The notes: generated by a model not told the origin, from the letters alone. 64,000 bases of DNA from Candidatus Bathyarchaeota archaeon (GCA_963739305.1 CAVTZU010000011.1:92152-156151); one strand, 5' to 3'; counted from the first letter of the stretch, positions 1-64,000 are shown. Made by a program: numbers and translations.

Positions 1-1287
1 TACTACTGCCCCTACTATTATCATAGGGCCCATCTGAACCGGTACGGTGAAAGAGTATATCGAAATTGCCAGGACGATTGACATGACGATTATCAGGAGA
101 GCCCAAACCGTGCTTTCGTAACCTATGGCGATTCCGGATATTATTACGATGGCTGCACCGGTTTTGGCGGACTTTACTATTTCCTTGACTGATCCTGTGT
201 TTCGTTGAGTGAACGCTCCGGTGTATTTGTTGAAAGCTATGGCCAGCAATATTCCGGTCGCTGTTGCCGCGAAAAGCCGCAAATCCTGAACATAGAAGTA
301 GGCGATAAAGAAAAAGGCCGTCGTAGATATGATTGACGATAGGTCATAGGATAAATCCATCGCTCGAAATGCGTCACCTTTGGTTGGCCACCACCCGACT
401 GCGTAAGTACCGATGATCGAGCTAAACACGCCGATAGCTCGAACTAGCAAGGGGAATATGATCCATTTCAGACTGTGAGTCGGATCAATTACCGATACGG
501 CCAGACCCAAGATCAAGGCAGAAACCATCGTAACCTCATATGACTCGAATACATCCTCAGCCATCCCGCTGAAGTCACCTACGTTATCACCGACTAGGTC
601 AGCGATGACTGCTGCGTTACGTGGATCGTCCTCAGGAATGCCTTTCTCGACTTTGCCAACCAGGTCCGCTCCGACGTCTGCGGCTTTGGTATAAATGCCA
701 CCTCCAACTCGCATAAACATGGCTAGTAGGGTACCACCGAAACCGAAACCCAGTAACACTTCGGGGGCATGTGTGCCATACAAAATGAATATTGTCGTAC
801 CTCCAAGCAGTCCCAGCCCGTCGGCCAACATTCCAGCAATGGTCCCTGATCGATAAGCAACGCGCAAGGCTCCTTGGAAGGAGCCAATCCGAGCTTGTTG
901 GGCTACTCTGACGTTGGCTCGTGTTCCAATTATTCTGAGTCCAATCTGTCCTATCGCCAACGAGCAGGCAGCTCCAAACAGTAGCGCAATCCCACGTCCT
1001 ATGTAGATTTCTACGGGTGATCTTGCAAAATAGGCCGTCAAAGCTAGGGCCAAAGCAAGAATGAACGCAATTGGGACAACTACTTCCATCTGGCGGTTAA
1101 GGTAAGCCACGGCTCCTTTGCGGATCGAGTTCGAAATATCCTGCATCTTGGGGGTGCCAGGGTCATATTTTAGCACCCTTCGAGACAACCAAAAAGCGTA
1201 GATAAGTGCGGCTATACCGGTGCCGAGGACAAGGAACAAAGCTGTTTGCTCAAACTGGGATATGCCGCTAGTCAGAATTGAGTCCAT
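1..1287 (-). CDS. hppA: Membrane-bound ion-translocating pyrophosphatase (N-terminal part, runs off the window)
   Basis: Manual translation from ATG at 1287 (MDSILTSGISQFEQ...). Contains GGGIYTKAADVGADLVGKVEKGIPEDDPRNAAVIADLVGDNVGD. Absent from the ORF track because no stop lies in the window. Confidence 0.92.
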   Translation of the reverse strand, partial: MDSILTSGISQFEQTALFLVLGTGIAALIYAFWLSRRVLKYDPGTPKMQDISNSIRKGAVAYLNRQMEVVVPIAFILALALALTAYFARSPVEIYIGRGIALLFGAACSLAIGQIGLRIIGTRANVRVAQQARIGSFQGALRVAYRSGTIAGMLADGLGLLGGTTIFILYGTHAPEVLLGFGFGGTLLAMFMRVGGGIYTKAADVGADLVGKVEKGIPEDDPRNAAVIADLVGDNVGDFSGMAEDVFESYEVTMVSALILGLAVSVIDPTHSLKWIIFPLLVRAIGVFSSIIGTYAVGWWPTKGDAFRAMDLSYDLSSIISTTAFFFIAYFYVQDLRLFAATATGILLAIAFNKYTGAFTQRNTGSVKEIVKSAKTGAAIVIISGIAIGYESTVWALLIIVMSIVLAISIYSFTVPVQMGPMIIVGAVV

Positions 1288-1512
1288 CTTATATGGCTCC
1301 TTTCACACCACTTGAATTGGTTCAAAATAAAAACTTTTTCCCAACTGGAACTAGATTCAAATGTCCCTGAGGGGAATGGAAATCTTCCGCATATCCATTC
1401 TTTCTATCATATCAAAAGGCAGTTCGCTGACTGTTGGATAAACAAGAAAGCAGAATTTGCTTCATTGGTTCATTTCAAGAGAAATGTTGTGGTGTGCTTT
1501 CGTTGGACCAGT

Positions 1513-3000
1513 TTAGGCCAGAACTGAGGTTAAGAGACGGGTTATCAGGTCTGGGAAAATTCCGATGAGGAGTGATATGAAGGCTAGTGCGAAGAGCGGG
1601 GCAACCATGGAAATCGGTGCCTCTTTGACCTTATCCATTGACTGTGGGAGTTCTCCGAAGAACATTCTGACTGCCGGCCAGAAGGTGTAGGCGACGGTTA
1701 GAAAAGTCGCCAAAATCCCTATGACTGCCAGGGCTAAACCAAACGTGCCACCGAGTATCCCTTGCTTGAAGACGCCTGTAAATAACATCCACTCCGCCTG
1801 AAAGCCACTGAGCGGAGGGATCGCAGAGAGAATCATGGAACCGAGAAGACATACCGTTGCTGTCAGAGGCATTTTTCGTGCCAGCCCTCCCATCTTACTT
1901 ATGCTTCTCGTTCCCGTTTGAGAAAGCATGATGCCTGCAACCGAGAAGAGAATACACTTGCCGAGCATGTGGCTTATGAAATAGTAAACACCGCCGACAA
2001 CACCGATGGTTGTCATACTCGCGATTCCCAGGATTGAATAGGCGGTTTGGCTTATTGTCGAGCAGGCGTACAGTCGTTTGACATCATCTTGTGCCATCGT
2101 AAGAAATGCTCCGTAAATGATTGTGACAACCGCGAGAATCGACAGCGGAATCTGGAACAATTGAAAAGTGGTGAGCATATTTCCGAAAAGCAGACGTGCA
2201 AACACGTAGTTTCCAAGACCGACAATTGTTGCAATGATCGCGGCGATTGATGTTGGGTGTTCACCGTGAGCGTAGGGTAGCCAGACGTGGAAGCCGAAGG
2301 TTGCCATTTTGAATAGCCAACCGACGACCATGAACAAGCATACCCAGAGTCCAAGCGATGTATTGTCAATCAATGAGAGGGCAGTGATTTCAAAACTGCC
2401 CGTTCCGGCGTAGGCTAAGACGATTCCTATTAGAAAGAGTGCGGCTCCAACGTGATTCCAGATGAAGTACATCATGGCGATGCGATGCCTGTCCACGTAT
2501 CCAAAAAGATCAATCATTATGTAGGAAGGTATCAGCGCTAACTCCACGAAAAGGTACATTGCGATGAGGTTTGTGGAGAGCGCTACGCCGGTAAGGCCAA
2601 CTGAGAACAAAAGGTAGATTGAGTAGTAGACTCTGTACATTCCTGTCGATTCTTTTCCATACAACTCCTCTATTCTGTGCTGCATATAGCGGATCGAATA
2701 GACGGCGCATGCAGTGCAAACGAGGTTCATTACCAGGGCTACCGGCAGGCTTAAACCGTCTGCTCGGAATCCAAATTTCAGATTTGGAATAGTGGCGCTC
2801 CAATTGTACTGCTCAAAAACCTGCCCCCCGTTGTAGAATATGTCTAGACCCGCGTACAATAGCAGAAGAGACGTGTACAGGAGGACGCCGAAAACGATCC
2901 AGCCTAGACGTTTACCTATGCGTTTTCCTAGAAGTGCTACGACTAATGAAGAGACAATTGGGACGATGATGACTTGGAGTAGCAGGTAAGGAATCTGCAT
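1513..3000 (-). CDS. nuoM: Antiporter-like membrane subunit (NuoM/MrpD-like) of the hydrogenase complex
   Basis: 495 aa polytopic protein; FHVWLPYAH, DDVKRLYACSTISQ, PPLSGFQAEW motifs. Confidence 0.85.
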   Translation of the reverse strand: MQIPYLLLQVIIVPIVSSLVVALLGKRIGKRLGWIVFGVLLYTSLLLLYAGLDIFYNGGQVFEQYNWSATIPNLKFGFRADGLSLPVALVMNLVCTACAVYSIRYMQHRIEELYGKESTGMYRVYYSIYLLFSVGLTGVALSTNLIAMYLFVELALIPSYIMIDLFGYVDRHRIAMMYFIWNHVGAALFLIGIVLAYAGTGSFEITALSLIDNTSLGLWVCLFMVVGWLFKMATFGFHVWLPYAHGEHPTSIAAIIATIVGLGNYVFARLLFGNMLTTFQLFQIPLSILAVVTIIYGAFLTMAQDDVKRLYACSTISQTAYSILGIASMTTIGVVGGVYYFISHMLGKCILFSVAGIMLSQTGTRSISKMGGLARKMPLTATVCLLGSMILSAIPPLSGFQAEWMLFTGVFKQGILGGTFGLALAVIGILATFLTVAYTFWPAVRMFFGELPQSMDKVKEAPISMVAPLFALAFISLLIGIFPDLITRLLTSVLA

Positions 3001-5055
3001 CTAGAAGACCCCCAGCCCGCGTAGGCCGATTAGTATGGCGGCGATGAGCAGGATGAAGTAAAGCAAGTTCACTGATAGTATCCCCGTCTGGATTTTCTTT
3101 GCGCTTCTGTGAACTCCGGCGAAGAATGCTGGGACTTCGACGTTGAGGAGGCGGTCAAGTGGGTTTTCGATGAAACGTACGGCTCCTTCTTTCATTGCGA
3201 GAGCGGTCTTCACGAATGCTGCGTTGTAGAAGGCTTCCATGTACCACCGGTTCCAGAGGAACCGATGTATCCGTCTAAGGCCCGTGTGCTTGGACAGGAG
3301 GCTTTCGGCGTCAGCTTTGTGGGATATGAAGAATCGGTAGGCAGGCACCATGCCTATTGCTATCATTGCGATTGAGCTTAGCGCGATTGAAATCTCGAGA
3401 AACACAGTGTTTGACCCGATGTTCGTTGCGGTTGTATTGGCGATGTTGACCAGCCCGAGAGAATCTGTTACATATCTCTTGAAGACGTCGGTTAGGAACT
3501 CGTTGACCCAGGGTCCTGCCAGTCCGATCGCGACAGTGAGCGCCGACAATATGCCGAGTGGTGCAAGCATCAGGTTGCTGGTTTCTTTCTTGTGTTCCGC
3601 ATTTGTTTCTTCTGGTTGTTTCTTGTTGAAGATCATACCCATGATTCGCACGGCGTAGAGTGATGTCAATATGACTGTTATCAGGCTCACGGCAAACAGG
3701 CCGTACTGGCCGCTTTGCCAGCAGGTCAGGAGGACTGCGTCTTTGCTCCAGAAGCCGGAGAGAGGGGGGAAGCCTATTAGTGAGAGAGCTGCGATCCACA
3801 TGAAAAGCCAGGTCAGGTTCATTTTTCGGCGTGATAGTTTCATGTCGGGCATGTAGATTGAACCTGAAACGTGGATGATTATGCCAGCGCACAGGAACAG
3901 GGCTGCTTTGAAGATGCCGTGGTTTATTAGGAAGAATATTCCAGCGGACATTCCTTCGGCGAGTGTACCCGAGCTCAGTCCGGAGACGCCGAGTGCGAGC
4001 ATCATGTAGCCTATGGTGCTCATCGTGGAGTAGGCCAGCGCCTTTTTGAGTTCCTGGGCCACTAGCGCTTGGGATGCTCCCAAGAAAAGTGTGAAGCCGC
4101 CGATGGCTGCTACGAGGACGAAGAAGATCGAAGCTTCTGGAAGATTTAGCATCCAGTAGCCGACGAAGAATATCGGCAGGATTCGGGCGACTAAGTAGAC
4201 TCCTGCCTTCACCATCGTGGCAGCATGAATGAGGGCTGAAACGGGTGTGGGTCCCGCCATCGCTTCCGGTAGCCATTCTTGAAAGGGAAACTGCGCGGAC
4301 TTGGCAAGAGGTCCGGCGAGGATAAGGATCGCTGTGAGGGTTAGGACTCCGGGGCTTGCGGCCATCGCGGCTAACCAACCGCCGCCTGCTGCTTGTGCGG
4401 TTTGCAGGAGCTGCATGAAGTTGAAGGTGCCTGAGTACAGGTAGATCACGATGATGCCTGCGAGCAGCGAGATGTCGCCGACGGAGGTGACTAAGAGGGC
4501 TTTCAGGCCGGCTCTTGACGGTTTCCAGAACGGTGTAGGCGGTGGTCCTCCTATCCAGTGTTCTTTTTCATCGTTGTAGTAGTAGCCTATCAGGGCGAAG
4601 CTGCATAGACCCACAATTTTCCAGCCGACAAAGAAAAGTATGAAGTTGTCGGCCATCACCAAAAGGAGCATGCCGCTCATGAAGAGTGACATCAAGAACC
4701 AGTAGCGGCCAGAGTTGGGGTCGTCTTCTACGTACTTCAGAGAGTAGACGAGTATGAGGAGCCCGAGGAAGGCGACTATGTTTGCCAAGATGATGCTTAA
4801 TGCATCTACGAGCATTCCGACGTGTAAGCCTGTGCCAAATGGAAGGCTGAACCAGAACAACTGTTTATCAAGGATGCTTGAAGTGAAAAGGTCTGGAATC
4901 ATGAAAGCTGCCATGAGCCAGCCTAGGAACGAGAAGACGACAACGGTGACGCCTCTGACTGTTCTCCCGGCTCTCGCCAAGACCAATGAGAGTATGGCTC
5001 CGATCGCGGGGAAGATCCATATGAGCCATGGGACAATGTCAGGGTTCCAGATCAT
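3001..5055 (-). CDS. nuoL: NuoL-like antiporter subunit
   Basis: 684 aa; KSAQFPFQEWLPEAMAGPTPVSALIHAATMVKAGVYL signature and C-terminal lateral-helix region. Confidence 0.92.
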   Translation of the reverse strand: MIWNPDIVPWLIWIFPAIGAILSLVLARAGRTVRGVTVVVFSFLGWLMAAFMIPDLFTSSILDKQLFWFSLPFGTGLHVGMLVDALSIILANIVAFLGLLILVYSLKYVEDDPNSGRYWFLMSLFMSGMLLLVMADNFILFFVGWKIVGLCSFALIGYYYNDEKEHWIGGPPPTPFWKPSRAGLKALLVTSVGDISLLAGIIVIYLYSGTFNFMQLLQTAQAAGGGWLAAMAASPGVLTLTAILILAGPLAKSAQFPFQEWLPEAMAGPTPVSALIHAATMVKAGVYLVARILPIFFVGYWMLNLPEASIFFVLVAAIGGFTLFLGASQALVAQELKKALAYSTMSTIGYMMLALGVSGLSSGTLAEGMSAGIFFLINHGIFKAALFLCAGIIIHVSGSIYMPDMKLSRRKMNLTWLFMWIAALSLIGFPPLSGFWSKDAVLLTCWQSGQYGLFAVSLITVILTSLYAVRIMGMIFNKKQPEETNAEHKKETSNLMLAPLGILSALTVAIGLAGPWVNEFLTDVFKRYVTDSLGLVNIANTTATNIGSNTVFLEISIALSSIAMIAIGMVPAYRFFISHKADAESLLSKHTGLRRIHRFLWNRWYMEAFYNAAFVKTALAMKEGAVRFIENPLDRLLNVEVPAFFAGVHRSAKKIQTGILSVNLLYFILLIAAILIGLRGLGVF

Positions 5056-5060
5056 TCATG

Positions 5061-6536
5061 TCACCTGCCGGTCAGCGCGGGCAGCAATCCCGCGACTGCT
5101 TGTTGAGCGAGTTTTATTACTGGCTCAGGGTAGATTCCGAATATGATTATGAGGGCGGTCATGACGCCAATTGGGATAAGCATGAGAATCGGTGCTTCTT
5201 TTGCTTTTTCAGCGGCGTTGGACAATGTAGGTTGTATGAGTGCCTTGAGTACTCTGAGATAGAATGCCGCTGAGAGTATGCTGTTGAGTACTATGGCGAC
5301 TCCGAGCCACGCGACATTTGCAGTTGTCGCTGCTGTTAGCAGCGTCAATTCGCTTATGAAGCCGTTAAGGGGAGGCATGCCTATCAGCGCGAAAAGGGAA
5401 ACAGCGAAGAATATTGTTGTGATGGGCATTTTGCGGCCGACTCCAGAGAACTCTTTTAGGCTTCTTGTTTCCAAGCGGAAGATGATGGCGCCGGCGCACA
5501 AGAAGGCCGCGCCTTTCATCAAGGAGTGGTTAAAGATGTGCAGGAGCGTGCCGGTCAGACCTAGCTGTGTTCCCACGGCAAGTCCGACAAGCATGTAGCC
5601 GACGTGTCCGATGCTTGAGTACGCGAGCAGTCTTTTGACGTCGTCTTGCAGCAAGGCCGTGACGTTTCCCAGTGTCATTGTTAGAATGCTTAGAATTGCG
5701 AGGATGCTGAACCATTGTTGCTGAACAGAAAAGAACGCGGTGAAGAAGGTGCGGAGTAACGCGTAAACGCCGGTTTCGATTACGACGCCAGAGAGCATTG
5801 CCGAGATAGGTGTTGGAGCTGCTGAGTGCGCGTCAGGCAGCCAAGTGTGTAGGGGGACGATTGCGGCCTTGACGCCGAACCCGACGAGGATGAACAGGAA
5901 GGCGATGTAGAACCAGACGGTTGACGGTGCTTGATTGAACGCTGCGTATAATCCTTGAAAGTTGAGGGTTCCGGCCATTCCATACAGGAAGGAGATGCCG
6001 AGGAGGATCGTTGCCGAGCCTGCGGCGCTCATTACTAGGTACTTGAAGCCTGCTTCTACTGGTTCCCATGTTTCTCTCCTGAAAGCTACGAGTACGTAGG
6101 ATGAAATTGACATGAGTTCCCAGAAAACGTATAGAGTGAAGAGGTCTCCTGCGAAGACTGTTCCGATCATGCCGCTTATCATTGCGAGTAGTAAAGTGAA
6201 GTAGAGCGGTTTGCCGCTGTCTTTCTCCATGTACTTGATCGAGTAGACGGCCGCAGCGAGACCTATGCCGATGAATATGCCTGTCATGAAAATGCTTAGC
6301 ATGTCCGTTCTTACTATTGCAGAGAACAATCCGCTGCCTGTTGCAGGCGTTGGGTTTGATGAGAAGTTCGTGTACATGATGTACAGGCTTATTCCGGCGG
6401 CGATGAGTCCGATTGAAGCGTAGACTCCGGTGAAACTTCGTTTGCGCATTCTTGAAGCGAGCGCTCCGACCAGCGGCGCAGTGACGGTGAACAGCAGGAG
6501 TGTGTCGAGGACGAGGTTGAACAAGCTATTGATCAT
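5061..6536 (-). CDS. nuoN: NuoN/MrpD-like antiporter subunit
   Basis: 491 aa; EAGFKYL, KAAIVPLHTWLPDAHSAAPTPISAMLSG, KRLLAYSSIGHVGY. Confidence 0.85.
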   Translation of the reverse strand: MINSLFNLVLDTLLLFTVTAPLVGALASRMRKRSFTGVYASIGLIAAGISLYIMYTNFSSNPTPATGSGLFSAIVRTDMLSIFMTGIFIGIGLAAAVYSIKYMEKDSGKPLYFTLLLAMISGMIGTVFAGDLFTLYVFWELMSISSYVLVAFRRETWEPVEAGFKYLVMSAAGSATILLGISFLYGMAGTLNFQGLYAAFNQAPSTVWFYIAFLFILVGFGVKAAIVPLHTWLPDAHSAAPTPISAMLSGVVIETGVYALLRTFFTAFFSVQQQWFSILAILSILTMTLGNVTALLQDDVKRLLAYSSIGHVGYMLVGLAVGTQLGLTGTLLHIFNHSLMKGAAFLCAGAIIFRLETRSLKEFSGVGRKMPITTIFFAVSLFALIGMPPLNGFISELTLLTAATTANVAWLGVAIVLNSILSAAFYLRVLKALIQPTLSNAAEKAKEAPILMLIPIGVMTALIIIFGIYPEPVIKLAQQAVAGLLPALTGR

Positions 6537-6847
6537 CCTCTGAGTCGTCTTATTTCTCTAACGTCCAGGGTGCCGAAGTGTTTGTAGACGTAAACGACGA
6601 GTATCAGTGCAACGGCGCTCACGGAGCCGGATATGCCTATCGAAATGATGGCCATCGAGTGTGATAACGGATCTACGAAGCCTGGCAATGCGTAAGCTCC
6701 GAAAGCGATGAAGCTGACGTTTGCTGCGTTCAGGAGGATTTCTATTCCTAGGATGAGCCTGATCATGTTTCGTTTTGTTGCAAGGCAGTACATTCCAATC
6801 AAATAGAGGCCGAGTGCGAAGATTATATAGTATGAAAGGTCAATCAT
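6533..6847 (-). CDS. nuoK: NuoK-like subunit
   Basis: 104 aa, 3 TM; RNMIRLILGIEILLNAAN and C-terminal LRG. Confidence 0.9.
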   Translation of the reverse strand: MIDLSYYIIFALGLYLIGMYCLATKRNMIRLILGIEILLNAANVSFIAFGAYALPGFVDPLSHSMAIISIGISGSVSAVALILVVYVYKHFGTLDVREIRRLRG

Positions 6848-7124
6848 TCGCGTCTTCCTCTTTGTGCGTTGTCCTTAGGATGGCAAGAGATCCTGCTGCT
6901 GCGGCGAATATGACGAAGGCTTGGGCAACTAAGTCTAGCGTACGGTCGGTCCACATGAAAACGCTGTCCTTGGCTCCGATGTCTTGCGTAACGTTTATGA
7001 ATCGATCGGAGCTGGAGGCAAATTTGAATATTGGGAAAGGCGACTGAATTACTATCAACGCGAAAAGTGCTATTGTTAATAATGCTGCGAGAGAACCTGC
7101 GATCGTTATTCTATCGGGATTCAA
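6840..7124 (-). CDS. Small membrane subunit (split NuoJ C-terminal half-like)
   Basis: 94 aa, 2 TM; MWTDRTLDLVAQAFVIFAA; lies between the NuoJ N-half and NuoK. Confidence 0.65.
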   Translation of the reverse strand: MNPDRITIAGSLAALLTIALFALIVIQSPFPIFKFASSSDRFINVTQDIGAKDSVFMWTDRTLDLVAQAFVIFAAAAGSLAILRTTHKEEDAND

Positions 7125-7376
7125 CTACCTCAGTTTCTCCTTCTGAGAAGTCAGCATGATTGCGGCCAGGAATATCGTTACGACAGCGCCCGCGTATATG
7201 AGAAGCTGGAAGACGGCCACATAAGGCGCATTCAAGATCCAAAAAAGGGCTCCGATCGCGATACACATGCCAGAGAACGAGATGACGGCATAAAGTATCT
7301 TCTTTAGCTCGACCGTAAGAAACGCCAGAATCAGTGCGGCAAACATCAAAATCAGTTGAAGAACCTCGGTTAGCAC
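7125..7376 (-). CDS. nuoJ: NuoJ N-terminal half-like subunit
   Basis: LNAPYVAVFQLLIYAGAVV motif; GTG start at 7376 after a GGAGG-like RBS. Confidence 0.8.
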   Translation of the reverse strand: MLTEVLQLILMFAALILAFLTVELKKILYAVISFSGMCIAIGALFWILNAPYVAVFQLLIYAGAVVTIFLAAIMLTSQKEKLR

Positions 7377-7413
7377 CCCACGTTTCCTCCTTGATTTTGG
7401 CGATTTGTTTAAC

Positions 7414-7444
7414 AAAAGCTTTAAAGGTTCTTTTAAAAGCTTTT
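7414..7444. promoter_or_regulatory. Overlapping divergent BRE/TATA promoters of the hydrogenase cluster
   Basis: AAAAGCTTTAAAG-GTT-CTTTTAAAAGCTTTT near-inverted repeat gives a purine-rich BRE plus TTTAAA on each strand, in the 88-bp gap between the nuoJ and nuoA starts. Confidence 0.65.
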
Positions 7445-7464
7445 TACTTGGTCGAGGGACTTTA

Positions 7465-7797
7465 ATGGAGCAGATTTATCTTCTTCCCGCAGTGTTTGGT
7501 GTCTCTCTCCTGTTGGCCGCGGCGATTTACTTAGTCGGCGGAAGAATGCAGCCTAGGAAAACGTCGCAAGACGTGAGAAAAACCGAGTCTTACGCTTGTG
7601 GAGAAAACCTGCCCATCGAGGATCTAAGGGTGGACATGGAGAGGTTTCTTATGTTTGCTGTGTACTTTCTCATTTTTGACGTGCTTGCCTTCACTTTGGC
7701 GACGTCATTCTTCACATTAGGTCTGGTTCCGACAGCTTACGCTTTAATCGTGTTAACGGCAGTTGCAATGCTTGTTATTGCGAGGAGGCATCAGTAA
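7465..7797 (+). CDS. nuoA: NuoA-like subunit
   Basis: KTESYACGE and FAVYFLIFDV motifs, 3 TM. Confidence 0.85.
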   Translation: MEQIYLLPAVFGVSLLLAAAIYLVGGRMQPRKTSQDVRKTESYACGENLPIEDLRVDMERFLMFAVYFLIFDVLAFTLATSFFTLGLVPTAYALIVLTAVAMLVIARRHQ

Positions 7798-7798
7798 G

Positions 7799-8218
7799 AT
7801 GAGTATACGTAATTGGGCACGCGCGAAATCGCCCTGGCTGCTGCATTTCAACACGGGCGGATGCAACGGATGCGACATAGAGTTGGTTGCGGCGTTGACT
7901 CCAACGTTTGACGTTGAACGTTTCGGCATTAAGCTGCAGGGAAGCCCCAGGCACGCGGACATACTAGCGGTAACAGGACCCGTGACAGTTCAAATAAAAG
8001 ATCGCTTGATGCGGGTTTATGAACAGGTGCCTGAGCCGAAGAAAGTCGTGGCTATAGGCGCCTGTGCCATTAGTGGGGCGCCGTTCAAGGACTGCTACAA
8101 CGTTCACGGTGGGATTGACACTTTACTCCACGTCGACGCTTATGTTCCTGGATGTCCGCCCAAGCCTGAAGCTATCATCGACGGCTTAGCGAAGTTGATT
8201 TCGAAGAAGAAAGAGTGA
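7799..8218 (+). CDS. nuoB: Hydrogenase small subunit (NuoB-like)
   Basis: GGCNGCDIE, SPRHAD, GACA, VPGCPPKPE. Confidence 0.92.
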   Translation: MSIRNWARAKSPWLLHFNTGGCNGCDIELVAALTPTFDVERFGIKLQGSPRHADILAVTGPVTVQIKDRLMRVYEQVPEPKKVVAIGACAISGAPFKDCYNVHGGIDTLLHVDAYVPGCPPKPEAIIDGLAKLISKKKE

Positions 8219-8697
8219 TGCTGATGGAGCGAGAGAACGAGATTACCAAGAATCTGCAGCTGATTTTCGGCGAGAAGCTAATCGAAATCAAGAATCCAAG
8301 GATGAGAAGGATCTTTGCGCGCGTAGAGGCGGATTCATTCAAGGCAGCGTTACCTCGCCTAATCAACGACGTGAAGCTGAATCATCTTGTGACGATCACG
8401 GGCATAGATCTGGGTCAAGAAATCGAGTTGCTTTATCACTTCACTCACGATGGCTCAACAGTGGTTACGGTTGGGTTTAAGATCCCCAAAGATAGTCCGA
8501 CGGTCAAGACTATTACAGACTTGGTTCCAGGCGCCGTTCTTTATGAGCGTGAAATTCACGAAATATTGGGCGTAAACTTTGAGGGGCATCCCAACCTTGC
8601 GCCTCTGATTCTGCCTGAGGAATGGCCTGAAGGTATTTACCCGCTTAGGAAAGATCGCAAGTTTGAAGAACTTCGGGAGATAGGTTCCAAAAAGTAA
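8215..8697 (+). CDS. nuoC: NuoC-like subunit
   Basis: YEREIHEILGVNFEGHP and YPLRKD. Confidence 0.9.
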   Translation: MMLMERENEITKNLQLIFGEKLIEIKNPRMRRIFARVEADSFKAALPRLINDVKLNHLVTITGIDLGQEIELLYHFTHDGSTVVTVGFKIPKDSPTVKTITDLVPGAVLYEREIHEILGVNFEGHPNLAPLILPEEWPEGIYPLRKDRKFEELREIGSKK

Positions 8698-8710
8698 GGA
8701 GATATGGAAA

Positions 8711-9877
8711 ATGGGTTATGCGTCAACGATAAGAGTTCCCTTTGGTCCACAACACCCAGCTTTGAAGGAGCCTGAAAACTTCATTTTTGAAGTTGACGGC
8801 GACATCGTCGTAGGCGTGACTCCACGTCTGGGTTACGTTCATCGAGGGGCGGAAAAGGCATTTGAAATTCGGACATACGTACAGAATATATACTTGGCAG
8901 AAAGAGTCTGCGGCATTTGTAGTCATGCTCACACTACCTGTTATGTGCAAGCTGTCGAAGACATTTTAGGTGCTCAAGTTCCACCAAGGGCAAAGTACAT
9001 TCGGACCATAATCGCCGAGTTGGAAAGGCTTCACAGCCATTCTCTATGGGTTGGCATAGCTGCACACGAAGTAGGTTTCGACACGCTGTTCATGTACACT
9101 TGGAGGGACCGTGAAGCCATAATGGGTCTTCTTGAGGAGCTTTCAGGAAACCGCGTCCACTACGCTATGAACACGATTGGAGGAGTGCGCCGAGACATAA
9201 CGTCTGAAGGTGCATCAAAAACAAGAAGTACTCTCGACTCTTTCGAAAAGAGAACAAAAGATTACGCGAAGATTATGAAGACGGAAAGGACTTTCCAGAA
9301 GAGGGCACAAGGTGTGGGCATCTTAAAGAAGCAAGATGCCATCGACTTGGGCGCGGTAGGACCTACATTGCGTGGCAGCGGAGTGAAGAATGACGTTCGT
9401 GCTGACGACCCCTATGCGGCCTATGACGAGATACCCTTTGAGGTGATTTCTCATGAAGGATGCGATGTTCTCTGCAGGACGATTGTCAGGTGTGAGGAGA
9501 TGCTGCAAAGCATAAACATGGTTCGTTTTGCACTGGATCACATGCCAACTGGAGAGTTGCGGGTCAAAGTTCCTCCGGCTGTCCCAGCAGGCGAAGCGGT
9601 TTCAAGGGTTGAAGCCCCAAGAGGAGAACTGATGCATTATGCAAAATCGAATGGTACCACGAAGGCTGAAAGGTACAAAATTAGAAGCCCAACTCTCGCC
9701 AACATCCCAGCGTTGTGCAAAACGCTGATAGGCAGTCACATAGCTGACATACCGTTGATCTTGGCTGGAATCGACCCGTGCTTCTCATGCATGGATCGGA
9801 TGGCTTTCATCGATTCGAAAACGAGTAAAAGATGGATCTGGTCGATGGAGGAGCTGAGAAGGAAAACTTTGAAATGA
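8711..9877 (+). CDS. Group 4 [NiFe] hydrogenase large subunit (NuoD-like)
   Basis: Both Ni-binding motifs intact (ERVCGICSHAH and DPCFSCMDR); GPQHP; EAPRGE; C-terminal extension after the L2 motif. Confidence 0.93.
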   Translation: MGYASTIRVPFGPQHPALKEPENFIFEVDGDIVVGVTPRLGYVHRGAEKAFEIRTYVQNIYLAERVCGICSHAHTTCYVQAVEDILGAQVPPRAKYIRTIIAELERLHSHSLWVGIAAHEVGFDTLFMYTWRDREAIMGLLEELSGNRVHYAMNTIGGVRRDITSEGASKTRSTLDSFEKRTKDYAKIMKTERTFQKRAQGVGILKKQDAIDLGAVGPTLRGSGVKNDVRADDPYAAYDEIPFEVISHEGCDVLCRTIVRCEEMLQSINMVRFALDHMPTGELRVKVPPAVPAGEAVSRVEAPRGELMHYAKSNGTTKAERYKIRSPTLANIPALCKTLIGSHIADIPLILAGIDPCFSCMDRMAFIDSKTSKRWIWSMEELRRKTLK

Positions 9878-10830
9878 CGCCTTATGAAGTGTTCCAGCTC
9901 CTCGTGTTTCCGGGGCTTATGCTGCTCGTCGTCCTAGCCTTCTTTTACGAATGGATAGACAGGAAGTTCTTTGCGAGACTTCAGAACAGGTATGGCCCAC
10001 TGTACACGGGGCCTCTTGGTCTGTTTCAGCCGGTTGCGGATTTTATTAAACTCCTCGGAAAGGAGGACATCGTGCCGTTGGCTTGCGATAAGCTTGTTTT
10101 CGCCTTGACGCCTATTCTTTATTTCGCGTTGCCTTTGACCGCCCTGTTTGTCGTTCCGATATCCGAGTCGACCGGCCTCATCGCTTTTGAAGGAGATCTT
10201 ATTTTTGTCATGTTCATTTTCACTATGTTGGTCGTGACCGTTTTCTTGGCGGGCTGGAGTTCGGCAAATCGATTCGGCATAATAGGAGGGGTACGGGCGG
10301 CGCTTCAGATGCTGAGCTACGAGATTCCGTTGGGATTGGCAATGGTCGGTCCTGCTATTGCTGCTGGCAGTCTATCGATAAGCGCTATTGCCAATTGGCA
10401 GGCCAGCCATTTGGTTTGGTCGATATTTCTTCAGCCTATCGGTTTCGCGGTGTTGATCATCGGTTTGCTTGCGGAGCTCGAGTTTGTTCCATTTGACATT
10501 CCGGAAGCTGATACTGAAATCGTTGCAGGTTGGCGAACTGAGTTCAGCGGTAGAAAGCTTGCTCTGTTCAAGGTTGGGAGAGACTTAGAGTTGGTTCTCG
10601 CTTCCGCGATTGTGGCAGCGCTATATCTAGGTGGAGCTCAAGTGTTGGGTCCGGTACCCGCTATAGTTAGCTTCTTGATCAAGACCGTGATTGTTGTTCT
10701 TCTTCTCTCGTTCTTAAGGGCGGTTTTTGCGCGTTTCAGAATAGACCAGATGACCGCTGGCATGTGGAAGTACCTGCTTCCTGTCGCGATCTTCCAGATA
10801 GTGCTTATACAGTTCGGGATCGGTAGATGA
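9874..10830 (+). CDS. nuoH: NuoH-like membrane subunit
   Basis: RLQNRYGP, QPVADFIKLLGKE, QMLSYE, PFDIPEA. Confidence 0.92.
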   Translation: MTPYEVFQLLVFPGLMLLVVLAFFYEWIDRKFFARLQNRYGPLYTGPLGLFQPVADFIKLLGKEDIVPLACDKLVFALTPILYFALPLTALFVVPISESTGLIAFEGDLIFVMFIFTMLVVTVFLAGWSSANRFGIIGGVRAALQMLSYEIPLGLAMVGPAIAAGSLSISAIANWQASHLVWSIFLQPIGFAVLIIGLLAELEFVPFDIPEADTEIVAGWRTEFSGRKLALFKVGRDLELVLASAIVAALYLGGAQVLGPVPAIVSFLIKTVIVVLLLSFLRAVFARFRIDQMTAGMWKYLLPVAIFQIVLIQFGIGR

Positions 10831-10834
10831 TAAG

Positions 10835-11191
10835 ATGAGCGTCGTAAGAGAAGCGCTGAGGCAGATCGGTCGAAAACCAGCCACCCGGCAATATCCATTT
10901 GAGAAAGCAAAGGTGCCAAGCGGCTTCAGAGGTCGACCTGTGTGGGATATGAAGAAATGCATAGGCTGCCTTCTATGTCAGAGTACGTGTCCGTCGGGCG
11001 CGATAGAGATAGTTGGAAAAGGGTTGGCGTGTGAGATTAAGTATTATCTGGATCGTTGTATCTTTTGTGCGCAGTGTGCCGAGATTTGTCCTGTGAAGGC
11101 AATTGCGATGAGTGAAGAGTTTGAGCTTGCTGGGTTTGATCGTTCAAAAATGCTTTACTGGTACAAGAGGGAACCTCAACCAAAGCCATAG
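10835..11191 (+). CDS. nuoI: NuoI-like 2x[4Fe-4S] subunit
   Basis: CIGCLLCQSTCP and CIFCAQCAEICP. Confidence 0.92.
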   Translation: MSVVREALRQIGRKPATRQYPFEKAKVPSGFRGRPVWDMKKCIGCLLCQSTCPSGAIEIVGKGLACEIKYYLDRCIFCAQCAEICPVKAIAMSEEFELAGFDRSKMLYWYKREPQPKP

Positions 11192-11408
11192 CAGAGTGAC
11201 GCAGAGATCTGCACAGTCAGCTCACTCGTTCTTCGTGTTAACCTGACCTCTCTATGATAGAACATGGGCATAGCGGCCGAATCGGAAAATCAGGGAAGTC
11301 CTTTTCTTGGAATCATCGTCTTGAAGGATCGTGGTAAACCTATTTTCTCTGGATAAACGTTTATGTCCAGAATGGGAATTAAGGCTTGAAGTCGAGGCGG
11401 AGTTGAAG

Positions 11409-12476
11409 TTGACCAGTAAAGGCGGGCACATCACAATGCTACACGGAGCTGGCGGAACTGTGATGCACAGTCTCGTCAAGAATTACGTCGTGAAATATTT
11501 TGGCGGAGCTAGCAATGCGGAGGTTCCGCTTGAAGCAATGGATGACGCTGCAGTCGTCGATGGCATAGCTCTGAAAACTGACTCACACGTGGTCAAGCCC
11601 ATTTTCTTTCCAGGCGGAGACATCGGTCGTCTAGCAGTGTCGGGCACAGTGAACGATCTTTCATGTGTCGGTGCTGAACCATACGCTCTGGCCTGCGGCT
11701 TCGTGCTGGAAGAAGGTCTAGCTATTGATGATTTCGAGAAAATATTGGCCAGCATGCAAAAGACGTGCAGTGAAGCAGGAGTGAGCATAGTCACGGGAGA
11801 CACAAAGGTCGTGGAGAAGGGCGCCCTTGGTGGCTGCATAATTAACACATCTGGAATCGGGAGGAGAACAAATGCTTTGGATGAGAATTTCAAAGTCGTC
11901 AAAGCCTGCAAACACGGGATCAAGGCACGGTGGACTCTTGACTCGAACCTCGATGTCGGCGACAAGATAATCATATCTGGAACAATCGGAGATCATGGAC
12001 TAGCTGTCTTGTCCGCTCAAGAGGGTCTAAAGTTTGGAAGTGAAATACGGTCCGACGTTAAACCGTTGAATCGCCTCGTACAGCGCTTACTCGGAGAAAC
12101 AGGCGGAATTGTGTCGATAAAAGATCCTACTCGTGGTGGTTTGGCTGATGCACTCAATGAATTCAGTGAAAAATCAAGAGTCGGCATTCTACTATACGAG
12201 GACAAGATTCCGATTAGAAAAGGCGTGCGGGCAGCTTGCGAAATGCTCGGCTTAGACCCTCTTGAAGTTGGCAACGAAGGAAAACTCATTCTAGGCGTGG
12301 TAAAGCAAAAAGCGAACGATCTCTTGAATCTCCTGAGAACAACTGAAGAAGGAAGAGATGCGGAAATCATTGGCGAAACAACAAAGGAGTTCAAAGGAGT
12401 TGCCATGCAAACAGTCGTAGGTGGAAAGAGAATAATCTCCAGACCCATTGGCGACCCAGTGCCCCGAATTTGTTGA
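11409..12476 (+). CDS. hypE: Hydrogenase maturation protein HypE
   Basis: HGAGG, FFPGGDIGRLAVSGTVNDL, GDTKVV, DPTRGG and C-terminal PRIC. Confidence 0.95.
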   Translation: MTSKGGHITMLHGAGGTVMHSLVKNYVVKYFGGASNAEVPLEAMDDAAVVDGIALKTDSHVVKPIFFPGGDIGRLAVSGTVNDLSCVGAEPYALACGFVLEEGLAIDDFEKILASMQKTCSEAGVSIVTGDTKVVEKGALGGCIINTSGIGRRTNALDENFKVVKACKHGIKARWTLDSNLDVGDKIIISGTIGDHGLAVLSAQEGLKFGSEIRSDVKPLNRLVQRLLGETGGIVSIKDPTRGGLADALNEFSEKSRVGILLYEDKIPIRKGVRAACEMLGLDPLEVGNEGKLILGVVKQKANDLLNLLRTTEEGRDAEIIGETTKEFKGVAMQTVVGGKRIISRPIGDPVPRIC

Positions 12477-12488
12477 TTGGAGAATAAC

Positions 12489-15306
12489 ATGTCAAAACCC
12501 TACTGTGCGATGAGCCCTGACGAAGTATTGCAGGCTTTGAATACCAGCGAGACCGGGCTAAGCGAAGCGGAAGCCAAGAAGCGTTTCGCTGAAAACGGAC
12601 CGAACGAACTGCGCAAAGAAAAGCGTGCTTCTCCGATAAAGATGTTCCTTGCACAGTTCACCGATATTCTCATGATTATTCTGTTGATTGCCATCGGTTT
12701 GTCAGTGGCAATCGGCGAGATTACTGACGCAATCGTTATACTCGCCATCGTGTTGGCGACTGCGGTGCTTGGCTTCGTTCAGGAGTTTCGTTCTGGAAAG
12801 GCCGTTGAGGCTTTGAAGAAGATGGTTGCGCCAACTGCAATTGTTATGCGTGATGGCAAAGAAGTAAAGATTCCAGCAGCCGAGATCGTGCCTGGCGACG
12901 TTGTTCTCCTGTACACCGGAGATAAAGTCCCTGCTGACGCACGTCTGCTGAAAGCTATCAACCTCAAAGTGGATGAAGCCTCACTGACCGGCGAGTCTTC
13001 TCCAGCAAAGAAGAGTATTGATGTGTGCGCAGAAGACGCTTCGCTGAACGATCGCCAAGATATGGTTTTTACAGGAACAATCGTTGTTTATGGTCGTGGC
13101 GTGGCGGTTGCCACTTCAACAGGGATGAACACTGAATTTGGGAAAATAGCAAAGATGGTGCAGACAGCCAGGGAAGAGGAGACTCCTCTCGAAAAAAGAA
13201 CCAAGTCCATCGGAAAATGGATCGGCCTGCTGTCTGTAGGTATTTGTTTTGGCGTAGCAATCGTGGGGATCGTTCAGGGGCTCAAGATCGTCGATATGCT
13301 TTTGTGGGGAATCAGCTTAGCAGTGGCAGCTGTTCCCGAAGCATTGCCAGCCATCGTTACAGGCGCCCTTGCGGTAGGCATGTACCGAATGGCCAAGGTC
13401 AGTACCATCGTGAAAAAACTGCCTGCAGTCGAAACATTGGGTTGCGCGAGCGTTATTTGTTCAGACAAGACGGGGACGATGACAAAAGGCGAAATGACTA
13501 TTCAGAGAATATGCTTAGGTGATCAAGTCATAAAAGTCACAGGTGTAGGATATGAACCAGAAGGGCAGTTTCTCGTCGAGGATCGGAAGATTGACCAGAA
13601 GAACGAACAACTCTGCAAGCTTTTGACTGCCGGAGTGCTCTGCAATGACGCAAAGCTAGAAAAGGACACTGCCACGGAAAGATGGGTTGTCAAGGGTGAC
13701 CCAACCGAGGGCGCGCTAATAGTTGCGGCGGCAAAAGCCGACCTTTGGAAAGAGGACTTGGAGAAGCAGAAGCCTCGAATTGCTGAAATTCCGTTTTCGT
13801 CAGAAACAAAGCGCATGACAACAGTGCATATCTCTTCGGACGGCAAAAAAGTGGCTTATATGAAGGGAGCGCCCGAGATAGTTCTCGGTAAGTGCACGAA
13901 GATAATGTCAAATGGAAAGATTGTCAGAATAACTGAAGGCGAACGCGCAGAAATACTCAAGATGAACGAGGTCATGGCGAAGCAAGCCCTGAGGAATTTG
14001 GGACTTGCTTTCAGAGAATTGCCCGAAACCGTGAACACGTTTGATGAGAGTATTGAGAAGGACTTTGTGTTTCTTGGCATTACTGGTATGATTGACCCGC
14101 CCAGAGAAGAAGTCAAGCAAGCAATTGACATCTGCCGAAAGGCAGGAATCAGAGTTGTGATGGTGACGGGTGACCATAGACTTACTGCTGTGGCGGTCGC
14201 CAGAGAACTCAACTTGCTTGGTGAGAACGAAGTTGAGGGCAAAGTACTGACTGGCGAGGACCTGCAAAAGTTGAGTGATGAACAACTCAACAAAATAGTG
14301 CAAAACATCGTCATCTACGCACGTGTTTCTCCTGAGCACAAATTGAGAATCGTGAAGGCTTGGAAAGCCAATGGACAAGTAGTTGCTATGACCGGGGACG
14401 GAGTCAATGATGCTCCCGCACTGAAGGCATCAGACATAGGTGTAGCAATGGGCATAACAGGCACTGAAGTGACTAAAGAAGCTGCAGACATGGTGCTTAC
14501 AGATGATAACTTTGCTTCTATCGTGAAGGCAACTCGAGAGGGCCGCGAAATCTACGACAACATCAAGAAATACCTCACATACCTTATGCGCTGCAACATA
14601 ATGGAGATTCTGGTCATTTTTATCGCGGTGGTCTCTGTTCCCTTTTTGGCGAGAACATACGGCGCGACCGACGCGGCGATTGTGAGCAGCGCAACTGTGG
14701 CATTAACCGCTGCTCAGCTGTTGTGGGTCAACTTAACCACTGACGGTTTGCCTGCGATAGCTTTAGGCATTGATCCGGGTGACCCTGACATAATGGAGAG
14801 AAAGCCGCGAGATCCAAATGAAAGCATCTTCACTCGGGACGTCAAAACCTACCTATCTCTTGTCCCCATATTGATGACGGGATTGCTTCTGTTTGGATAC
14901 TTCTACTATCAACCATGGATGCCCCCAACCTTGAACGCGGCTGGCAAAGTTATATACGACCCATTACTTGAAGCGCGAACACAATTGTTGACTTCCATGG
15001 TTCTCATGGAATTGGCCAACGCATTATCTGCACGATCATTGAAGTATCCATTGTGGAAAGTAGGCGTGTTCAAGAACAAATTTCTCTGGTACGCTATCGG
15101 ATCTTCATTCATCCTTCAGCTCTTCATATCTGTACACACCAGGGATCAACGCAGCCTTCGCTGTGACTGCACCTGAACCTTTGGATTGGGCATTTGCGAT
15201 ATTGTTCACTGCCATAACCTTCACCACGCTAGAGAGCGCAAAGTGGCTTATGAGCAGAAGACGAATGGAGAAAACGGCTCAGAAAGCCTTATATGACCAA
15301 CGCTGA
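12489..15306 (+). CDS. P2A-type (Ca2+-like) cation-transporting P-type ATPase; +1 frameshift near 15129
   Basis: TGES, DKTGT, KGAPE, TGDGVND. The last TM helices continue in another frame ([26 protein letters not shown]...) to TGA at 15304-15306. Confidence 0.88.
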
Positions 15307-15349
15307 GAACATGACTTTTCAAAGTCAAAATAGGAAGGTTCGAAACGAA

Positions 15350-15917
15350 ATGACTGAAAGCAAGCTTGCTAATCCGGCGCCGCTTGGACTATTAGGTTTC
15401 GGGCTAACGACAGTACTTCTGAACCTTGCCAACGCTGGATACTTCGGTGTCAACAGCATGATTCTCGCGATGGGACTGGCGTACGGGGGACTCGCTCAGG
15501 TGATCGCAGGCGCGATGGAATTCAAGAAAGGCAACACATTCGGAATGGTGGCCTTTTCGTCATACGGTCTATTCTGGTGGTCCTTGGTAATTCTGGTCGT
15601 GTTTCCAAGTTTTCACGCCATTTGCAACAGACGCTTCAGGAATGGCAGCATACTTCGTCATGTGGGGCCTATTCACCTTCGCAATGTTCTTCGGCACGCT
15701 AAAGGCAAACAGAGGACTGCAATTCGTGTTTGGTTCTCTTACCATTCTCTTCTTCCTCCTGGCGGCTCACGAACTGACTGGCAACGCGACCCTGCTCACA
15801 ATCACGGGTTACGAAGGTATAATCTGCGGCCTAAGCGCGTTTTACTTGGGTATTGCTCATGTGCTCAACGAAGTTCATGGAAAAAACGTGCTACCGATCG
15901 GTCCAATTATCCTCTGA
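15350..15917 (+). CDS. satP: Acetate uptake transporter (GPR1/FUN34/YaaH); +1 frameshift near 15610
   Basis: [30 protein letters not shown]; the C-terminal half is in ORF 15642-15917. Confidence 0.9.
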
Positions 15918-16005
15918 GCCTACCTTCCCCTTTTTGTTTTCGACCTAAAAAAGTTTATATTGACGTAAGAAGGTCTTTCCACAAAGTTTCATTGAAGGTT
16001 ATAGA

Positions 16006-17946
16006 ATGTCAGAGACAAGCTTACCTTTCAACGAGAAGATCTACCCGGGAAGAATCCTTAAGGACGAATGGGAGAGGTCAATCAAGAACCCGCAAGAGTT
16101 TTGGGCTGAAAAAGCAAAGGCCATCGACTGGTTCAAAACGTGGGACAAAGTATTGGACGATTCGAACAAACCCTTCTACAAATGGTTCTCGGGTGGCATT
16201 CTGAACATAAGCTACAACGCTCTCGACAGGCATTTGAAGACACCAAAGAAGAACATGCTTGCCTACATCTGGGAAGGCGAAGCCGGAGAAGTCCGGACTT
16301 ACACTTACTATCAGCTTTACAGAGAAGTGAACAAACTCGCCAAGATTTTCAAGGACCTGGGGCTCAAGAAAGGAGATCGCGTCGCTGTCTATCTGCCAAT
16401 GATTCCAGAGCTACCGATCACGCTACTTGCATGCTCTCGAATAGGCGCAGTTCATACGGTTGTATTCTCAGGCTTCAGTGCAGAGGCACTTGCAGATCGA
16501 GTTAACGACTGTGGAGCCAAGGTTCTGGTCACAGCTGACGGCGCCTATCGACGTGGAAAAACTGTCACATTGAAGGATACCGCCGATCGCGCACTGCAAA
16601 GTACACCTAACGTTAAGAATGTAGTCGTTGTAAAGCGAACTGGACAGACCGTTCCTATGAAGGACGGTCGAGACATCTGGTACAACGAGGCCATGGGCAA
16701 AGTGGAACCAAATGTTTACGTCGAGCCTGAGCCGATGGAGTCCACTGAGCCGCTGTTCATACTTTACACGTCTGGAACAACTGGGAAGCCTAAAGGAATC
16801 CAGCACGGTACTGGCGGCTTTTTGGTGTGGGGTTACTGGACCCTCAAGTGGGGTTTCAACCCGGATGAAACGGACATTTGGTGGTGTACAGCTGACATTG
16901 GATGGATAACTGGCCATACATACAACGTCTATGCCCCGCTGGCTGTCGGAGTAACTTCGTTTATTTTCGAAGGGACACCCGATTATCCTGCACAAGACAG
17001 GTGGTGGGATATCATCGAACGACAAGGTGTAACGATACTTTACACGACGCCCACAGCGATCAGAATGTTCATGAAATTCGGCGAGCAATGGGTGACAAAG
17101 CACGATTTGAGTTCTCTGAGACTTCTGGGCACAGTCGGTGAGCCGATTAACCCCGAAGCTTGGAAATGGTACTACCGCTTCGTAGGGAAAGAAAGACTCG
17201 CGATCATTGACACCTGGTGGCAGACTGAAACAGGAGGGTTCATGATAGCTCCCCTGTCGGGACTGGAGCTCGTTCCACTAAAACCAGGTTCAGCCACGAA
17301 CCCGTTGCCGAGCGTAAACGCAGAGGTCTATGATGAAAAGGGGCAACAGGCACCTACGGGTACCAAAGGATTTCTCGTGATAAAAACACCTTGGCCTGGA
17401 ATGCTGGAGACAATCTGGAAAGACCCTGAAAGATACAAGCAGACATATTTTGGAAGATGGCCAAACATTTACTACACCGGTGACTACGCGGTTAGGGATC
17501 CTGATGGATACTTCTGGCTTCTCGGAAGAGCAGATGAGGTATTGAAGGTCGCAGGTCACAGAATCGGCACAGTTGAACTCGAAAGCGCCCTCGTTTCGCA
17601 CCCAGCAGTCTCGGAAGCCGCAGTCATGGGCAAAGAAGACGCTCTCAAAGGCGAGGTTCCCGTGGCTTTCGTGACGCTCAGAACCGGTTTCCAACCATCA
17701 GATGAACTTCGCGCTGAACTAGTGAAACACATAAGAAACACCATCGGTCCGATCGCAACACCCGACGCAATTGTGATCGTAAACAGGCTACCGAAAACGC
17801 GCAGCGGAAAGATCATGAGAAGACTGCTGAAAGCAGTGCTATCAGGCGCAGCCTTGGGCGACGTTTCCACTCTGGAAGATGAAGGCTCCGTCGACGACAT
17901 AAAAGCCTCTTACGAGGAAATGCGAAAACAACTGGAAAAGAAGTAA
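16006..17946 (+). CDS. acs: AMP-forming acetyl-CoA synthetase
   Basis: [31 protein letters not shown]. Confidence 0.96.
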
Positions 17947-17951
17947 GCGCT

Positions 17952-17978
17952 GCCTCCTCCTTTCATCACTTTTTCTTT
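17952..17978 (+). terminator. Pyrimidine/U-rich archaeal terminator after acs
   Basis: CCTCCTCCTTTCATCACTTTTTCTTT directly after the stop codon. Confidence 0.5.
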
Positions 17979-18055
17979 AGCAAAGCGAAGTGTGCACCTT
18001 CACGCGTGCACACGCATATATTCTTGAAATTCTGAATCTCAACTAGGTGTGAGTT

Positions 18056-18826
18056 ATGCCGCTTCCGCTCGTTGAACGATCACGAGAAGAAATTGCTGAA
18101 GCCATAAAAAAGAGGGTTCAAACTGTCAATGGGATCAAAGCTGTTAGGCAGCTAGACGTGCGCGTCAGCGGGAAAAGACTGGATGTGAACGTCACCCTTC
18201 TTGTAGATGATAACCTAACGTGGGAGAATGCTCACAGAGTTGCATTGAGTGCCGAGAGAGCAATCATTTCGGAGTATCCCGACGCCAGAGTTGTAGTCAA
18301 CACGGAGCCTTTCGGGATTGGCGAAGAACACCTCTGGGCAATCGTTAGAGACGTTGCTGATGATGTACCTGGTTCAAGGGGTGTTCATAATATTCACGTT
18401 CAAAGAATTGACCACAACCTGTATGTCGATCTGCATTTGGAGGTCAGTGCCAACTTGACCGTGAAACAGGCTCACGAGATTGCCGATCAGGTTGAATCGA
18501 AGATAAAAATGGCTAATTCGAACATTTCGGAGGTCACTGTTCACATCGAATCTGCTTCCGAACGTGTTTCAAGGGAGATGGCTAAAGTTGAGACTGAGTT
18601 GGAGTCATTCGTAGAACACATTGCGCAAAGTTTCCCCGATGTCAAAGACATTTGTAACGTCAAAGTTCGCAGAGTGGGAAACGCCACCCACCTGGTACTT
18701 CGCTGTCGCTTCGACCCAAACCTGAGCATTGAGAAGGCCCACAGAATCTCGAGCAAACTCGAGAGAGAGATCAGAGAGGCTTATCCTGACATCACTCGAA
18801 TAGACATTCATGAAGAGCCAGTTTAG
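18056..18826 (+). CDS. Soluble protein of three tandem CDF C-terminal (ZT_dimer-like) domains
   Basis: Three repeats ending in AH...NTEP, AH...HIES and AH...HEEP; no hydrophobic TM segments. Confidence 0.8.
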   Translation: MPLPLVERSREEIAEAIKKRVQTVNGIKAVRQLDVRVSGKRLDVNVTLLVDDNLTWENAHRVALSAERAIISEYPDARVVVNTEPFGIGEEHLWAIVRDVADDVPGSRGVHNIHVQRIDHNLYVDLHLEVSANLTVKQAHEIADQVESKIKMANSNISEVTVHIESASERVSREMAKVETELESFVEHIAQSFPDVKDICNVKVRRVGNATHLVLRCRFDPNLSIEKAHRISSKLEREIREAYPDITRIDIHEEPV

Positions 18827-18928
18827 AAAAAATCGCCCTGTGAATGGCCGGTCACCCCACAATACCTAAATACCACCGGTAGTGACTTAGTGAGACTCAA
18901 CTACGTCTAGCACGAGGATCATACTTGA

Positions 18929-21520
18929 GGCGGATTCAAGAACACGGCGAAGGAAAAAGACGTCGCATCTCAAAAGGACTGCTGGTCAATTCAAACAGCA
19001 GATGTTTATCAACTAGCTGAAACTACTGATCGGGGCCTTTCTGGACAAGAAGCTGAAAGACGACTCAAAATCTACGGACGCAACGAACTACCAAGACACG
19101 CGTTCAGCACAACTCAGGTTGTTCTAAGACAGTTCAAGAACCCTATTTTCGCAATTCTAATCGCATGTGCAATAATAGCAGGTATCTACGAAGCGCCTGA
19201 ACAGGCCATAATAATACTGTTGATGATCGCCATCAGCGTTGTCCTCGGGTTCTACAACGAATATAAAGCAGAAAGAATCGTCGAAAATCTCCGCCAAAAT
19301 GTGGCCATCAAGGCAGTCGTCACCCGAGATGGCAAATCTTCCCAAATTGACTCGAGACAGCTAGTTCCCGGAGATCTTGTGTCAGTCTACGTGGGGGACA
19401 TCGCGCCGGCGGATATGAGAATCGTGAAGCATAATGACCTTCAGGCCGACGAGGCGACCTTTACAGGTGAATCCTTCCCGGTTGAGAAGACTTCTGAACC
19501 CATCGTAATCGAGCGTCCAACACCTCAACAGCTCACGAACTACCTATTCATGGGAACAGTTGTTGTGCACGGTTCTGGTCAGGGCGTCGTCGTTTCGACG
19601 GGAAAGACCACCCAGTTAGGGGCTATTTCAAGAAGTCTGGTGCGTTCCCATCCAGAAACGGAATTTCAGCGTGGTATTCGCCAGTATGGGACTATGCTCA
19701 TCATGCTGACTCTCGCATTGACAATCGCGATTTTTGGTTTGATGTCTGCTGTTGGCAAGCCGATAATCGATTCTTTGTTGTTTTCTCTGGCAGTTGCCGT
19801 CGGCTTAGTGCCCGAGCTGATGCCTGCCATCGTTACAATTAGTCTCGCGCGAGGCGCTAGCAGGATGGCGAAGGTGAAAGTCGTCGTGAAACGTCTTGTT
19901 TCAATTGAAGACTTCGGCAACATGAGTGTTTTCTGCACTGACAAGACGGGAACGCTGACTGAAGGGAAAGTTGCTCTCAACGACTGCCGTGGTCTGGGTG
20001 ATAAAGAAGACGAAAGAGTGCTACCTTTTTCCATGTTGTGCAACTCAGCGGTTGTGGGAGATACCGTCGTCGGCAACCCTATGGACGCAGCGATCTGGGA
20101 GTACGCTATCAAGGCCGGTGTGCAAGATAGCGTTAAGTCTTACACAAAAATCCACGAGATACCTTTCGACTATCAACGTCGGATAATGTCAGTCATCGTG
20201 AAAGAAGGCGACGACTATCTCTTGATCAGCAAAGGAGCTCCTGAATCGATTTTCTCCCGATGCCAATACGCAGATATTAGCGGAGAAACAAAACCGATAA
20301 GCTCAGTTAAGGAAGCTATTGACGATAAGTTTTTCAGACTGTCAGAGCTGGGTTATCGAATTCTAGCGGTAGGAAGCCGACAGATAGAATACAGGTCTTC
20401 CTATTCTGTCGAGGATGAAAAGGACTTGACTCTGCTGGGTTTTCTGATATTCACTGACCCGCCTAAGAAAGACGCTCATGAAGCCATTGAAAGACTCAAG
20501 CAGATGGGCGTTGAAGTGAAGATTTTGACCGGAGACAACGAGCTCGTTGCCAAAACAGTTTGCGACGAACTGAAAGTGCCTGTCAAAAAGATTATCGTCG
20601 GGTCAGACCTCACACTGATGAGTTGGACGGAAGTCAAAGAAGCAGTTGAAGAAACTACGATCTTTGCGCGGATAACGCCTGAGCAGAAGCTCGACGTAAT
20701 CAAAGCGTTGAAGGAAAATGGTCACGTGGTCGGGTTTGGAGGAGACGGAGTGAACGATGCTCCCGCACTCTACGAGGCAGATGTAGGCGTATCCATGGAC
20801 ACAGGAGTTGACGTTGCAAAAGAAGCTGCAGACATCGTTTTGTTGGAGAAGGATTTGCTGGTCATGGCTGATGGAATAGGCGAAGGTCGCAGGATCTTCG
20901 GGAATACCATCAAGTACGTTTTGATGGGGACAAGCTCTAACTTTGGTAACATGTTCAGCGTTGCCGCGGCAGCGGTGTTTTTGCCCTTCCTTCCCATGTT
21001 ACCGATTCAAATTCTTTTCATGAACTTGCTTTATGACGTCGCCAACATGACATTGCCCACAGATAATGTGGATGAAGAGTACATCAAGTCGCCGAGGCAT
21101 TGGGACATAGGTTTCGTGAGGAAATATACCTTGTTTTTCGGTCCATTCAGTTCGTTATATGATTTCCTTACTTTTGGTATAATGCTCTTTATTTTCAATG
21201 CCGCGGCGGGCGCTGGAAATCCGGCGCTGTTCCAAAGCGGTTGGTTTGTTGAGTCTTTCTGGACTGAAGTTCTCGTGATGTTCGTTATTAGAACGAGGCG
21301 CATTCCTTTCTGGTCGAGTCGCCCAGGCAAATGGCTTTTAGTGCTGACTCTTTCTTGCGTGGCTTTTGGAACGATTCTTCCTTTCACTCTGATTGGTGGC
21401 TTTTTAGGGTTCACCGCTCTTCCGCCCAACTACTGGGCGCTCTTGATACTTATGGTTGCTACTTATTTGGTGCTGGTAGATGCAGGGAAGGTGTTCTTCT
21501 ATAAGATATGTGGGTTTTGA
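18929..21520 (+). CDS. mgtA: Magnesium-translocating P-type ATPase
   Basis: PELMPAIVT, DKTGTLT, SSNFGNMFS, NLLYD, FQSGWFVES. The frame is open upstream of the tracked start (GLSGQEAERRLKIYGRNEL) back to a stop at 18926; the true start is uncertain. Confidence 0.9.
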   Translation, partial: GGFKNTAKEKDVASQKDCWSIQTADVYQLAETTDRGLSGQEAERRLKIYGRNELPRHAFSTTQVVLRQFKNPIFAILIACAIIAGIYEAPEQAIIILLMIAISVVLGFYNEYKAERIVENLRQNVAIKAVVTRDGKSSQIDSRQLVPGDLVSVYVGDIAPADMRIVKHNDLQADEATFTGESFPVEKTSEPIVIERPTPQQLTNYLFMGTVVVHGSGQGVVVSTGKTTQLGAISRSLVRSHPETEFQRGIRQYGTMLIMLTLALTIAIFGLMSAVGKPIIDSLLFSLAVAVGLVPELMPAIVTISLARGASRMAKVKVVVKRLVSIEDFGNMSVFCTDKTGTLTEGKVALNDCRGLGDKEDERVLPFSMLCNSAVVGDTVVGNPMDAAIWEYAIKAGVQDSVKSYTKIHEIPFDYQRRIMSVIVKEGDDYLLISKGAPESIFSRCQYADISGETKPISSVKEAIDDKFFRLSELGYRILAVGSRQIEYRSSYSVEDEKDLTLLGFLIFTDPPKKDAHEAIERLKQMGVEVKILTGDNELVAKTVCDELKVPVKKIIVGSDLTLMSWTEVKEAVEETTIFARITPEQKLDVIKALKENGHVVGFGGDGVNDAPALYEADVGVSMDTGVDVAKEAADIVLLEKDLLVMADGIGEGRRIFGNTIKYVLMGTSSNFGNMFSVAAAAVFLPFLPMLPIQILFMNLLYDVANMTLPTDNVDEEYIKSPRHWDIGFVRKYTLFFGPFSSLYDFLTFGIMLFIFNAAAGAGNPALFQSGWFVESFWTEVLVMFVIRTRRIPFWSSRPGKWLLVLTLSCVAFGTILPFTLIGGFLGFTALPPNYWALLILMVATYLVLVDAGKVFFYKICGF

Positions 21521-21534
21521 GGAGGCTGATATGC

Positions 21535-21852
21535 TTGGTAGGTGTTGATCTATTTCAATGGTGGGCGGCAACCATCAGCGCAGGCAGCATTTTCCTTTCG
21601 CTGGTAGGGGTGTATCTCTATTTGAACAGTAGGAAAAGTAGGAACGCGCACTACGTGAAGGGAACGAGGAGGTTGACGCGTTCACTTAAAGACTTCGTTT
21701 TCGTGTGGGTTCTGTTAGGTCTCCTGGTCTTCTACATTGTGTCAATAGATATTGGCTCTGACTGGTTGTTTGCGGCCGGAAACATCTTTGTCGAATTAAT
21801 GTTGCTTGTATATCTTCTAAGAAACAGAACAAGAGAGTCCAAGCAGGAGTAA
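21535..21852 (+). CDS. Small 3-TM hypothetical membrane protein
   Basis: GGAGG RBS before TTG; three hydrophobic segments; follows mgtA. Confidence 0.65.
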   Translation: MVGVDLFQWWAATISAGSIFLSLVGVYLYLNSRKSRNAHYVKGTRRLTRSLKDFVFVWVLLGLLVFYIVSIDIGSDWLFAAGNIFVELMLLVYLLRNRTRESKQE

Positions 21853-21906
21853 TGCCCACTGTTTCAAGAGCAGAAGGGCTGTAGACCACCTAAACCGTCT
21901 TGTTTT

Positions 21907-23223
21907 TCACGGATAGAATCTTCTTGTTGTTCTCGGAAATGGAATTGCATCAATAATGTTCTCCAGATCAAGCATCCACGTTAGGAGCCTTTCCAAGCCC
22001 ATTCCGAAGCCCATGTGGGGAACTGTGCCATAACGCCGCAGATCAATGTACCAATCATAATCCTTTTCGCTTAACCCTTGCTCTCTAATTCTTTCCACTA
22101 GTTGATCCTTGTCGTCTTCTCTCGCCCCGCCTGTCGACAGTTCGCCTATTCTCGGCACTAACATGTCGGTCGACATCGCAATGTCCGGTTTGTCTCTGTA
22201 CGTCTTGCAGTAGAACGCTTTGATCTTTTTCGGGTAATCGTAAACGAAGAAGGGTTTGCCAAAGTCTTCTGCTAATGCCTTTTCTTCCTCGTACCCGAGA
22301 TCATCACCCCACTTTGTCTTGAAGCCCTTCGACTTGAGCCTCTCAACAGCCTCGGTATATGTTATTCTCGGAAAGGGCGGCTTGACGAGGAGTAGTTTCT
22401 TCATGTCCGCTCCCAACTCTTCAAACTCGCGTTTGCAGTTGTCAACTACTCTCTTGCAGACGTAAGTGAGCAGTTCCTCTTCTAGACAAATCAAATCAGT
22501 CATATCTGCAAATGCTTGTTCAGCTTCTATATGCCAGTATTCGCTCAAATGCCGTATGGTCCTGCTCTTCTCAGCTCTGAACGAAGGGGCGACGCAGTAG
22601 ACTTTTTCCAAGGAGTAGATCAGTATTTCGAGGTAAAGCTGGGCGCTTTGAGTCAGGTACATGTTCTGATCGAAATACTTCAAACCGAAAAGTGTCGATC
22701 CGCCCTCGCAAGCACTCGTTATGAACATCGGAGGTGAAACCTGGGTGAACGCGCGTTTATCAAAGAACTCGTTAACAAATCCAAGGATTTCGCTGCGCAC
22801 CTTCATAACAACAGTCATTTCACGGCTGCGCAGCCACAGATGCCTGATGTTTCGGAGGAAATCCTCGCTGTCCTCTTCCCCCTTCTTCCCTGTCTTGTCT
22901 CTTCCCTTTGTAATGGGAAATGGAGAGTCAGCCAACCCCACTATGGTGATTTCGTCGGTGAGCACTTCATAACCCCCTGGGGCACGCGCATCTTTCTTGA
23001 CTTTTCCAGTGAGTATCGAGGAGGATTCGATTGTTATCTTTTCGGCTTCGCTCCATCCTAGGCTTTCTTTCTTAACTGGGCACTGGATGATCCCTGTGGA
23101 GTCTCGCATTACAAGAAAAATCATTTCTTTTCCTTCTCTCTTCCGATGTATCCAGCCGCGGATTGCAACTTTCTTTTCTTCAAATTTCCCGTCTAGAATT
23201 TCACGAATGGAAACGTAGCTCAT
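21907..23223 (-). CDS. asnS: Asparagine--tRNA ligase
   Basis: N-terminal OB fold (RGWIHRKR), LTQSAQLYLE, FRAEKSRTIRHLSEYW, GGARE, GFGMGLER. Confidence 0.9.
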   Translation of the reverse strand: MSYVSIREILDGKFEEKKVAIRGWIHRKREGKEMIFLVMRDSTGIIQCPVKKESLGWSEAEKITIESSSILTGKVKKDARAPGGYEVLTDEITIVGLADSPFPITKGRDKTGKKGEEDSEDFLRNIRHLWLRSREMTVVMKVRSEILGFVNEFFDKRAFTQVSPPMFITSACEGGSTLFGLKYFDQNMYLTQSAQLYLEILIYSLEKVYCVAPSFRAEKSRTIRHLSEYWHIEAEQAFADMTDLICLEEELLTYVCKRVVDNCKREFEELGADMKKLLLVKPPFPRITYTEAVERLKSKGFKTKWGDDLGYEEEKALAEDFGKPFFVYDYPKKIKAFYCKTYRDKPDIAMSTDMLVPRIGELSTGGAREDDKDQLVERIREQGLSEKDYDWYIDLRRYGTVPHMGFGMGLERLLTWMLDLENIIDAIPFPRTTRRFYP

Positions 23224-23478
23224 GCGGATCAACCTTTTCCTCTCAATATCGCTTTCAAAGCTAAATATGTATCTTGATTCGATTCTGGGATCAACAATAA
23301 CGATTTCCAAAAGAAAGATCTGAAAGGCTTCGTCAAGACTCGCTGATAAGAGACCCTTTCTTGGCTGACACCAGAGGGATCGCAATCGTATAAGCCCGTG
23401 AGACTTATCGGAATTCTTGGTCATAATTCTTAAATCTCCGGCTTATGAGCTTAGTATCGCGGTTTGGTTTGAGAGACC

Positions 23479-24837
23479 TTGGAAAGTGATTATAAGCTTA
23501 GAACGCTGAAGCGTTCAACCGCTGCCATTGCGAGCGTCGTGATTGTTGAACTTGCGTTGGGTCTGACAGTGAACAGTCTTGCGATTGTGAGCGATGGGCT
23601 GCATGCACTCCTCGATACTCTTACCACTCTCATGCTTTTTATCACAATGCGTATGTCTGTCAAGCCTCCTGATGAAGAGCATACGTACGGACATGAAAAG
23701 TTCGAATCAATTGGCGGCCTCATTGGTGGGATTTCGCTCATCGGCGTTGCAATATTGATAATCTATGAAGCGATTCTGAAAATCATGAACAACCAAACTG
23801 TGATCCTGGGATTAGAATACGTGGGTTTCATCGCTGTTGCTTACACCTTCTGCATAGATTTCTACAGAGTGGGGAGCTTCTTCCGAGCAAGAACAAGTGA
23901 AAGCGTTACGATGAAAGCTGGATTTTACCACGCCATCGCGGACCTGAGTTCCACGGTTATAGCTTTTGCCGGATTTGGAATGGCAACACTAGGGTTTGGC
24001 ATGGGAGACTCTTTGGCGTCTATTGTGCTTGGCGCAATGTTAAGCTATTTTAGCGTAAGACTTGTTTGGAGCAGCGGTTTGGAGCTCACTGATACGGTTC
24101 CTAAAGAGGTAGCAGCAAAGGTCAGAGATGCGATCATTAACACAAAAGGCGTTTGCAGCCTGAAAGACTTCAGGATGAGAAAGGCTGGCAGCAAGTCATT
24201 TGTCAGAGCAACACTGCAGGTTCCTGATTACATGGGGCTTGAAGAAGCTCACGATTTGACTCTGAAGATAGAAACGATGATAAAGGACATCGTAGGTGAC
24301 GTGGAAGTCTCTCTCCACACCGAACCTTGCGAATTGCACGTGCCGACCGAGAAGCTTGTGGAGCAGCTTTCAACCGAAGTCGAAGGAGTGAAAGATGTGC
24401 GAGACGTCAACGTGGTTTACACGGATGGTAGACTGTACATAACATTGCACGTATTCGTTGATGCAAACATTTCGGTCGAACAGGCCCATGATATTGCAGA
24501 GCAGATTGAGAAGAAAATCGACCGCGAAGTGAAGGATGTCGAAGATGTGGCGGTTTCCGTTGCGCCTTTTAGTCGGAGGAGAAGAAAAGGCGCGTCGGTG
24601 GATGAAGGTGAGATTAGGTGGATTGTTCACGGGATAGCCGACTCCTATCAACGGGCTTTTCGCGTAAAAAGAATAGTTACTTATGTTGGCGGGAAGAAGC
24701 GTTACATCAACGTCGACTGCAGTTTCACGAAACAGATTTCAATTGAGGAAGCCTATAAGGTTGCGTCACAGATTGAAGAGAAGATTAAGGAACATTTTGT
24801 TGAGACGACTGTTACGGTGCACGTGGAGCCAAGTTGA
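23479..24837 (+). CDS. Cation diffusion facilitator transporter with three C-terminal ZT_dimer domains
   Basis: SDGLHALLD, KPPDEEHTYGHEKFE, HAIAD, then three AH/AY...EP repeats. Confidence 0.92.
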   Translation: MESDYKLRTLKRSTAAIASVVIVELALGLTVNSLAIVSDGLHALLDTLTTLMLFITMRMSVKPPDEEHTYGHEKFESIGGLIGGISLIGVAILIIYEAILKIMNNQTVILGLEYVGFIAVAYTFCIDFYRVGSFFRARTSESVTMKAGFYHAIADLSSTVIAFAGFGMATLGFGMGDSLASIVLGAMLSYFSVRLVWSSGLELTDTVPKEVAAKVRDAIINTKGVCSLKDFRMRKAGSKSFVRATLQVPDYMGLEEAHDLTLKIETMIKDIVGDVEVSLHTEPCELHVPTEKLVEQLSTEVEGVKDVRDVNVVYTDGRLYITLHVFVDANISVEQAHDIAEQIEKKIDREVKDVEDVAVSVAPFSRRRRKGASVDEGEIRWIVHGIADSYQRAFRVKRIVTYVGGKKRYINVDCSFTKQISIEEAYKVASQIEEKIKEHFVETTVTVHVEPS

Positions 24838-24890
24838 CTTCCCTAAAAGTTGTAATCACGTTTTCAGAGTAGAAAAAGTGGGTGGAGGGA

Positions 24891-26904
24891 TCAGCTTATT
24901 TGGATCTCCTTGATCAACGACAGATCCTCTAGGTTGTTGAGCTGCACTTTTGCGTTAGATATGGTGTACAGCACATTTTCTATGTACAACGACCTTTGAA
25001 CGTAGTAGTCTTGATTATAGATATCGATGCCGTTTTCCATGTGGCTTATTTTGCCTTCGAGGGTGAAGCCTCCGTCTAGCGATATGTTGAAGACGTATGC
25101 TCCTTGCCAGACTGGTTGTCCATATGCGCCTGCAGGTACTTGTCCAGGCGGATACTGGCTCTGATCGACCTTTGCTTCGAGAACAGGTATTACTAGCAGG
25201 TTCTTTGACTTGTCGAATAGGAATGCTTTAGGGTCACTTAGTACGGGTGAGCTTGTTCCTCTGTCTCCGATGGTGTATTTGGCGATTTGCACAGGGTTGC
25301 TGACGTTGCTCACGTCGAATAGTGATATTTTTACTCCTTGGTACCATGCAAAGTACCCTTGTTCTGAAGCCGTGGTTTCTTTCCCAATGCCGATCAGATG
25401 GTTGTCGTCGTAGGGATGAAGATAATCCGAATATCCTGGAATAGTCAAGTTTCCGGATTCGCTTGGCTTAGCTGGGTTGCTGAGGTCAATTACGAACAAT
25501 GGGTCGGTCATCATGAAGGTTACGAGATAGCATTTGTCGCCCATAAATCGCGCTGAGTGGAAGTTCTCTCCTTGTGAAAGGTTCTCAAGTCTTCCAACGA
25601 TGCTCAGGTTCATGTTCAGCACGTAGACATTGCTCTGTTGTCCTCCGGAAATTGGGACTACCGTAACGGTGCCGTTTGAAGGTTTGATCGTTGGTGAGGT
25701 CGATGTGATGGGGCTACCCCATGTTGTGGTGACCACTCTGAAGTAATCGCCATATTCGTCCATCGAGTACTGGTTTAGGATTGATCCTGGAACTGTACCT
25801 TGTGCTTCGGGGGTGATCGTGTTGTTTTCGACGTGTATGCGATAGATTGATGTCTGTGTTTGCCCGTAACCCGTTTGATCATACACGTTTTGTGTGACGT
25901 ATATGTTGTCCAAGGACACGTACAATGTGCTCGTTCCCCCGATCAGGAGGGTCTTCGAGCTCGGGGTCTCGGTAACGTTTTCAATGTTCAATGCTGCGAT
26001 GGTTGTGAAAGTGAAGTAATTGTCAGTAACATTCGAGTAATAGATGTCTGATGAAGACACGCCTGTTTCAGTCCCGTTCAACCCGATTTTGGGGAGGTTC
26101 ACATCGTCAACGGTAATATTCGGAAGAACCTCGACTCTGTAGTACGCGAGTTGGCCTGCTACCAAATAGACGTAGTTGCCAATCATTCTTGAACTAAGAT
26201 AATCTCCGCTTGTGCTGAACGTCTCAACTAGCTCCGGGTTCGTTCTGTTCGAGATGTCATATATCTTAACGAATGTTGTAACATCTTGAGTGTACATCGT
26301 CGTCGGATGAATAGGCACCTGGCCCTGTAATTCCTCGACTGAGGGGTGAGCCGTAGTAGGGTAGCGGAGTCATACTGTAATTGGACCCGAGTACTGCTAA
26401 TTTGTTGCCGTTTACGAAGATCCCGGAAGGCGACATGTCCGTGAAAGTTATCCTCGAAGTTACCTGTGCTTCTTCAGGCGGGTACGCTTTCAGAATTGTT
26501 ATGTTATTGCCTACGAGCAAGAAAATGTATCCTTTGTTGTCGACTTTGACGAAGTCTGCCTCGTCTACACCAGTGACCTGTATGTTCGTATCCGAATGTG
26601 TCAATTCTCCTGCGCCGAGAGAGTTTGTGATGCCTGGAAGGGCCTGTTTTTCCTGAGGACCACTGGCAGTGAAAACGCCACCATTATTTGTATAGTAAGG
26701 AGATGTGTACTGGTTCTGAGTCCTGGTTTTCAAGAAATCTTTGAGTTCGTTGTAAGAGGAGAACGTTGACATGAATGGAGAGGTTTTTGGCAGCTGAATT
26801 TGTGGTACGTACCCTAGTTGATAACACAATGAAACCAACACTGTTGCTATGAGAATGCCTGCGATGCCGTATAGCCATGCGCGTTTTCTAATCTCTTTCT
26901 GCAA
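24891..26904 (-). CDS. Membrane-anchored beta-propeller domain protein; +1 frameshift near 26320-26346
   Basis: N-terminal TM, TNIQVTGVDEADFVK, NQYSMDE, SARFMGD, DPLFVIDL, IPGYSDYLHP, GVKISLFDV; two ORFs join at one frameshift. Confidence 0.85.
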
Positions 26905-26976
26905 CTGAAATTCACCTGACTAGTAATGGGTTTGGCCGAATTTTATGCTAAGCCTTGGAACATGCGGTACTAGAAA

Positions 26977-27441
26977 CTAGAACGGTCTCATTTGCCATAC
27001 TCTGACGGCTTCGTACCAGAAGATCGCGGTCACAATTGCTCCAAAAGAAGCGATGAAGAGGTTTTCCCTCGTCAGTCCATTCATCAAAAGAAGCAAGTAG
27101 GCTACGTAGAAAGTGGTTGAGAAAACAGCGTAGAAGAAGTATCTTGGGAACAGCATTTTTCCCAATTTGACGAAATGTCTCAACACTCCAATCTTGACTT
27201 CGCTGACTAAAGAATAATTGCCTCCAACTTCCTGCTTAGTGACCAATCCGAGTTCACGCAATTGCTCAAGATGATGTTGCGCCACGCTTGGACTGCTGAA
27301 ATGCAGGTTTCTTTGGACTTCCCGCACGCTCATGGGGTGACCGTTCCTTAGAAGAAGCCAATAGACCTTCCAGTCCTTGCCTCGGAGAGCATACTCCAAA
27401 GAGCTTTCTTCATCAGCGATCACGCGGCTGCACTCTTCCAA
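26977..27441 (-). CDS. Winged-helix DNA-binding protein with two C-terminal TM helices
   Basis: MSVREVQRNLHFSSPSVAQHHLEQLRELGLV HTH followed by two hydrophobic segments. Confidence 0.85.
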   Translation of the reverse strand: MEECSRVIADEESSLEYALRGKDWKVYWLLLRNGHPMSVREVQRNLHFSSPSVAQHHLEQLRELGLVTKQEVGGNYSLVSEVKIGVLRHFVKLGKMLFPRYFFYAVFSTTFYVAYLLLLMNGLTRENLFIASFGAIVTAIFWYEAVRVWQMRPF

Positions 27442-27481
27442 GGTATGTACTAGATATTGGTCCCTTATAATTCCAATTTCT

Positions 27482-27496
27482 AGAACAGTATGTTCT
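27482..27496. promoter_or_regulatory. Palindromic putative operator AGAACA-N3-TGTTCT upstream of the wHTH gene TATA box
   Basis: Perfect 6-bp arms; TTATAA lies 11 bp away toward the gene; related sites at 26957-26971 and 28518-28533. Confidence 0.55.
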
Positions 27497-27576
27497 TATA
27501 ATTCGTGTCCATGAGGAGTAATCGAACTTACCCTTTGGCAGGTAGTCTCCTCAAGCGTGGGCGACGGTTTGTCGTT

Positions 27577-28371
27577 TTATGATGGCGGTGGTGGAGGCGT
27601 GGAAGGAGGTGGAGGTAAAGGTTGTTGAGAAGTTGGGGTTTTTCTTCTTCGGAGGACGATAGTTGCTGCTACGATGGCTATTATGACGGCTATGCCTGCG
27701 ATGATGTAGATTAGATCGTTCTGTATGAAGTCGAGGGGATTTGCTGACCATAGATTCGTTTCGGTTGCTTTGAACGAGATTTCTTCGTATCCTCCGGATA
27801 TGCCGACGAAGGTTTGGTTCGTGTAGAGTTCAACCATGACGCCGGTGTTTTGGTCCCAGTAGGTCCTGTATTCGTACGGGTAGTTTACTTGGGCCACTGT
27901 GTTGTTGCCTTTGTAGTCGAGTACGTTGACGTTTCTGTTTGCTCCCGCGTACATTCCTGTCACGGTTTGGTCTATGACGGCTTGTGTTTGTGGGTTTAGC
28001 GGGTCTCCAGCCGTCAGGTTGGAGGCGATGATGTATGAGGTTCCGACGAGGTTGCTTGTTTGGACGTCGTCTTCGAAGTTTTCGGAGAGTTGTGTGCCGT
28101 TGCTGTATTGTATGGTGAAGTTTAGGCTGGCTGCTGTTCCCGTGACGCTCAGGACGTCCATTCGAACCCAGTCTAGCTTTATCTCTTGAAGGTCTGATGG
28201 CTCGGTGCCGTTTCCGCCCCAGTTGACGACGAATTGGCCGTACTTGACCCAGTCTCCAGCTTTGACTCCGAGCGTGTAATCTTTGGCATGAACCAGTGTG
28301 GGAGCAAATACTGCCACCACAAGAATTACCAGCAAGCCAATTCTCAGATTGTTCCCAATCAAGCTTCTCAT
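27577..28371 (-). CDS. Secreted/surface protein with C-terminal TM anchor and proline-rich tail
   Basis: Signal peptide, GVKAGDWVKY, many N-x-T/S sequons, YWDQNTGVMVE, TM followed by RRRK and PPPPSTPPPPPS. Confidence 0.8.
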   Translation of the reverse strand: MRSLIGNNLRIGLLVILVVAVFAPTLVHAKDYTLGVKAGDWVKYGQFVVNWGGNGTEPSDLQEIKLDWVRMDVLSVTGTAASLNFTIQYSNGTQLSENFEDDVQTSNLVGTSYIIASNLTAGDPLNPQTQAVIDQTVTGMYAGANRNVNVLDYKGNNTVAQVNYPYEYRTYWDQNTGVMVELYTNQTFVGISGGYEEISFKATETNLWSANPLDFIQNDLIYIIAGIAVIIAIVAATIVLRRRKTPTSQQPLPPPPSTPPPPPS

Positions 28372-28659
28372 GTTATCGTCAGTCCTGACTTGGCTCTGTG
28401 GGTATATCAGTTTTTCTTAACTAGATGTTGCTAGATCGTTGTATCGTCGTCGGTCGTGGGCCACATGCTTGCTTGGGATGGTACGCGTCCGCGTGCGCTT
28501 CTAAATGTTCCAATTAGTAGAACATATGTTCTAATAACTAGACTTATCTCCTAGTGTCGTCTGCTAACTCTTTCTTGACTGCTATTATCTATGCTCATCA
28601 TAGCCTGTAATGTAGTCTTTAATACTAATTTACCCAATCTTGTCTTTTGGGTGTCAATA

Positions 28660-29136
28660 GTGGTTGACATTACTGAAATCTCTGCTATTGTTGCAGCAGC
28701 AGGTGTGCTAGTAGGTGTTGTCTACTATATTCTGGACATGAGACATCAGAGCATAGTGAGACAGACAGACCTTGTAATGGGACTATACTCAACTTTCAAT
28801 AGTCTCGAATTCCAGAAGACATGGGAAGAAGTTTTGAACAGAGAAGCCAAGGACCTCAATGATTACGAGAAGAAGTATGGTCAGGCTGAAATATTAGCCG
28901 TTGGCATGTTCTTCGAAGGAATAGGCATTCTTCTAAAAAGAAAACTCATAGACATAGAGTTAGTTGATGACATGTTCACAACGCCTGTCAAAAGAACATG
29001 GGAAAAGCTGAGGGATATCACACTAGAAGCCAGAAAAGTCAAAAATGAACCAACGGATTTTGAGTGGTTTGAGTATCTCTACAATGAAATGAAAAAGAGA
29101 GAACAGCAACTTCAAAAAGGTGTCAAGAATGCTTGA
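28660..29136 (+). CDS. DUF4760-like membrane-anchored protein
   Basis: N-terminal TM, FFEGIGILLKRKLIDIELVDD and FEWFEYLYNEM pattern; GTG start inferred. Confidence 0.7.
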   Translation: MVDITEISAIVAAAGVLVGVVYYILDMRHQSIVRQTDLVMGLYSTFNSLEFQKTWEEVLNREAKDLNDYEKKYGQAEILAVGMFFEGIGILLKRKLIDIELVDDMFTTPVKRTWEKLRDITLEARKVKNEPTDFEWFEYLYNEMKKREQQLQKGVKNA

Positions 29137-29222
29137 AATCCCTGTTCCCGTAACTTTCATCAATCAGGCAAAATCCTAAACTGCCTCAGGGCTTGATCTT
29201 CTCTTGGGGAGTGTAGCTGCCT

Positions 29223-29702
29223 GTGTCTCTTTCATCTGAGGCAGTAAACCAATCCATCTTTGTAGCTGCCTTGTTCTTGACATTGATCTCTGTGCCCAAA
29301 CTCCTTGTTGTGACAGTGTGGTATGCTTACAAGGAGTGGGTGTTTTCAAACCTTGAGAAAGCTCTGAGCAAAATTGAGGGACTCAACAAAGAGGGAACAG
29401 CAGAAATACTGACAAAAGGAGCAAGGGATCCTAGAGTCAGAATGGATTTGACGATTGAGACATTGGCTGATTTCAAGAAAGACATCAGAGATCCATTGAT
29501 AGAAGCCTCAACAGCAGTAGCTATCTTGTTCTTTCTCATTCCTCTCCTTCCTTCCATAGAAACTTGGCTAATCGTAATCCTGATCGTGATCGTGGCTGTA
29601 GTGATTGGAGCTTTTGCCTTGACAGTAGTGTTATGGAGAAAGGGCAACAAGATGTTAAGAATGAAGTTATCAAGCAATCCTTCATTGAGTCTTGAACCAT
29701 GA
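29223..29702 (+). CDS. Hypothetical membrane protein
   Basis: 159 aa, three hydrophobic segments, GGGGAG before the start. Confidence 0.65.
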   Translation: MSLSSEAVNQSIFVAALFLTLISVPKLLVVTVWYAYKEWVFSNLEKALSKIEGLNKEGTAEILTKGARDPRVRMDLTIETLADFKKDIRDPLIEASTAVAILFFLIPLLPSIETWLIVILIVIVAVVIGAFALTVVLWRKGNKMLRMKLSSNPSLSLEP

Positions 29703-29781
29703 ACAAGGCGACACTGAGATTGTCTTTTATGTCTGTCCCACGCAGAGACTGAGTGGGAGTGTGATCGCGCGCGCTAATCTT

Positions 29782-30381
29782 TCAATTTTTAGAACGATGA
29801 GACAGTGCGTTCGCTATCTCGTTTTCAACCTCTTCGACTGTTTTCCCTGCGTCTATGATTTGCCAATTATCCAAGCGGGCTAAACTGAGGGCTTTTTTCC
29901 TGATTTTTTTCAATTCGTTTAGGTTCTCAAACATCTCAAGTCTTATGCGGGTCAGCTTTATTCTTCGGACGGCTTCTTCTGGGGGAACGTCTAGAAAGAA
30001 CATGAGGTTCGAGGTTGGCACAACGGATGCAAAGAACTGGTAGCTAATTCTGTCAAGAGGTGACGGAAGATATGCGGTTCCCATCAGATATCGAACAAAG
30101 ATAGTGTAATTGTACTTCTGCCATGAATAGAGTAGGATAGAACGGACAACGTCGAGCATGTAGAAAAAGGCGGATGCGAAATGTGCACTTTTTCCTCTCT
30201 TGTTCAAAAATCTTTTGGCCCTGACGCCGAAGAAATTGTCATCTGAGGGGTGAATGCGAAGAAGCACTGTTCTTGTGTTGTTGCTGAGCAGTTCGCAAAG
30301 GCTAGTGGCTTGGGTGCTCTTGCCGGAGGCGTCGAGGCCATCGATAACAATCAACACCAATAGATCAGACGCCCCCACCAT
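29782..30381 (-). CDS. tmk: Thymidylate kinase-like P-loop kinase
   Basis: IDGLDASGKSTQ P-loop and FLDVPPEEAVRRI; the canonical DRY is replaced by VRY. Confidence 0.7.
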   Translation of the reverse strand: MVGASDLLVLIVIDGLDASGKSTQATSLCELLSNNTRTVLLRIHPSDDNFFGVRAKRFLNKRGKSAHFASAFFYMLDVVRSILLYSWQKYNYTIFVRYLMGTAYLPSPLDRISYQFFASVVPTSNLMFFLDVPPEEAVRRIKLTRIRLEMFENLNELKKIRKKALSLARLDNWQIIDAGKTVEEVENEIANALSHRSKN

Positions 30382-31078
30382 AAAGCAGGAAAGTCAAAAC
30401 GCTGAAGGCAGGCACTGTCAGATTGTCGAAGCCGAGTGGTGAGAAGCCTTCAACTAAGGTGCCGACTGCAGTTGCTCCAATGGCGGCAGGAATTCTTGAA
30501 AGGAACGAGAATCCATAAACCTGAGAGAAGAAGGCGAGACCACATAAAAGGGACATTGAACTCACCAGAAACATTGCTGCAGAGCCTTCAAAACTCTTTT
30601 TGGCGACTAGTTTGTACTTGTGTCGGCCGTACTTCTCCCCAAAGACTGAAGCGGCAGCGTCCCCATAGGCCATCGGCAAAATGCCAGCTGCTATCACGTA
30701 AGATTTTTGCGCAAACAGCAACGCCAAGCACGTGTAGGAGATGGCGTAAAAAACAAGCCCCCACTGGTGTCCTTCTTCTGTTATTTCAGACAATCCTTTG
30801 AGCTTCTTGTTTATTCTCTTCAACGGAGAATATGGGGTTGCGAGAAAAGTGACCAGAATGAATGGGGCGGCGACAAGAGCTGGAAAAATCGGTGACGAGA
30901 AAAAAGGAATTATGAACGGAAGATTGCCAATCATGACGTGTAGAAACTTTCGCGAGGTCTTCGGCGAAATGCTTTGAAACTTGTCCATTCTGCCAGAAAC
31001 GAATATGACGATCAGAACATAGAGGTAGCAGCCGCACATAATGAGGACATTCGTGAAAACCTCATTGGCAAGCATCAT
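30365..31078 (-). CDS. CTP-dependent polyprenol kinase family (phytol/dolichol kinase-like)
   Basis: SRKFLH, GDAAASVFGEKYG, KKSFEGS, DNLTVP. Confidence 0.88.
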   Translation of the reverse strand: MMLANEVFTNVLIMCGCYLYVLIVIFVSGRMDKFQSISPKTSRKFLHVMIGNLPFIIPFFSSPIFPALVAAPFILVTFLATPYSPLKRINKKLKGLSEITEEGHQWGLVFYAISYTCLALLFAQKSYVIAAGILPMAYGDAAASVFGEKYGRHKYKLVAKKSFEGSAAMFLVSSMSLLCGLAFFSQVYGFSFLSRIPAAIGATAVGTLVEGFSPLGFDNLTVPAFSVLTFLLYGGGV

Positions 31079-31941
31079 GGCCACCTAATCAGTCCAAGAA
31101 TGAATGCCAATAGTCCGAAAACGAACCATAGAAGCACGGTGTTCTTGATTTTTCTTGCCTTCTCTCTCGAATAGTCTCTCAGAAGCATGACCGATGAGGC
31201 AATCAGTCCGATATCCGTCACGGCAACGAATGGGACGAACCAAAAAGAGACAATGCCTAGAAGCCACGGTATCGGGCTCAGAGTCACTGCAGATAGAAAG
31301 AATACGACTGCTGCCACAACTGCGCTTTTCTCGCCGAAACGCACAGCAACAGTTTTGACGTTTTGTGTCCTGTCTCCTTCCACGTCGACTATACCTTTGG
31401 TTATCTCTCTGCCAGTGTTGGAGAGGAACGCCATCGAAGCAAAGAGTAGCACGTTCAGCTTCACTTCCGTGGCAATCGTCACGCTTCCAAAGATGAACGG
31501 TATTGCAACACACGCGCTGACCAGGAAATTGCCCGGTAATCCACTTCGCTTTCCCACCGTCGTGTACAGTGTGAAAATGCTCCAAGCAATCACCGCTACA
31601 AGCAGAGGCAGAGGATGAACGGTATTGGCTAAATATGCGGTCACGAAGCCCACGGTAGTGAGAACCGTCGCGAACACCAAAGCCTCTATTGGCCTGACAA
31701 CGCCGCTTGGAATTGGTCGTTTCGGTTCGTTTATAGCGTCTATTTCACGATCATAATAATCGTTAATTACCATAGACGCGGCGGTGAGCGCGAAACCTGT
31801 GATGAATCCGTAGACCAGGCTGACCCAGGCACTGCTCACGCCATCTAGATTGGCAAGTGCTGCGCCAATTATGACTGCCACGCCCATCATTAGACAGTTG
31901 ACGGGACGCGTTAGGCGTAGGTAGCTACCAAGCTTGCTCAT
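31075..31941 (-). CDS. Digeranylgeranylglyceryl phosphate synthase (UbiA family)
   Basis: LTRPVNC, INDYYDREIDAINEPKRPIPSG, REITKGIVDVEGD; start taken at MSKLGSY. Confidence 0.88.
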   Translation of the reverse strand: MSKLGSYLRLTRPVNCLMMGVAVIIGAALANLDGVSSAWVSLVYGFITGFALTAASMVINDYYDREIDAINEPKRPIPSGVVRPIEALVFATVLTTVGFVTAYLANTVHPLPLLVAVIAWSIFTLYTTVGKRSGLPGNFLVSACVAIPFIFGSVTIATEVKLNVLLFASMAFLSNTGREITKGIVDVEGDRTQNVKTVAVRFGEKSAVVAAVVFFLSAVTLSPIPWLLGIVSFWFVPFVAVTDIGLIASSVMLLRDYSREKARKIKNTVLLWFVFGLLAFILGLIRWP

Positions 31942-32280
31942 TCTTCTTCGATCCTTGTTTGACCTATAGCGTCTTCCTTCAACGTGAGTTATAAGATTCA
32001 CGTTTCGACTCTGGAAATCAATAAACGCATGGTGATCAGGTGTGCACGTTGTTGGTTGAACAAGCCTAAAAGGGATCACGTGACCTTTCACTGGAAGTCG
32101 AGAGGGAGTAGCGAATTTGGAATGTTTATTGTTCCTTAGTTGATAAAAGGAAGATTCACGGAATTCCTGACTGTTGTGAAAACTAAAGCTTCCTTTGAGT
32201 TGTATTGATATCGTTTGCAGTGTTTGACTCGAAAGTTTAATACGTTTCATGGAAATATCCTCATTGAAGTTCGCTGGTGG

Positions 32281-33558
32281 TTGAATTTGAATGACACTTA
32301 TGCAACCGATAGATTGAGGGTGATAATTCCTGTTGGCGGGAAAGCTACGCGGCTGCTTCCACTCACAGCTGAGACAAGCAAGGCTTGTATTCGGCTGCTG
32401 AACCGTCCGCTCATAGATTTTTCGCTTTTGCCTCTGGCGCGTCAAGGCATAAGGAACTTTATTTTCGGCGTTAAGGGTTACACAAATTACAGAGACCTGC
32501 ACGATTACTTTGAGTCTGGTTTCGGTTTTTCCGCAAGGTACGGAATTGAACCGCGTGTTCATATAAAGTATCAGCCTAACATCGATGACTTGGGTAGCGC
32601 CGATTCGGCAAGCATTAACATGGAGTACTACAACGTCAAAGACCCGGTTTTTGCAGTGCAAGGTGACAACATCTTCGACGTGAATGTGAAGGAGCTTGTG
32701 GATTTCCATGAGAAGAAGGGGGCTGTGATGACTATTGCTCTGCGAGAGGTTGACAACGTAGAAGGGTACGGCATAGCTGACATAAACAAGGAAATGAAGA
32801 TTTCTAGGTTTGTGGAGAAGCCGTCACCAAAGGAGGCCCCATCTGATCTCGCAAACACTGGTCTTTACATGGTTTCCCCTGAGATACGAAAGATATTCAG
32901 GGAGAAAGGTGTCAAACAGATCATTAGGGAACGACATCGTCTAGATTTTGGTTTTGACTTCATCCCCTATCTGATCAGCAGTGGGAGGCCCGTTTATGGC
33001 TACACTCTGAAAGGTAGCTGGTATGATGTGGGGACTCCGAAGCGTTATCTCGAAGCAATGCACGACATGCTTGAAGGGAAATTCGCATCATTGACGGATT
33101 TTGGAGGAAGGATAAGCGACGAATGTAGAGTCTGGGTTCAAGGCGAAAGCTCAGAATCAATGAAAAGAAGACACGAGATACTCAGGAAGATCAAGGCAGG
33201 GAAGATTGTTGTCGAAGGCTCTGTTCTCATTGGGAGACATTGCGAGATAAGTGATGGAGTCAGAATAGTTGATTCGTGCATAGACAATTATACCAAAATC
33301 GGCAAGGATGTTGAGATAGAAAACTCGGCGATTATGGACCGTGTCATAGTCGGGGACAAAGCCCAGATAAAAGAGAGCATTGTAGGACGGCATGTGACAG
33401 TTTCTTCAAGCTCTCGAAAACCAACAAAAATCGACTCAGTCTCGGTCATAGCTGATGATGTCGTTCTCGAGCAAGGTTGTACGCTGTGGGCAACGAAGAT
33501 TTATCCGCATCAATTCGTGAAAGGAGAATTCGAAAACCAAACACTAATGCCCAGTTAG
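32281..33558 (+). CDS. Sugar-1-phosphate nucleotidyltransferase (NDP-sugar synthase) with C-terminal beta-helix
   Basis: GGKATRLLPLT, QGDN, FVEKP, ANTGLY, WYDVGT and hexapeptide repeats. Confidence 0.9.
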   Translation: MNLNDTYATDRLRVIIPVGGKATRLLPLTAETSKACIRLLNRPLIDFSLLPLARQGIRNFIFGVKGYTNYRDLHDYFESGFGFSARYGIEPRVHIKYQPNIDDLGSADSASINMEYYNVKDPVFAVQGDNIFDVNVKELVDFHEKKGAVMTIALREVDNVEGYGIADINKEMKISRFVEKPSPKEAPSDLANTGLYMVSPEIRKIFREKGVKQIIRERHRLDFGFDFIPYLISSGRPVYGYTLKGSWYDVGTPKRYLEAMHDMLEGKFASLTDFGGRISDECRVWVQGESSESMKRRHEILRKIKAGKIVVEGSVLIGRHCEISDGVRIVDSCIDNYTKIGKDVEIENSAIMDRVIVGDKAQIKESIVGRHVTVSSSSRKPTKIDSVSVIADDVVLEQGCTLWATKIYPHQFVKGEFENQTLMPS

Positions 33559-33658
33559 GGAGTCTCTCGGTAACCTTTCTTTAATGCTTTTTCCACAAGA
33601 CAACAGCAACTCTATCTGAGGATGGTGTTTCTATAATGTTCAGGATCGAGGAATAGAA

Positions 33659-34123
33659 GTGATTCTTTCGGAGATCAGAAGAAGAGCAGTCAAAGTGGAT
33701 CAATACATTGACAGCCTAGAGGAACCTTTCAAGGATAGGTTCTTGGCGCGCATGCAAACGTATCAACTTCAGATGCAACTTGTAGATCAGTTGAAAAAGA
33801 GAGTCAATGATTTCATGATGCTTGTCTTCTCGGCATCATGGTGTAAAGACTGTGCTCAGTACGTTCCTGTCTTGGCTTTGATTGCTGGACGCACGGGGTT
33901 GGAAGTTCGGGTTTTCGGAGGTCTTAGACGTGATCCGCTCAGTCACACTTCCAAGTGGAGAATTCCTCCGTCTCCATCCGAGGTATTAGCCTTTGGTGTC
34001 GACAAGATTCCTCTTATAATCGTTTTTGATCTTGATGGAAGAGAGATTGGCAGAATCGTTGAGTCTCCCAAACGATACCCGACCTTGGAACAAGAACTCT
34101 GCGAAATCATTAAATGCCTGTGA
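33659..34123 (+). CDS. Thioredoxin family protein
   Basis: WCKDC, KIP cis-Pro loop, EIGRIVESP. Confidence 0.85.
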   Translation: MILSEIRRRAVKVDQYIDSLEEPFKDRFLARMQTYQLQMQLVDQLKKRVNDFMMLVFSASWCKDCAQYVPVLALIAGRTGLEVRVFGGLRRDPLSHTSKWRIPPSPSEVLAFGVDKIPLIIVFDLDGREIGRIVESPKRYPTLEQELCEIIKCL

Positions 34124-34153
34124 CAGTCGCTTCTTCCATTGCGGCATCGTTCT

Positions 34154-34770
34154 ATGGGTTCATACGAGAAATTTGCAGAATTCTACGATCTGATCTACAA
34201 AGAAATCGTGAACTATGAAAGAGAAGCTGACGATCTAGAAAAGATCTTGACCGAATTTGGCGAACACAGAACAAAACAGGTTCTGGACGTTGCCTGCGGT
34301 ACAGGTTCTCATTCCCTCATCTTAGCAAAGCGCGGCTATGAAGTGACAGGTATAGACAGTTCAGAAATGATGGTAAAAGAGGCGAAGAAGAAAGCCTCGA
34401 AAGAGAATGTCAACGTCGAATTCTTCGTTCAGGACATGCGAAGCATCAAACTGAACAAAAAGTTTGATTGTGCGATCTGCATGTTCGGTGATTGACGCTG
34501 TATCGCCTTTCAGAATCAAATTTCGACTCGCAGACCAACATCCTGACGATAGACTTCCACTTCATCACGCTGTGGGCAAACAAGCCCGTAGAAACCTTTT
34601 CAGAAACACACAAGATACGGTGCTACACACTTGCCGAGATGAAACAACACCTAGAGGACTGTGGCTTCGCCTTGGTTTCAGCAATTGCCTACGATGCCCA
34701 AGGCACGCAAAAGTTTGAAGAGCCCAGAAAAGAAACTTTTCGCATTCTAACAGTTGCTCAAAGAAAGTGA
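34154..34770 (+). pseudogene. Class I SAM methyltransferase with apparent internal deletion and frameshift at about 34490
   Basis: VLDVACGTG and QDMR...FDCAICMFG, then an abrupt switch to a C-terminal segment (LTLYRLSE...RILTVAQRK) in another frame; the usual helix and L.PGG strand are missing. Confidence 0.7.
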
Positions 34771-34824
34771 GGTTCACAACCTCTCTTCTGACATAGAAAA
34801 CCCATCTCGACCGCTAAGAAGAAA

Positions 34825-34856
34825 GTTACAATTCAACATTACAAAAACCGTTACAA
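34825..34856 (+). repeat. 32-bp dispersed intergenic motif, copy 1
   Basis: GTTACAATTCAACATTACAAAAACCGTTACAA; 30/32 identical to the reverse complement of 57618-57649. Confidence 0.9.
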
Positions 34857-34928
34857 AAAAAAGCCTAGGACGGAAAATGTTCTTGAGCCGAAAACACTCA
34901 GGAACCCGTGCTAACCCCGTCCGTCAGT

Positions 34929-35486
34929 CTATGCTTTGAACCATTTGAAAATCAAATACCGCGTCTTTCCCTTTCTAGAATCAGGAACCGCGATGATGAA
35001 CCGTTTCCGAACCGTCGTCGCAAGCCTCCCAGCCTTAACAATCTCCGTCGCCGTCATATCCGCATCAGCATCCTTCACCGAAACCATATACGGCGCATGC
35101 TCAACACCAGGTCCATGCCTGTAAACCGCAAAGTCACAGCCAAACTTGATCCCAGGAGCCACAACCAACTCATTCTCCCTAAGATCACGATAAACAGCAT
35201 ACTTCTCATCAAACTCCTCGTACAACCGCTCCGCCATCTGCCGCAGCTTCTTCAGTCCCACCTTACCCCTCTCCGGCCCTTCGTAAACCGTTATCGCCCC
35301 CTTCTCAGCCAAATACAAACCCTCCATCAAATCAAGAATCAGCGGAACATCAAACTCCGGAACCTTCGGCTTAGCAATCCCAAGAGGCTTCCCATAAAAA
35401 CCAGTCCTGTAAAGCCGCGAACCCTCTTCAGGATTCCACACTACCAAGAAATTCTCAATCAACTCCACGCCTATCTTCTTAGGCAT
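34929..35486 (-). CDS. endA: tRNA-splicing endonuclease catalytic subunit
   Basis: VYRDLR, GIKFGCDFAVY (Tyr), HAPY (His), RLATTVRK (Lys). Confidence 0.92.
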   Translation of the reverse strand: MPKKIGVELIENFLVVWNPEEGSRLYRTGFYGKPLGIAKPKVPEFDVPLILDLMEGLYLAEKGAITVYEGPERGKVGLKKLRQMAERLYEEFDEKYAVYRDLRENELVVAPGIKFGCDFAVYRHGPGVEHAPYMVSVKDADADMTATEIVKAGRLATTVRKRFIIAVPDSRKGKTRYLIFKWFKA

Positions 35487-35502
35487 CAACCTGCGCGTCC
35501 TT

Positions 35503-36162
35503 TCACATCATAAAAGAAAGAATCCGCGCCGCATCAGTCGCATCCTCAGCCTTATCAGCCGAATCCTCCAAAAGCTTCGTCACATCCCTTAACAACACCA
35601 TCGCCGGAAAATCCATCTTACAACACAACAACTTGATCTCCAACTCCCGATAAAACCCATCCACCTTCCGCTCCGCGATCTCAACATCCTTCGCCTTCTC
35701 CATCGTCTTCTGCGCACCATAATTCAAAACCATCATCGTCTCCCTAAGCTTCAACACCGTCTCAAAAACAGCCTCCGAAAGCCTCAACAAATCCTTCTTA
35801 ACCTCCATCGGAACACTCCAACTGTGATTCGAAATCTCAATAAGCCGGAAAGCGATACCCTCAGAAAAATCAGCAATCTCACTCGTAAGGTTCGTAAACC
35901 TTAAGAAATCCTCCCTGCTCAACAGGATAGCCCCGATTTCAGCTAACTCCTGCGAAACAAGCCGTCTCGCTTTATCAACCTCCTCCTCCCCTCTTCGCAT
36001 TTCATCGTACAGCTGCCTCGCCTTCTCCTTATCGTTCTTCACAAAAAACTCTATCAACTGCGGAACCTTTCTGCTCAAGTCCATAACCTTCCGCAAATGT
36101 TCTTGGCAGACGCTTAACGCTCTTCGTTTCACACGCTCTTCAGTTTCAGCTGGAAGTACCAA
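35503..36162 (-). CDS. DUF47/PhoU-like phosphate transport regulator
   Basis: All-helical; EEEVD...REDFL and ERKVD...LEDSADKAED patterns. Confidence 0.82.
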   Translation of the reverse strand: MVLPAETEERVKRRALSVCQEHLRKVMDLSRKVPQLIEFFVKNDKEKARQLYDEMRRGEEEVDKARRLVSQELAEIGAILLSREDFLRFTNLTSEIADFSEGIAFRLIEISNHSWSVPMEVKKDLLRLSEAVFETVLKLRETMMVLNYGAQKTMEKAKDVEIAERKVDGFYRELEIKLLCCKMDFPAMVLLRDVTKLLEDSADKAEDATDAARILSFMM

Positions 36163-36248
36163 GATCCTTTTCCCACCCGCAAAACAGGCGAAGCTTCTTC
36201 ACCCATAGATGTTCTGTACTCTTAAAAACGTTAACGAAACACAAAAAC

Positions 36249-38006
36249 CTAAACAGGCTCACCCAACCGCTCAAACCCGATTTGACCTCGGAAGTACTCG
36301 TGCAAACGCACTCTAAGATCCTCAATTCGAGCTCTAACCTGCCGCCACGAATCACGGTCCCGAACGGTCACAGTGTTGTCCTTCAAAGTATCATAGTCCA
36401 CCGTGACACCCAACTGTGACCCAACCTCATCCGCCCGCGCGTACCTTCGCCCGATAGAACCCGCCTCATCGTACTCCACCGAAAACCGCTCATCAACCAG
36501 CATCTTATGAACTTCCAACGCCTTCTCAGGAAGCCCATCCTTGCTCACGAGTGGATAAACTCCAACCTGAATCGGAGCGATATCTCGCGGAAAAGCCAAC
36601 ACTACTCTGTCCTCTTTGATCTGATAAGCGTACTCAAGCGCCACGTACAAGAGCCTGTCCGAACCGAAACTAGGCTCGACCACATGAGGAACAAAGTGTC
36701 TACCGCGCTCCACAACCTTCTGACGCTGAACATCAACAAGTTCGGGTAGAATCTCATACTTCCCAAGCATATAGCGGCCATTCTTCTTCAGAGACGCCTC
36801 AAACTCCGTCGGATCAACTCTCGAAAGCAACTCAACAACCTTCCCTGCTTCCCCCTTAAAGACAGGTCCAAGCTTGATCATGATCGGCTTTATCACAACC
36901 TGTTCTTTTTCAACAGGCTTCTCATACTCCTTGAAAACACGCATGTCCGCGTTGCTATGAGTCATATGACTCTTCAGATCATAGTCGGATCTGTCAGCGT
37001 GGCCAGAAACTTCAACCCAGCCCCATCGTTCAACAAATACCTGCTGATCAAAAGTCTGACTGGAGTAATGCGCCTTCTCCCAAGGTAATTTCTCAATGAA
37101 CCTCTGCTTTTGCCCGGGAACCCCCAACTCAACAAGCAGCCTCTTTGCATACGCCATAAACACTGCTTGCCATTCCAACTTGATGACTCCTTTTTTCAGC
37201 GCTTCTTTGACACTCACTTCGGCAATGTCTTCAGAACCCTTCGACCTCGTCTCAGCCAAAAGGATTCGAAGTTTCTCATCTTCAACCTCTTTGAGGAGGT
37301 AGCAGTTGGGCTCTTCTGGGTCAAAAAAGAACTCTAGATCTGCTATCGTGAATTCCCTCAGCCTCAACAACCCTTGTCTCGGGGAAATCTCATTTCTCAG
37401 AGCACGCCCTATCTGGAGAATACCCAACGGAAGCTTTTCCCTTGAAAACCCGAAAAGCCTGCTGAACTCGACAAAGATACCTTGCGCAGCTTCAGGTCTT
37501 CCATAACCAACAGCCTTCGAATATGGGCCGATGGTGGTCTTAAACATCGTCAGAAACGTCTCGGCTTTTCCAAAGCTGCCGCCACAATCCGGACACTTGA
37601 TCTTGTTCTTCAAGATTTGGTTATTTATCTCCTCCAGACTCAGTTTTTCAGCCTCTGCTTCACTCATCCCCGCAAATTCTTCAAGTAAATGATCAGCCCG
37701 GAACCTTTTGCCACACTTTTGACATTCAACCAAAGGCTCTTTGAAATGATCGACATGTCCTGAAGCTTCAAACACAACCTCAGGAGTAATAACCGGAGAC
37801 TCTATCTCCAAGACCCCAAGTTTACCGACAAAGAGTTCCCTAAGCTTCATCTCTATATTCTGCTTCAATCTGGCTCCCAGCACGCCGTAAGTTACAAAAC
37901 CGCTTACCCCGCCATAGATCTCGTATGATTGCCAGAAGAAACCTCTCCGCTTTGCCAGCTCATTCACAGCCGTGAATTTGTCTAGGCTTCTGCTCTTCTC
38001 GCTCAT
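36249..38006 (-). CDS. glyS: Glycine--tRNA ligase (archaeal/eukaryotic type)
   Basis: EIYGG, ASGHVDHF, RPEAAQG, RNEISPRQGLLRLREF, EPSFG, SIGRRYARADE. Confidence 0.96.
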   Translation of the reverse strand: MSEKSRSLDKFTAVNELAKRRGFFWQSYEIYGGVSGFVTYGVLGARLKQNIEMKLRELFVGKLGVLEIESPVITPEVVFEASGHVDHFKEPLVECQKCGKRFRADHLLEEFAGMSEAEAEKLSLEEINNQILKNKIKCPDCGGSFGKAETFLTMFKTTIGPYSKAVGYGRPEAAQGIFVEFSRLFGFSREKLPLGILQIGRALRNEISPRQGLLRLREFTIADLEFFFDPEEPNCYLLKEVEDEKLRILLAETRSKGSEDIAEVSVKEALKKGVIKLEWQAVFMAYAKRLLVELGVPGQKQRFIEKLPWEKAHYSSQTFDQQVFVERWGWVEVSGHADRSDYDLKSHMTHSNADMRVFKEYEKPVEKEQVVIKPIMIKLGPVFKGEAGKVVELLSRVDPTEFEASLKKNGRYMLGKYEILPELVDVQRQKVVERGRHFVPHVVEPSFGSDRLLYVALEYAYQIKEDRVVLAFPRDIAPIQVGVYPLVSKDGLPEKALEVHKMLVDERFSVEYDEAGSIGRRYARADEVGSQLGVTVDYDTLKDNTVTVRDRDSWRQVRARIEDLRVRLHEYFRGQIGFERLGEPV

Positions 38007-38095
38007 CTCATCAGCCTTTCACTAGAGTAAACATCTCGGAGACATTAATCTTACTAAGCGGCGCCCGTTCGGGAAAACTTATTTTAGGAGACATC

Positions 38096-39163
38096 ATGAA
38101 GGGACACTCGATGATCGATATGCAAAAAGAAATACAGCTTCTCGAAAAACTCTCAAACGCTTTTGGGCCATCTGGAAATGAAGAAGACGTTGCTGAGATT
38201 CTCAAGAGAGAACTTGATTCGTACGCCGACGAAACAATCCTAGACAAGCTTGGAAACATAATATTTTATCATGAAGGGAAAAAAGATTATCCAAAAATCA
38301 TGCTTTCAGCCCACATGGATGAAGTAGGTTTCATAGTTACCTTCGTAGAAGAAGGCGGTTTCCTTCGTTTTGACACATTGGGCGGCATAACGAACAACGT
38401 GATGCCAGGGCAGCGCTTGCTTCTCAAGGGAGAAAAAGGCTACTTGAAAGGAGTCATCGGCACAAAACCACCACACATCATGACGCCTGAAGAGCAGAAC
38501 AAGATAATTCCGAAAGAGGACTTGTTCATCGACATCGGAGCAGACAACGCTAGCCAAGCCATGAGGAAGGGCGCTGACGTCGGAATCTCAGGCGTCTTTG
38601 ATGTCGAGTTTGCTGATCTAGGAGACGGCTACTTTAGAGGAAAGGCGCTTGATGACCGAGCTGGATGCGTCGTTCTCGCAGAAGCCTTCAAGGCTCTAAA
38701 GGACTCTCCCTGCAACGTCGTGGCAGCCGGAACAGTACAAGAAGAACTCGGTATACGCGGAGCAAAAACCGCTGCTTGGCAAGTGAACCCAGATTATGGA
38801 CTTGCACTCGAAGGAACATTCGTTGCAGACGTTCCAGGCATTAGGCCAGACAGAGTGTCTTCGAAGATCAAAGGAGGTCCCGTCCTAACAGTAATGGACA
38901 GAACCGTATTGACTCACCCCAAAGTTCTCAAGACCTTAATTGAATCAGGAAAAAGAAAGGCGATACCATTTCAGTTCAAAAAAGTGATGGTTGGCGGAAC
39001 AGATGCCGGAGCGATCAATCTCACCAAAGCAGGAGTCCCAAGCGGAACGGTTGCGGTTCCATGCAGATATATCCATGGCCCTGTCTCAATTGTTCACATT
39101 GATGATCTGAGGAACACAGTGAAGCTGGTAGTTGAATTCGTACGAACGATGCCCACCAAATAG
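38096..39163 (+). CDS. M42 (TET-like) aminopeptidase
   Basis: SAHMDEVG, KALDDR, QEELG, GGTDAG, RYIH. Confidence 0.93.
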   Translation: MKGHSMIDMQKEIQLLEKLSNAFGPSGNEEDVAEILKRELDSYADETILDKLGNIIFYHEGKKDYPKIMLSAHMDEVGFIVTFVEEGGFLRFDTLGGITNNVMPGQRLLLKGEKGYLKGVIGTKPPHIMTPEEQNKIIPKEDLFIDIGADNASQAMRKGADVGISGVFDVEFADLGDGYFRGKALDDRAGCVVLAEAFKALKDSPCNVVAAGTVQEELGIRGAKTAAWQVNPDYGLALEGTFVADVPGIRPDRVSSKIKGGPVLTVMDRTVLTHPKVLKTLIESGKRKAIPFQFKKVMVGGTDAGAINLTKAGVPSGTVAVPCRYIHGPVSIVHIDDLRNTVKLVVEFVRTMPTK

Positions 39164-39258
39164 TTGTGTTACCTGATTCAAGCACGAAGCAGGCAAACTG
39201 GCAACGTAGCCTTTTTTAAGGCACCAAGGATAAGAAGTTCCGAACGAGGTGTCAAAGC

Positions 39259-40320
39259 TTGGCGAAGATACGGGTGGCGTTGCTTGGAGTAGGCAACTGT
39301 GCTTCAGCTCTAGCTCAAGGATTACTATATTACAGTGGCAGCGGAAAAGAAATGGAAAGTATCGGTCTGCGGAACAGCGTTTTGGGTGGTTTTCGTCCAA
39401 CAGATGTTGAAATCGTCGCAGCATTCGATATTGACGAAAGAAAAGTTGGAAAGGATCTTTCACAAGCAATTTTCGCGGAACCCAATAACGCTCCGAAATT
39501 TGTGGACATGCCACTCTCCAACGTCGTTGTCAACAAGGGTCCAGTGATGGATGGCCTCGGAGAATACACGAAGAATGTGGTTCACGTAAGCAATCATAGT
39601 GAAGCAAACGTACCTTTGGTTCTGAAAGAAAGCGACGCAGAGATCCTGCTGAATCTGCTTCCGAGCGGCGCAGTCGAAGCTTCTCGCTGGTATGCGGAAC
39701 AGTCAATGGTAGCAGGCTGCGCTTTTGTAAACGCGACTCCTATCTTTATCGCCAGTGACCCGGGTTGGGCAAAGAAGTTTGAAACAGCTGAGCTTCCTGT
39801 CGTGGGCGACGACTTGATCGACCAAGTGGGCGCAACCACTCTGCACAAAACCTTGCTTGGCCTTCTTTCAGCAAACGGCGTTAGGATAACAGAGACTTAT
39901 CAGCTTGACGTTGGTGGAGGAACTGAATCTCTAGATACGCTTGAACGAACAAAAGACGTCAAGCGTATGGTGAAGACAAAGTCCGTGGAATCGGCCTTAC
40001 CTTATCCTGCATCAGTTGTAGCTGGGTCTACCGATTATGTCGATTTCCTTCAAAACAGACGTGACAGCTACTTCTGGATAAGGGGAACGTACTTCTGCAA
40101 TTTTCCAATGCAAATGGACTTGAAGCTGTCAACCGTCGATGCACCAAACGCTGGCTCGGTTCTGCTCGACATAATAAGAGCCGTCAAAATAGCCAGAGAA
40201 AGAAAAATGAAGGGTACAATATTGCCAATCTGCGCTTACGCTTTCAAACACCCCCCGCAGATTATGCGTCTTGACTCTGCCGAGAAATTGTTCGCAGAGT
40301 TTGTCAGTGAAGAAGTCTAG
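39259..40320 (+). CDS. ino1: Inositol-3-phosphate synthase family protein (divergent)
   Basis: GVGNCASAL, VAAFDIDERKVGKDL, FVNATP, VGDD, DAPNAG, FKHPP. Confidence 0.8.
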   Translation: MAKIRVALLGVGNCASALAQGLLYYSGSGKEMESIGLRNSVLGGFRPTDVEIVAAFDIDERKVGKDLSQAIFAEPNNAPKFVDMPLSNVVVNKGPVMDGLGEYTKNVVHVSNHSEANVPLVLKESDAEILLNLLPSGAVEASRWYAEQSMVAGCAFVNATPIFIASDPGWAKKFETAELPVVGDDLIDQVGATTLHKTLLGLLSANGVRITETYQLDVGGGTESLDTLERTKDVKRMVKTKSVESALPYPASVVAGSTDYVDFLQNRRDSYFWIRGTYFCNFPMQMDLKLSTVDAPNAGSVLLDIIRAVKIARERKMKGTILPICAYAFKHPPQIMRLDSAEKLFAEFVSEEV

Positions 40321-41447
40321 CGAGCACGGTGCTCTTTCACAAGCTGTTCCAGCCCATTTATCGTCTTCTGTCTGACTCCAGTTTCCACGAGTTTTCGTTT
40401 GAGAAAATCTATCGATCTGACGGGCGTCGGGTCGATGCCTCGGAGCACAGCAAGATAAACGCTCGTGAAGTCTCCGGTACATATGACTGACGCCATTCTG
40501 GCTAGCTTGCTCTTACCCTTGCTCCAAACTTCGAATAACCCTGTCAATGTTCGACTGATTAATTCTCTGCTAGTTTCTATTCTCAGTTTGATTTCTCTAG
40601 GTTCTTCTTTGTCACGGATGAAAATTACTGAGAAGTATTTTGCGAATTCTTTTGCTTCCTCCCAGCCCACGATTTCATTATGGTTGAGTTCTGGTAAATA
40701 CTCCCATTTTGCTGGGTTCTTACTATTCTCGTTTATTTGAGTCTTGAAGCGTTGCGCGACAGCTCGATAGAATCCAAATCCGTAAATAGTGGGAATTGTT
40801 CCTCGGATTTCTGTCGCCAGCGTCTTGGAAGGGTTACTGGCTGAGGGTATTTCAGGTGAATTCTCTTCACCAATCTGTTTCAAGATTCTTACAGTCTCTG
40901 AATACTCTTTCGGCATGCCTGGTGCAATGCCGATTTTCTGCAGTATGCGAGGAAGGGGAATGAAAAGATATGGTAAGGTTGCGCGCGGAGCCATTCCGCT
41001 TGGAACGAGCAGATGGGGCACGTCAAGCTCCTGGGCAAATCTTTGCAGTGTGCCCCCTGAGCTGATTGTAATCGTCATGCATTTTCTTTTCAAAGCCTCA
41101 AGAAACACGCTCAGGGTTTCTTCGGTTTCACCAGAATAGCTTGTAGCAAACAACAGGGTGTTTTCATCTGCATAAGCTGGCAAACTGTAATCTCTGCATA
41201 CCTCGATCGGCGTTTTTATGGTGTCTTTAGCCCAATCTTTCAGGAGTTCTCCTCCGATGGCTGATCCACCCATTCCCGCTACGACGATCGTTTTAGGTCT
41301 GCGATATTTGATCCTGACTTTTTCTGCCAGTTCGGCAGCATCTCTATAGTGTCTGGCGGCTTCAACACAGAACGACAACATGTCGCTTTTGTCGATTTTC
41401 CTGATTCTACTAGGGTCATCTAGAAGTGGTCTGCTCAATCTACTCAT
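40317..41447 (-). CDS. Bifunctional phosphoglucose/phosphomannose isomerase
   Basis: GMGGSAIGG, SYSGETEET, RFKTQINENSK, PELNHNEI. Confidence 0.93.
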   Translation of the reverse strand: MSRLSRPLLDDPSRIRKIDKSDMLSFCVEAARHYRDAAELAEKVRIKYRRPKTIVVAGMGGSAIGGELLKDWAKDTIKTPIEVCRDYSLPAYADENTLLFATSYSGETEETLSVFLEALKRKCMTITISSGGTLQRFAQELDVPHLLVPSGMAPRATLPYLFIPLPRILQKIGIAPGMPKEYSETVRILKQIGEENSPEIPSASNPSKTLATEIRGTIPTIYGFGFYRAVAQRFKTQINENSKNPAKWEYLPELNHNEIVGWEEAKEFAKYFSVIFIRDKEEPREIKLRIETSRELISRTLTGLFEVWSKGKSKLARMASVICTGDFTSVYLAVLRGIDPTPVRSIDFLKRKLVETGVRQKTINGLEQLVKEHRAR

Positions 41448-41548
41448 GACCTTTCCAAGTATTGTTAAGAAGATATGAAGCTTTCAGTTTTTAAGTCAAA
41501 GGTACACAAGAGATTCTCAAACGTAAGAAACAAACGGTTAGTGCTTGA

Positions 41549-42415
41549 ATGAATAGACTGTCAATTGCGATTCCTGCTTCAATCATCTCTGATATTCCGC
41601 ATTTGCGCGAAAAGACATCTAGAGTAGGTCTCGTTGGCAGAGCTGCCGCGATCTTCAGAGTCAATGAGGTGATAGTTTACCCTGATAATCCATTGACCAA
41701 CCAAGCGGAAGACGCAAGTCTCATAGCCACTTTGCTCACTTACATGGAGACACCCCAGTATCTTCGAAAAGCGTTGTTCAAGCTAAGTCCCAGCCTTCAG
41801 TACGCTGGTGTTCTTCCGCCTCTGCGCACTGCACATCATCCGTTGAATAGAAGAAGCAGTGATCTGAAGACCGGCGAGTATCGTGAAGGAGTCATTGTGT
41901 CGACCACGCGAGAAGGTTCACTCATAGACATTGGAGTCGAACGGCCAGCCTTGGCTACGGATGTTCAATTGCCAGTTGGCAAGCGTGTTACCACAAGGAT
42001 CTTGAAAACTGGAAAGCCGGTCGATGTTGAACTAGCAAACCGCGACCAAATCCCTGCATACTGGGGATACTTGGTTACTGTCAAAAAACGTCCACTAGGA
42101 GAAAGCATAAAGCAGGGGGGATTTGACTTGACGATTGCCACATCTAAGTACGGTGAACCGTTTGGTCTTGCCATAAAACAGATTTCGGAAGAATGGGTCA
42201 AGGCAGGTGATGTTCTAGTTGCTTTTGGATCTCCATCTGCAGGTTTGAACGAGATAATTGCAAGGGAAGGACTTTGTTTGAATGACTTGGTCGATTTTAC
42301 AGTCAATACACTTCCATTGCAAGGAACTGAGACAGTCAGAACTGAAGAAGCACTCATCGCTACCTTGGCTTGTTTTAATGCAACTTTATCAAGAGAAGCA
42401 AGCTCAAATCTCTAA
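41549..42415 (+). CDS. SPOUT RNA methyltransferase (DUF171-type)
   Basis: ETPQYLRK, LPPLRTAHH, YWGY, QGTETVRTEEA. Confidence 0.9.
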   Translation: MNRLSIAIPASIISDIPHLREKTSRVGLVGRAAAIFRVNEVIVYPDNPLTNQAEDASLIATLLTYMETPQYLRKALFKLSPSLQYAGVLPPLRTAHHPLNRRSSDLKTGEYREGVIVSTTREGSLIDIGVERPALATDVQLPVGKRVTTRILKTGKPVDVELANRDQIPAYWGYLVTVKKRPLGESIKQGGFDLTIATSKYGEPFGLAIKQISEEWVKAGDVLVAFGSPSAGLNEIIAREGLCLNDLVDFTVNTLPLQGTETVRTEEALIATLACFNATLSREASSNL

Positions 42416-42577
42416 CGAAGGAGTTGCTCGAAACAGGAAGGAAAAAGGGGAAACTCTCCTGATCAGGTCTTACGTAAGCCTAAAGGAATTATCGAATTAG
42501 ACAAAGAATAAATGCAGGTTTGTTTAAGTGCCTCTATACTCATGGATCAGGCTTAGCACCAAGATACCGAACTTCCC

Positions 42578-43987
42578 TTGAATGGAGAACGACAAAATTT
42601 GCACAATAGAAAAATCGCTGTTCTTATTGTGATCCTTTCGATTGCGTTTGCGCTTTTTCTATTTCTAACTGTTGACCACGTCCCTCGAGCAAATGCGAGC
42701 AACGCTTCGAGCCAGATGGTGCTGAGAATCACTCCATCAGGCCTGATCAACAATTCGGAGGTTCAGGGCGAAAGGTTTTTTGTCAATGTGACAGCGACTA
42801 ATGTGGAGTCTCTTCACGGATTCTCATTCGATGTGACCTATGATCCAGGCATAATCGAATGCATCCATATCGAGAATGATGGGCTTATGAGTGCTTTTGG
42901 GAATACGACAATGTTCTCGACGATAGATAACGCAAATGGCAGAACGTATGTTTCGGTGAACCTCACATCGCCAGAAGCGGTAGCAAGTGGAAACGGAAGT
43001 TTGATTAGGTTGAGTTTTTCTGTCAGAGGCATCGGAGAGACGAATATTGAGTTAGCGAACGTGCTTGTCAACGATTCCAGTGGGGCATCGCTGCCCTATT
43101 TGACAGTTGACGGTTATTTCAACAACAAGTTAGTTCTCGATTTCACGATGCCTCTTGTTCTTTTTGCTGTGACTTTCGTGTCCGTGTTTCTTAACGGCAG
43201 GGTTGAGGGCAAGCTTAAGAGTGTTATGGAAGACAGAGAATTTCGTGTTCAGGATGCGGTGCTGCTTGTTGGCTTAATGTCGGTAATGATATACTTAGTG
43301 GTCTTCGTCAGACAAATGACTCTGATTCTGATGGCACTGTTTCTATTTGCCTATTCCATGCTTTTGTTCACGTTCACTTATGTTTTTTCCAAAAATCGTT
43401 GGTATATCGGCATTCTGCCTCCAGCAGTCTTCATTTTGCTTTACGTTTTTGTCAGAGATACTCCGCTCTGGACGTCCTATCTAATCAACATTTATGGACT
43501 TGTTTTCGCTGTCCTGATCACTCTTTACTTGGCAAGTCTGTTTGTGTGGAAGACCACCGCGGTCTTTGGTGTTCTAATTACTGCCATGGATATTGTTTTG
43601 GTTCTCGTGACTGGAACCATGATTCAGGCTGCGGAAGCTGCTAGAGGTTTAAGTTTACCTGTGATGGTGTCCCTTCCGCTAATTCCTTTGGTGGCTACTG
43701 GTAATGGATTGCTGATGCTGAGTCTTGGTTTGGGTGACTTCTTTTTTGCCGGGCTACTGGGTGTTCAAACTCTCAAGAAATACGGCAAAAGGTTTGCAGT
43801 CATTACTATGATAGGCATGGCAACGTCCTTCTTCATCTTCGAAGTGTTCCTGTTGAACTATCTACATGGGGCTTTTCCAGGAACACTGATGATCATTTGT
43901 GGTTGGGCACCGTTGGTGATATTGAAGGAGCTTGTTGGCCGTAGATCCGCGTGGTCAAAGAAAAATCTTATTTCTGCGTCAAGTTAG
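42578..43987 (+). CDS. Cohesin-like domain fused to a presenilin/SPP-type GxGD intramembrane aspartyl protease
   Basis: N-terminal TM, beta-rich FFVNVTATNVESLHGFSFDVTYDP...GNGSLIRLSF domain, then a polytopic region with MDIVLV, LGLGDF and PGTL. Confidence 0.8.
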   Translation: MNGERQNLHNRKIAVLIVILSIAFALFLFLTVDHVPRANASNASSQMVLRITPSGLINNSEVQGERFFVNVTATNVESLHGFSFDVTYDPGIIECIHIENDGLMSAFGNTTMFSTIDNANGRTYVSVNLTSPEAVASGNGSLIRLSFSVRGIGETNIELANVLVNDSSGASLPYLTVDGYFNNKLVLDFTMPLVLFAVTFVSVFLNGRVEGKLKSVMEDREFRVQDAVLLVGLMSVMIYLVVFVRQMTLILMALFLFAYSMLLFTFTYVFSKNRWYIGILPPAVFILLYVFVRDTPLWTSYLINIYGLVFAVLITLYLASLFVWKTTAVFGVLITAMDIVLVLVTGTMIQAAEAARGLSLPVMVSLPLIPLVATGNGLLMLSLGLGDFFFAGLLGVQTLKKYGKRFAVITMIGMATSFFIFEVFLLNYLHGAFPGTLMIICGWAPLVILKELVGRRSAWSKKNLISASS

Positions 43988-44040
43988 GAAACTAAAGATA
44001 AGAATTAAGGTTTCCAACAATAAGAGAAGTTATGAAGGGT

Positions 44041-44364
44041 TTAACCGAAGAGTGCGCCTAATCCTTCCAGTGCTGCTTCTTCCTTCTGTTTTTCGTCTTC
44101 TTTCTTCTTCTTCTCGTCTTCCTTTGGCTTCGCTTCAGCTGCTGGAGCGTTTGCTGTGGGTGCTGCGGCGGTCGGTGCGGCCATCATGGTTGGAGCAGAC
44201 TTAATTGCTTCATCAATTTTGACTTCAGCGAGAGATGCAACCAACGCCTTGACCCGTATCGTGTCAGCGTTTATCCCCGCCGCTGTCAAGACCTGCGTCA
44301 GGTTTGCCTCGTTGATTTCTTTTCCTGCTTTGTGGAGCAGCATTGCTGCGTAAATGTATTCCAT
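44041..44364 (-). CDS. rpl12: 50S ribosomal stalk protein P1 (L12)
   Basis: [11 protein letters not shown]...GLGALFG. Confidence 0.97.
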
Positions 44365-44391
44365 ACCCTTTCACCTCTTACATCGTCTATT

Positions 44392-45273
44392 TTAACTTTT
44401 TTCAGTTGTTGTTTTTGCCTCTACCGTGGGCACTCTACTACTTAAACCTAACATTTCGGCGTGCGCTTTTCTTATCAAATCACCAATTGTCTCTTTTGTC
44501 GGGATCGCGGCGCCGATGGCAAGCGCGTATGCTTCCTTGTTTGCCACCTGGATAAGTGCAACCATGGTTTCGTCCGTCGGGTAAGTAACGCTCAGAGACA
44601 AAGCAAACGATTCAGCGTAAGCATTAGCAACGTCACGTTCAGTTCCTTCCACGTCTAATTTGAGTTGCTTTTGTGTTATGATTAGGCCTTCATCAAATGC
44701 AACTGTCATCGCCAGTCCCGTCTCAACTGGCTTTATCCCGAGCTTTGATAGCATGCTCGCAAGTCTTTCATTGATGGCTTCTCCCTTTCTTACGACGAGG
44801 GTATCCTTGTTTATCCAAACGCTGCCAGATTCAATTCTTGTCGGCAACCCCACCGCGTTCAGTTGGCTGATGATTGGGCCAGGAGGCTGACCCGTGTTTC
44901 CGGCGGGAACCACAACGTCAAAAGCTGCTATGTCTCCCGATTTGGCGGTTGTCTTTACCTTTCCTCTTTCTAGGATTAATGCAAGTTTGAAGGGGTTAAG
45001 GTCTGTGAACATGAAAACGTTTGGTCCTTTCATATGCTCTTCGAGTTTCTTCAGATCAGCTCTTTCCTTGCAATTCTCAATCGCTAGCTTCATAAGGGTG
45101 TTTTTCAGAACCCGCATGAACACTTTGTCTGCTAGGTTTTTCTTAAATTCCTGAAGCTGAGCTGCTCTGACTTTCTGGAGGCTGGCAATACCGATAACCT
45201 TGTAACGTCTAAGAAGGTTGGTTATATCCTCCACTTCTCTGGATTTCTGTTCTAAGACTTGCTTTGAAGGCAT
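44392..45273 (-). CDS. rpl10: 50S ribosomal protein L10 (P0)
   Basis: KNTL, NPFKL, PAGNTGQPPGP, LSKLGIKP. Confidence 0.96.
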   Translation of the reverse strand: MPSKQVLEQKSREVEDITNLLRRYKVIGIASLQKVRAAQLQEFKKNLADKVFMRVLKNTLMKLAIENCKERADLKKLEEHMKGPNVFMFTDLNPFKLALILERGKVKTTAKSGDIAAFDVVVPAGNTGQPPGPIISQLNAVGLPTRIESGSVWINKDTLVVRKGEAINERLASMLSKLGIKPVETGLAMTVAFDEGLIITQKQLKLDVEGTERDVANAYAESFALSLSVTYPTDETMVALIQVANKEAYALAIGAAIPTKETIGDLIRKAHAEMLGLSSRVPTVEAKTTTEKS

Positions 45274-45289
45274 TGGTTTTCGTCCTTTA

Positions 45290-45940
45290 TCATGCTGTAA
45301 CTTTCACGGGAGGCCCCATCGCTGTTTTTATGTACGCGGACTTGATGTTCTTCATTCCTTTTTTGAGTTTTCCTTCTAGAACCCTTAGGACCGCCTGTAT
45401 GTTTTCAGTTATTTCTTCGTCTTTCATGTTTTCCATTCCGACGCGGTTTTGCAGGATCGGTTGGTTGTGCAATCGGACAACGATTGTCTTATGATGCTTG
45501 TTCAGCAGACCTGCAATATCGGCGGAAGGTGGAACCGGGATGGGCATTTTTCCCCTCGGACCCAGAACTGAGCCCAATGTTTTTCCTACGAGTGGCATCA
45601 AGGGGGCTTCGGCTATGAAGAAATCGCATGCATTGGCAACCTTGCGCATTTCTTGTTTTTTGCCGGCCAGCGATTCAAGTTCTCCTCTTTCAATCACTCG
45701 ATCTGCATTGGCTTTTCTTGCTTTCAGTGCTAGTTCGCCGGAGCCGATGACGCAGATCTTATTAGGTTTTTCAAGTGAATATGGGAGTTCTATTACCTCT
45801 TGGATCTTGCTTTCGGGGGCCTTCATGTCAATGTCTTGCAGTTTCAGTATAAGTTGAATCGACTGGTTGAATTTTCTCTTCTGGGATTTCTCTTTTGCTT
45901 CTTTTACGGCAGCAAGTATGGTTTTTTGGTCTAAGGGCAA
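45290..45940 (-). CDS. rpl1: 50S ribosomal protein L1
   Basis: KRKFNQS, LGPRGKMP, KTAMGP; TTG start. Confidence 0.96.
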   Translation of the reverse strand: MPLDQKTILAAVKEAKEKSQKRKFNQSIQLILKLQDIDMKAPESKIQEVIELPYSLEKPNKICVIGSGELALKARKANADRVIERGELESLAGKKQEMRKVANACDFFIAEAPLMPLVGKTLGSVLGPRGKMPIPVPPSADIAGLLNKHHKTIVVRLHNQPILQNRVGMENMKDEEITENIQAVLRVLEGKLKKGMKNIKSAYIKTAMGPPVKVTA

Positions 45941-45998
45941 TTTGAGGCCTCGTGCCATTGAGGGAATGGGATGCAGTTATAAAAATATTGTCTTAGGA

Positions 45999-46487
45999 CT
46001 AGGCCTTGTTCAATATGTCGTCGTGTTTGCCTTCATCAATCTCTTTTTGAATTTCACGCGGGTCTTTTCCTTCTGCAGTGACTCCCATGCTAACGCAGAC
46101 ACCCAGAATTTCCTTAGTTGCTGATTTCAGCGTTTTTGACAGTAGTTCTGGGCGTTTCATTTTGGCTATTCGTATCACTTGTTCAAGCGTGAGGTTTCCG
46201 ACTTTTTGTGTGCTTGGTGTGCCTGAGCCCTTTTCGACTTTCAGTTCGCTGACGATTAGTGCGGATGCCGTTGGGGTTCCAACGGTTACTTCGAACTCTT
46301 TGGTGTCTGGGTCAACGATGACTTTGACTGGTACCTTCATGCCCGAATAGTCTTTTGTGAGTTCGTTGATCTTGTTTACAATTGCCATGACGTTGACGCC
46401 TAGTGGTCCAAGTGCTGGGCCAAGGGGTGGTCCGGCGTTTGCTTGTCCTCCGCTTACGAGTAGTTCTACGGTTTTTTTGTCAGTCAT
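45999..46487 (-). CDS. rpl11: 50S ribosomal protein L11
   Basis: [18 protein letters not shown]. Confidence 0.97.
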
Positions 46488-46488
46488 T

Positions 46489-46977
46489 TTATGTTTCACC
46501 ACTGGCTTCGATTTTTGCTTTTTCCACGAGCTTGACGTAGTCTGAGCTGACTGTTATGGGTAGTGTGAAGGTGGCTTCTAATAGTTCGAGCGTGACTTCT
46601 GCTTTTGTTTTGTCGATTCGCGTGATTTTTGCGCGCATTCCCTTGAAGGGGCCGCCTGTCACTTCTACTATGTCGCTTTCGTGAAGTTCTTCGATGATTG
46701 GTTTTTTGACTATATATCGTTCGATTTCCGCGAAGTTGACTATTCCAGGGATTCTAGAGCGTACGTGTTTTACACCTGCTATTGCTTCTTCGACGAAATG
46801 TGGTCCTTCGGCTTCTATGAAAACGTAGCCTCGTAGTGTTTCAGGTGCGAGGATTGATCTTATGGGTATTTTGCTCATTCCAACTTTGGCTGCAACGAGT
46901 CTGGCGACGTTTCTTTCTTGGCCTGTTGTGGTTTTGACAGCAAAGATTTTGGCTGGGGGCTCTGCAGGCTTTTCCAT
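46489..46977 (-). CDS. spt5: Transcription elongation factor Spt5/NusG
   Basis: TTTGQE, GYVFIEA and KOW motif GPFKG. Confidence 0.96.
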
Positions 46978-46994
46978 TCAGGATTTCTTCCTTG

Positions 46995-47177
46995 TTAGGC
47001 TGCCGTTGTCCCTGGTTGGAGGGTACTGGACAAAAGTTTGATGATGAAGCCGACTAGTCCTACTGCTCCTAATCCTAGGAGGCAGATTTTTATTGATAGC
47101 CAAAGCTCACTTCTCCCAGGTTTGACAGCTAGCTTCAAGGTTCTTGCGCATTGAGTTAGGAAATCTCTTAAGCCCAT
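46995..47177 (-). CDS. secE: Protein translocase SecE/Sec61-gamma
   Basis: RTLKLAVKP..EL plus one TM; conserved position before spt5. Confidence 0.9.
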   Translation of the reverse strand: MGLRDFLTQCARTLKLAVKPGRSELWLSIKICLLGLGAVGLVGFIIKLLSSTLQPGTTAA

Positions 47178-47299
47178 GGTTACCGCCTTCTCAACATTAT
47201 GTTTTGATATAAAGTTTACTGTAAGTTCTGGTAGATAAAGACGCGCGTTTTCTATTAACTTTTCGTCGTGAGTGCAGATCACATTCTATGAGCATTTTG

Positions 47300-48139
47300 T
47301 CAGGTTTTCATATAGGGCACTTCAGTTTTCGTGATGATATTGATCAATGATGGTTTGTCTTCTGCTTTGATTCCCTTCCAGTCGAGGATGATGGTCTCGA
47401 CTTTTTCTGATGTTTTCTTGATGCACTGTTCTAGGACGTTTTCGTCGATTTTTGCAACGGCGTATTTTGGTATTATGTGTCCAAAGGCGAGTTCTTTTTC
47501 TAGCGCGATTCGTGTGAATTTTTCGTTGTAGTGTGGTCCGCCTATGCCTAGTACGGCTTTTGCTGGGTGACTGTCAAAATGTTGGGCTGCGTTCATGGCT
47601 GCGTGTGCGACTGCTTCTGCGGCCTTAGCGTCTTTCCATTCTTTTGGTGAGCTTCCTAGTTCGGTGAACATTGTTGGGACGTCTAGTGAGGGTCCATGGT
47701 GTGTGGCCTCATAGCTGACTTGGTAATTGAGTTTGAACTCGTTCTTGAGTTTCGCCATTGTTTTCAAGGCTTCTCTCATTGCGTTAGGAGGCGATGTTGA
47801 GACCTTTCTTGGGATTCCGCCCATTTCGGCTTCTGCCAGGTTTCCTGGTGTGTGTACTGAAAGGGTAGGTGTTCCGCTGAGGCTGCTGTGTCTTGAAATG
47901 AAGATTATGAGTTCTAGGTTTGTGAATGAGTGCGGGAGGTTTTGTGCATTGATGGACTCGTTGTTCAGAGTGATCAGTTCGATGTTTCGGTTTGCGATTG
48001 TGATTTCGTAATTTGGGTTCGATTGATATTGGACTTGTTTTTCGTTGAAGTCGTAGTTGCTGAGGATTTGTTTTCGGATGTTTAGACTAGCTATGTCAGT
48101 GTTTGAGGCGACTATGAGGATCATGATTTTTGCTTCCAT
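47300..48139 (-). CDS. dtdA: D-aminoacyl-tRNA deacylase (archaeal DTD2)
   Basis: SRH, VHTPGN, EATHHGP, ELGS, GGPHY, GHIIPKY. Confidence 0.93.
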   Translation of the reverse strand: MEAKIMILIVASNTDIASLNIRKQILSNYDFNEKQVQYQSNPNYEITIANRNIELITLNNESINAQNLPHSFTNLELIIFISRHSSLSGTPTLSVHTPGNLAEAEMGGIPRKVSTSPPNAMREALKTMAKLKNEFKLNYQVSYEATHHGPSLDVPTMFTELGSSPKEWKDAKAAEAVAHAAMNAAQHFDSHPAKAVLGIGGPHYNEKFTRIALEKELAFGHIIPKYAVAKIDENVLEQCIKKTSEKVETIILDWKGIKAEDKPSLINIITKTEVPYMKT

Positions 48140-48232
48140 ACGGAACTGTGAGTTTGTGGGAGAGAGGTTTGCATAAAGCTTATAATTGTTGTTTGTGGTT
48201 GAAGGCTTTGTTGTTTGATTGTGGGTGATTGT

Positions 48233-49147
48233 ATGCATTTGCTTAACTTCAAGGAGTTGAGTGGGAAGCAGATAGCTGAGGTCGTGGAGAAGGGCGTTGA
48301 AGTCAAGCATCATCCAGAACGGTTCGCGGCGAGCTTGGAGGGAAAGTCATGTGCTTTGATTTTTCAGAAGACGTCGACTCGAACGAGGGTGTCGTTTGAG
48401 GTGGCGATGACTCAGCTTGGTGGTCACGGCTTGTTCATTGATTGGAGGACGACGAATTTTGGTTTGGCTGATTTGGGTGATGAGACCCGGTATTTGTCGA
48501 GGAACGTTGATTGCATCATGGCTAGGTTGATGAGAAACGTGGATTTGGAGGCGATGGCGCGGGCTTCTCGTGTTTCGGTGATCAATGGTTGTGATGAGAA
48601 ATATCATCCGAGTCAAGCGATTGCTGACTTGATCACCGTGAGAGAGCGGAAGGGGAAGCTGAAGGGAGCGAGTTTGGTGTACGTGGGGATCCATAACAAC
48701 GTGTGTAATTCTCTTGTTGAGGGCTGTACGAAGACGGGGGTCACGATTACCACAGTGACGCCTATCTTTAATGAGCCAAGTCGAGACGATGAATTGTTAG
48801 AAGAGGCTAAGGCAAGTGGACTGTGGAAGACAACAATGGATGTCAACACGGCTGTGAGAGATGCGGATTTTGTGTACACAGATACGTGGGTTGATATGGA
48901 GTACTTCGCTGATCCGAAGTTTGCCGTGGAGAAGGAGAAGCGGCTGACGGAGATGATGCCCTTTCAGGTCAACATGAAACTGTTGAAGGACAGCAGGGCT
49001 TTCGTCATGCATGATATGCCTATTCATCGAGGCTACGAGATTGCTGGTGACGTTGTAGATGATGAGCGGTCGGTGATTTTTGAGCAGAGTGAGAACAGGT
49101 TGTACTCGGCGAAGGCGATTTTGTTGAAGCTGTTAGGAAAGTATTGA
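48233..49147 (+). CDS. argF: Ornithine carbamoyltransferase
   Basis: STRTRVSFE, HPSQAIADL, YTDTWVDM, MHDMP, QSENRL. Confidence 0.9.
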   Translation: MHLLNFKELSGKQIAEVVEKGVEVKHHPERFAASLEGKSCALIFQKTSTRTRVSFEVAMTQLGGHGLFIDWRTTNFGLADLGDETRYLSRNVDCIMARLMRNVDLEAMARASRVSVINGCDEKYHPSQAIADLITVRERKGKLKGASLVYVGIHNNVCNSLVEGCTKTGVTITTVTPIFNEPSRDDELLEEAKASGLWKTTMDVNTAVRDADFVYTDTWVDMEYFADPKFAVEKEKRLTEMMPFQVNMKLLKDSRAFVMHDMPIHRGYEIAGDVVDDERSVIFEQSENRLYSAKAILLKLLGKY

Positions 49148-49331
49148 GTTGCCATAGCGAAACACGGGCGTTCGGGTGCGATTGAGAATCTTTCACAACC
49201 GTACAAAAGCGGATTCCTCCCCTCCTAGGTTTCAATGTATCATGGATATTTGGATCCAAATAGGAATTGTCTTCTTTGATCTTGCTGGCGGCGTTCTTGT
49301 TCGTTTAACGTAGGTCTATAGAATTGCACGT

Positions 49332-50237
49332 CTATTTGAGTATCATCTGGACGAATCTTTCAGGGTTGAATTCTTCTAGGTCGTCGTAGTTTTGACCCGT
49401 GCCGATGAACAATATCGGTTTCTGAGTGACGTATGTGACACTTAGGGCTGAGCCGCCTTTTACGTCGGCGTCGACCTTGGTGAGTATCGTGGCGTCTATT
49501 CCTATGGCCTTGTTGAATTCTTCTGCTTGCATGACGGCGTCGTTTCCAATCAGGGAGTCAACGGTCAGTATGGTCAGATCTGGTTTTACTACGCGCTTGA
49601 TTTTTGCAAGTTCGTTCATTAGGTTCTGGTTTGTCTGCATTCTTCCAGCAGTGTCGATGAGGACGACATTCATTCCGTGGGCTTTGGCGTGGCTGATCGT
49701 GTCGTAGGCTACGGCAGCGGGGTCAGCGCCGTAAGCGTGTTTGACCATTTTGATGCCTAGTCTCTTGGCGTGTTCTTCGAGTTGTTCGATGGATCCTGCA
49801 CGGTAGGTATCACTGCATGCTATGACTGCTGAGTAACTGTGTTTGTTCAGGAAGCGGCAGACCTTAGCGATCGTCGTAGTTTTTCCTGTGCCGTTTATCC
49901 CAACAAAAACTATTACGTATGGTTCTCCTTTCTTGCGTTTTTCGTCAATGGATTTTAAAAGGTCTATCTTGTTGTTCGTGTGCATCGTTTCAAGGAGGAC
50001 TTCTCGTAGGTTCTTTTCAACGATTTTTGTTCGGTCTTCAAGGCGTTTAACTTGAACCTTGTCGAGGCGCTGCTCCATCTCCGCGCATATTTTCTCTGCG
50101 ACTGGAAAGGCCACGTCATTTTCGACGAGGTTAATCTTAAAATCAGAGAGGATTGGCCGGACGTTTTCAGGTTTCAGCTCAGTTGTAGTAACCTTGCTTA
50201 CGAGACCTTTCAACCCGGATTTGAGTTTCTCAAACAT
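49332..50237 (-). CDS. ftsY: SRP receptor FtsY
   Basis: GINGTGKTTTIAK, DTYRAG, DTAGR, TKVD, GTGQ. Confidence 0.97.
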   Translation of the reverse strand: MFEKLKSGLKGLVSKVTTTELKPENVRPILSDFKINLVENDVAFPVAEKICAEMEQRLDKVQVKRLEDRTKIVEKNLREVLLETMHTNNKIDLLKSIDEKRKKGEPYVIVFVGINGTGKTTTIAKVCRFLNKHSYSAVIACSDTYRAGSIEQLEEHAKRLGIKMVKHAYGADPAAVAYDTISHAKAHGMNVVLIDTAGRMQTNQNLMNELAKIKRVVKPDLTILTVDSLIGNDAVMQAEEFNKAIGIDATILTKVDADVKGGSALSVTYVTQKPILFIGTGQNYDDLEEFNPERFVQMILK

Positions 50238-50676
50238 CTGGTTGAGTTTTCCCTTCTCGTGCAGCCGCCACCAATGCTTCTGCTTTCGCCCTGTCTTCAT
50301 TTATTTTTTGGGCAACTTGTGCGAACTGTTGTTGCACTGAAGCTCTCGCCTTGTCTAGGTCTTCAAGGCGTTTTTTGATGATCTCTTTTGCTTCCTGCCT
50401 TGTTTTTTCGACGGACACGCCGGCACCCATTCCTACGATCACTTGATCTGGGTTATCCAGTTTTGCCCTGATGTAGGATGTGCCTCCTACTGGGACAAGT
50501 AGTTCAGATTTTTCACTAACCGCATCTAAACCTTCCAAGGTCGTTTGAGCATACTTGAGGTCTGTTGCAGCCGCGCTTATCATGTTCATCCTGGACTGCA
50601 GAGTTTCGGCGGTTTGTTCTAGAAATCTCAGTTCCATGTTTAACCTGCGGAATTCCTCTTCGCTATTGCTTGCCAA
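50230..50676 (-). CDS. pfdA: Prefoldin alpha subunit
   Basis: Coiled coils flanking LLVPVGG...VIVGMGAGVSVEK. Confidence 0.94.
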   Translation of the reverse strand: MASNSEEEFRRLNMELRFLEQTAETLQSRMNMISAAATDLKYAQTTLEGLDAVSEKSELLVPVGGTSYIRAKLDNPDQVIVGMGAGVSVEKTRQEAKEIIKKRLEDLDKARASVQQQFAQVAQKINEDRAKAEALVAAAREGKTQPDV

Positions 50677-50917
50677 CCTGTTCTTCTCCTGTGACAAGCT
50701 TCTTCAAAAGCGGGTCCTCAATGTTCTCAGGCGAAACTTCTTCTACACTAGTAATTTTGATGTGATGACGTTTGACACGGTGTCTGCTGCCCAACTCCGC
50801 ATAGACTTTTTCTTCTGCATGCTCAGGCTTCTCTGCAACGATTTCTTTTCTGAACGTCGTTTTTAGGTTGGGCTTGAAGATTTTACCCGTGACTCTGAAG
50901 ACTTTCAACTTCTTCAT
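50663..50917 (-). CDS. rpl18a: 50S ribosomal protein L18Ae/LX
   Basis: VYAELGSRHRVKR; the start may be TTG at 50908. Confidence 0.93.
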   Translation of the reverse strand: MKKLKVFRVTGKIFKPNLKTTFRKEIVAEKPEHAEEKVYAELGSRHRVKRHHIKITSVEEVSPENIEDPLLKKLVTGEEQVGKQ

Positions 50918-51590
50918 CCTCTTTTACAACATCCAAGGCGTTCCCTATTATAAATATCTCGGGTCCGGTCGTGAGTAATCCTGCTATTGCAGTGTGACTG
51001 TTCGCAAGTAAGCCCGTGCCAACGTATGGTATTCCACAGTTGATCGTGCCTACGTCCACAGGGACTTTGAGCGTGTCTTCAAGCAACTTCCGTTCTGAGT
51101 CTTTCAGCAAGGGATGCGCAAGAGCGCCCTTGTTTGTGGCCACCGCCAACGAGCCAACGTAAGGCAGTCCTGCAATTTCGCCTCGAACGACTTCAACGCA
51201 AAGTGTTTCTGCTATCTGCTCCACTTCTGGAGTTTTTAGCCTTGGATCAACGATTGCTCCATGATCATTTGCTAGAACCAAGTTTCCATAAGCGGTTCTT
51301 TTAGTTTCCATTATGGTGATGTTTCCTTCAAAAGAACGCCGTATACTCTCAAGCTCTTGTTGTCTTATAAGGCTTGGAAGAATGATGCCGTTGGAGTTGG
51401 CACACGCAAATGGTCCGACGAGAATTGAACTGCCGATCGATGTTTGTATCAACTTGACCTTGAGCCATTCACTTAGCCTCTCAGCTTTTTTGAGCGGTAC
51501 GGAGTTAGGAGCGATGAAGACGTGGTCCGTCGCAAGTGAGTAGACTCCTATGCTTGCGCTCCCCACGAGGCCTGAGAGGTAAATGGCCAA
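50883..51590 (-). CDS. eif6: Translation initiation factor 6
   Basis: GNLVLAND, VGSLAVATNKG, GTINCG, TTGPE. Confidence 0.95.
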   Translation of the reverse strand: MAIYLSGLVGSASIGVYSLATDHVFIAPNSVPLKKAERLSEWLKVKLIQTSIGSSILVGPFACANSNGIILPSLIRQQELESIRRSFEGNITIMETKRTAYGNLVLANDHGAIVDPRLKTPEVEQIAETLCVEVVRGEIAGLPYVGSLAVATNKGALAHPLLKDSERKLLEDTLKVPVDVGTINCGIPYVGTGLLANSHTAIAGLLTTGPEIFIIGNALDVVKEDEEVESLQSHG

Positions 51591-51593
51591 GGA

Positions 51594-52103
51594 TTAGTCT
51601 CCTTCAGCCAAATAAACAGTCACGTTTCCTTCTTTGTCTTTTTCTGCTCGTACACGGATTTTTCTCGGGGGCTTTTCGATCCCTCTTGACCACATCTTCT
51701 CGTTTACTTCATTGTCAATAATAAGCCGTGCCGGTTCCTCTTCCTCTTCGGCTTCTCCTTCTTTTCGGCTTTCCAACTTCATGTGTTTGATCATGAAACT
51801 TCGGAGGATCCGCATGGCTCGTGACGTTCTCTTGTTAGGCGGACTGATCCATGCCTTGCTAAGCGGCACCGTGTAAATCCGTTCTTCAACTATTTCCTTT
51901 TCTTTTCCTTTCTCAGGCTTGGCTTCCTCTTCCACCTCAACAACCGGTACCGCTTCTTTCGCTTCAGCTTCTGCCTCGGGCTCTGCAGGCTTTTCTTCGG
52001 CTTCCACAGGCTCCTCTGTTTCCTCTTCTTTCAGTTCCTCTGCGAGGTCTGCTAGCTCTTGGTCTTCTTTCTGTTCGGGTTTCTCTTCTGCTTTCTTTTC
52101 CAT
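51594..52103 (-). CDS. rpl31e: 50S ribosomal protein L31e with acidic N-terminal extension
   Basis: ERIYTVPL and VNEKMWSRGIEKPPRKIRV. Confidence 0.93.
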   Translation of the reverse strand: MEKKAEEKPEQKEDQELADLAEELKEEETEEPVEAEEKPAEPEAEAEAKEAVPVVEVEEEAKPEKGKEKEIVEERIYTVPLSKAWISPPNKRTSRAMRILRSFMIKHMKLESRKEGEAEEEEEPARLIIDNEVNEKMWSRGIEKPPRKIRVRAEKDKEGNVTVYLAEGD

Positions 52104-52115
52104 GAAATTCTCCTC

Positions 52116-52271
52116 CTATGCCCTTATTTTTCTACTCCGCCATTGTCTTTTTTTAGGGTGTTGCCTAAATTTGCCGCCTGATTTGGCCATGACCCACGTT
52201 GGAACTGGTTTCTTTTGCTTACCTGCTTTGGCAAGCCTGCGTTTCTTCGCAGTTGGTTTGTTTCGTGCCAT
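52116..52271 (-). CDS. rpl39e: 50S ribosomal protein L39e
   Basis: Manual translation MARNKPTAKKRRLAKAGKQKKPVPTWVMAKSGGKFRQHPKKRQWRSRKIRA (below the ORF track cutoff). Confidence 0.95.
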   Translation of the reverse strand: MARNKPTAKKRRLAKAGKQKKPVPTWVMAKSGGKFRQHPKKRQWRSRKIRA

Positions 52272-52274
52272 TTC

Positions 52275-52613
52275 TTATCTCCTCGTTATCGTTGTTTCAC
52301 GTTTGCGAGCTTGAAGTTGGATTAGTATTTTCTTGAGTTGTTCATCGCCCAAGGGCACGGGGATCTTTGCTTGTTGCGCTAGTTGGATCAGTTGGAGTTC
52401 TAGCTGCTCAGTGAATTCTGGCCTGACCATCTTGAGGTTTGCCAATCTCTGCCTCGCCTCAGGAGTCAGTATGCTTCTCAGGAGAGCTTGCTTCTGTTGC
52501 TCCATCTGTTGTTCTGCTTGTGCGCCCTTTTGCTCATCCGTCATCTGTCTTTGCAGGGCTGAGAGCTTTCTTCTGCGGAGCTCTTCCAGCTCTTCATCTG
52601 ACATTTCACTCAC
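52275..52613 (-). CDS. PDCD5-like DNA-binding protein
   Basis: LTPEARQRLANLKMVRPE...LIQLAQ. Confidence 0.93.
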   Translation of the reverse strand: MSEMSDEELEELRRRKLSALQRQMTDEQKGAQAEQQMEQQKQALLRSILTPEARQRLANLKMVRPEFTEQLELQLIQLAQQAKIPVPLGDEQLKKILIQLQARKRETTITRR

Positions 52614-53073
52614 CTTTTTGGTACTTCTGGAGTTCTGGACGCTCCTTCACAATTTCTCTACTGAGTTCCTCAGCTATTTCCTTCAGAACTTTTCTCCCAG
52701 CAGGTGTGACTTTTCTGCCGCGAGTTTTCACTGTTTCAACGTATCCTGCTGCTTGCAGCTGTTGCAGCGCTTTTCGAATAACTGATCCGCCTGCTTTCGT
52801 CGCGTGTTTGGGTTTTACGCCTTTGCTGCTTCTTCCTCCGTAATCGGCCCTTAGCTTTTCAATGCCGATCGGGCCACGAACATATGTTTTCCGCAGTATT
52901 GAGGCGCATCTGACGTACCACCAGTCCGGGTTTTGAGGTTGCTGCTGGACGTGAGTGCCTGTTTTCACGACGCTTGCCCATGTTGGGGGTGTTACTGCTT
53001 CAACGTTCTCTTTTAGGTACTTGGCTAGTTTCGGGATGAATTTCGATACTGGAACGTCGTTCGGAGTTACCAA
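52606..53073 (-). CDS. rps19e: 30S ribosomal protein S19e
   Basis: WASVVKTG, DWWYVRCASILRK, RKALQQL. Confidence 0.96.
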   Translation of the reverse strand: MVTPNDVPVSKFIPKLAKYLKENVEAVTPPTWASVVKTGTHVQQQPQNPDWWYVRCASILRKTYVRGPIGIEKLRADYGGRSSKGVKPKHATKAGGSVIRKALQQLQAAGYVETVKTRGRKVTPAGRKVLKEIAEELSREIVKERPELQKYQKGE

Positions 53074-53132
53074 TACTCTTTATCCTCTTTAGGTTTCCTT
53101 CAGTAAAATCATGAGGCGACATATAAAGGCTT

Positions 53133-53414
53133 TCACTTGGCGCGGGGCTTGTAAAGAATGAAGGTGTGACCCCTCACTTCTACCAGTGTTGCGATGGTTT
53201 GTTGGGCGATGGTTTCTGCAACTTCTTTTGCTTCATTATCAGAAAGAGCGCTTTTCAGTATTTTCGCTTTGACCATCTTATTTTTTTCCAGTTGCTTCTC
53301 AATTTCCTTGAGCAATTCCGCTGACGCTCCGCTTTTGCCGATCCACACTGTAGGGTTCGCGTCGCCTAGCTGCCTCATGACGTATCTTCTCTTGCCTGCG
53401 GTAAGTCCAGTCAT
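53133..53414 (-). CDS. YhbY/CRM RNA-binding protein
   Basis: PTVWIGKSG, VKAKIL, VRGHTFILY. Confidence 0.92.
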   Translation of the reverse strand: MTGLTAGKRRYVMRQLGDANPTVWIGKSGASAELLKEIEKQLEKNKMVKAKILKSALSDNEAKEVAETIAQQTIATLVEVRGHTFILYKPRAK

Positions 53415-53734
53415 CTTTCCACGTTTCTTCGTTTTTTCACAAGCGGTATCCTCGTCTGTCCACCACACCTTAAGCACGTGACCACTACGTGTGGTTCTCG
53501 TTTCTGCTGCACGCGCACTCGACAGTTTACGCCGGGTAAGATAAAGCTTTTACAACGACCACAAATTTGACGTCTATATTCCACTGGCAGCCGGATCTTA
53601 ACAGACATGGCTATTCTCCTGGCCATGTCGACGTAGTGCTGAGCGAGTTGAGGGTCTCGACTGACATTGTTTCTGGCAAGGCTGAAAAGCGTTTGAATGC
53701 GTTGTCTCGCTATTCGTCTGACGTTTTCGTCCAA
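53411..53734 (-). CDS. rnp4: Ribonuclease P protein Rpp21
   Basis: ARQRI..L and zinc ribbon CGRC...CLRC. Confidence 0.93.
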   Translation of the reverse strand: MDENVRRIARQRIQTLFSLARNNVSRDPQLAQHYVDMARRIAMSVKIRLPVEYRRQICGRCKSFILPGVNCRVRVQQKREPHVVVTCLRCGGQTRIPLVKKRRNVER

Positions 53735-53873
53735 GCCCTCTCCTGCTCCGCCATCTAGATTGATCTTTAAGGAATTAGTCTTTTCGACGAATCGCGCGCA
53801 CTAAGGAGGAAGTTCGAGTCCATTGGACACACAAGACAAATATAAAATGGTCATGCCTTTGAGTTAGTGGGGC

Positions 53874-55037
53874 GTGGAGAAGATTAGAAGCAAAGTCTGT
53901 GGTGTCGGATACATCAACAGGATTAGGGATAACCTTCATACTGTAAGGAGACGGGAACTCTCTCAACTGTATGAGGATTTGAAGTCTGCGGACTGTGTGG
54001 TGTGCGGTGGTTCTGGTAGGTCACTTTATTCTCTCAATGCTGCCATGAGTCAGATTGCGATCAGTCAGACTGGTTGGAGAAACAAAGTTGTGCTGACTCC
54101 TGATGATCCTGGTTTTCCAGGCAAGAACATGTACGAGGCAGCTGATGAGTTGGAGAGGCGGTTTAGCAAGGTTCTTTTATTGATGAATTCCGGCAGTGGC
54201 GTGTCAGGAGATCCAGTGATGATGGCTCAGGATCTTCATAAGTACATTGAGGAGAAAGGGCACTCGAAGTTTTCGATGGGTTTGTTAACATCTAACGTAA
54301 ATTCAGCGTTGGCCCAGATCGTCCAGAAGCACGGGAACGTGGTTGAGGTGAAGGGGCGAGGAAGGACGAAGCCTTCGCTTGACTACAGCGAGACAGGGAT
54401 TATGGGCGACATCTTTGAGCTGGGCAGTCTTTTGCTCATGTCCATGATGACTGAAGCGATTTTTCGAAACCTAGACGCAGGTGAAGTGCTGCGCTTGTGC
54501 GAAGAAGAGTTTGCTAGGCTGGGGCCAATGGTGGATTTGGCGGTGGAGTCTGACACGTATTCTCAGCTAGTCGATATTCTGGAGAAGCGAACGAGCGTTT
54601 TCCTGGGTGGTAAGGGCACGGCCAGCCAGATCGTAAAGATGACGGCGATCAGGCTATTCCATATCAAGAGCACTTTGGGAGACAACGTGTATATCGCGCG
54701 CGGTGTGAACACTCCAGCTCCAAGACCAGGCGACTTGGAGATTCTATTGTCTTTTTCCGGTGAGACCAAGGCAGTTGTTGCTTGGTGTGACACGTTGAAG
54801 AAGATGAGCGGTACGGTCTTGGCGATTACAGGAGCAAAGAAATGCACGTTGTGTGACAAATCGGATCTTCAGATAGTGTTGGAGGAGGAAGCTAAGCAGG
54901 GTCAGCCTAGGCGGTTTTACATGCGGGCCGCGTATGTTTTGAGCCCGTTACCTGTGAAGATGGTTGAAAGATTGGGTGATAAGGGGTTAAGGTTGCCAGA
55001 GTACATAATTCATTGGCATCACTCGCTCACAGAATGA
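53874..55037 (+). CDS. Tandem SIS-domain (phosphohexuloisomerase-like) protein
   Basis: GSGRS...NSGSG...MGDIFE in domain 1; GKGTA...RLFHI...SFSGET in domain 2. Confidence 0.75.
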   Translation: MEKIRSKVCGVGYINRIRDNLHTVRRRELSQLYEDLKSADCVVCGGSGRSLYSLNAAMSQIAISQTGWRNKVVLTPDDPGFPGKNMYEAADELERRFSKVLLLMNSGSGVSGDPVMMAQDLHKYIEEKGHSKFSMGLLTSNVNSALAQIVQKHGNVVEVKGRGRTKPSLDYSETGIMGDIFELGSLLLMSMMTEAIFRNLDAGEVLRLCEEEFARLGPMVDLAVESDTYSQLVDILEKRTSVFLGGKGTASQIVKMTAIRLFHIKSTLGDNVYIARGVNTPAPRPGDLEILLSFSGETKAVVAWCDTLKKMSGTVLAITGAKKCTLCDKSDLQIVLEEEAKQGQPRRFYMRAAYVLSPLPVKMVERLGDKGLRLPEYIIHWHHSLTE

Positions 55038-55239
55038 CTTTCTCAAGGCGGTTATTCAAGTTCTTCTCTCGAGAGGCATCTTGCTTCGTATCCTGCCCAA
55101 GGTCGTGGGTTCTCTGATAACCAAATGGGAAGCAGGCTAGTGTGAACTATTGACGCGCAACGCAACCCTATTGTTTCAGGCAGGGTCATGTTTCTTTTTT
55201 TCGTTTCTTCAAGAAATCCAAAATGGTCCTTTCTCTGCG

Positions 55240-56136
55240 CTACGTATTTCTCAACTTTTTCCTCATGGTCTTCCTGACGCTTTCTACGCGGAAACCTAAA
55301 CTTCGCAGTAGAGCATTGGAAGAAACGTTCTGTTCGGACGTTCCTAACCTCGCTGAGTCCATTCCTTTTTCAAAAAGAAAATTCATCGATCGAGCTGTTA
55401 ACGCCGATGCAAGGTGACGGTTGCGAAACTCTGGGAGCGTCGCTGCGGGTCCTAGGTACCCCCTGTTCAAGTGCATGTATTTGATCGCGTCAGTGTCTGG
55501 CTTCGCCACGACGGTTGATACGATTTTTCCCTCGATTTCTGCGAGTTGAACCCAGTCCTCCTTGAAAGGGGGGTCTTCAGATTTCCAGATTTCTAAATCT
55601 CCGAGTTCTAACCTTTGCCATCCGAATCCTGCATTCACAGCTGCAACGAATTCCTTTTCTTCATTGCTCCTCAAACTTCGAAGGATCACGTCCGTCCCGA
55701 CCTTTGGGATCGGTATGACACCGTTGAGTTTTGCGGACATTCGCTCAAAACCAGGTTGCAATTCGTAGCCACGCTTTATCCAATTGCTAATCTTTGGGTT
55801 TCCTTCGTCAATCGATGTTACGATAGTGTTCACGGTGGGGTCTTTTTCAACTTCGGTTATGAGCGTATTTTCGACGGTTTCTTGGTTCGGTCCCTTGATT
55901 GCGGCGAGCCAGGAAATGTCTTTTTCGGAGTTTTCATGAAGATGCGTGCCTATGATGCCTAGTATCTTGCTTTTTTCTTTGGCCACAAGAATGTTGAGAT
56001 GGCGTCTACGAATCTGGGAGAGGACTCTTTCCTCGTTGAACGGAATAAATTCATTAGAGTTTTTGTATTCTTCATTTAGCAGTTCAACTAGAGATAGCAA
56101 ATCCTCGTCAGTGAATTCCACAATTTTAAGCGCCAT
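55240..56136 (-). CDS. Tandem GNAT acetyltransferase
   Basis: ATLPEFRNRHLA and N..S..L..SLGF motifs. Confidence 0.85.
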   Translation of the reverse strand: MALKIVEFTDEDLLSLVELLNEEYKNSNEFIPFNEERVLSQIRRRHLNILVAKEKSKILGIIGTHLHENSEKDISWLAAIKGPNQETVENTLITEVEKDPTVNTIVTSIDEGNPKISNWIKRGYELQPGFERMSAKLNGVIPIPKVGTDVILRSLRSNEEKEFVAAVNAGFGWQRLELGDLEIWKSEDPPFKEDWVQLAEIEGKIVSTVVAKPDTDAIKYMHLNRGYLGPAATLPEFRNRHLASALTARSMNFLFEKGMDSARLGTSEQNVSSNALLRSLGFRVESVRKTMRKKLRNT

Positions 56137-56220
56137 AGTCTCTTTCAGAAGAGGTACATAACTTCTATAAACCTTTGCTCGATGCATGCATCTTGCCCTG
56201 CGGAATATTGTGCTAGCTAG

Positions 56221-57480
56221 CTAAGTAGCGTTCGAATCCTGGGCTATGATTGACTTGTATATTTCGGCTGTTTGTTCGGCTACTTTTTTCCAGGTGAAGA
56301 ATTGAATGGCTCTTTTCCTGCCGTTTTGGCCCCATTCTCTGGCTCTCTGTGGGTCTTTGAGAACTTCTTTCACTCCCCAGGCTATGTCCACTGGGTCTTG
56401 GCCGTTGACGTGGATTCCTGTTTGGTCTGGGCCGGAGGGTATGACTTGTTCTCTGAAGCCGACTACTCCGTGGGCTCCGACGACTATTGGTTTCTCCATG
56501 GCCATGGCTTCTAGGCTGACTATTCCGAATGGTTCGTAGACAGAGGGGAATATGCATGTGTCAGCTGCGGCGTAATGCAGGATTCTTTCGTCTTCTGGGA
56601 CGAAGTCGAAGCGGCAGATGACGTTTTCTTTGATTCCGAGCCTTGCGGTCATTTCGGTGATGTCGCTTTGTTCTTCTCCTTTGCCGAGGATGACGAGTTT
56701 AGTCTTGGGGTATTCTTCGAGTATTAGCGGTAGGGCTTGAACTAGGTTTCTGATGCTTTTGACCCATGTGAGTCTGCCGACGAACAGTAGGAGGTTCCAG
56801 TCTTTTGGAGTTTCGTACTTTTCTCTTATGGTGTCGATCGCGTCTTCGCTGATGTTTTTAGGGTTGTAGCGGTCTGTGTCGACGCCGTTCCAGACGACGC
56901 TGATTTTGGATTCGTTCCAGCCGTGGCGGGTGAGGTCGTCTCTCATGGCGTAGCTGACTGTGACTATTCTGTTTGCGAGTTGCGCCGTGGCCTGCTCAAA
57001 GTGTGATACTACTTCGGAGCCTCCGTCTCCGCTTCTTCCCCATTCGGTGCTGTGTACGTGGAATACGAGGGGGAGGTTTGTTTCGTTTTTGGCTATTATG
57101 CCTGCGATGCTGCTGAGCCAGTCGTGGACGCAGACGATGTCGAACTTGGAATGTTCTTTTTTGATGAGTTGGTTGACGAATTTGGTTGCGCTTAGGACGT
57201 TGTACATGAAGATGTCGCTGAAGAAACGGATGTTTGTTCCCCATTTCACGAGGTCGTTTGCGACGAACATTGGGAAGACGTTGCTTGCGTTTGCGATCAT
57301 GGGGCGGTGCACTTCGACTCCTTTGAGGACTTCTGTTGTTTTGAGGTTTCCTGGGTTTAATGTGAACACGGTGACGTCGTGGCCCATTTCGATGTACTGA
57401 TGTGTGATGTATTGGGCGTAGGTTCCGAGTCCGCCGACGAGTTGTGGCGGGTATTCCCAGACGAAGAATCCGATTCTCAT
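56221..57480 (-). CDS. GT4 glycosyltransferase (glycogen-synthase-like)
   Basis: WEYPPQLVGGLG, HDW, HSTE, FVGRL, PSVYEPFGIVSLEAMA. Confidence 0.92.
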   Translation of the reverse strand: MRIGFFVWEYPPQLVGGLGTYAQYITHQYIEMGHDVTVFTLNPGNLKTTEVLKGVEVHRPMIANASNVFPMFVANDLVKWGTNIRFFSDIFMYNVLSATKFVNQLIKKEHSKFDIVCVHDWLSSIAGIIAKNETNLPLVFHVHSTEWGRSGDGGSEVVSHFEQATAQLANRIVTVSYAMRDDLTRHGWNESKISVVWNGVDTDRYNPKNISEDAIDTIREKYETPKDWNLLLFVGRLTWVKSIRNLVQALPLILEEYPKTKLVILGKGEEQSDITEMTARLGIKENVICRFDFVPEDERILHYAAADTCIFPSVYEPFGIVSLEAMAMEKPIVVGAHGVVGFREQVIPSGPDQTGIHVNGQDPVDIAWGVKEVLKDPQRAREWGQNGRKRAIQFFTWKKVAEQTAEIYKSIIAQDSNAT

Positions 57481-57617
57481 GAGGTGTTTTCTCCTTGTTT
57501 CTGTTATTTCTTGTTGTGGAGTAGATTACGTTTTTGTTTTTGTGATGGTTCGGAGTTGAAGATTCGAAGGTTTGAAGGGATCTTTTTTGGTTTTGTTGGC
57601 GAAGAGAGGTCGGTTTG

Positions 57618-57649
57618 TTGTAAGGGTTTTTGCAATGTTGAATTGTAAC
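57618..57649 (-). repeat. 32-bp dispersed intergenic motif, copy 2 (inverted)
   Basis: Reverse complement GTTACAATTCAACATTGCAAAAACCCTTACAA; 2 mismatches to 34825-34856. Confidence 0.9.
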
Positions 57650-57851
57650 GGTGGGGCAGCTTCGAGGCGCGCGCGGATGCTGAAAAAATATGCCGTTCTT
57701 ATTGTGAGATAGCTAGTTTGCGTGACAGAATTCAATAGCGCACGCTAAGAGGTTGTACGAAGCTTTCTGCACGATAATTGTTACAAGACTAGCCAAAACT
57801 CATTAACTTGTATGGTTTAGTTGTCAGATACTCTGAGAGAGTCTGGGATAA

Positions 57852-59038
57852 GTGGGCTTAAACAAGAATACGATCAACAATGCTGCGATAACATCGCTCA
57901 TCTTGGGCCGAATCGTGTATGCGATAAACTGGTTCAACATGGCCGCGGTTTTTTCGTTGATAGCTTCTGAAATGAAGCAGGATGTCTCTGGACTAGGGCT
58001 TGTCACAGCGGCGTTCTACGTAGGCATCGGAGCGTTTCAAGTGCCTGGGGGAATCCTAGCTGCCAAGTTTGGTCCGCGTTTAACCGTGATTTATGGAACA
58101 ACGATCGCTTCCTTTTCTGCATTGCTAACCGGTTTCGCGGGGAATCTGGTTGAGATAGCGGTTCTACGTTTTCTTGTGGGCGCCGGCATGGCTCTCGTTT
58201 TCGCGCCAGCAGTTGTTCTGGTCACTAGGTTCTTGAGAAAAGGATCGGAGGGGTTGGGCGTTGGAATTTACAATTCAGCTTTCTCTTTGGGCGGTGCAAT
58301 TGGGCTGTCGGGCTGGGCAGTACTCGCAGGCAGCGTTGGGTGGCGCAACAGCCTCATCATAAGTGGATCGCTCGGCTTGGCAACGTCTGTTCTACTCGTC
58401 TTTCTTGCACCTAAGGACAACCTTCGCTCAGACTTCAAAATCGACCCTCACCGCCTGAAGCTCATCCTGTCTGACAAATGGCTGATAACGTTATCAATCG
58501 CTTTGCTGGGTCTAGGGGTCGGCAGCACCGTTGTGGGCAATTTCATGGCTTACTACGTCGAGAACGTGTCACATGTCAGTGTTGGAGAAGCCGGTGGCGA
58601 TCGCGTCATTAGCCCAGGCTTCTGCTCTCGTGACAGCACCGTTTTCTGGAAGAGTCTTTGACAGGGTTGGAAATGCGAGATGGCTGCTGTTTGCGACAGG
58701 CGCAGTTATGGCTTTCGGCGTCGGCATAGCATTCATCGGGACACTCTACTCTGCGATCACGTCAGGTGTCCTCGTAGGCTTGGCGTCAGGCGCTGGTTTC
58801 ACGTTTGGCTTTGCCGCTGCGAGAGAAGCCAACAGATTCGGTCCTGAATATGAAACGCTGGCCGTGAGTTGGGTCAACGGCATCGCCCTGTTCGGTGATT
58901 TCGTTCCTCCACTGCTCTTCTCCTACGTCGCGATTAGTTTCGGATATGGTTCTGCATGGCTAGTCTCTAGCGTTGCTTGCCTTCGTGCTAATTCTCCCAG
59001 TATTCTTCTCTAAGGCGTCGAAAAGGAAGGACTCATAG
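57852..59038 (+). CDS. MFS transporter; two +1 frameshifts (about 58596 and 58966)
   Basis: GILAAKFGPR, RFLVGAG, GRVFDRVG; the last TM continues as LALLAFVLILPVFFSKASKRKDS to TAG at 59036-59038. Confidence 0.85.
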
Positions 59039-59134
59039 CAATCGTCAACATTTTTCTCCGAGGTTTGGCCGAAAAAGTGTGGACAATCGAAACGCGCGCG
59101 AGAGCACTGAGACTTTTTCCAGTATCATTCAACG

Positions 59135-60358
59135 TTAGAAGTAGGGCTGATTTCTCGCAAGGCTCTCTGCAAGTTCAGAGTAGGTGTCGATGATGACTTC
59201 TCTCAAATCCGTTCTCTGGCTTTTTTTCTCCACTTTTTCCCGCAGGATTTCAGAGAGGTTTCCGCATTCTATCCTTCTCTGGATTATAGGGAGATATTTT
59301 TTTTCGTCCGCTGTGGCCTTCCGCAGAGCGATGTTGTAATAATATTCGCAGACTCGACGTGCAGTCTTTCCGTGTGGGTGATGAACGCTGGCGCTGAGTC
59401 CATTCATAATGATTGCGTTGAGATTCTGTACTAGGACTGTGTGAGGGAGAAACTCTGGGTCCTGATTCATTAGTCCCCTCAGTACCGCTCTGATGAAACA
59501 GCTCAATGCGACGTCTGATTTGATGCATTCTTGTTCGTCCATTATTCGAATTTCGATGGCTCTTCTGTCGAACCTGAAAATCACTCCTCGGCTGTTTACC
59601 CATTCCTTGTTCAGGAGAGGCTTGTCTGCGCCTGCCTTGGATAGATCGTCTGAGTACTTGCCTATGATGTTCTTTTTGTACTGGCTGAATGAGGATGTGT
59701 ATTCTGGAATCACGTCGCCGGTTACTGATGGGATTTCTTTTTGGTTTTGCGTGTAGAAGTACAGTCTGTTGTCCACTCCGTCTCCGAGCCTGCCTTCGTA
59801 GATTGGTGAAGAAGCGCTGATTGCGGACAAGTATGGGCATATGTTTGCAAGCGTGTTGTGAAGCAGGATTCCGCTTTCTTCGTTTGAGTATGGGAGGTTG
59901 AGGTGGAAGCTCTGAATGTTGAGCCATCCGTGTCGTCTGAGGTTGAAGATTTTGCTGTAAGCCTCGTAGATTTGTCTGTGGCGGTGGGGCCAAATTCCCG
60001 TTTCGTCGAGTTCTAGTAGTGGGTGCATGCCCGTTCCAAGAAGATGTGCCTGAAATTTACGTTGCAGGAAATCCTGAATCGTCAAGATGGCTTCCTGCAT
60101 TGTTTCCTCAAACTCGACCGGTGTTTTGAAGGGAGCGTTGGGCTTGAATTCCATGACGTGCAGCTGAAGCTCTTTGCCAAAGGTATAGCTTGGCTGTTCG
60201 ACGAAGTTGACGATTCGGCCATGGAAATCCTTTATGATTTTGTCTACGATGGGCAATGCCTCAAGCTCGTCATTCACAATTGAAAACTCGTGCTCTGGGC
60301 CTAGGACTTCCAGGGTTTTGTACGTGAAGGCTCCACTCTTGCTGAAGGTGTTCCCCAC
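59135..60358 (-). CDS. Glutamate--cysteine ligase family (GCS2) protein
   Basis: GPEHEF, ELQLHVME, GMHP, SFHLNL, SASSP, IEIRIMDEQ; start codon uncertain. Confidence 0.85.
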   Translation of the reverse strand: MGNTFSKSGAFTYKTLEVLGPEHEFSIVNDELEALPIVDKIIKDFHGRIVNFVEQPSYTFGKELQLHVMEFKPNAPFKTPVEFEETMQEAILTIQDFLQRKFQAHLLGTGMHPLLELDETGIWPHRHRQIYEAYSKIFNLRRHGWLNIQSFHLNLPYSNEESGILLHNTLANICPYLSAISASSPIYEGRLGDGVDNRLYFYTQNQKEIPSVTGDVIPEYTSSFSQYKKNIIGKYSDDLSKAGADKPLLNKEWVNSRGVIFRFDRRAIEIRIMDEQECIKSDVALSCFIRAVLRGLMNQDPEFLPHTVLVQNLNAIIMNGLSASVHHPHGKTARRVCEYYYNIALRKATADEKKYLPIIQRRIECGNLSEILREKVEKKSQRTDLREVIIDTYSELAESLARNQPYF

Positions 60359-60582
60359 GATTGAATATAAAGCTACGATCAAACACATCGTGCAATTAGG
60401 CAGGGTTACACGGGAAAAGACGGTTTGGTTCTTCAGAAAACAGCGCGCTCTGCTAACAGCAAAGATGCGTCTCAAACAAACTTCGGAGCTCTAAGATTGT
60501 GAGGGTCACTTTCAGGGAGAAGGAAAACTGAAACCATCAACAACTATTATCCTTCGTAAACGCCCGGCTTTTTCAACATATA

Positions 60583-60607
60583 GGTGCGGGGATGGGACTT
60601 GAACCCC
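60583..60607 (-). other. tRNA 3'-end remnant (T arm plus acceptor strand, Leu-like); probable att site
   Basis: Minus strand GGGTTCAAGTCCCATCCCCGCACC; no D arm, anticodon arm or 5' acceptor strand upstream. Confidence 0.65.
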
Positions 60608-60720
60608 AACAGCAGTAGCGATGTCTCCCGAAATCCCCCTTTTTGCCCTGACGCGCTTATCAAGCATGCGCACGTTTGTATGTTTTTTCCAAATTCTTTT
60701 ATATCAGAACTGAAGTTTCC

Positions 60721-61784
60721 TCAAATCTCTCCTTGCTTAAGGATGAACTCGCCGATTCTGTCTGTGCCATAGATGCGTGGATAGCTGAATTCGGGTCGCC
60801 GGCCCAGGATGCGCTCTACCATCGAGGAATATCCCCCAGCCTATGGGCGATGAGGCCGCAGTTTTCCTCTCGTACGAATTCCACGTTGCCCCTTTCCTGA
60901 GGCATTACCGCTGGCGAGGTATCAAGTATGAACGGTTTCTTAAGTGCCACAAGCTCTGAAACGGTCAGCGCTCCCGGCTTGGTGATGACAAGGGAGGATG
61001 TTTGGAATAATGGAATGATCGATTTGGGGAAGCCTATTACTATGACGCCATTTCTTCGCGACGCCGCCCGTTCGAGCGACTTGTTCCTTCCGCATTGAAT
61101 CAGGATGGTCGTGTTCAGTCGGTGCTTCAACAACAGATCGACTATTTTCAGTGAATTGCGTCCTCCCTCTCGCCCACCCAGTATGGTGCAGATCGGGCCT
61201 CTGACGTCTTGCAAGTACTCAGGCGATGAGGGAGGCAGCTCGACGTCCGGCGTCAGAGGCATGCCCATCACCGCTGCAGCATGATCGCTCAGCCCGAACT
61301 GTTTCAAGAAATCTCTCGCCTGTCGCGTTGGAAGCGACGTGAAGTCTGCTTCTGGATTAAACCAGCTCGGCGTCATTCCCCTGCCGAGGTCGACGACGAC
61401 CGTGTAGACTTTTGGCTTCTTGCCTCCTTTTTGCCGCAGGGCCTGCAATACCGGGCCGATTATCCATGGACAGATGAGTACCACAACTTCCGGCCTCTCC
61501 TTTTCGAGGAGACGCAGAATTCTGTTTCGAGACAGGGCGTTGGCGGGTTCGAAATCGTTGAATGGAAAGCGGTGGGCCAGTTCCATGTAGATTGAGGCGA
61601 ATCGCAGATCCCTTCGAAGAAGTGAATTGTAGATCTCTGCCAGAACATTGCCCAGTGGGTTGGCCTCCTTCATGAAATCGACTACTGAGCATTCGGCGCC
61701 CCGTCCTCTGAGATACTTGCCCAGAGCCAGCGAGGCGCTTATCGTTCCGTGTCCTCCATTCATGGTGAAGATGGAGACTTTCAT
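60721..61784 (-). CDS. UgtP/MGDG-synthase-like (GT28) glycosyltransferase; frameshift near 60822
   Basis: GGHG, TVVVD, LGGREG, CGRN, ITKPGALTVSE, PQERGN; a plausible C-terminus MVERILG...GTDRIGEFILKQGEI ends in another frame at 60721. Confidence 0.82.
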
Positions 61785-61949
61785 ACGAAACCTCTCAGGT
61801 GGGACTTCAGTAGCGAAGAGAGAGCGTGGCAATTCTTCCATTCGCCTAACAGGGCTTCAGTCTTCAAGTATGCGTATTGGTTGGTCTCGACGAAGAAGAC
61901 CAACCAGAGAGCAGTATCCTGCCAGTAGGTCTGAGCATTCCTCAGTTTT

Positions 61950-62807
61950 CTAAAGATAGCCAATCGCCCAACTTCCTATGCCGAGAAACACTAGCCAGAA
62001 GAACTGCTCTAAATCGCATATGATAAAATAGACCCATCCCGGTGCGTCCTCCCGGACGAGACTAATCATGAAGAACTGGTAGATAAATGCCGGGACGAAG
62101 ACGACTCCTAGAAACGGCAGAAGACCAAGATAAATGAACAGTAGGATAAGGACAGTTGCCACAGCGTTCAGGATGTGTAGCACAAGCTTGCTGCCATCTT
62201 CGCCCATTACGACTGGAAGTGTTCGGACGCCTGTATTCTTGTCGGAACTGATGTCCTTGAAATCGTAGGCCACCGCCATCACGAACAGCTTCATTAGAAG
62301 CGGTACCAGAAAGAGCCACGTTCCAGTGCTCATCGGGTGGCTAAGGTAGAACGAGGTCACGAGCAACAGGAACGCCCAGCCGGATGCGATGCAAATATTC
62401 TTGATAATGAAGCGTTGTTTGAGGTTGGGCCTTCGACCCCTAAGCACTTTCTTGGGCAAGTTCCCAGAATAGAACATCACCGCCAATGGCGCGATGGGAA
62501 TTAGTGCAACGACCCAACCTGAAGTCGCAGCGAGAAGAAGCGAGCCAAAAAAAGCCAGCACAGTTGACACGGCGAAGGGCCACTTGTTTTGCTGCAGGAA
62601 ACGCGTCCTTTCGGGATGCGAGAGTCGGTCTTCCTCCAGACTCACTAGTCTGTCCATGCCGTATACGGCATAGGTAAGGAGGAAGACGACGAGGAAATAG
62701 GTCGGGGACAGGACTCCGAAGAATAGGATGGAAAAGAACAGCGCCATAGAAGCGGCGCTGAGGGAAAGAAGGACCAGCCCGGTATTGAAAAAGGCACTGA
62801 CGTTCAT
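61950..62807 (-). CDS. UbiA-family prenyltransferase (not DGGGPS type)
   Basis: Polytopic; YGMDRLVSLEED...HPER, IKN, YDFKDISSDKNTGVRTLPV. Confidence 0.88.
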   Translation of the reverse strand: MNVSAFFNTGLVLLSLSAASMALFFSILFFGVLSPTYFLVVFLLTYAVYGMDRLVSLEEDRLSHPERTRFLQQNKWPFAVSTVLAFFGSLLLAATSGWVVALIPIAPLAVMFYSGNLPKKVLRGRRPNLKQRFIIKNICIASGWAFLLLVTSFYLSHPMSTGTWLFLVPLLMKLFVMAVAYDFKDISSDKNTGVRTLPVVMGEDGSKLVLHILNAVATVLILLFIYLGLLPFLGVVFVPAFIYQFFMISLVREDAPGWVYFIICDLEQFFWLVFLGIGSWAIGYL

Positions 62808-63066
62808 GGGATTCGGTTCCTGCCTGTCTAGTTGGAATTTGCATGATCAAGATGAGACTGCCGTTCTGTTATTTTCCCGAAATACCTCACCTTCTTTTCC
62901 ATTACCCAGAATCGGTTGATACCGAATCGGGCGCCGAGACATAGGATTCTGGTAACCACGCGACACGGCAGTTTGGATGATTTGCCCTGCCTATTGAATC
63001 ATGATTTAAACTCGTTTTTATATAAGTTTCTAACAAGTCAGAAACAAAATCGAGTAGACTAAGAAA

Positions 63067-63210
63067 ATGGAACGGGCCACCTTAATCAGGCTTGACTGGC
63101 CAAAGAATAAGATCTCATTTGAGTTCGACATAGACACTTGTCCTTCGGAAGATTTAGAATGGCGTGCTTCAACTAAGACACCAGAATGCGGTCAATGGAT
63201 AAGGGATTGA
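63067..63210 (+). CDS. Possible 47-aa small protein
   Basis: MERATLIRLDWPKNKISFEFDIDTCPSEDLEWRASTKTPECGQWIRD; lies downstream of a TATA box at about 63017 and ends 2 bp before the GT2 ATG. Confidence 0.4.
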   Translation: MERATLIRLDWPKNKISFEFDIDTCPSEDLEWRASTKTPECGQWIRD

Positions 63211-63212
63211 CA

Positions 63213-63947
63213 ATGATAAAGCCTGTTGACGTTGTCATACTCACAAAGAATAGTGAGAGGATGTTGAGGAAGTGTATTGATTCTGTCTACGAAAACGTGC
63301 CCGTCAACAGGCTGATTGTTGTTGATGGCTACTCCACTGACGGAACTATTCAGATAGTGAAGGAATGTCAGGAAAGGCATAGAAACGTTATCTTCGTTCA
63401 AGACGGAGGAACCAGGGGCAGTGCTCGACAGGCAGGAATCAACAAGGTGAAAAGTGACTGGTTCATGTTTGTCGACAGTGACGTCGTTCTTTCTAAGAAC
63501 TGGTTTGACAAAGCGGAAAAACTGATAAGAGATGACGTAGGCGCGATTTGGGGAATGGAAATCTGGTCCGCGCTGAGAAAAGCGAAGGTCCTGAAGCTGT
63601 ATGAAAGGGCTTCGTTAAAGATATTTGAAAAGAGAGGCGGAATGCACGACTTGCTGATACGACGCAGGGCTATTGAAGGCATCAAAGTGCCCTGTCAGTT
63701 GCACACTTATGAGGATGCATACATCAAATCATGGATCTGTGGAAAAGGTTACAAGGTAATCGGGGTCTATGAGCCATACTGCCTTCATTTTCGCTCGAAC
63801 ACTGTCTGGACCATTAGACACTTCAGTTTCATGGGTGACGACCTCAAGTACACCGCTCGCCACCCTTCGCTTCTCCTCCCATACATGTTTCACACTATCA
63901 TCGAGGTTTATCAAACCGCACTATACAAATGCAAACTGACCAAATGA
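63213..63947 (+). CDS. GT2 family glycosyltransferase
   Basis: VVILTKN, VVDGYSTDGT, FVDSD (DxD), YED. Confidence 0.92.
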   Translation: MIKPVDVVILTKNSERMLRKCIDSVYENVPVNRLIVVDGYSTDGTIQIVKECQERHRNVIFVQDGGTRGSARQAGINKVKSDWFMFVDSDVVLSKNWFDKAEKLIRDDVGAIWGMEIWSALRKAKVLKLYERASLKIFEKRGGMHDLLIRRRAIEGIKVPCQLHTYEDAYIKSWICGKGYKVIGVYEPYCLHFRSNTVWTIRHFSFMGDDLKYTARHPSLLLPYMFHTIIEVYQTALYKCKLTK

Positions 63948-64000
63948 ACCGGATCAGACGATACGAACGGCATTCTCGCTAACAACGCGCGAACGTGACG

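Follow-up and report, generated by a model that had tools for sequence, protein, structure and literature searches.

Short oriented elements of three families (A, B and C) in the genome of a Candidatus Bathyarchaeota archaeon mark the sharp upstream edge of 1-3 kb patches in which the element strand is pushed to C and A whichever way the genes point, and these patches are very probably a lineage-specific mutational effect tied to the adjacent element. Over the 1 kb downstream, A+C on the element strand is 0.60 or higher for 27 of the 44 elements of the three families, compared with 3.2% of 5000 random oriented intergenic control positions (p 2e-29), and none has the opposite skew (downstream A+C of 0.40 or less), giving an orientation ratio of 27:0. 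Viewed from the patches, the 5' edge coincides with an element in the right orientation in at least 23 of the 36 extreme ones, and with a wrongly oriented element in none. The data point to a local directional mutation process of a kind not described before; full-text searches of open-access papers found nothing comparable.

Motif and skew patches in the window

The window is the whole stretch of DNA analyzed here, 64,000 nt of GCA_963739305.1 (CAVTZU010000011.1:92152-156151), and its principal features are listed in Table 1. The 32-bp motif recognized in an earlier note on this DNA is present in two oppositely oriented copies with 30/32 identities, the mismatches falling only at its two degenerate positions, and it is composed, as described, of three TT(A/G)CAA units with starts spaced 13 and 12 bp apart. 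No match is seen in 100 dinucleotide shuffles, and the number expected by chance is 0. Copy 1 lies between convergent genes, a SAM-methyltransferase ORF (+) and endA (-), and copy 2 between divergent genes, GT4 (-) and an MFS gene (+), both as previously reported.

Table 1. Elements, skew patches and patch 1 genes in the window.
Feature	Coordinates	Strand	Description
Family A element copy 1	34825-34856	+	Three TTACAA units; PWM score 54.7 bits
Cassette of about 155 nt holding copy 1	34771-34928	.	Intergenic, between methyltransferase stop and endA stop
Skew patch 1	34857-38006	+	Plus strand A+C rich across three minus-strand genes
endA	34929-35489	-	In patch 1; orientation confirmed by Pfam
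PhoU_div	35503-36162	-	In patch 1; orientation confirmed by Pfam
Class II aaRS	36249-38006	-	In patch 1; orientation confirmed by Pfam
Skew patch 3	45999-49218	-	Minus strand A+C rich; starts at family C element
Family C element	49219-49263	-	Between 3' ends of OTCase (+) and FtsY (-); 44 nt identical to copies on C18 and C33
Skew patch 2	56221-57617	-	Minus strand A+C rich over GT4 leader and GT4 (56221-57480)
Family A element copy 2	57618-57649	-	PWM score 49.6 bits; 138 nt upstream of GT4 start codon

Composition is expressed as AC3, the A+C fraction at codon third positions, with a genome mean of 0.545 (sd 0.096, 1581 genes). Plus-strand AC3 in patch 1 is 0.86 in endA, 0.82 in PhoU_div and 0.66 in the class II aaRS gene, followed by 0.62 and 0.53 farther along; the upstream genes have 0.45-0.61. 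Coding-strand values are 0.14-0.15, 0.18 and 0.34 respectively, and 0.85 in GT4, in agreement with the earlier statement that endA codons end mostly in G/T and GT4 codons mostly in A/C (14-15% versus 85% A/C-ending). The hand counts given with that statement are exact (44/60 A+C at 35581-35640 and 46/60 G+T at 57541-57600). GC skew falls to -0.46 and -0.51 at 35.0-36.0 kb and is +0.18 to +0.30 at 56.5-58.0 kb, where AT skew is -0.31 to -0.36 (56.5-57.5 kb) and -0.14 (57.5-58.0 kb). Patch 2 is followed by a weaker shift into a GNAT gene (55240-56187).

Patch 3 spans OTCase (48215-49147, +, antisense; coding AC3 0.24) and the genes for D-aminoacyl-tRNA deacylase (0.76), SecE (0.67), Spt5 (0.83) and L11 (0.74), and decays into L1 (0.65), L10 (0.55) and L12 (0.60), with GC skew reaching +0.44 at 48.0-48.5 kb. 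OTCase was missed by gene calling, and a 201-codon antisense ORF is open across endA.

Elements and skew in the genome and its relatives

A whole-genome PWM scan for the motif, a step proposed in the earlier note, recovers further copies, for exactly 11 family A members in the 2.3 Mb genome (PWM scores 45.9-60.8), dispersed at one or two per contig; the best site outside the family scores 20.5 bits, and the maximum in a reversed-genome control is 27.6. The oriented skew recurs at these copies: A+C over the first downstream kilobase of the motif strand reaches at least 0.60 for seven of the 11 (binomial p 1e-8 against the 3.2% of random positions) and is 0.40 or less for none. Families A and B share one profile, in which A+C jumps at the element, stays level as far as about 1.2 kb and is back at baseline by 2.5-3 kb; upstream of the elements A+C is 0.52-0.56. 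The step and the decay by about 3 kb bear out the description of the skew as one-sided, oriented and fading with distance. Third positions in the patches reach about C 0.5, A 0.35, G 0.1 and T 0.05 on the element strand, and codon positions 1 and 2 are little changed. Skew does not require the 32-mer, because two unrelated repeat families give the same profile, and the 32-mer is not sufficient for it, because 4/11 copies here and 21 of the 24 copies examined in relatives are unskewed.

Skew follows the orientation of the site rather than gene strand, as had been proposed, and crosses genes of either orientation. Plus-strand AC3 is correlated between adjacent genes whether these are codirectional (r = 0.70, n = 607), convergent (0.52, n = 151) or divergent (0.49, n = 131), and an orientation-independent component is also present in non-extreme genes (r = 0.42-0.46). 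The correlation drops to about 0 at distances above ~10 kb, and patches of both polarities occur together in single contigs. Of the 20 genes lowest in AC3, 18 have their orientation confirmed by Pfam matches, as do all 20 of the highest. Elements are skewed in 14/18 cases where the downstream gene is sense and in 13/26 where it is antisense. Four recombinase genes stand out as patches with abrupt edges at either end; one is next to a tRNA gene, and they look imported.

Five orthologous genes are extreme only in species with an adjacent element, a pattern that therefore indicates local mutation pressure and not codon selection. With family A adjacent, endA has an AC3 of 0.15 here versus 0.52-0.77 in eight relatives, and GT4 has 0.85 versus 0.52-0.67 in eight orthologues without the motif; with family B, DNA ligase has 0.14 versus 0.37-0.46 in six relatives and ERCC4 0.94 versus 0.31-0.54 in nine, and EF-2 has 0.21, 0.27 and 0.30 in three species sharing an orthologous B copy versus 0.37-0.69 in 25 other genomes. 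The ligase of one further relative (G004) has an AC3 of 0.26, from a partial gene with no element detected. Core genes in the patches encode proteins 80-93% identical to their orthologues. Over the roughly 1.2 kb that follows GT4, taken as four bins of 300 nt, A+C is 0.53-0.56 here versus 0.39-0.56 in eight orthologues without the motif, and 0.39-0.53 in G001, G002 and G008; the region upstream of GT4 in relatives, with its TTAATTA box and GGAGGG, is replaced in G000.

Substitutions in the EF-2 patch are asymmetric on the G+T-rich strand, with A>G at 0.21 versus T>C at 0.11 and C>T at 0.17 versus G>A at 0.07, and the corresponding pairs in a control trio are 0.055/0.077 and 0.042/0.033. This excess of C>T and A>G, which falls on the complement of the motif strand, fits the changes that the earlier note had attributed to an exposed strand.

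Translational codon selection or amino-acid content is a negligible candidate for the third-position bias. The slight lean of coding strands to A/C-ending codons (the mean AC3 given above) is in its favor, but EF-2 and Spt5 lie at opposite extremes (0.21 and 0.83), endA flips between sister species (0.15 versus 0.76), intergenic leaders are skewed too, and opposite-strand neighbors share the DNA-strand skew, so that neither gene strand nor amino-acid content, which the earlier note had named as possible explanations, accounts for it. The endA and GT4 orthologue comparison and the neighbor-gene correlations likewise contradict this candidate.

Character of the elements

Family A is confined to its genus, being present in six of ten other species of the genus and in none of 30 genomes from other genera. 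The flanks of the motif copies, previously described as unrelated, are not wholly so: ~15 nt downstream are common to the family (an A-run plus CCTAGG or a G-run), and the copies share DNA from about -36 to +50-80 nt relative to the motif, with no inversion of the ends. Since this shared unit is without terminal inverted repeats, the motif is not the terminal repeat of a MITE or IS, and no inverted terminal repeats were found in family C either. The cassette holding copy 1 is, from the gene junctions of relatives, a ~155-nt insertion between two genes, as methyltransferase and endA abut without a spacer in G006 and G009. Its presence/absence polymorphism fits mobility. On the minus strand it carries a T8 run and a T5 run after the endA stop, and a hairpin at this position is unexceptional (z = -1.05). 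The convergent setting of copy 1 had been taken to argue against a promoter; with the cassette being an insertion between two genes, a promoter or terminator role is still allowed.

In relatives the motif lies directly upstream of a small multi-copy gene that starts ~6 nt from it, and the conserved neighbor gene of A lies there on the other side and other strand. An operator of an RHH-type repressor would consist of repeats just ahead of a ribbon-helix-helix protein gene. The small-gene protein has only sub-threshold hits to antidote/repressor families (E about 0.03), and its AlphaFold model is of low confidence (pLDDT 61.5) with an N-terminal order of strand-helix-helix. Family A probably corresponds to the promoter/operator region of this small gene, whose product has a predicted beta-alpha-alpha N-terminus, and in this genome it probably survives mostly as solo copies.

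Family B is MITE-like in its sequence make-up, being short, multi-copy and non-coding with terminal inverted repeats (8 bp). Its 26 copies are intergenic and align over about 150-165 nt, with ends TCAACATG ... CATGTTGA, and orthologous copies are kept across three species although synonymous sites there are only about 66% identical. Family C is short and has seven genomic copies.

The view that the motif is not an ORB or dif site is upheld. ORBs have a dyad-symmetric core with an adjacent G-string and occur as clustered inverted copies around an AT-rich unwinding element beside orc1/cdc6, and dif/Xer sites number one per replicon, are about 28 bp long and have inverted arms; the motif consists of three direct repeats without a dyad, in 11 dispersed copies. 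No Rfam family reaches its gathering score in the window, and covariance models run on seven loci with A or B elements match only one tRNA at E up to 0.1. Archaeal oligo-T terminators have at least 5-6 T in a row on the transcribed sense strand, and at the sequence level a reverse-strand T-run of at least 6 is found in 26/26 B, 8/11 A and 1/7 C copies. An archaeal BRE/TATA promoter would match the organism's own consensus at a fixed position; using a promoter PWM trained on 44 tRNA upstream windows of the organism, sites at or above the random 95th percentile are found on the forward strand in 18/26 B, 2/11 A and 0/7 C copies, and on the reverse strand in 4/26, 2/11 and 0/7. The promoter-like site in B is at one fixed position and would read out of the right end.

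Candidate mechanisms and known systems

The best mechanism, which we favor tentatively, is that the cassettes launch transcription that drives strand-asymmetric mutation. They would act as outward-reading promoters, and might in addition terminate transcription that comes in on the opposite strand; the launched transcription would run 1-3 kb, sense or antisense to the genes there, and would bias mutation or repair between the strands such that the RNA-like strand gains C and A. The fixed promoter-like site in B, the higher proportion of skewed elements among those facing sense genes, the genome-wide lean of coding strands to A/C and the transcription-linked asymmetry known in vertebrates (below) are consistent with this. 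Against it, the sign runs counter to the G+T excess that non-template strands usually have (PMC2927911), ribosomal-protein genes have AC3 values of only 0.52-0.74 though presumably highly transcribed, the promoter PWM passes few A and no C copies, the conserved neighbor of A in relatives is on the other side and strand, 13/27 skewed elements would need strong antisense transcription into housekeeping genes, and T5+ runs just downstream do not significantly separate skewed from unskewed copies (3/27 versus 5/17, p = 0.23).

The orientation-independent skew of non-extreme genes is more simply explained by a DNA-level process. It is conceivable, if doubtful, that short mobile cassettes in this genus trigger hypermutation or repair that is local and strand-directed, by way of a nick, a resection or a helicase track of 1-3 kb. 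Such a process would rewrite nearly every downstream synonymous site within sister-species divergence, could invert codon usage, and would be a hitherto unknown way for sequence to program regional mutation bias in a cellular chromosome, independent of replication direction and ordinary gene expression. In a reading that we judge unlikely, a site-specific nick on the element strand could start off 5'->3' resection, or strand-directed excision with refilling, in the downstream direction, leaving the complementary strand repeatedly exposed or always the template, with its C>T and A>G deaminations fixed and the element strand A+C rich. Such a nick accounts without extra assumptions for the sign, polarity, sharp onset, 1-3 kb decay and independence of gene orientation and expression, the EF-2 substitutions agree with it, and the inverted repeats of B make a transposase-type nickase conceivable. 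Cutting at both repeats, however, predicts a two-sided, sign-switching pattern, which the upstream A+C does not match; A and C are without such repeats, the nickase is hypothetical, and canonical nick-directed mismatch repair is unlikely because MutS was not found (only NucS is present). Rather improbably, the elements could be polar terminators, reading on the opposite strand as a C-rich tract with a T-run, at which transcription from the downstream side stalls or forms R-loops, the exposed non-template strand becoming G+T rich. The T-runs of A and B, the conservation of orthologous B copies despite synonymous divergence, and a sign in agreement with known transcription-linked deamination (PMC2927911) fit this, as do the 13/27 skewed elements facing an antisense downstream gene, 12 of them within about 80 nt of its called end, at 3' ends including those of the EF-2 operon, AOR, PFL, MttB, PheRS, ligase and endA. 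The 14/27 skewed elements upstream of sense genes would need strong antisense read-through, however, C copies are nearly devoid of T-runs, and candidate source genes are often unskewed (0.47-0.64).

A polar replication-fork barrier, at which forks from the downstream side pause at the protein-bound element with the lagging-strand template left single-stranded, is very unlikely. Geometry and sign fit, with the patch on the side of fork arrival, and by hand count 11 of 25 adjacent element pairs are convergent and three divergent; but 27/44 elements would all need head-on forks, and the 2.3 Mb genome would have to contain a large number of separate fork traps. The fork trap proposed in the earlier note around 34.9-57.6 kb is not favored because no replichore-scale order was found, given the mixed polarity and the loss of correlation with distance described above. 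Highly improbable too is that the skew domains came first and the elements inserted into, or persisted at, their edges, or that the patches are foreign DNA: family B resembles a mobile element and the recombinase-gene patches look imported, but the 27:0 orientation, the protein identity of the core genes, the barely shifted codon positions 1 and 2, and the five orthologue comparisons, in which (ligase in G004 excepted) skew is absent where the assembled flank has no element in matching orientation, all speak against it.

If an element-seeded bias, by launched transcription or otherwise, is true, small insertions would be able to program mutation spectra over kilobases (endA has 76% versus 15% A/C-ending codons between sister species). 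The skew affects gene calling, phylogenetics and codon-usage inference of expression and horizontal transfer in uncultured archaea. It also provides a setting in nature in which mutagenesis linked to transcription, to repair and to replication can be told apart in archaea, for which little is known of this.

Vertebrate mtDNA has one G+T-rich and one A+C-rich strand, attributed to deamination of a strand that is single-stranded for long periods, with a gradient following exposure time. Its asymmetry is comparable in magnitude and type to the patches, but is genome-wide and tied to strand-displacement replication, whereas dozens of 1-3 kb patches occur here in a cellular chromosome. Tus-Ter and RTP-Ter, polar fork barriers that bind protein, are resembled by the elements in being oriented, in acting on one side only and in occurring as facing pairs; unlike them, the elements lack terminus context or replichore order, and three unrelated sequences have the same effect. 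Transcription-linked asymmetry in mammals is confined to the first 1-2 kb, and in fish the A>G/T>C sign is reversed (PMC2927911). The vertebrate pattern at transcription starts is, as in the patches, strand-specific, with a defined start, about 1-2 kb in length, mainly of transitions and of lineage-dependent sign, but here dispersed repeats seed the skew, in a prokaryote, and the overall sign, with A+C on what is presumed to be the RNA-like strand, is inverted relative to mammals. The skew is also far stronger here (third positions up to 94% A/C) and crosses genes of either orientation. Prokaryotic MITEs can carry regulatory signals, such as the terminator-like SPRITE elements (review PMC10969869), and the passages of that review covered here describe no directional compositional patch downstream of a MITE. 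Family B resembles such MITEs in its length, copy number, terminal inverted repeats, intergenic location and promoter-like and terminator-like signals; A and C have no inverted terminal repeats.

Oriented repeats and skew patches across the genome

Three families of oriented repeats, A, B and C, seed polar strand-skew patches, the 32-bp motif being family A, and the tie between patches and oriented repeats is real and larger than first reported. Each patch is a 1-3 kb A+C-rich stretch lying downstream on the element strand, i.e. the strand on which the oriented element reads. Families B and C were found by comparing the 5' edges of patches in the source genome (G000; 2.32 Mb in 36 contigs, 97% complete), where the window is C11:92152-156151. 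An element is scored as skewed when A+C on the element strand makes up 0.60 or more of the 1 kb downstream. By this measure 7 of 11 family A, 18 of 26 family B and 2 of 7 family C copies qualify, a total of 27/44, against a rate of 3.2% among 5000 randomly chosen, oriented intergenic positions (p = 2e-29); none of the 44 has the opposite skew (<=0.40). The 1-kb windows of this genome have a mean A+C of 0.502 (sd 0.049) with heavy tails, and the 44 extreme runs (A+C >=0.64 or <=0.36), with overlaps merged by hand, give ~36 distinct patches. A correctly oriented element lies at the 5' edge of 23 of these 36 and a wrongly oriented one at none; at three further patches a B copy stands 1-1.8 kb off the nominal edge, and four of the remainder are recombinase genes, sharp on both sides. 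The aggregate profiles, which pool only copies preselected as skewed (7/11 A, 18/26 B) and thus give shape and not prevalence, are alike for A and B, with A+C of 0.52-0.57 upstream stepping to 0.64-0.69 at the element, a plateau to ~1.2 kb, and baseline reached by 2.5-3 kb. No report of such patches was found in the full-text literature searched, at the level of its listings.

The skew is genome-wide, local, and a property of the DNA strand. Among source-genome genes AC3, the share of codons with A or C in third position, runs from 0.14 up to 0.94 (mean 0.545, sd 0.096, 1581 genes), and Pfam bears out the called orientation of 18 of the 20 lowest-scoring and all 20 of the highest-scoring genes. 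The lowest include homocitrate/IPM synthase, DNA ligase, PheRS alpha and beta, MttB, EF-2, PFL and AOR, and the highest ERCC4, three recombinases, ThyX, GT2, M48 and Spt5; the order is not an expression ranking. Read on the plus strand, AC3 is correlated between neighbouring genes whether they are codirectional (r = 0.70), convergent (0.52) or divergent (0.49). This correlation fades over ~5 kb and is zero beyond 10 kb, and replichore-scale order is absent.

Four small genes with 78-93% A/C-ending codons lie in patches with sharp limits at either end and with no A, B or C element; these are probably integrated elements, constituting a separate patch class.

Positions of elements, patch genes and neighbouring features (C-numbers are contigs of the source genome)
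Feature	Position	Strand	Setting
Family A copy 1	window 34825-34856	+	between methyltransferase ORF (+) and endA (-)
Family A copy 2	window 57618-57649	-	138 nt upstream of GT4 glycosyltransferase (-), facing away from MFS gene (+)
Family C copy	window 49219-49263	-	between OTCase and FtsY
SAM-methyltransferase	window 34139-34770		upstream of copy 1; two ORFs, 34139-34495 and 34492-34770
ORF antisense to endA	window 34908-35513	+	201 codons, no Pfam match
OTCase	window 48215-49147
GT4 leader	window 57481-57617
Sharp-sided patch gene	C25:17964-18764		Phage_integrase (Pfam)
Sharp-sided patch gene	C26:10877-11962		Phage_integrase (Pfam); adjoins tRNA gene
Sharp-sided patch gene	C15:5005-5919		Phage_integrase (Pfam)
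Sharp-sided patch gene	C10:6122-6796		integrase-like by eye only
NucS (sole gene)	C26:51061-51390		just upstream of family A copy C26:52475
Ogt-type gene	C23:20160-20387		in weak patch downstream of B copy C23:19679
Nine embedded B copies	C7:12256, C23:19679, C36:67767, C1:12255, C9:73004; C8:44464, C17:52555, C18:31294, C20:123168		inside longer repeats, shared on either side of the element

The motif in the window

The earlier note had described two copies of the 32-mer at the edges of opposed skew patches. Both are present, differing at two positions with zero expected by chance, and its hand counts of base composition prove exact on recount. Its contention that the skew tracks motif orientation and not the transcribed direction of the genes also holds: endA (AC3 0.14-0.15), PhoU_div (0.18), a class II aaRS (0.34) and GT4 (0.85) are all on the minus strand by Pfam, so the two patches are opposite in sign relative to the genes and alike relative to the motif. 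GC skew reaches -0.5 immediately downstream of copy 1, which sits inside a ~155-nt insertion; the methyltransferase gene and endA abut in two relatives (G006 and G009). At copy 2, relatives' loci (L088, L086 and L087, ~1300-1500) share a conserved leader in which a TTAATTA box and GGAGGG precede the GT4 start codon. The source-genome leader has been replaced by one of ~80% A+C with both signals gone, and the old GT4 promoter looks as if it had been overwritten or replaced. The window contains no Rfam RNA families and no ARAGORN tRNAs. Near copy 1 a bacterial-type terminator scan gives one match versus 0.7 expected, and the hairpin fold is unexceptional (z = -1.05).

Several gene calls in the window are unusual. 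Methyltransferase-family matches are confined to the first of the two SAM-methyltransferase ORFs, the gene runs uninterrupted up to the endA stop in G006 and G009, and the split form may be a frameshift or pseudogene. The ORF antisense to endA has no other reason to stay open than the G/T-ending codons of endA, which leave no antisense codon beginning with T. The same effect caused the gene caller to overlook OTCase, and doubtful ORFs were called on G+T-rich strands.

Distribution of the families and comparison of orthologues

At up to three mismatches the two window copies are the only ones in the source genome. A position weight matrix (PWM) built from looser matches, the genome-wide scan that the earlier note had proposed, returns exactly 11 copies (45.9-60.8 bits), with the next site at 20.5 and the reversed-genome control peaking at 27.6. 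The proposed extension to relatives finds copies within the genus, where 6 of 10 other species have 1-13 each; the pattern was not found in 30 genomes of other genera from the family and order. Downstream skew accompanies just 3 of 24 copies examined in relatives, so the motif alone is not sufficient. The DNA that A copies have in common spans only about -36 to +50-80 nt. In relatives, most copies have ~60 nt of upstream sequence in common, which corresponds to the 5' end of a small multi-copy gene read from the opposite strand; this gene starts ~6 nt from the motif, which is itself followed by a G-run. The source genome retains a single homologue, broken into two frames, next to the C15 A copy. 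The small protein matches antidote/repressor families below threshold only, and its low-confidence predicted model (pLDDT 61.5) has a strand-helix-helix N-terminus.

Family B is MITE-like. Its 26 copies, of about 150-165 nt, are bounded by terminal inverted repeats and comprise an arm rich in A+C, a run of A7, a core rich in G and a pair of small hairpins. It is numerous in the source genome, with only 1-4 variant copies in each of four relatives and none in other genera. No Rfam family is matched at A or B loci, and the alifold energy of the B consensus RNA is 0 on the forward and -1.6 on the reverse strand, covariation being absent. Family C, in 7 copies, has a 44-nt core that includes a 14-bp palindrome. 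Generic sites outside the families (A-run plus G-run, CCTAGG or G6) have no association with skew, so the shared core alone is not sufficient.

The nine embedded B copies fall into two subfamilies, one with a C-rich tract and a T5-6 run ~20-35 nt past the element; eight of them are the eight B copies without downstream skew, and C23:19679 is borderline (0.60). Among 25 adjacent pairs of A/B/C elements counted by hand, 11 are convergent versus 3 divergent, and domains enclosed by facing elements span ~9-23 kb, the one between the two window copies (34.8-57.6 kb) among them.

AC3 of the same genes in the source genome and in relatives
Gene	Source genome	Element	Relatives
endA	0.15	A adjacent	0.76-0.77 in G001, G002, G008, G010; 0.52-0.64 in G005, G006, G007, G009
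GT4	0.85	A upstream	0.52-0.67 in 8 orthologues
DNA ligase	0.14	B 53 nt past stop	0.37-0.46 in 6 relatives
ERCC4	0.94	B 138 nt upstream	0.31-0.54 in 9 relatives
EF-2	0.21	orthologous B ~1.03-1.07 kb past stop	0.37-0.69 in 25 other genomes

No motif lies within 1.5 kb of endA in the eight relatives tabulated. In G003, endA (AC3 0.18) and ligase (0.23) are each at a contig end, the sequence stopping at the stop codon; the partial ligase gene of G004 has 0.26 with no element detected. ERCC4 in G001, where B points away, has 0.39, and EF-2 has 0.27 in G003 and 0.30 in G004, both of which share the orthologous B.

Element-strand third positions in both window patches come close to 0.5 C, 0.35 A, 0.1 G and 0.05 T. 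In the EF-2 patch, synonymous singleton changes (trio G000/G003/G004), read on the G+T-rich sense strand by parsimony, which is unreliable at this divergence, give A>G 0.21 versus T>C 0.11 and C>T 0.17 versus G>A 0.07; in an unskewed control trio the values are 0.055/0.077 and 0.042/0.033. Deamination of the strand opposite the element strand would produce the EF-2 pattern. Current hypermutation is not evident in endA, whose third-position identity within the G001/G002/G008/G010 clade is 0.82-0.92 versus 0.74-0.90 for unskewed genes; endA lies in a patch in this clade, yet its synonymous divergence there has no excess. For ERCC4 the source-genome branch is longer.

Possible origins of the patches

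As a tentative reading, to which we would give somewhat less than an even chance, the cassettes would launch transcription reading outward into the downstream patch. A PWM trained on 44 tRNA upstream windows gives a promoter-like match, always at the same position close to the right end of B, in 18 of 26 copies (4/26 on the reverse strand), elements with a sense gene downstream are skewed in 14/18 cases versus 13/26 with an antisense gene, and coding strands genome-wide lean the same way, toward A/C-ending codons. Vertebrates have a known transcription-linked asymmetry that is confined to the first 1-2 kb and varies in sign by lineage (PMC2927911). Against the transcription reading, that matrix does not score A and C as promoters, ribosomal-protein genes are only mildly skewed, and at half of the skewed elements antisense RNA would have to be driven into core genes. 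The sign is also opposite to that of the mammalian asymmetry. Read on the other strand, the same elements would be putative polar terminators. This would make the skew sign classical, and T-runs are found on the opposite strand in 26/26 B and 8/11 A copies, but antisense read-through would be required at 14/27 sites, and we regard this reading as improbable. A separate test of whether T5+ runs just downstream distinguish skewed from unskewed copies is not significant (3/27 versus 5/17, p = 0.23) and is confounded by composition.

Nicking or resection at the elements by a hypothetical enzyme would fit all of the geometry with no assumptions about expression, and is unlikely though conceivable. 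MutS-directed repair is rejected, MutS_V not being found in the 97% complete genome; NucS is present. Loss of alkylation repair is rejected because Ogt-type domains are present (2 matches). The polar replication-fork barrier suggested by the earlier note agrees with the local geometry but lacks the long-range order, skew being unordered beyond 10 kb, and seems very improbable. Codon selection and import of the patches are both contradicted by the orthologue comparisons for the five tabulated genes and by the strand-wise correlation of neighbouring genes.

Near-identical tRNA loci occur on different contigs (C1/C15, C7/C31, C12/C21 and C13/C15; Leu/Thr, His, Gly and Pro), and contamination is given as 7.8%, so the source assembly has some redundancy or strain mixture; ARAGORN tRNA calls with introns of 366-1703 nt are probably false. 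The proximity of NucS to a family A copy and of an Ogt-type gene to a family B copy is probably coincidence.
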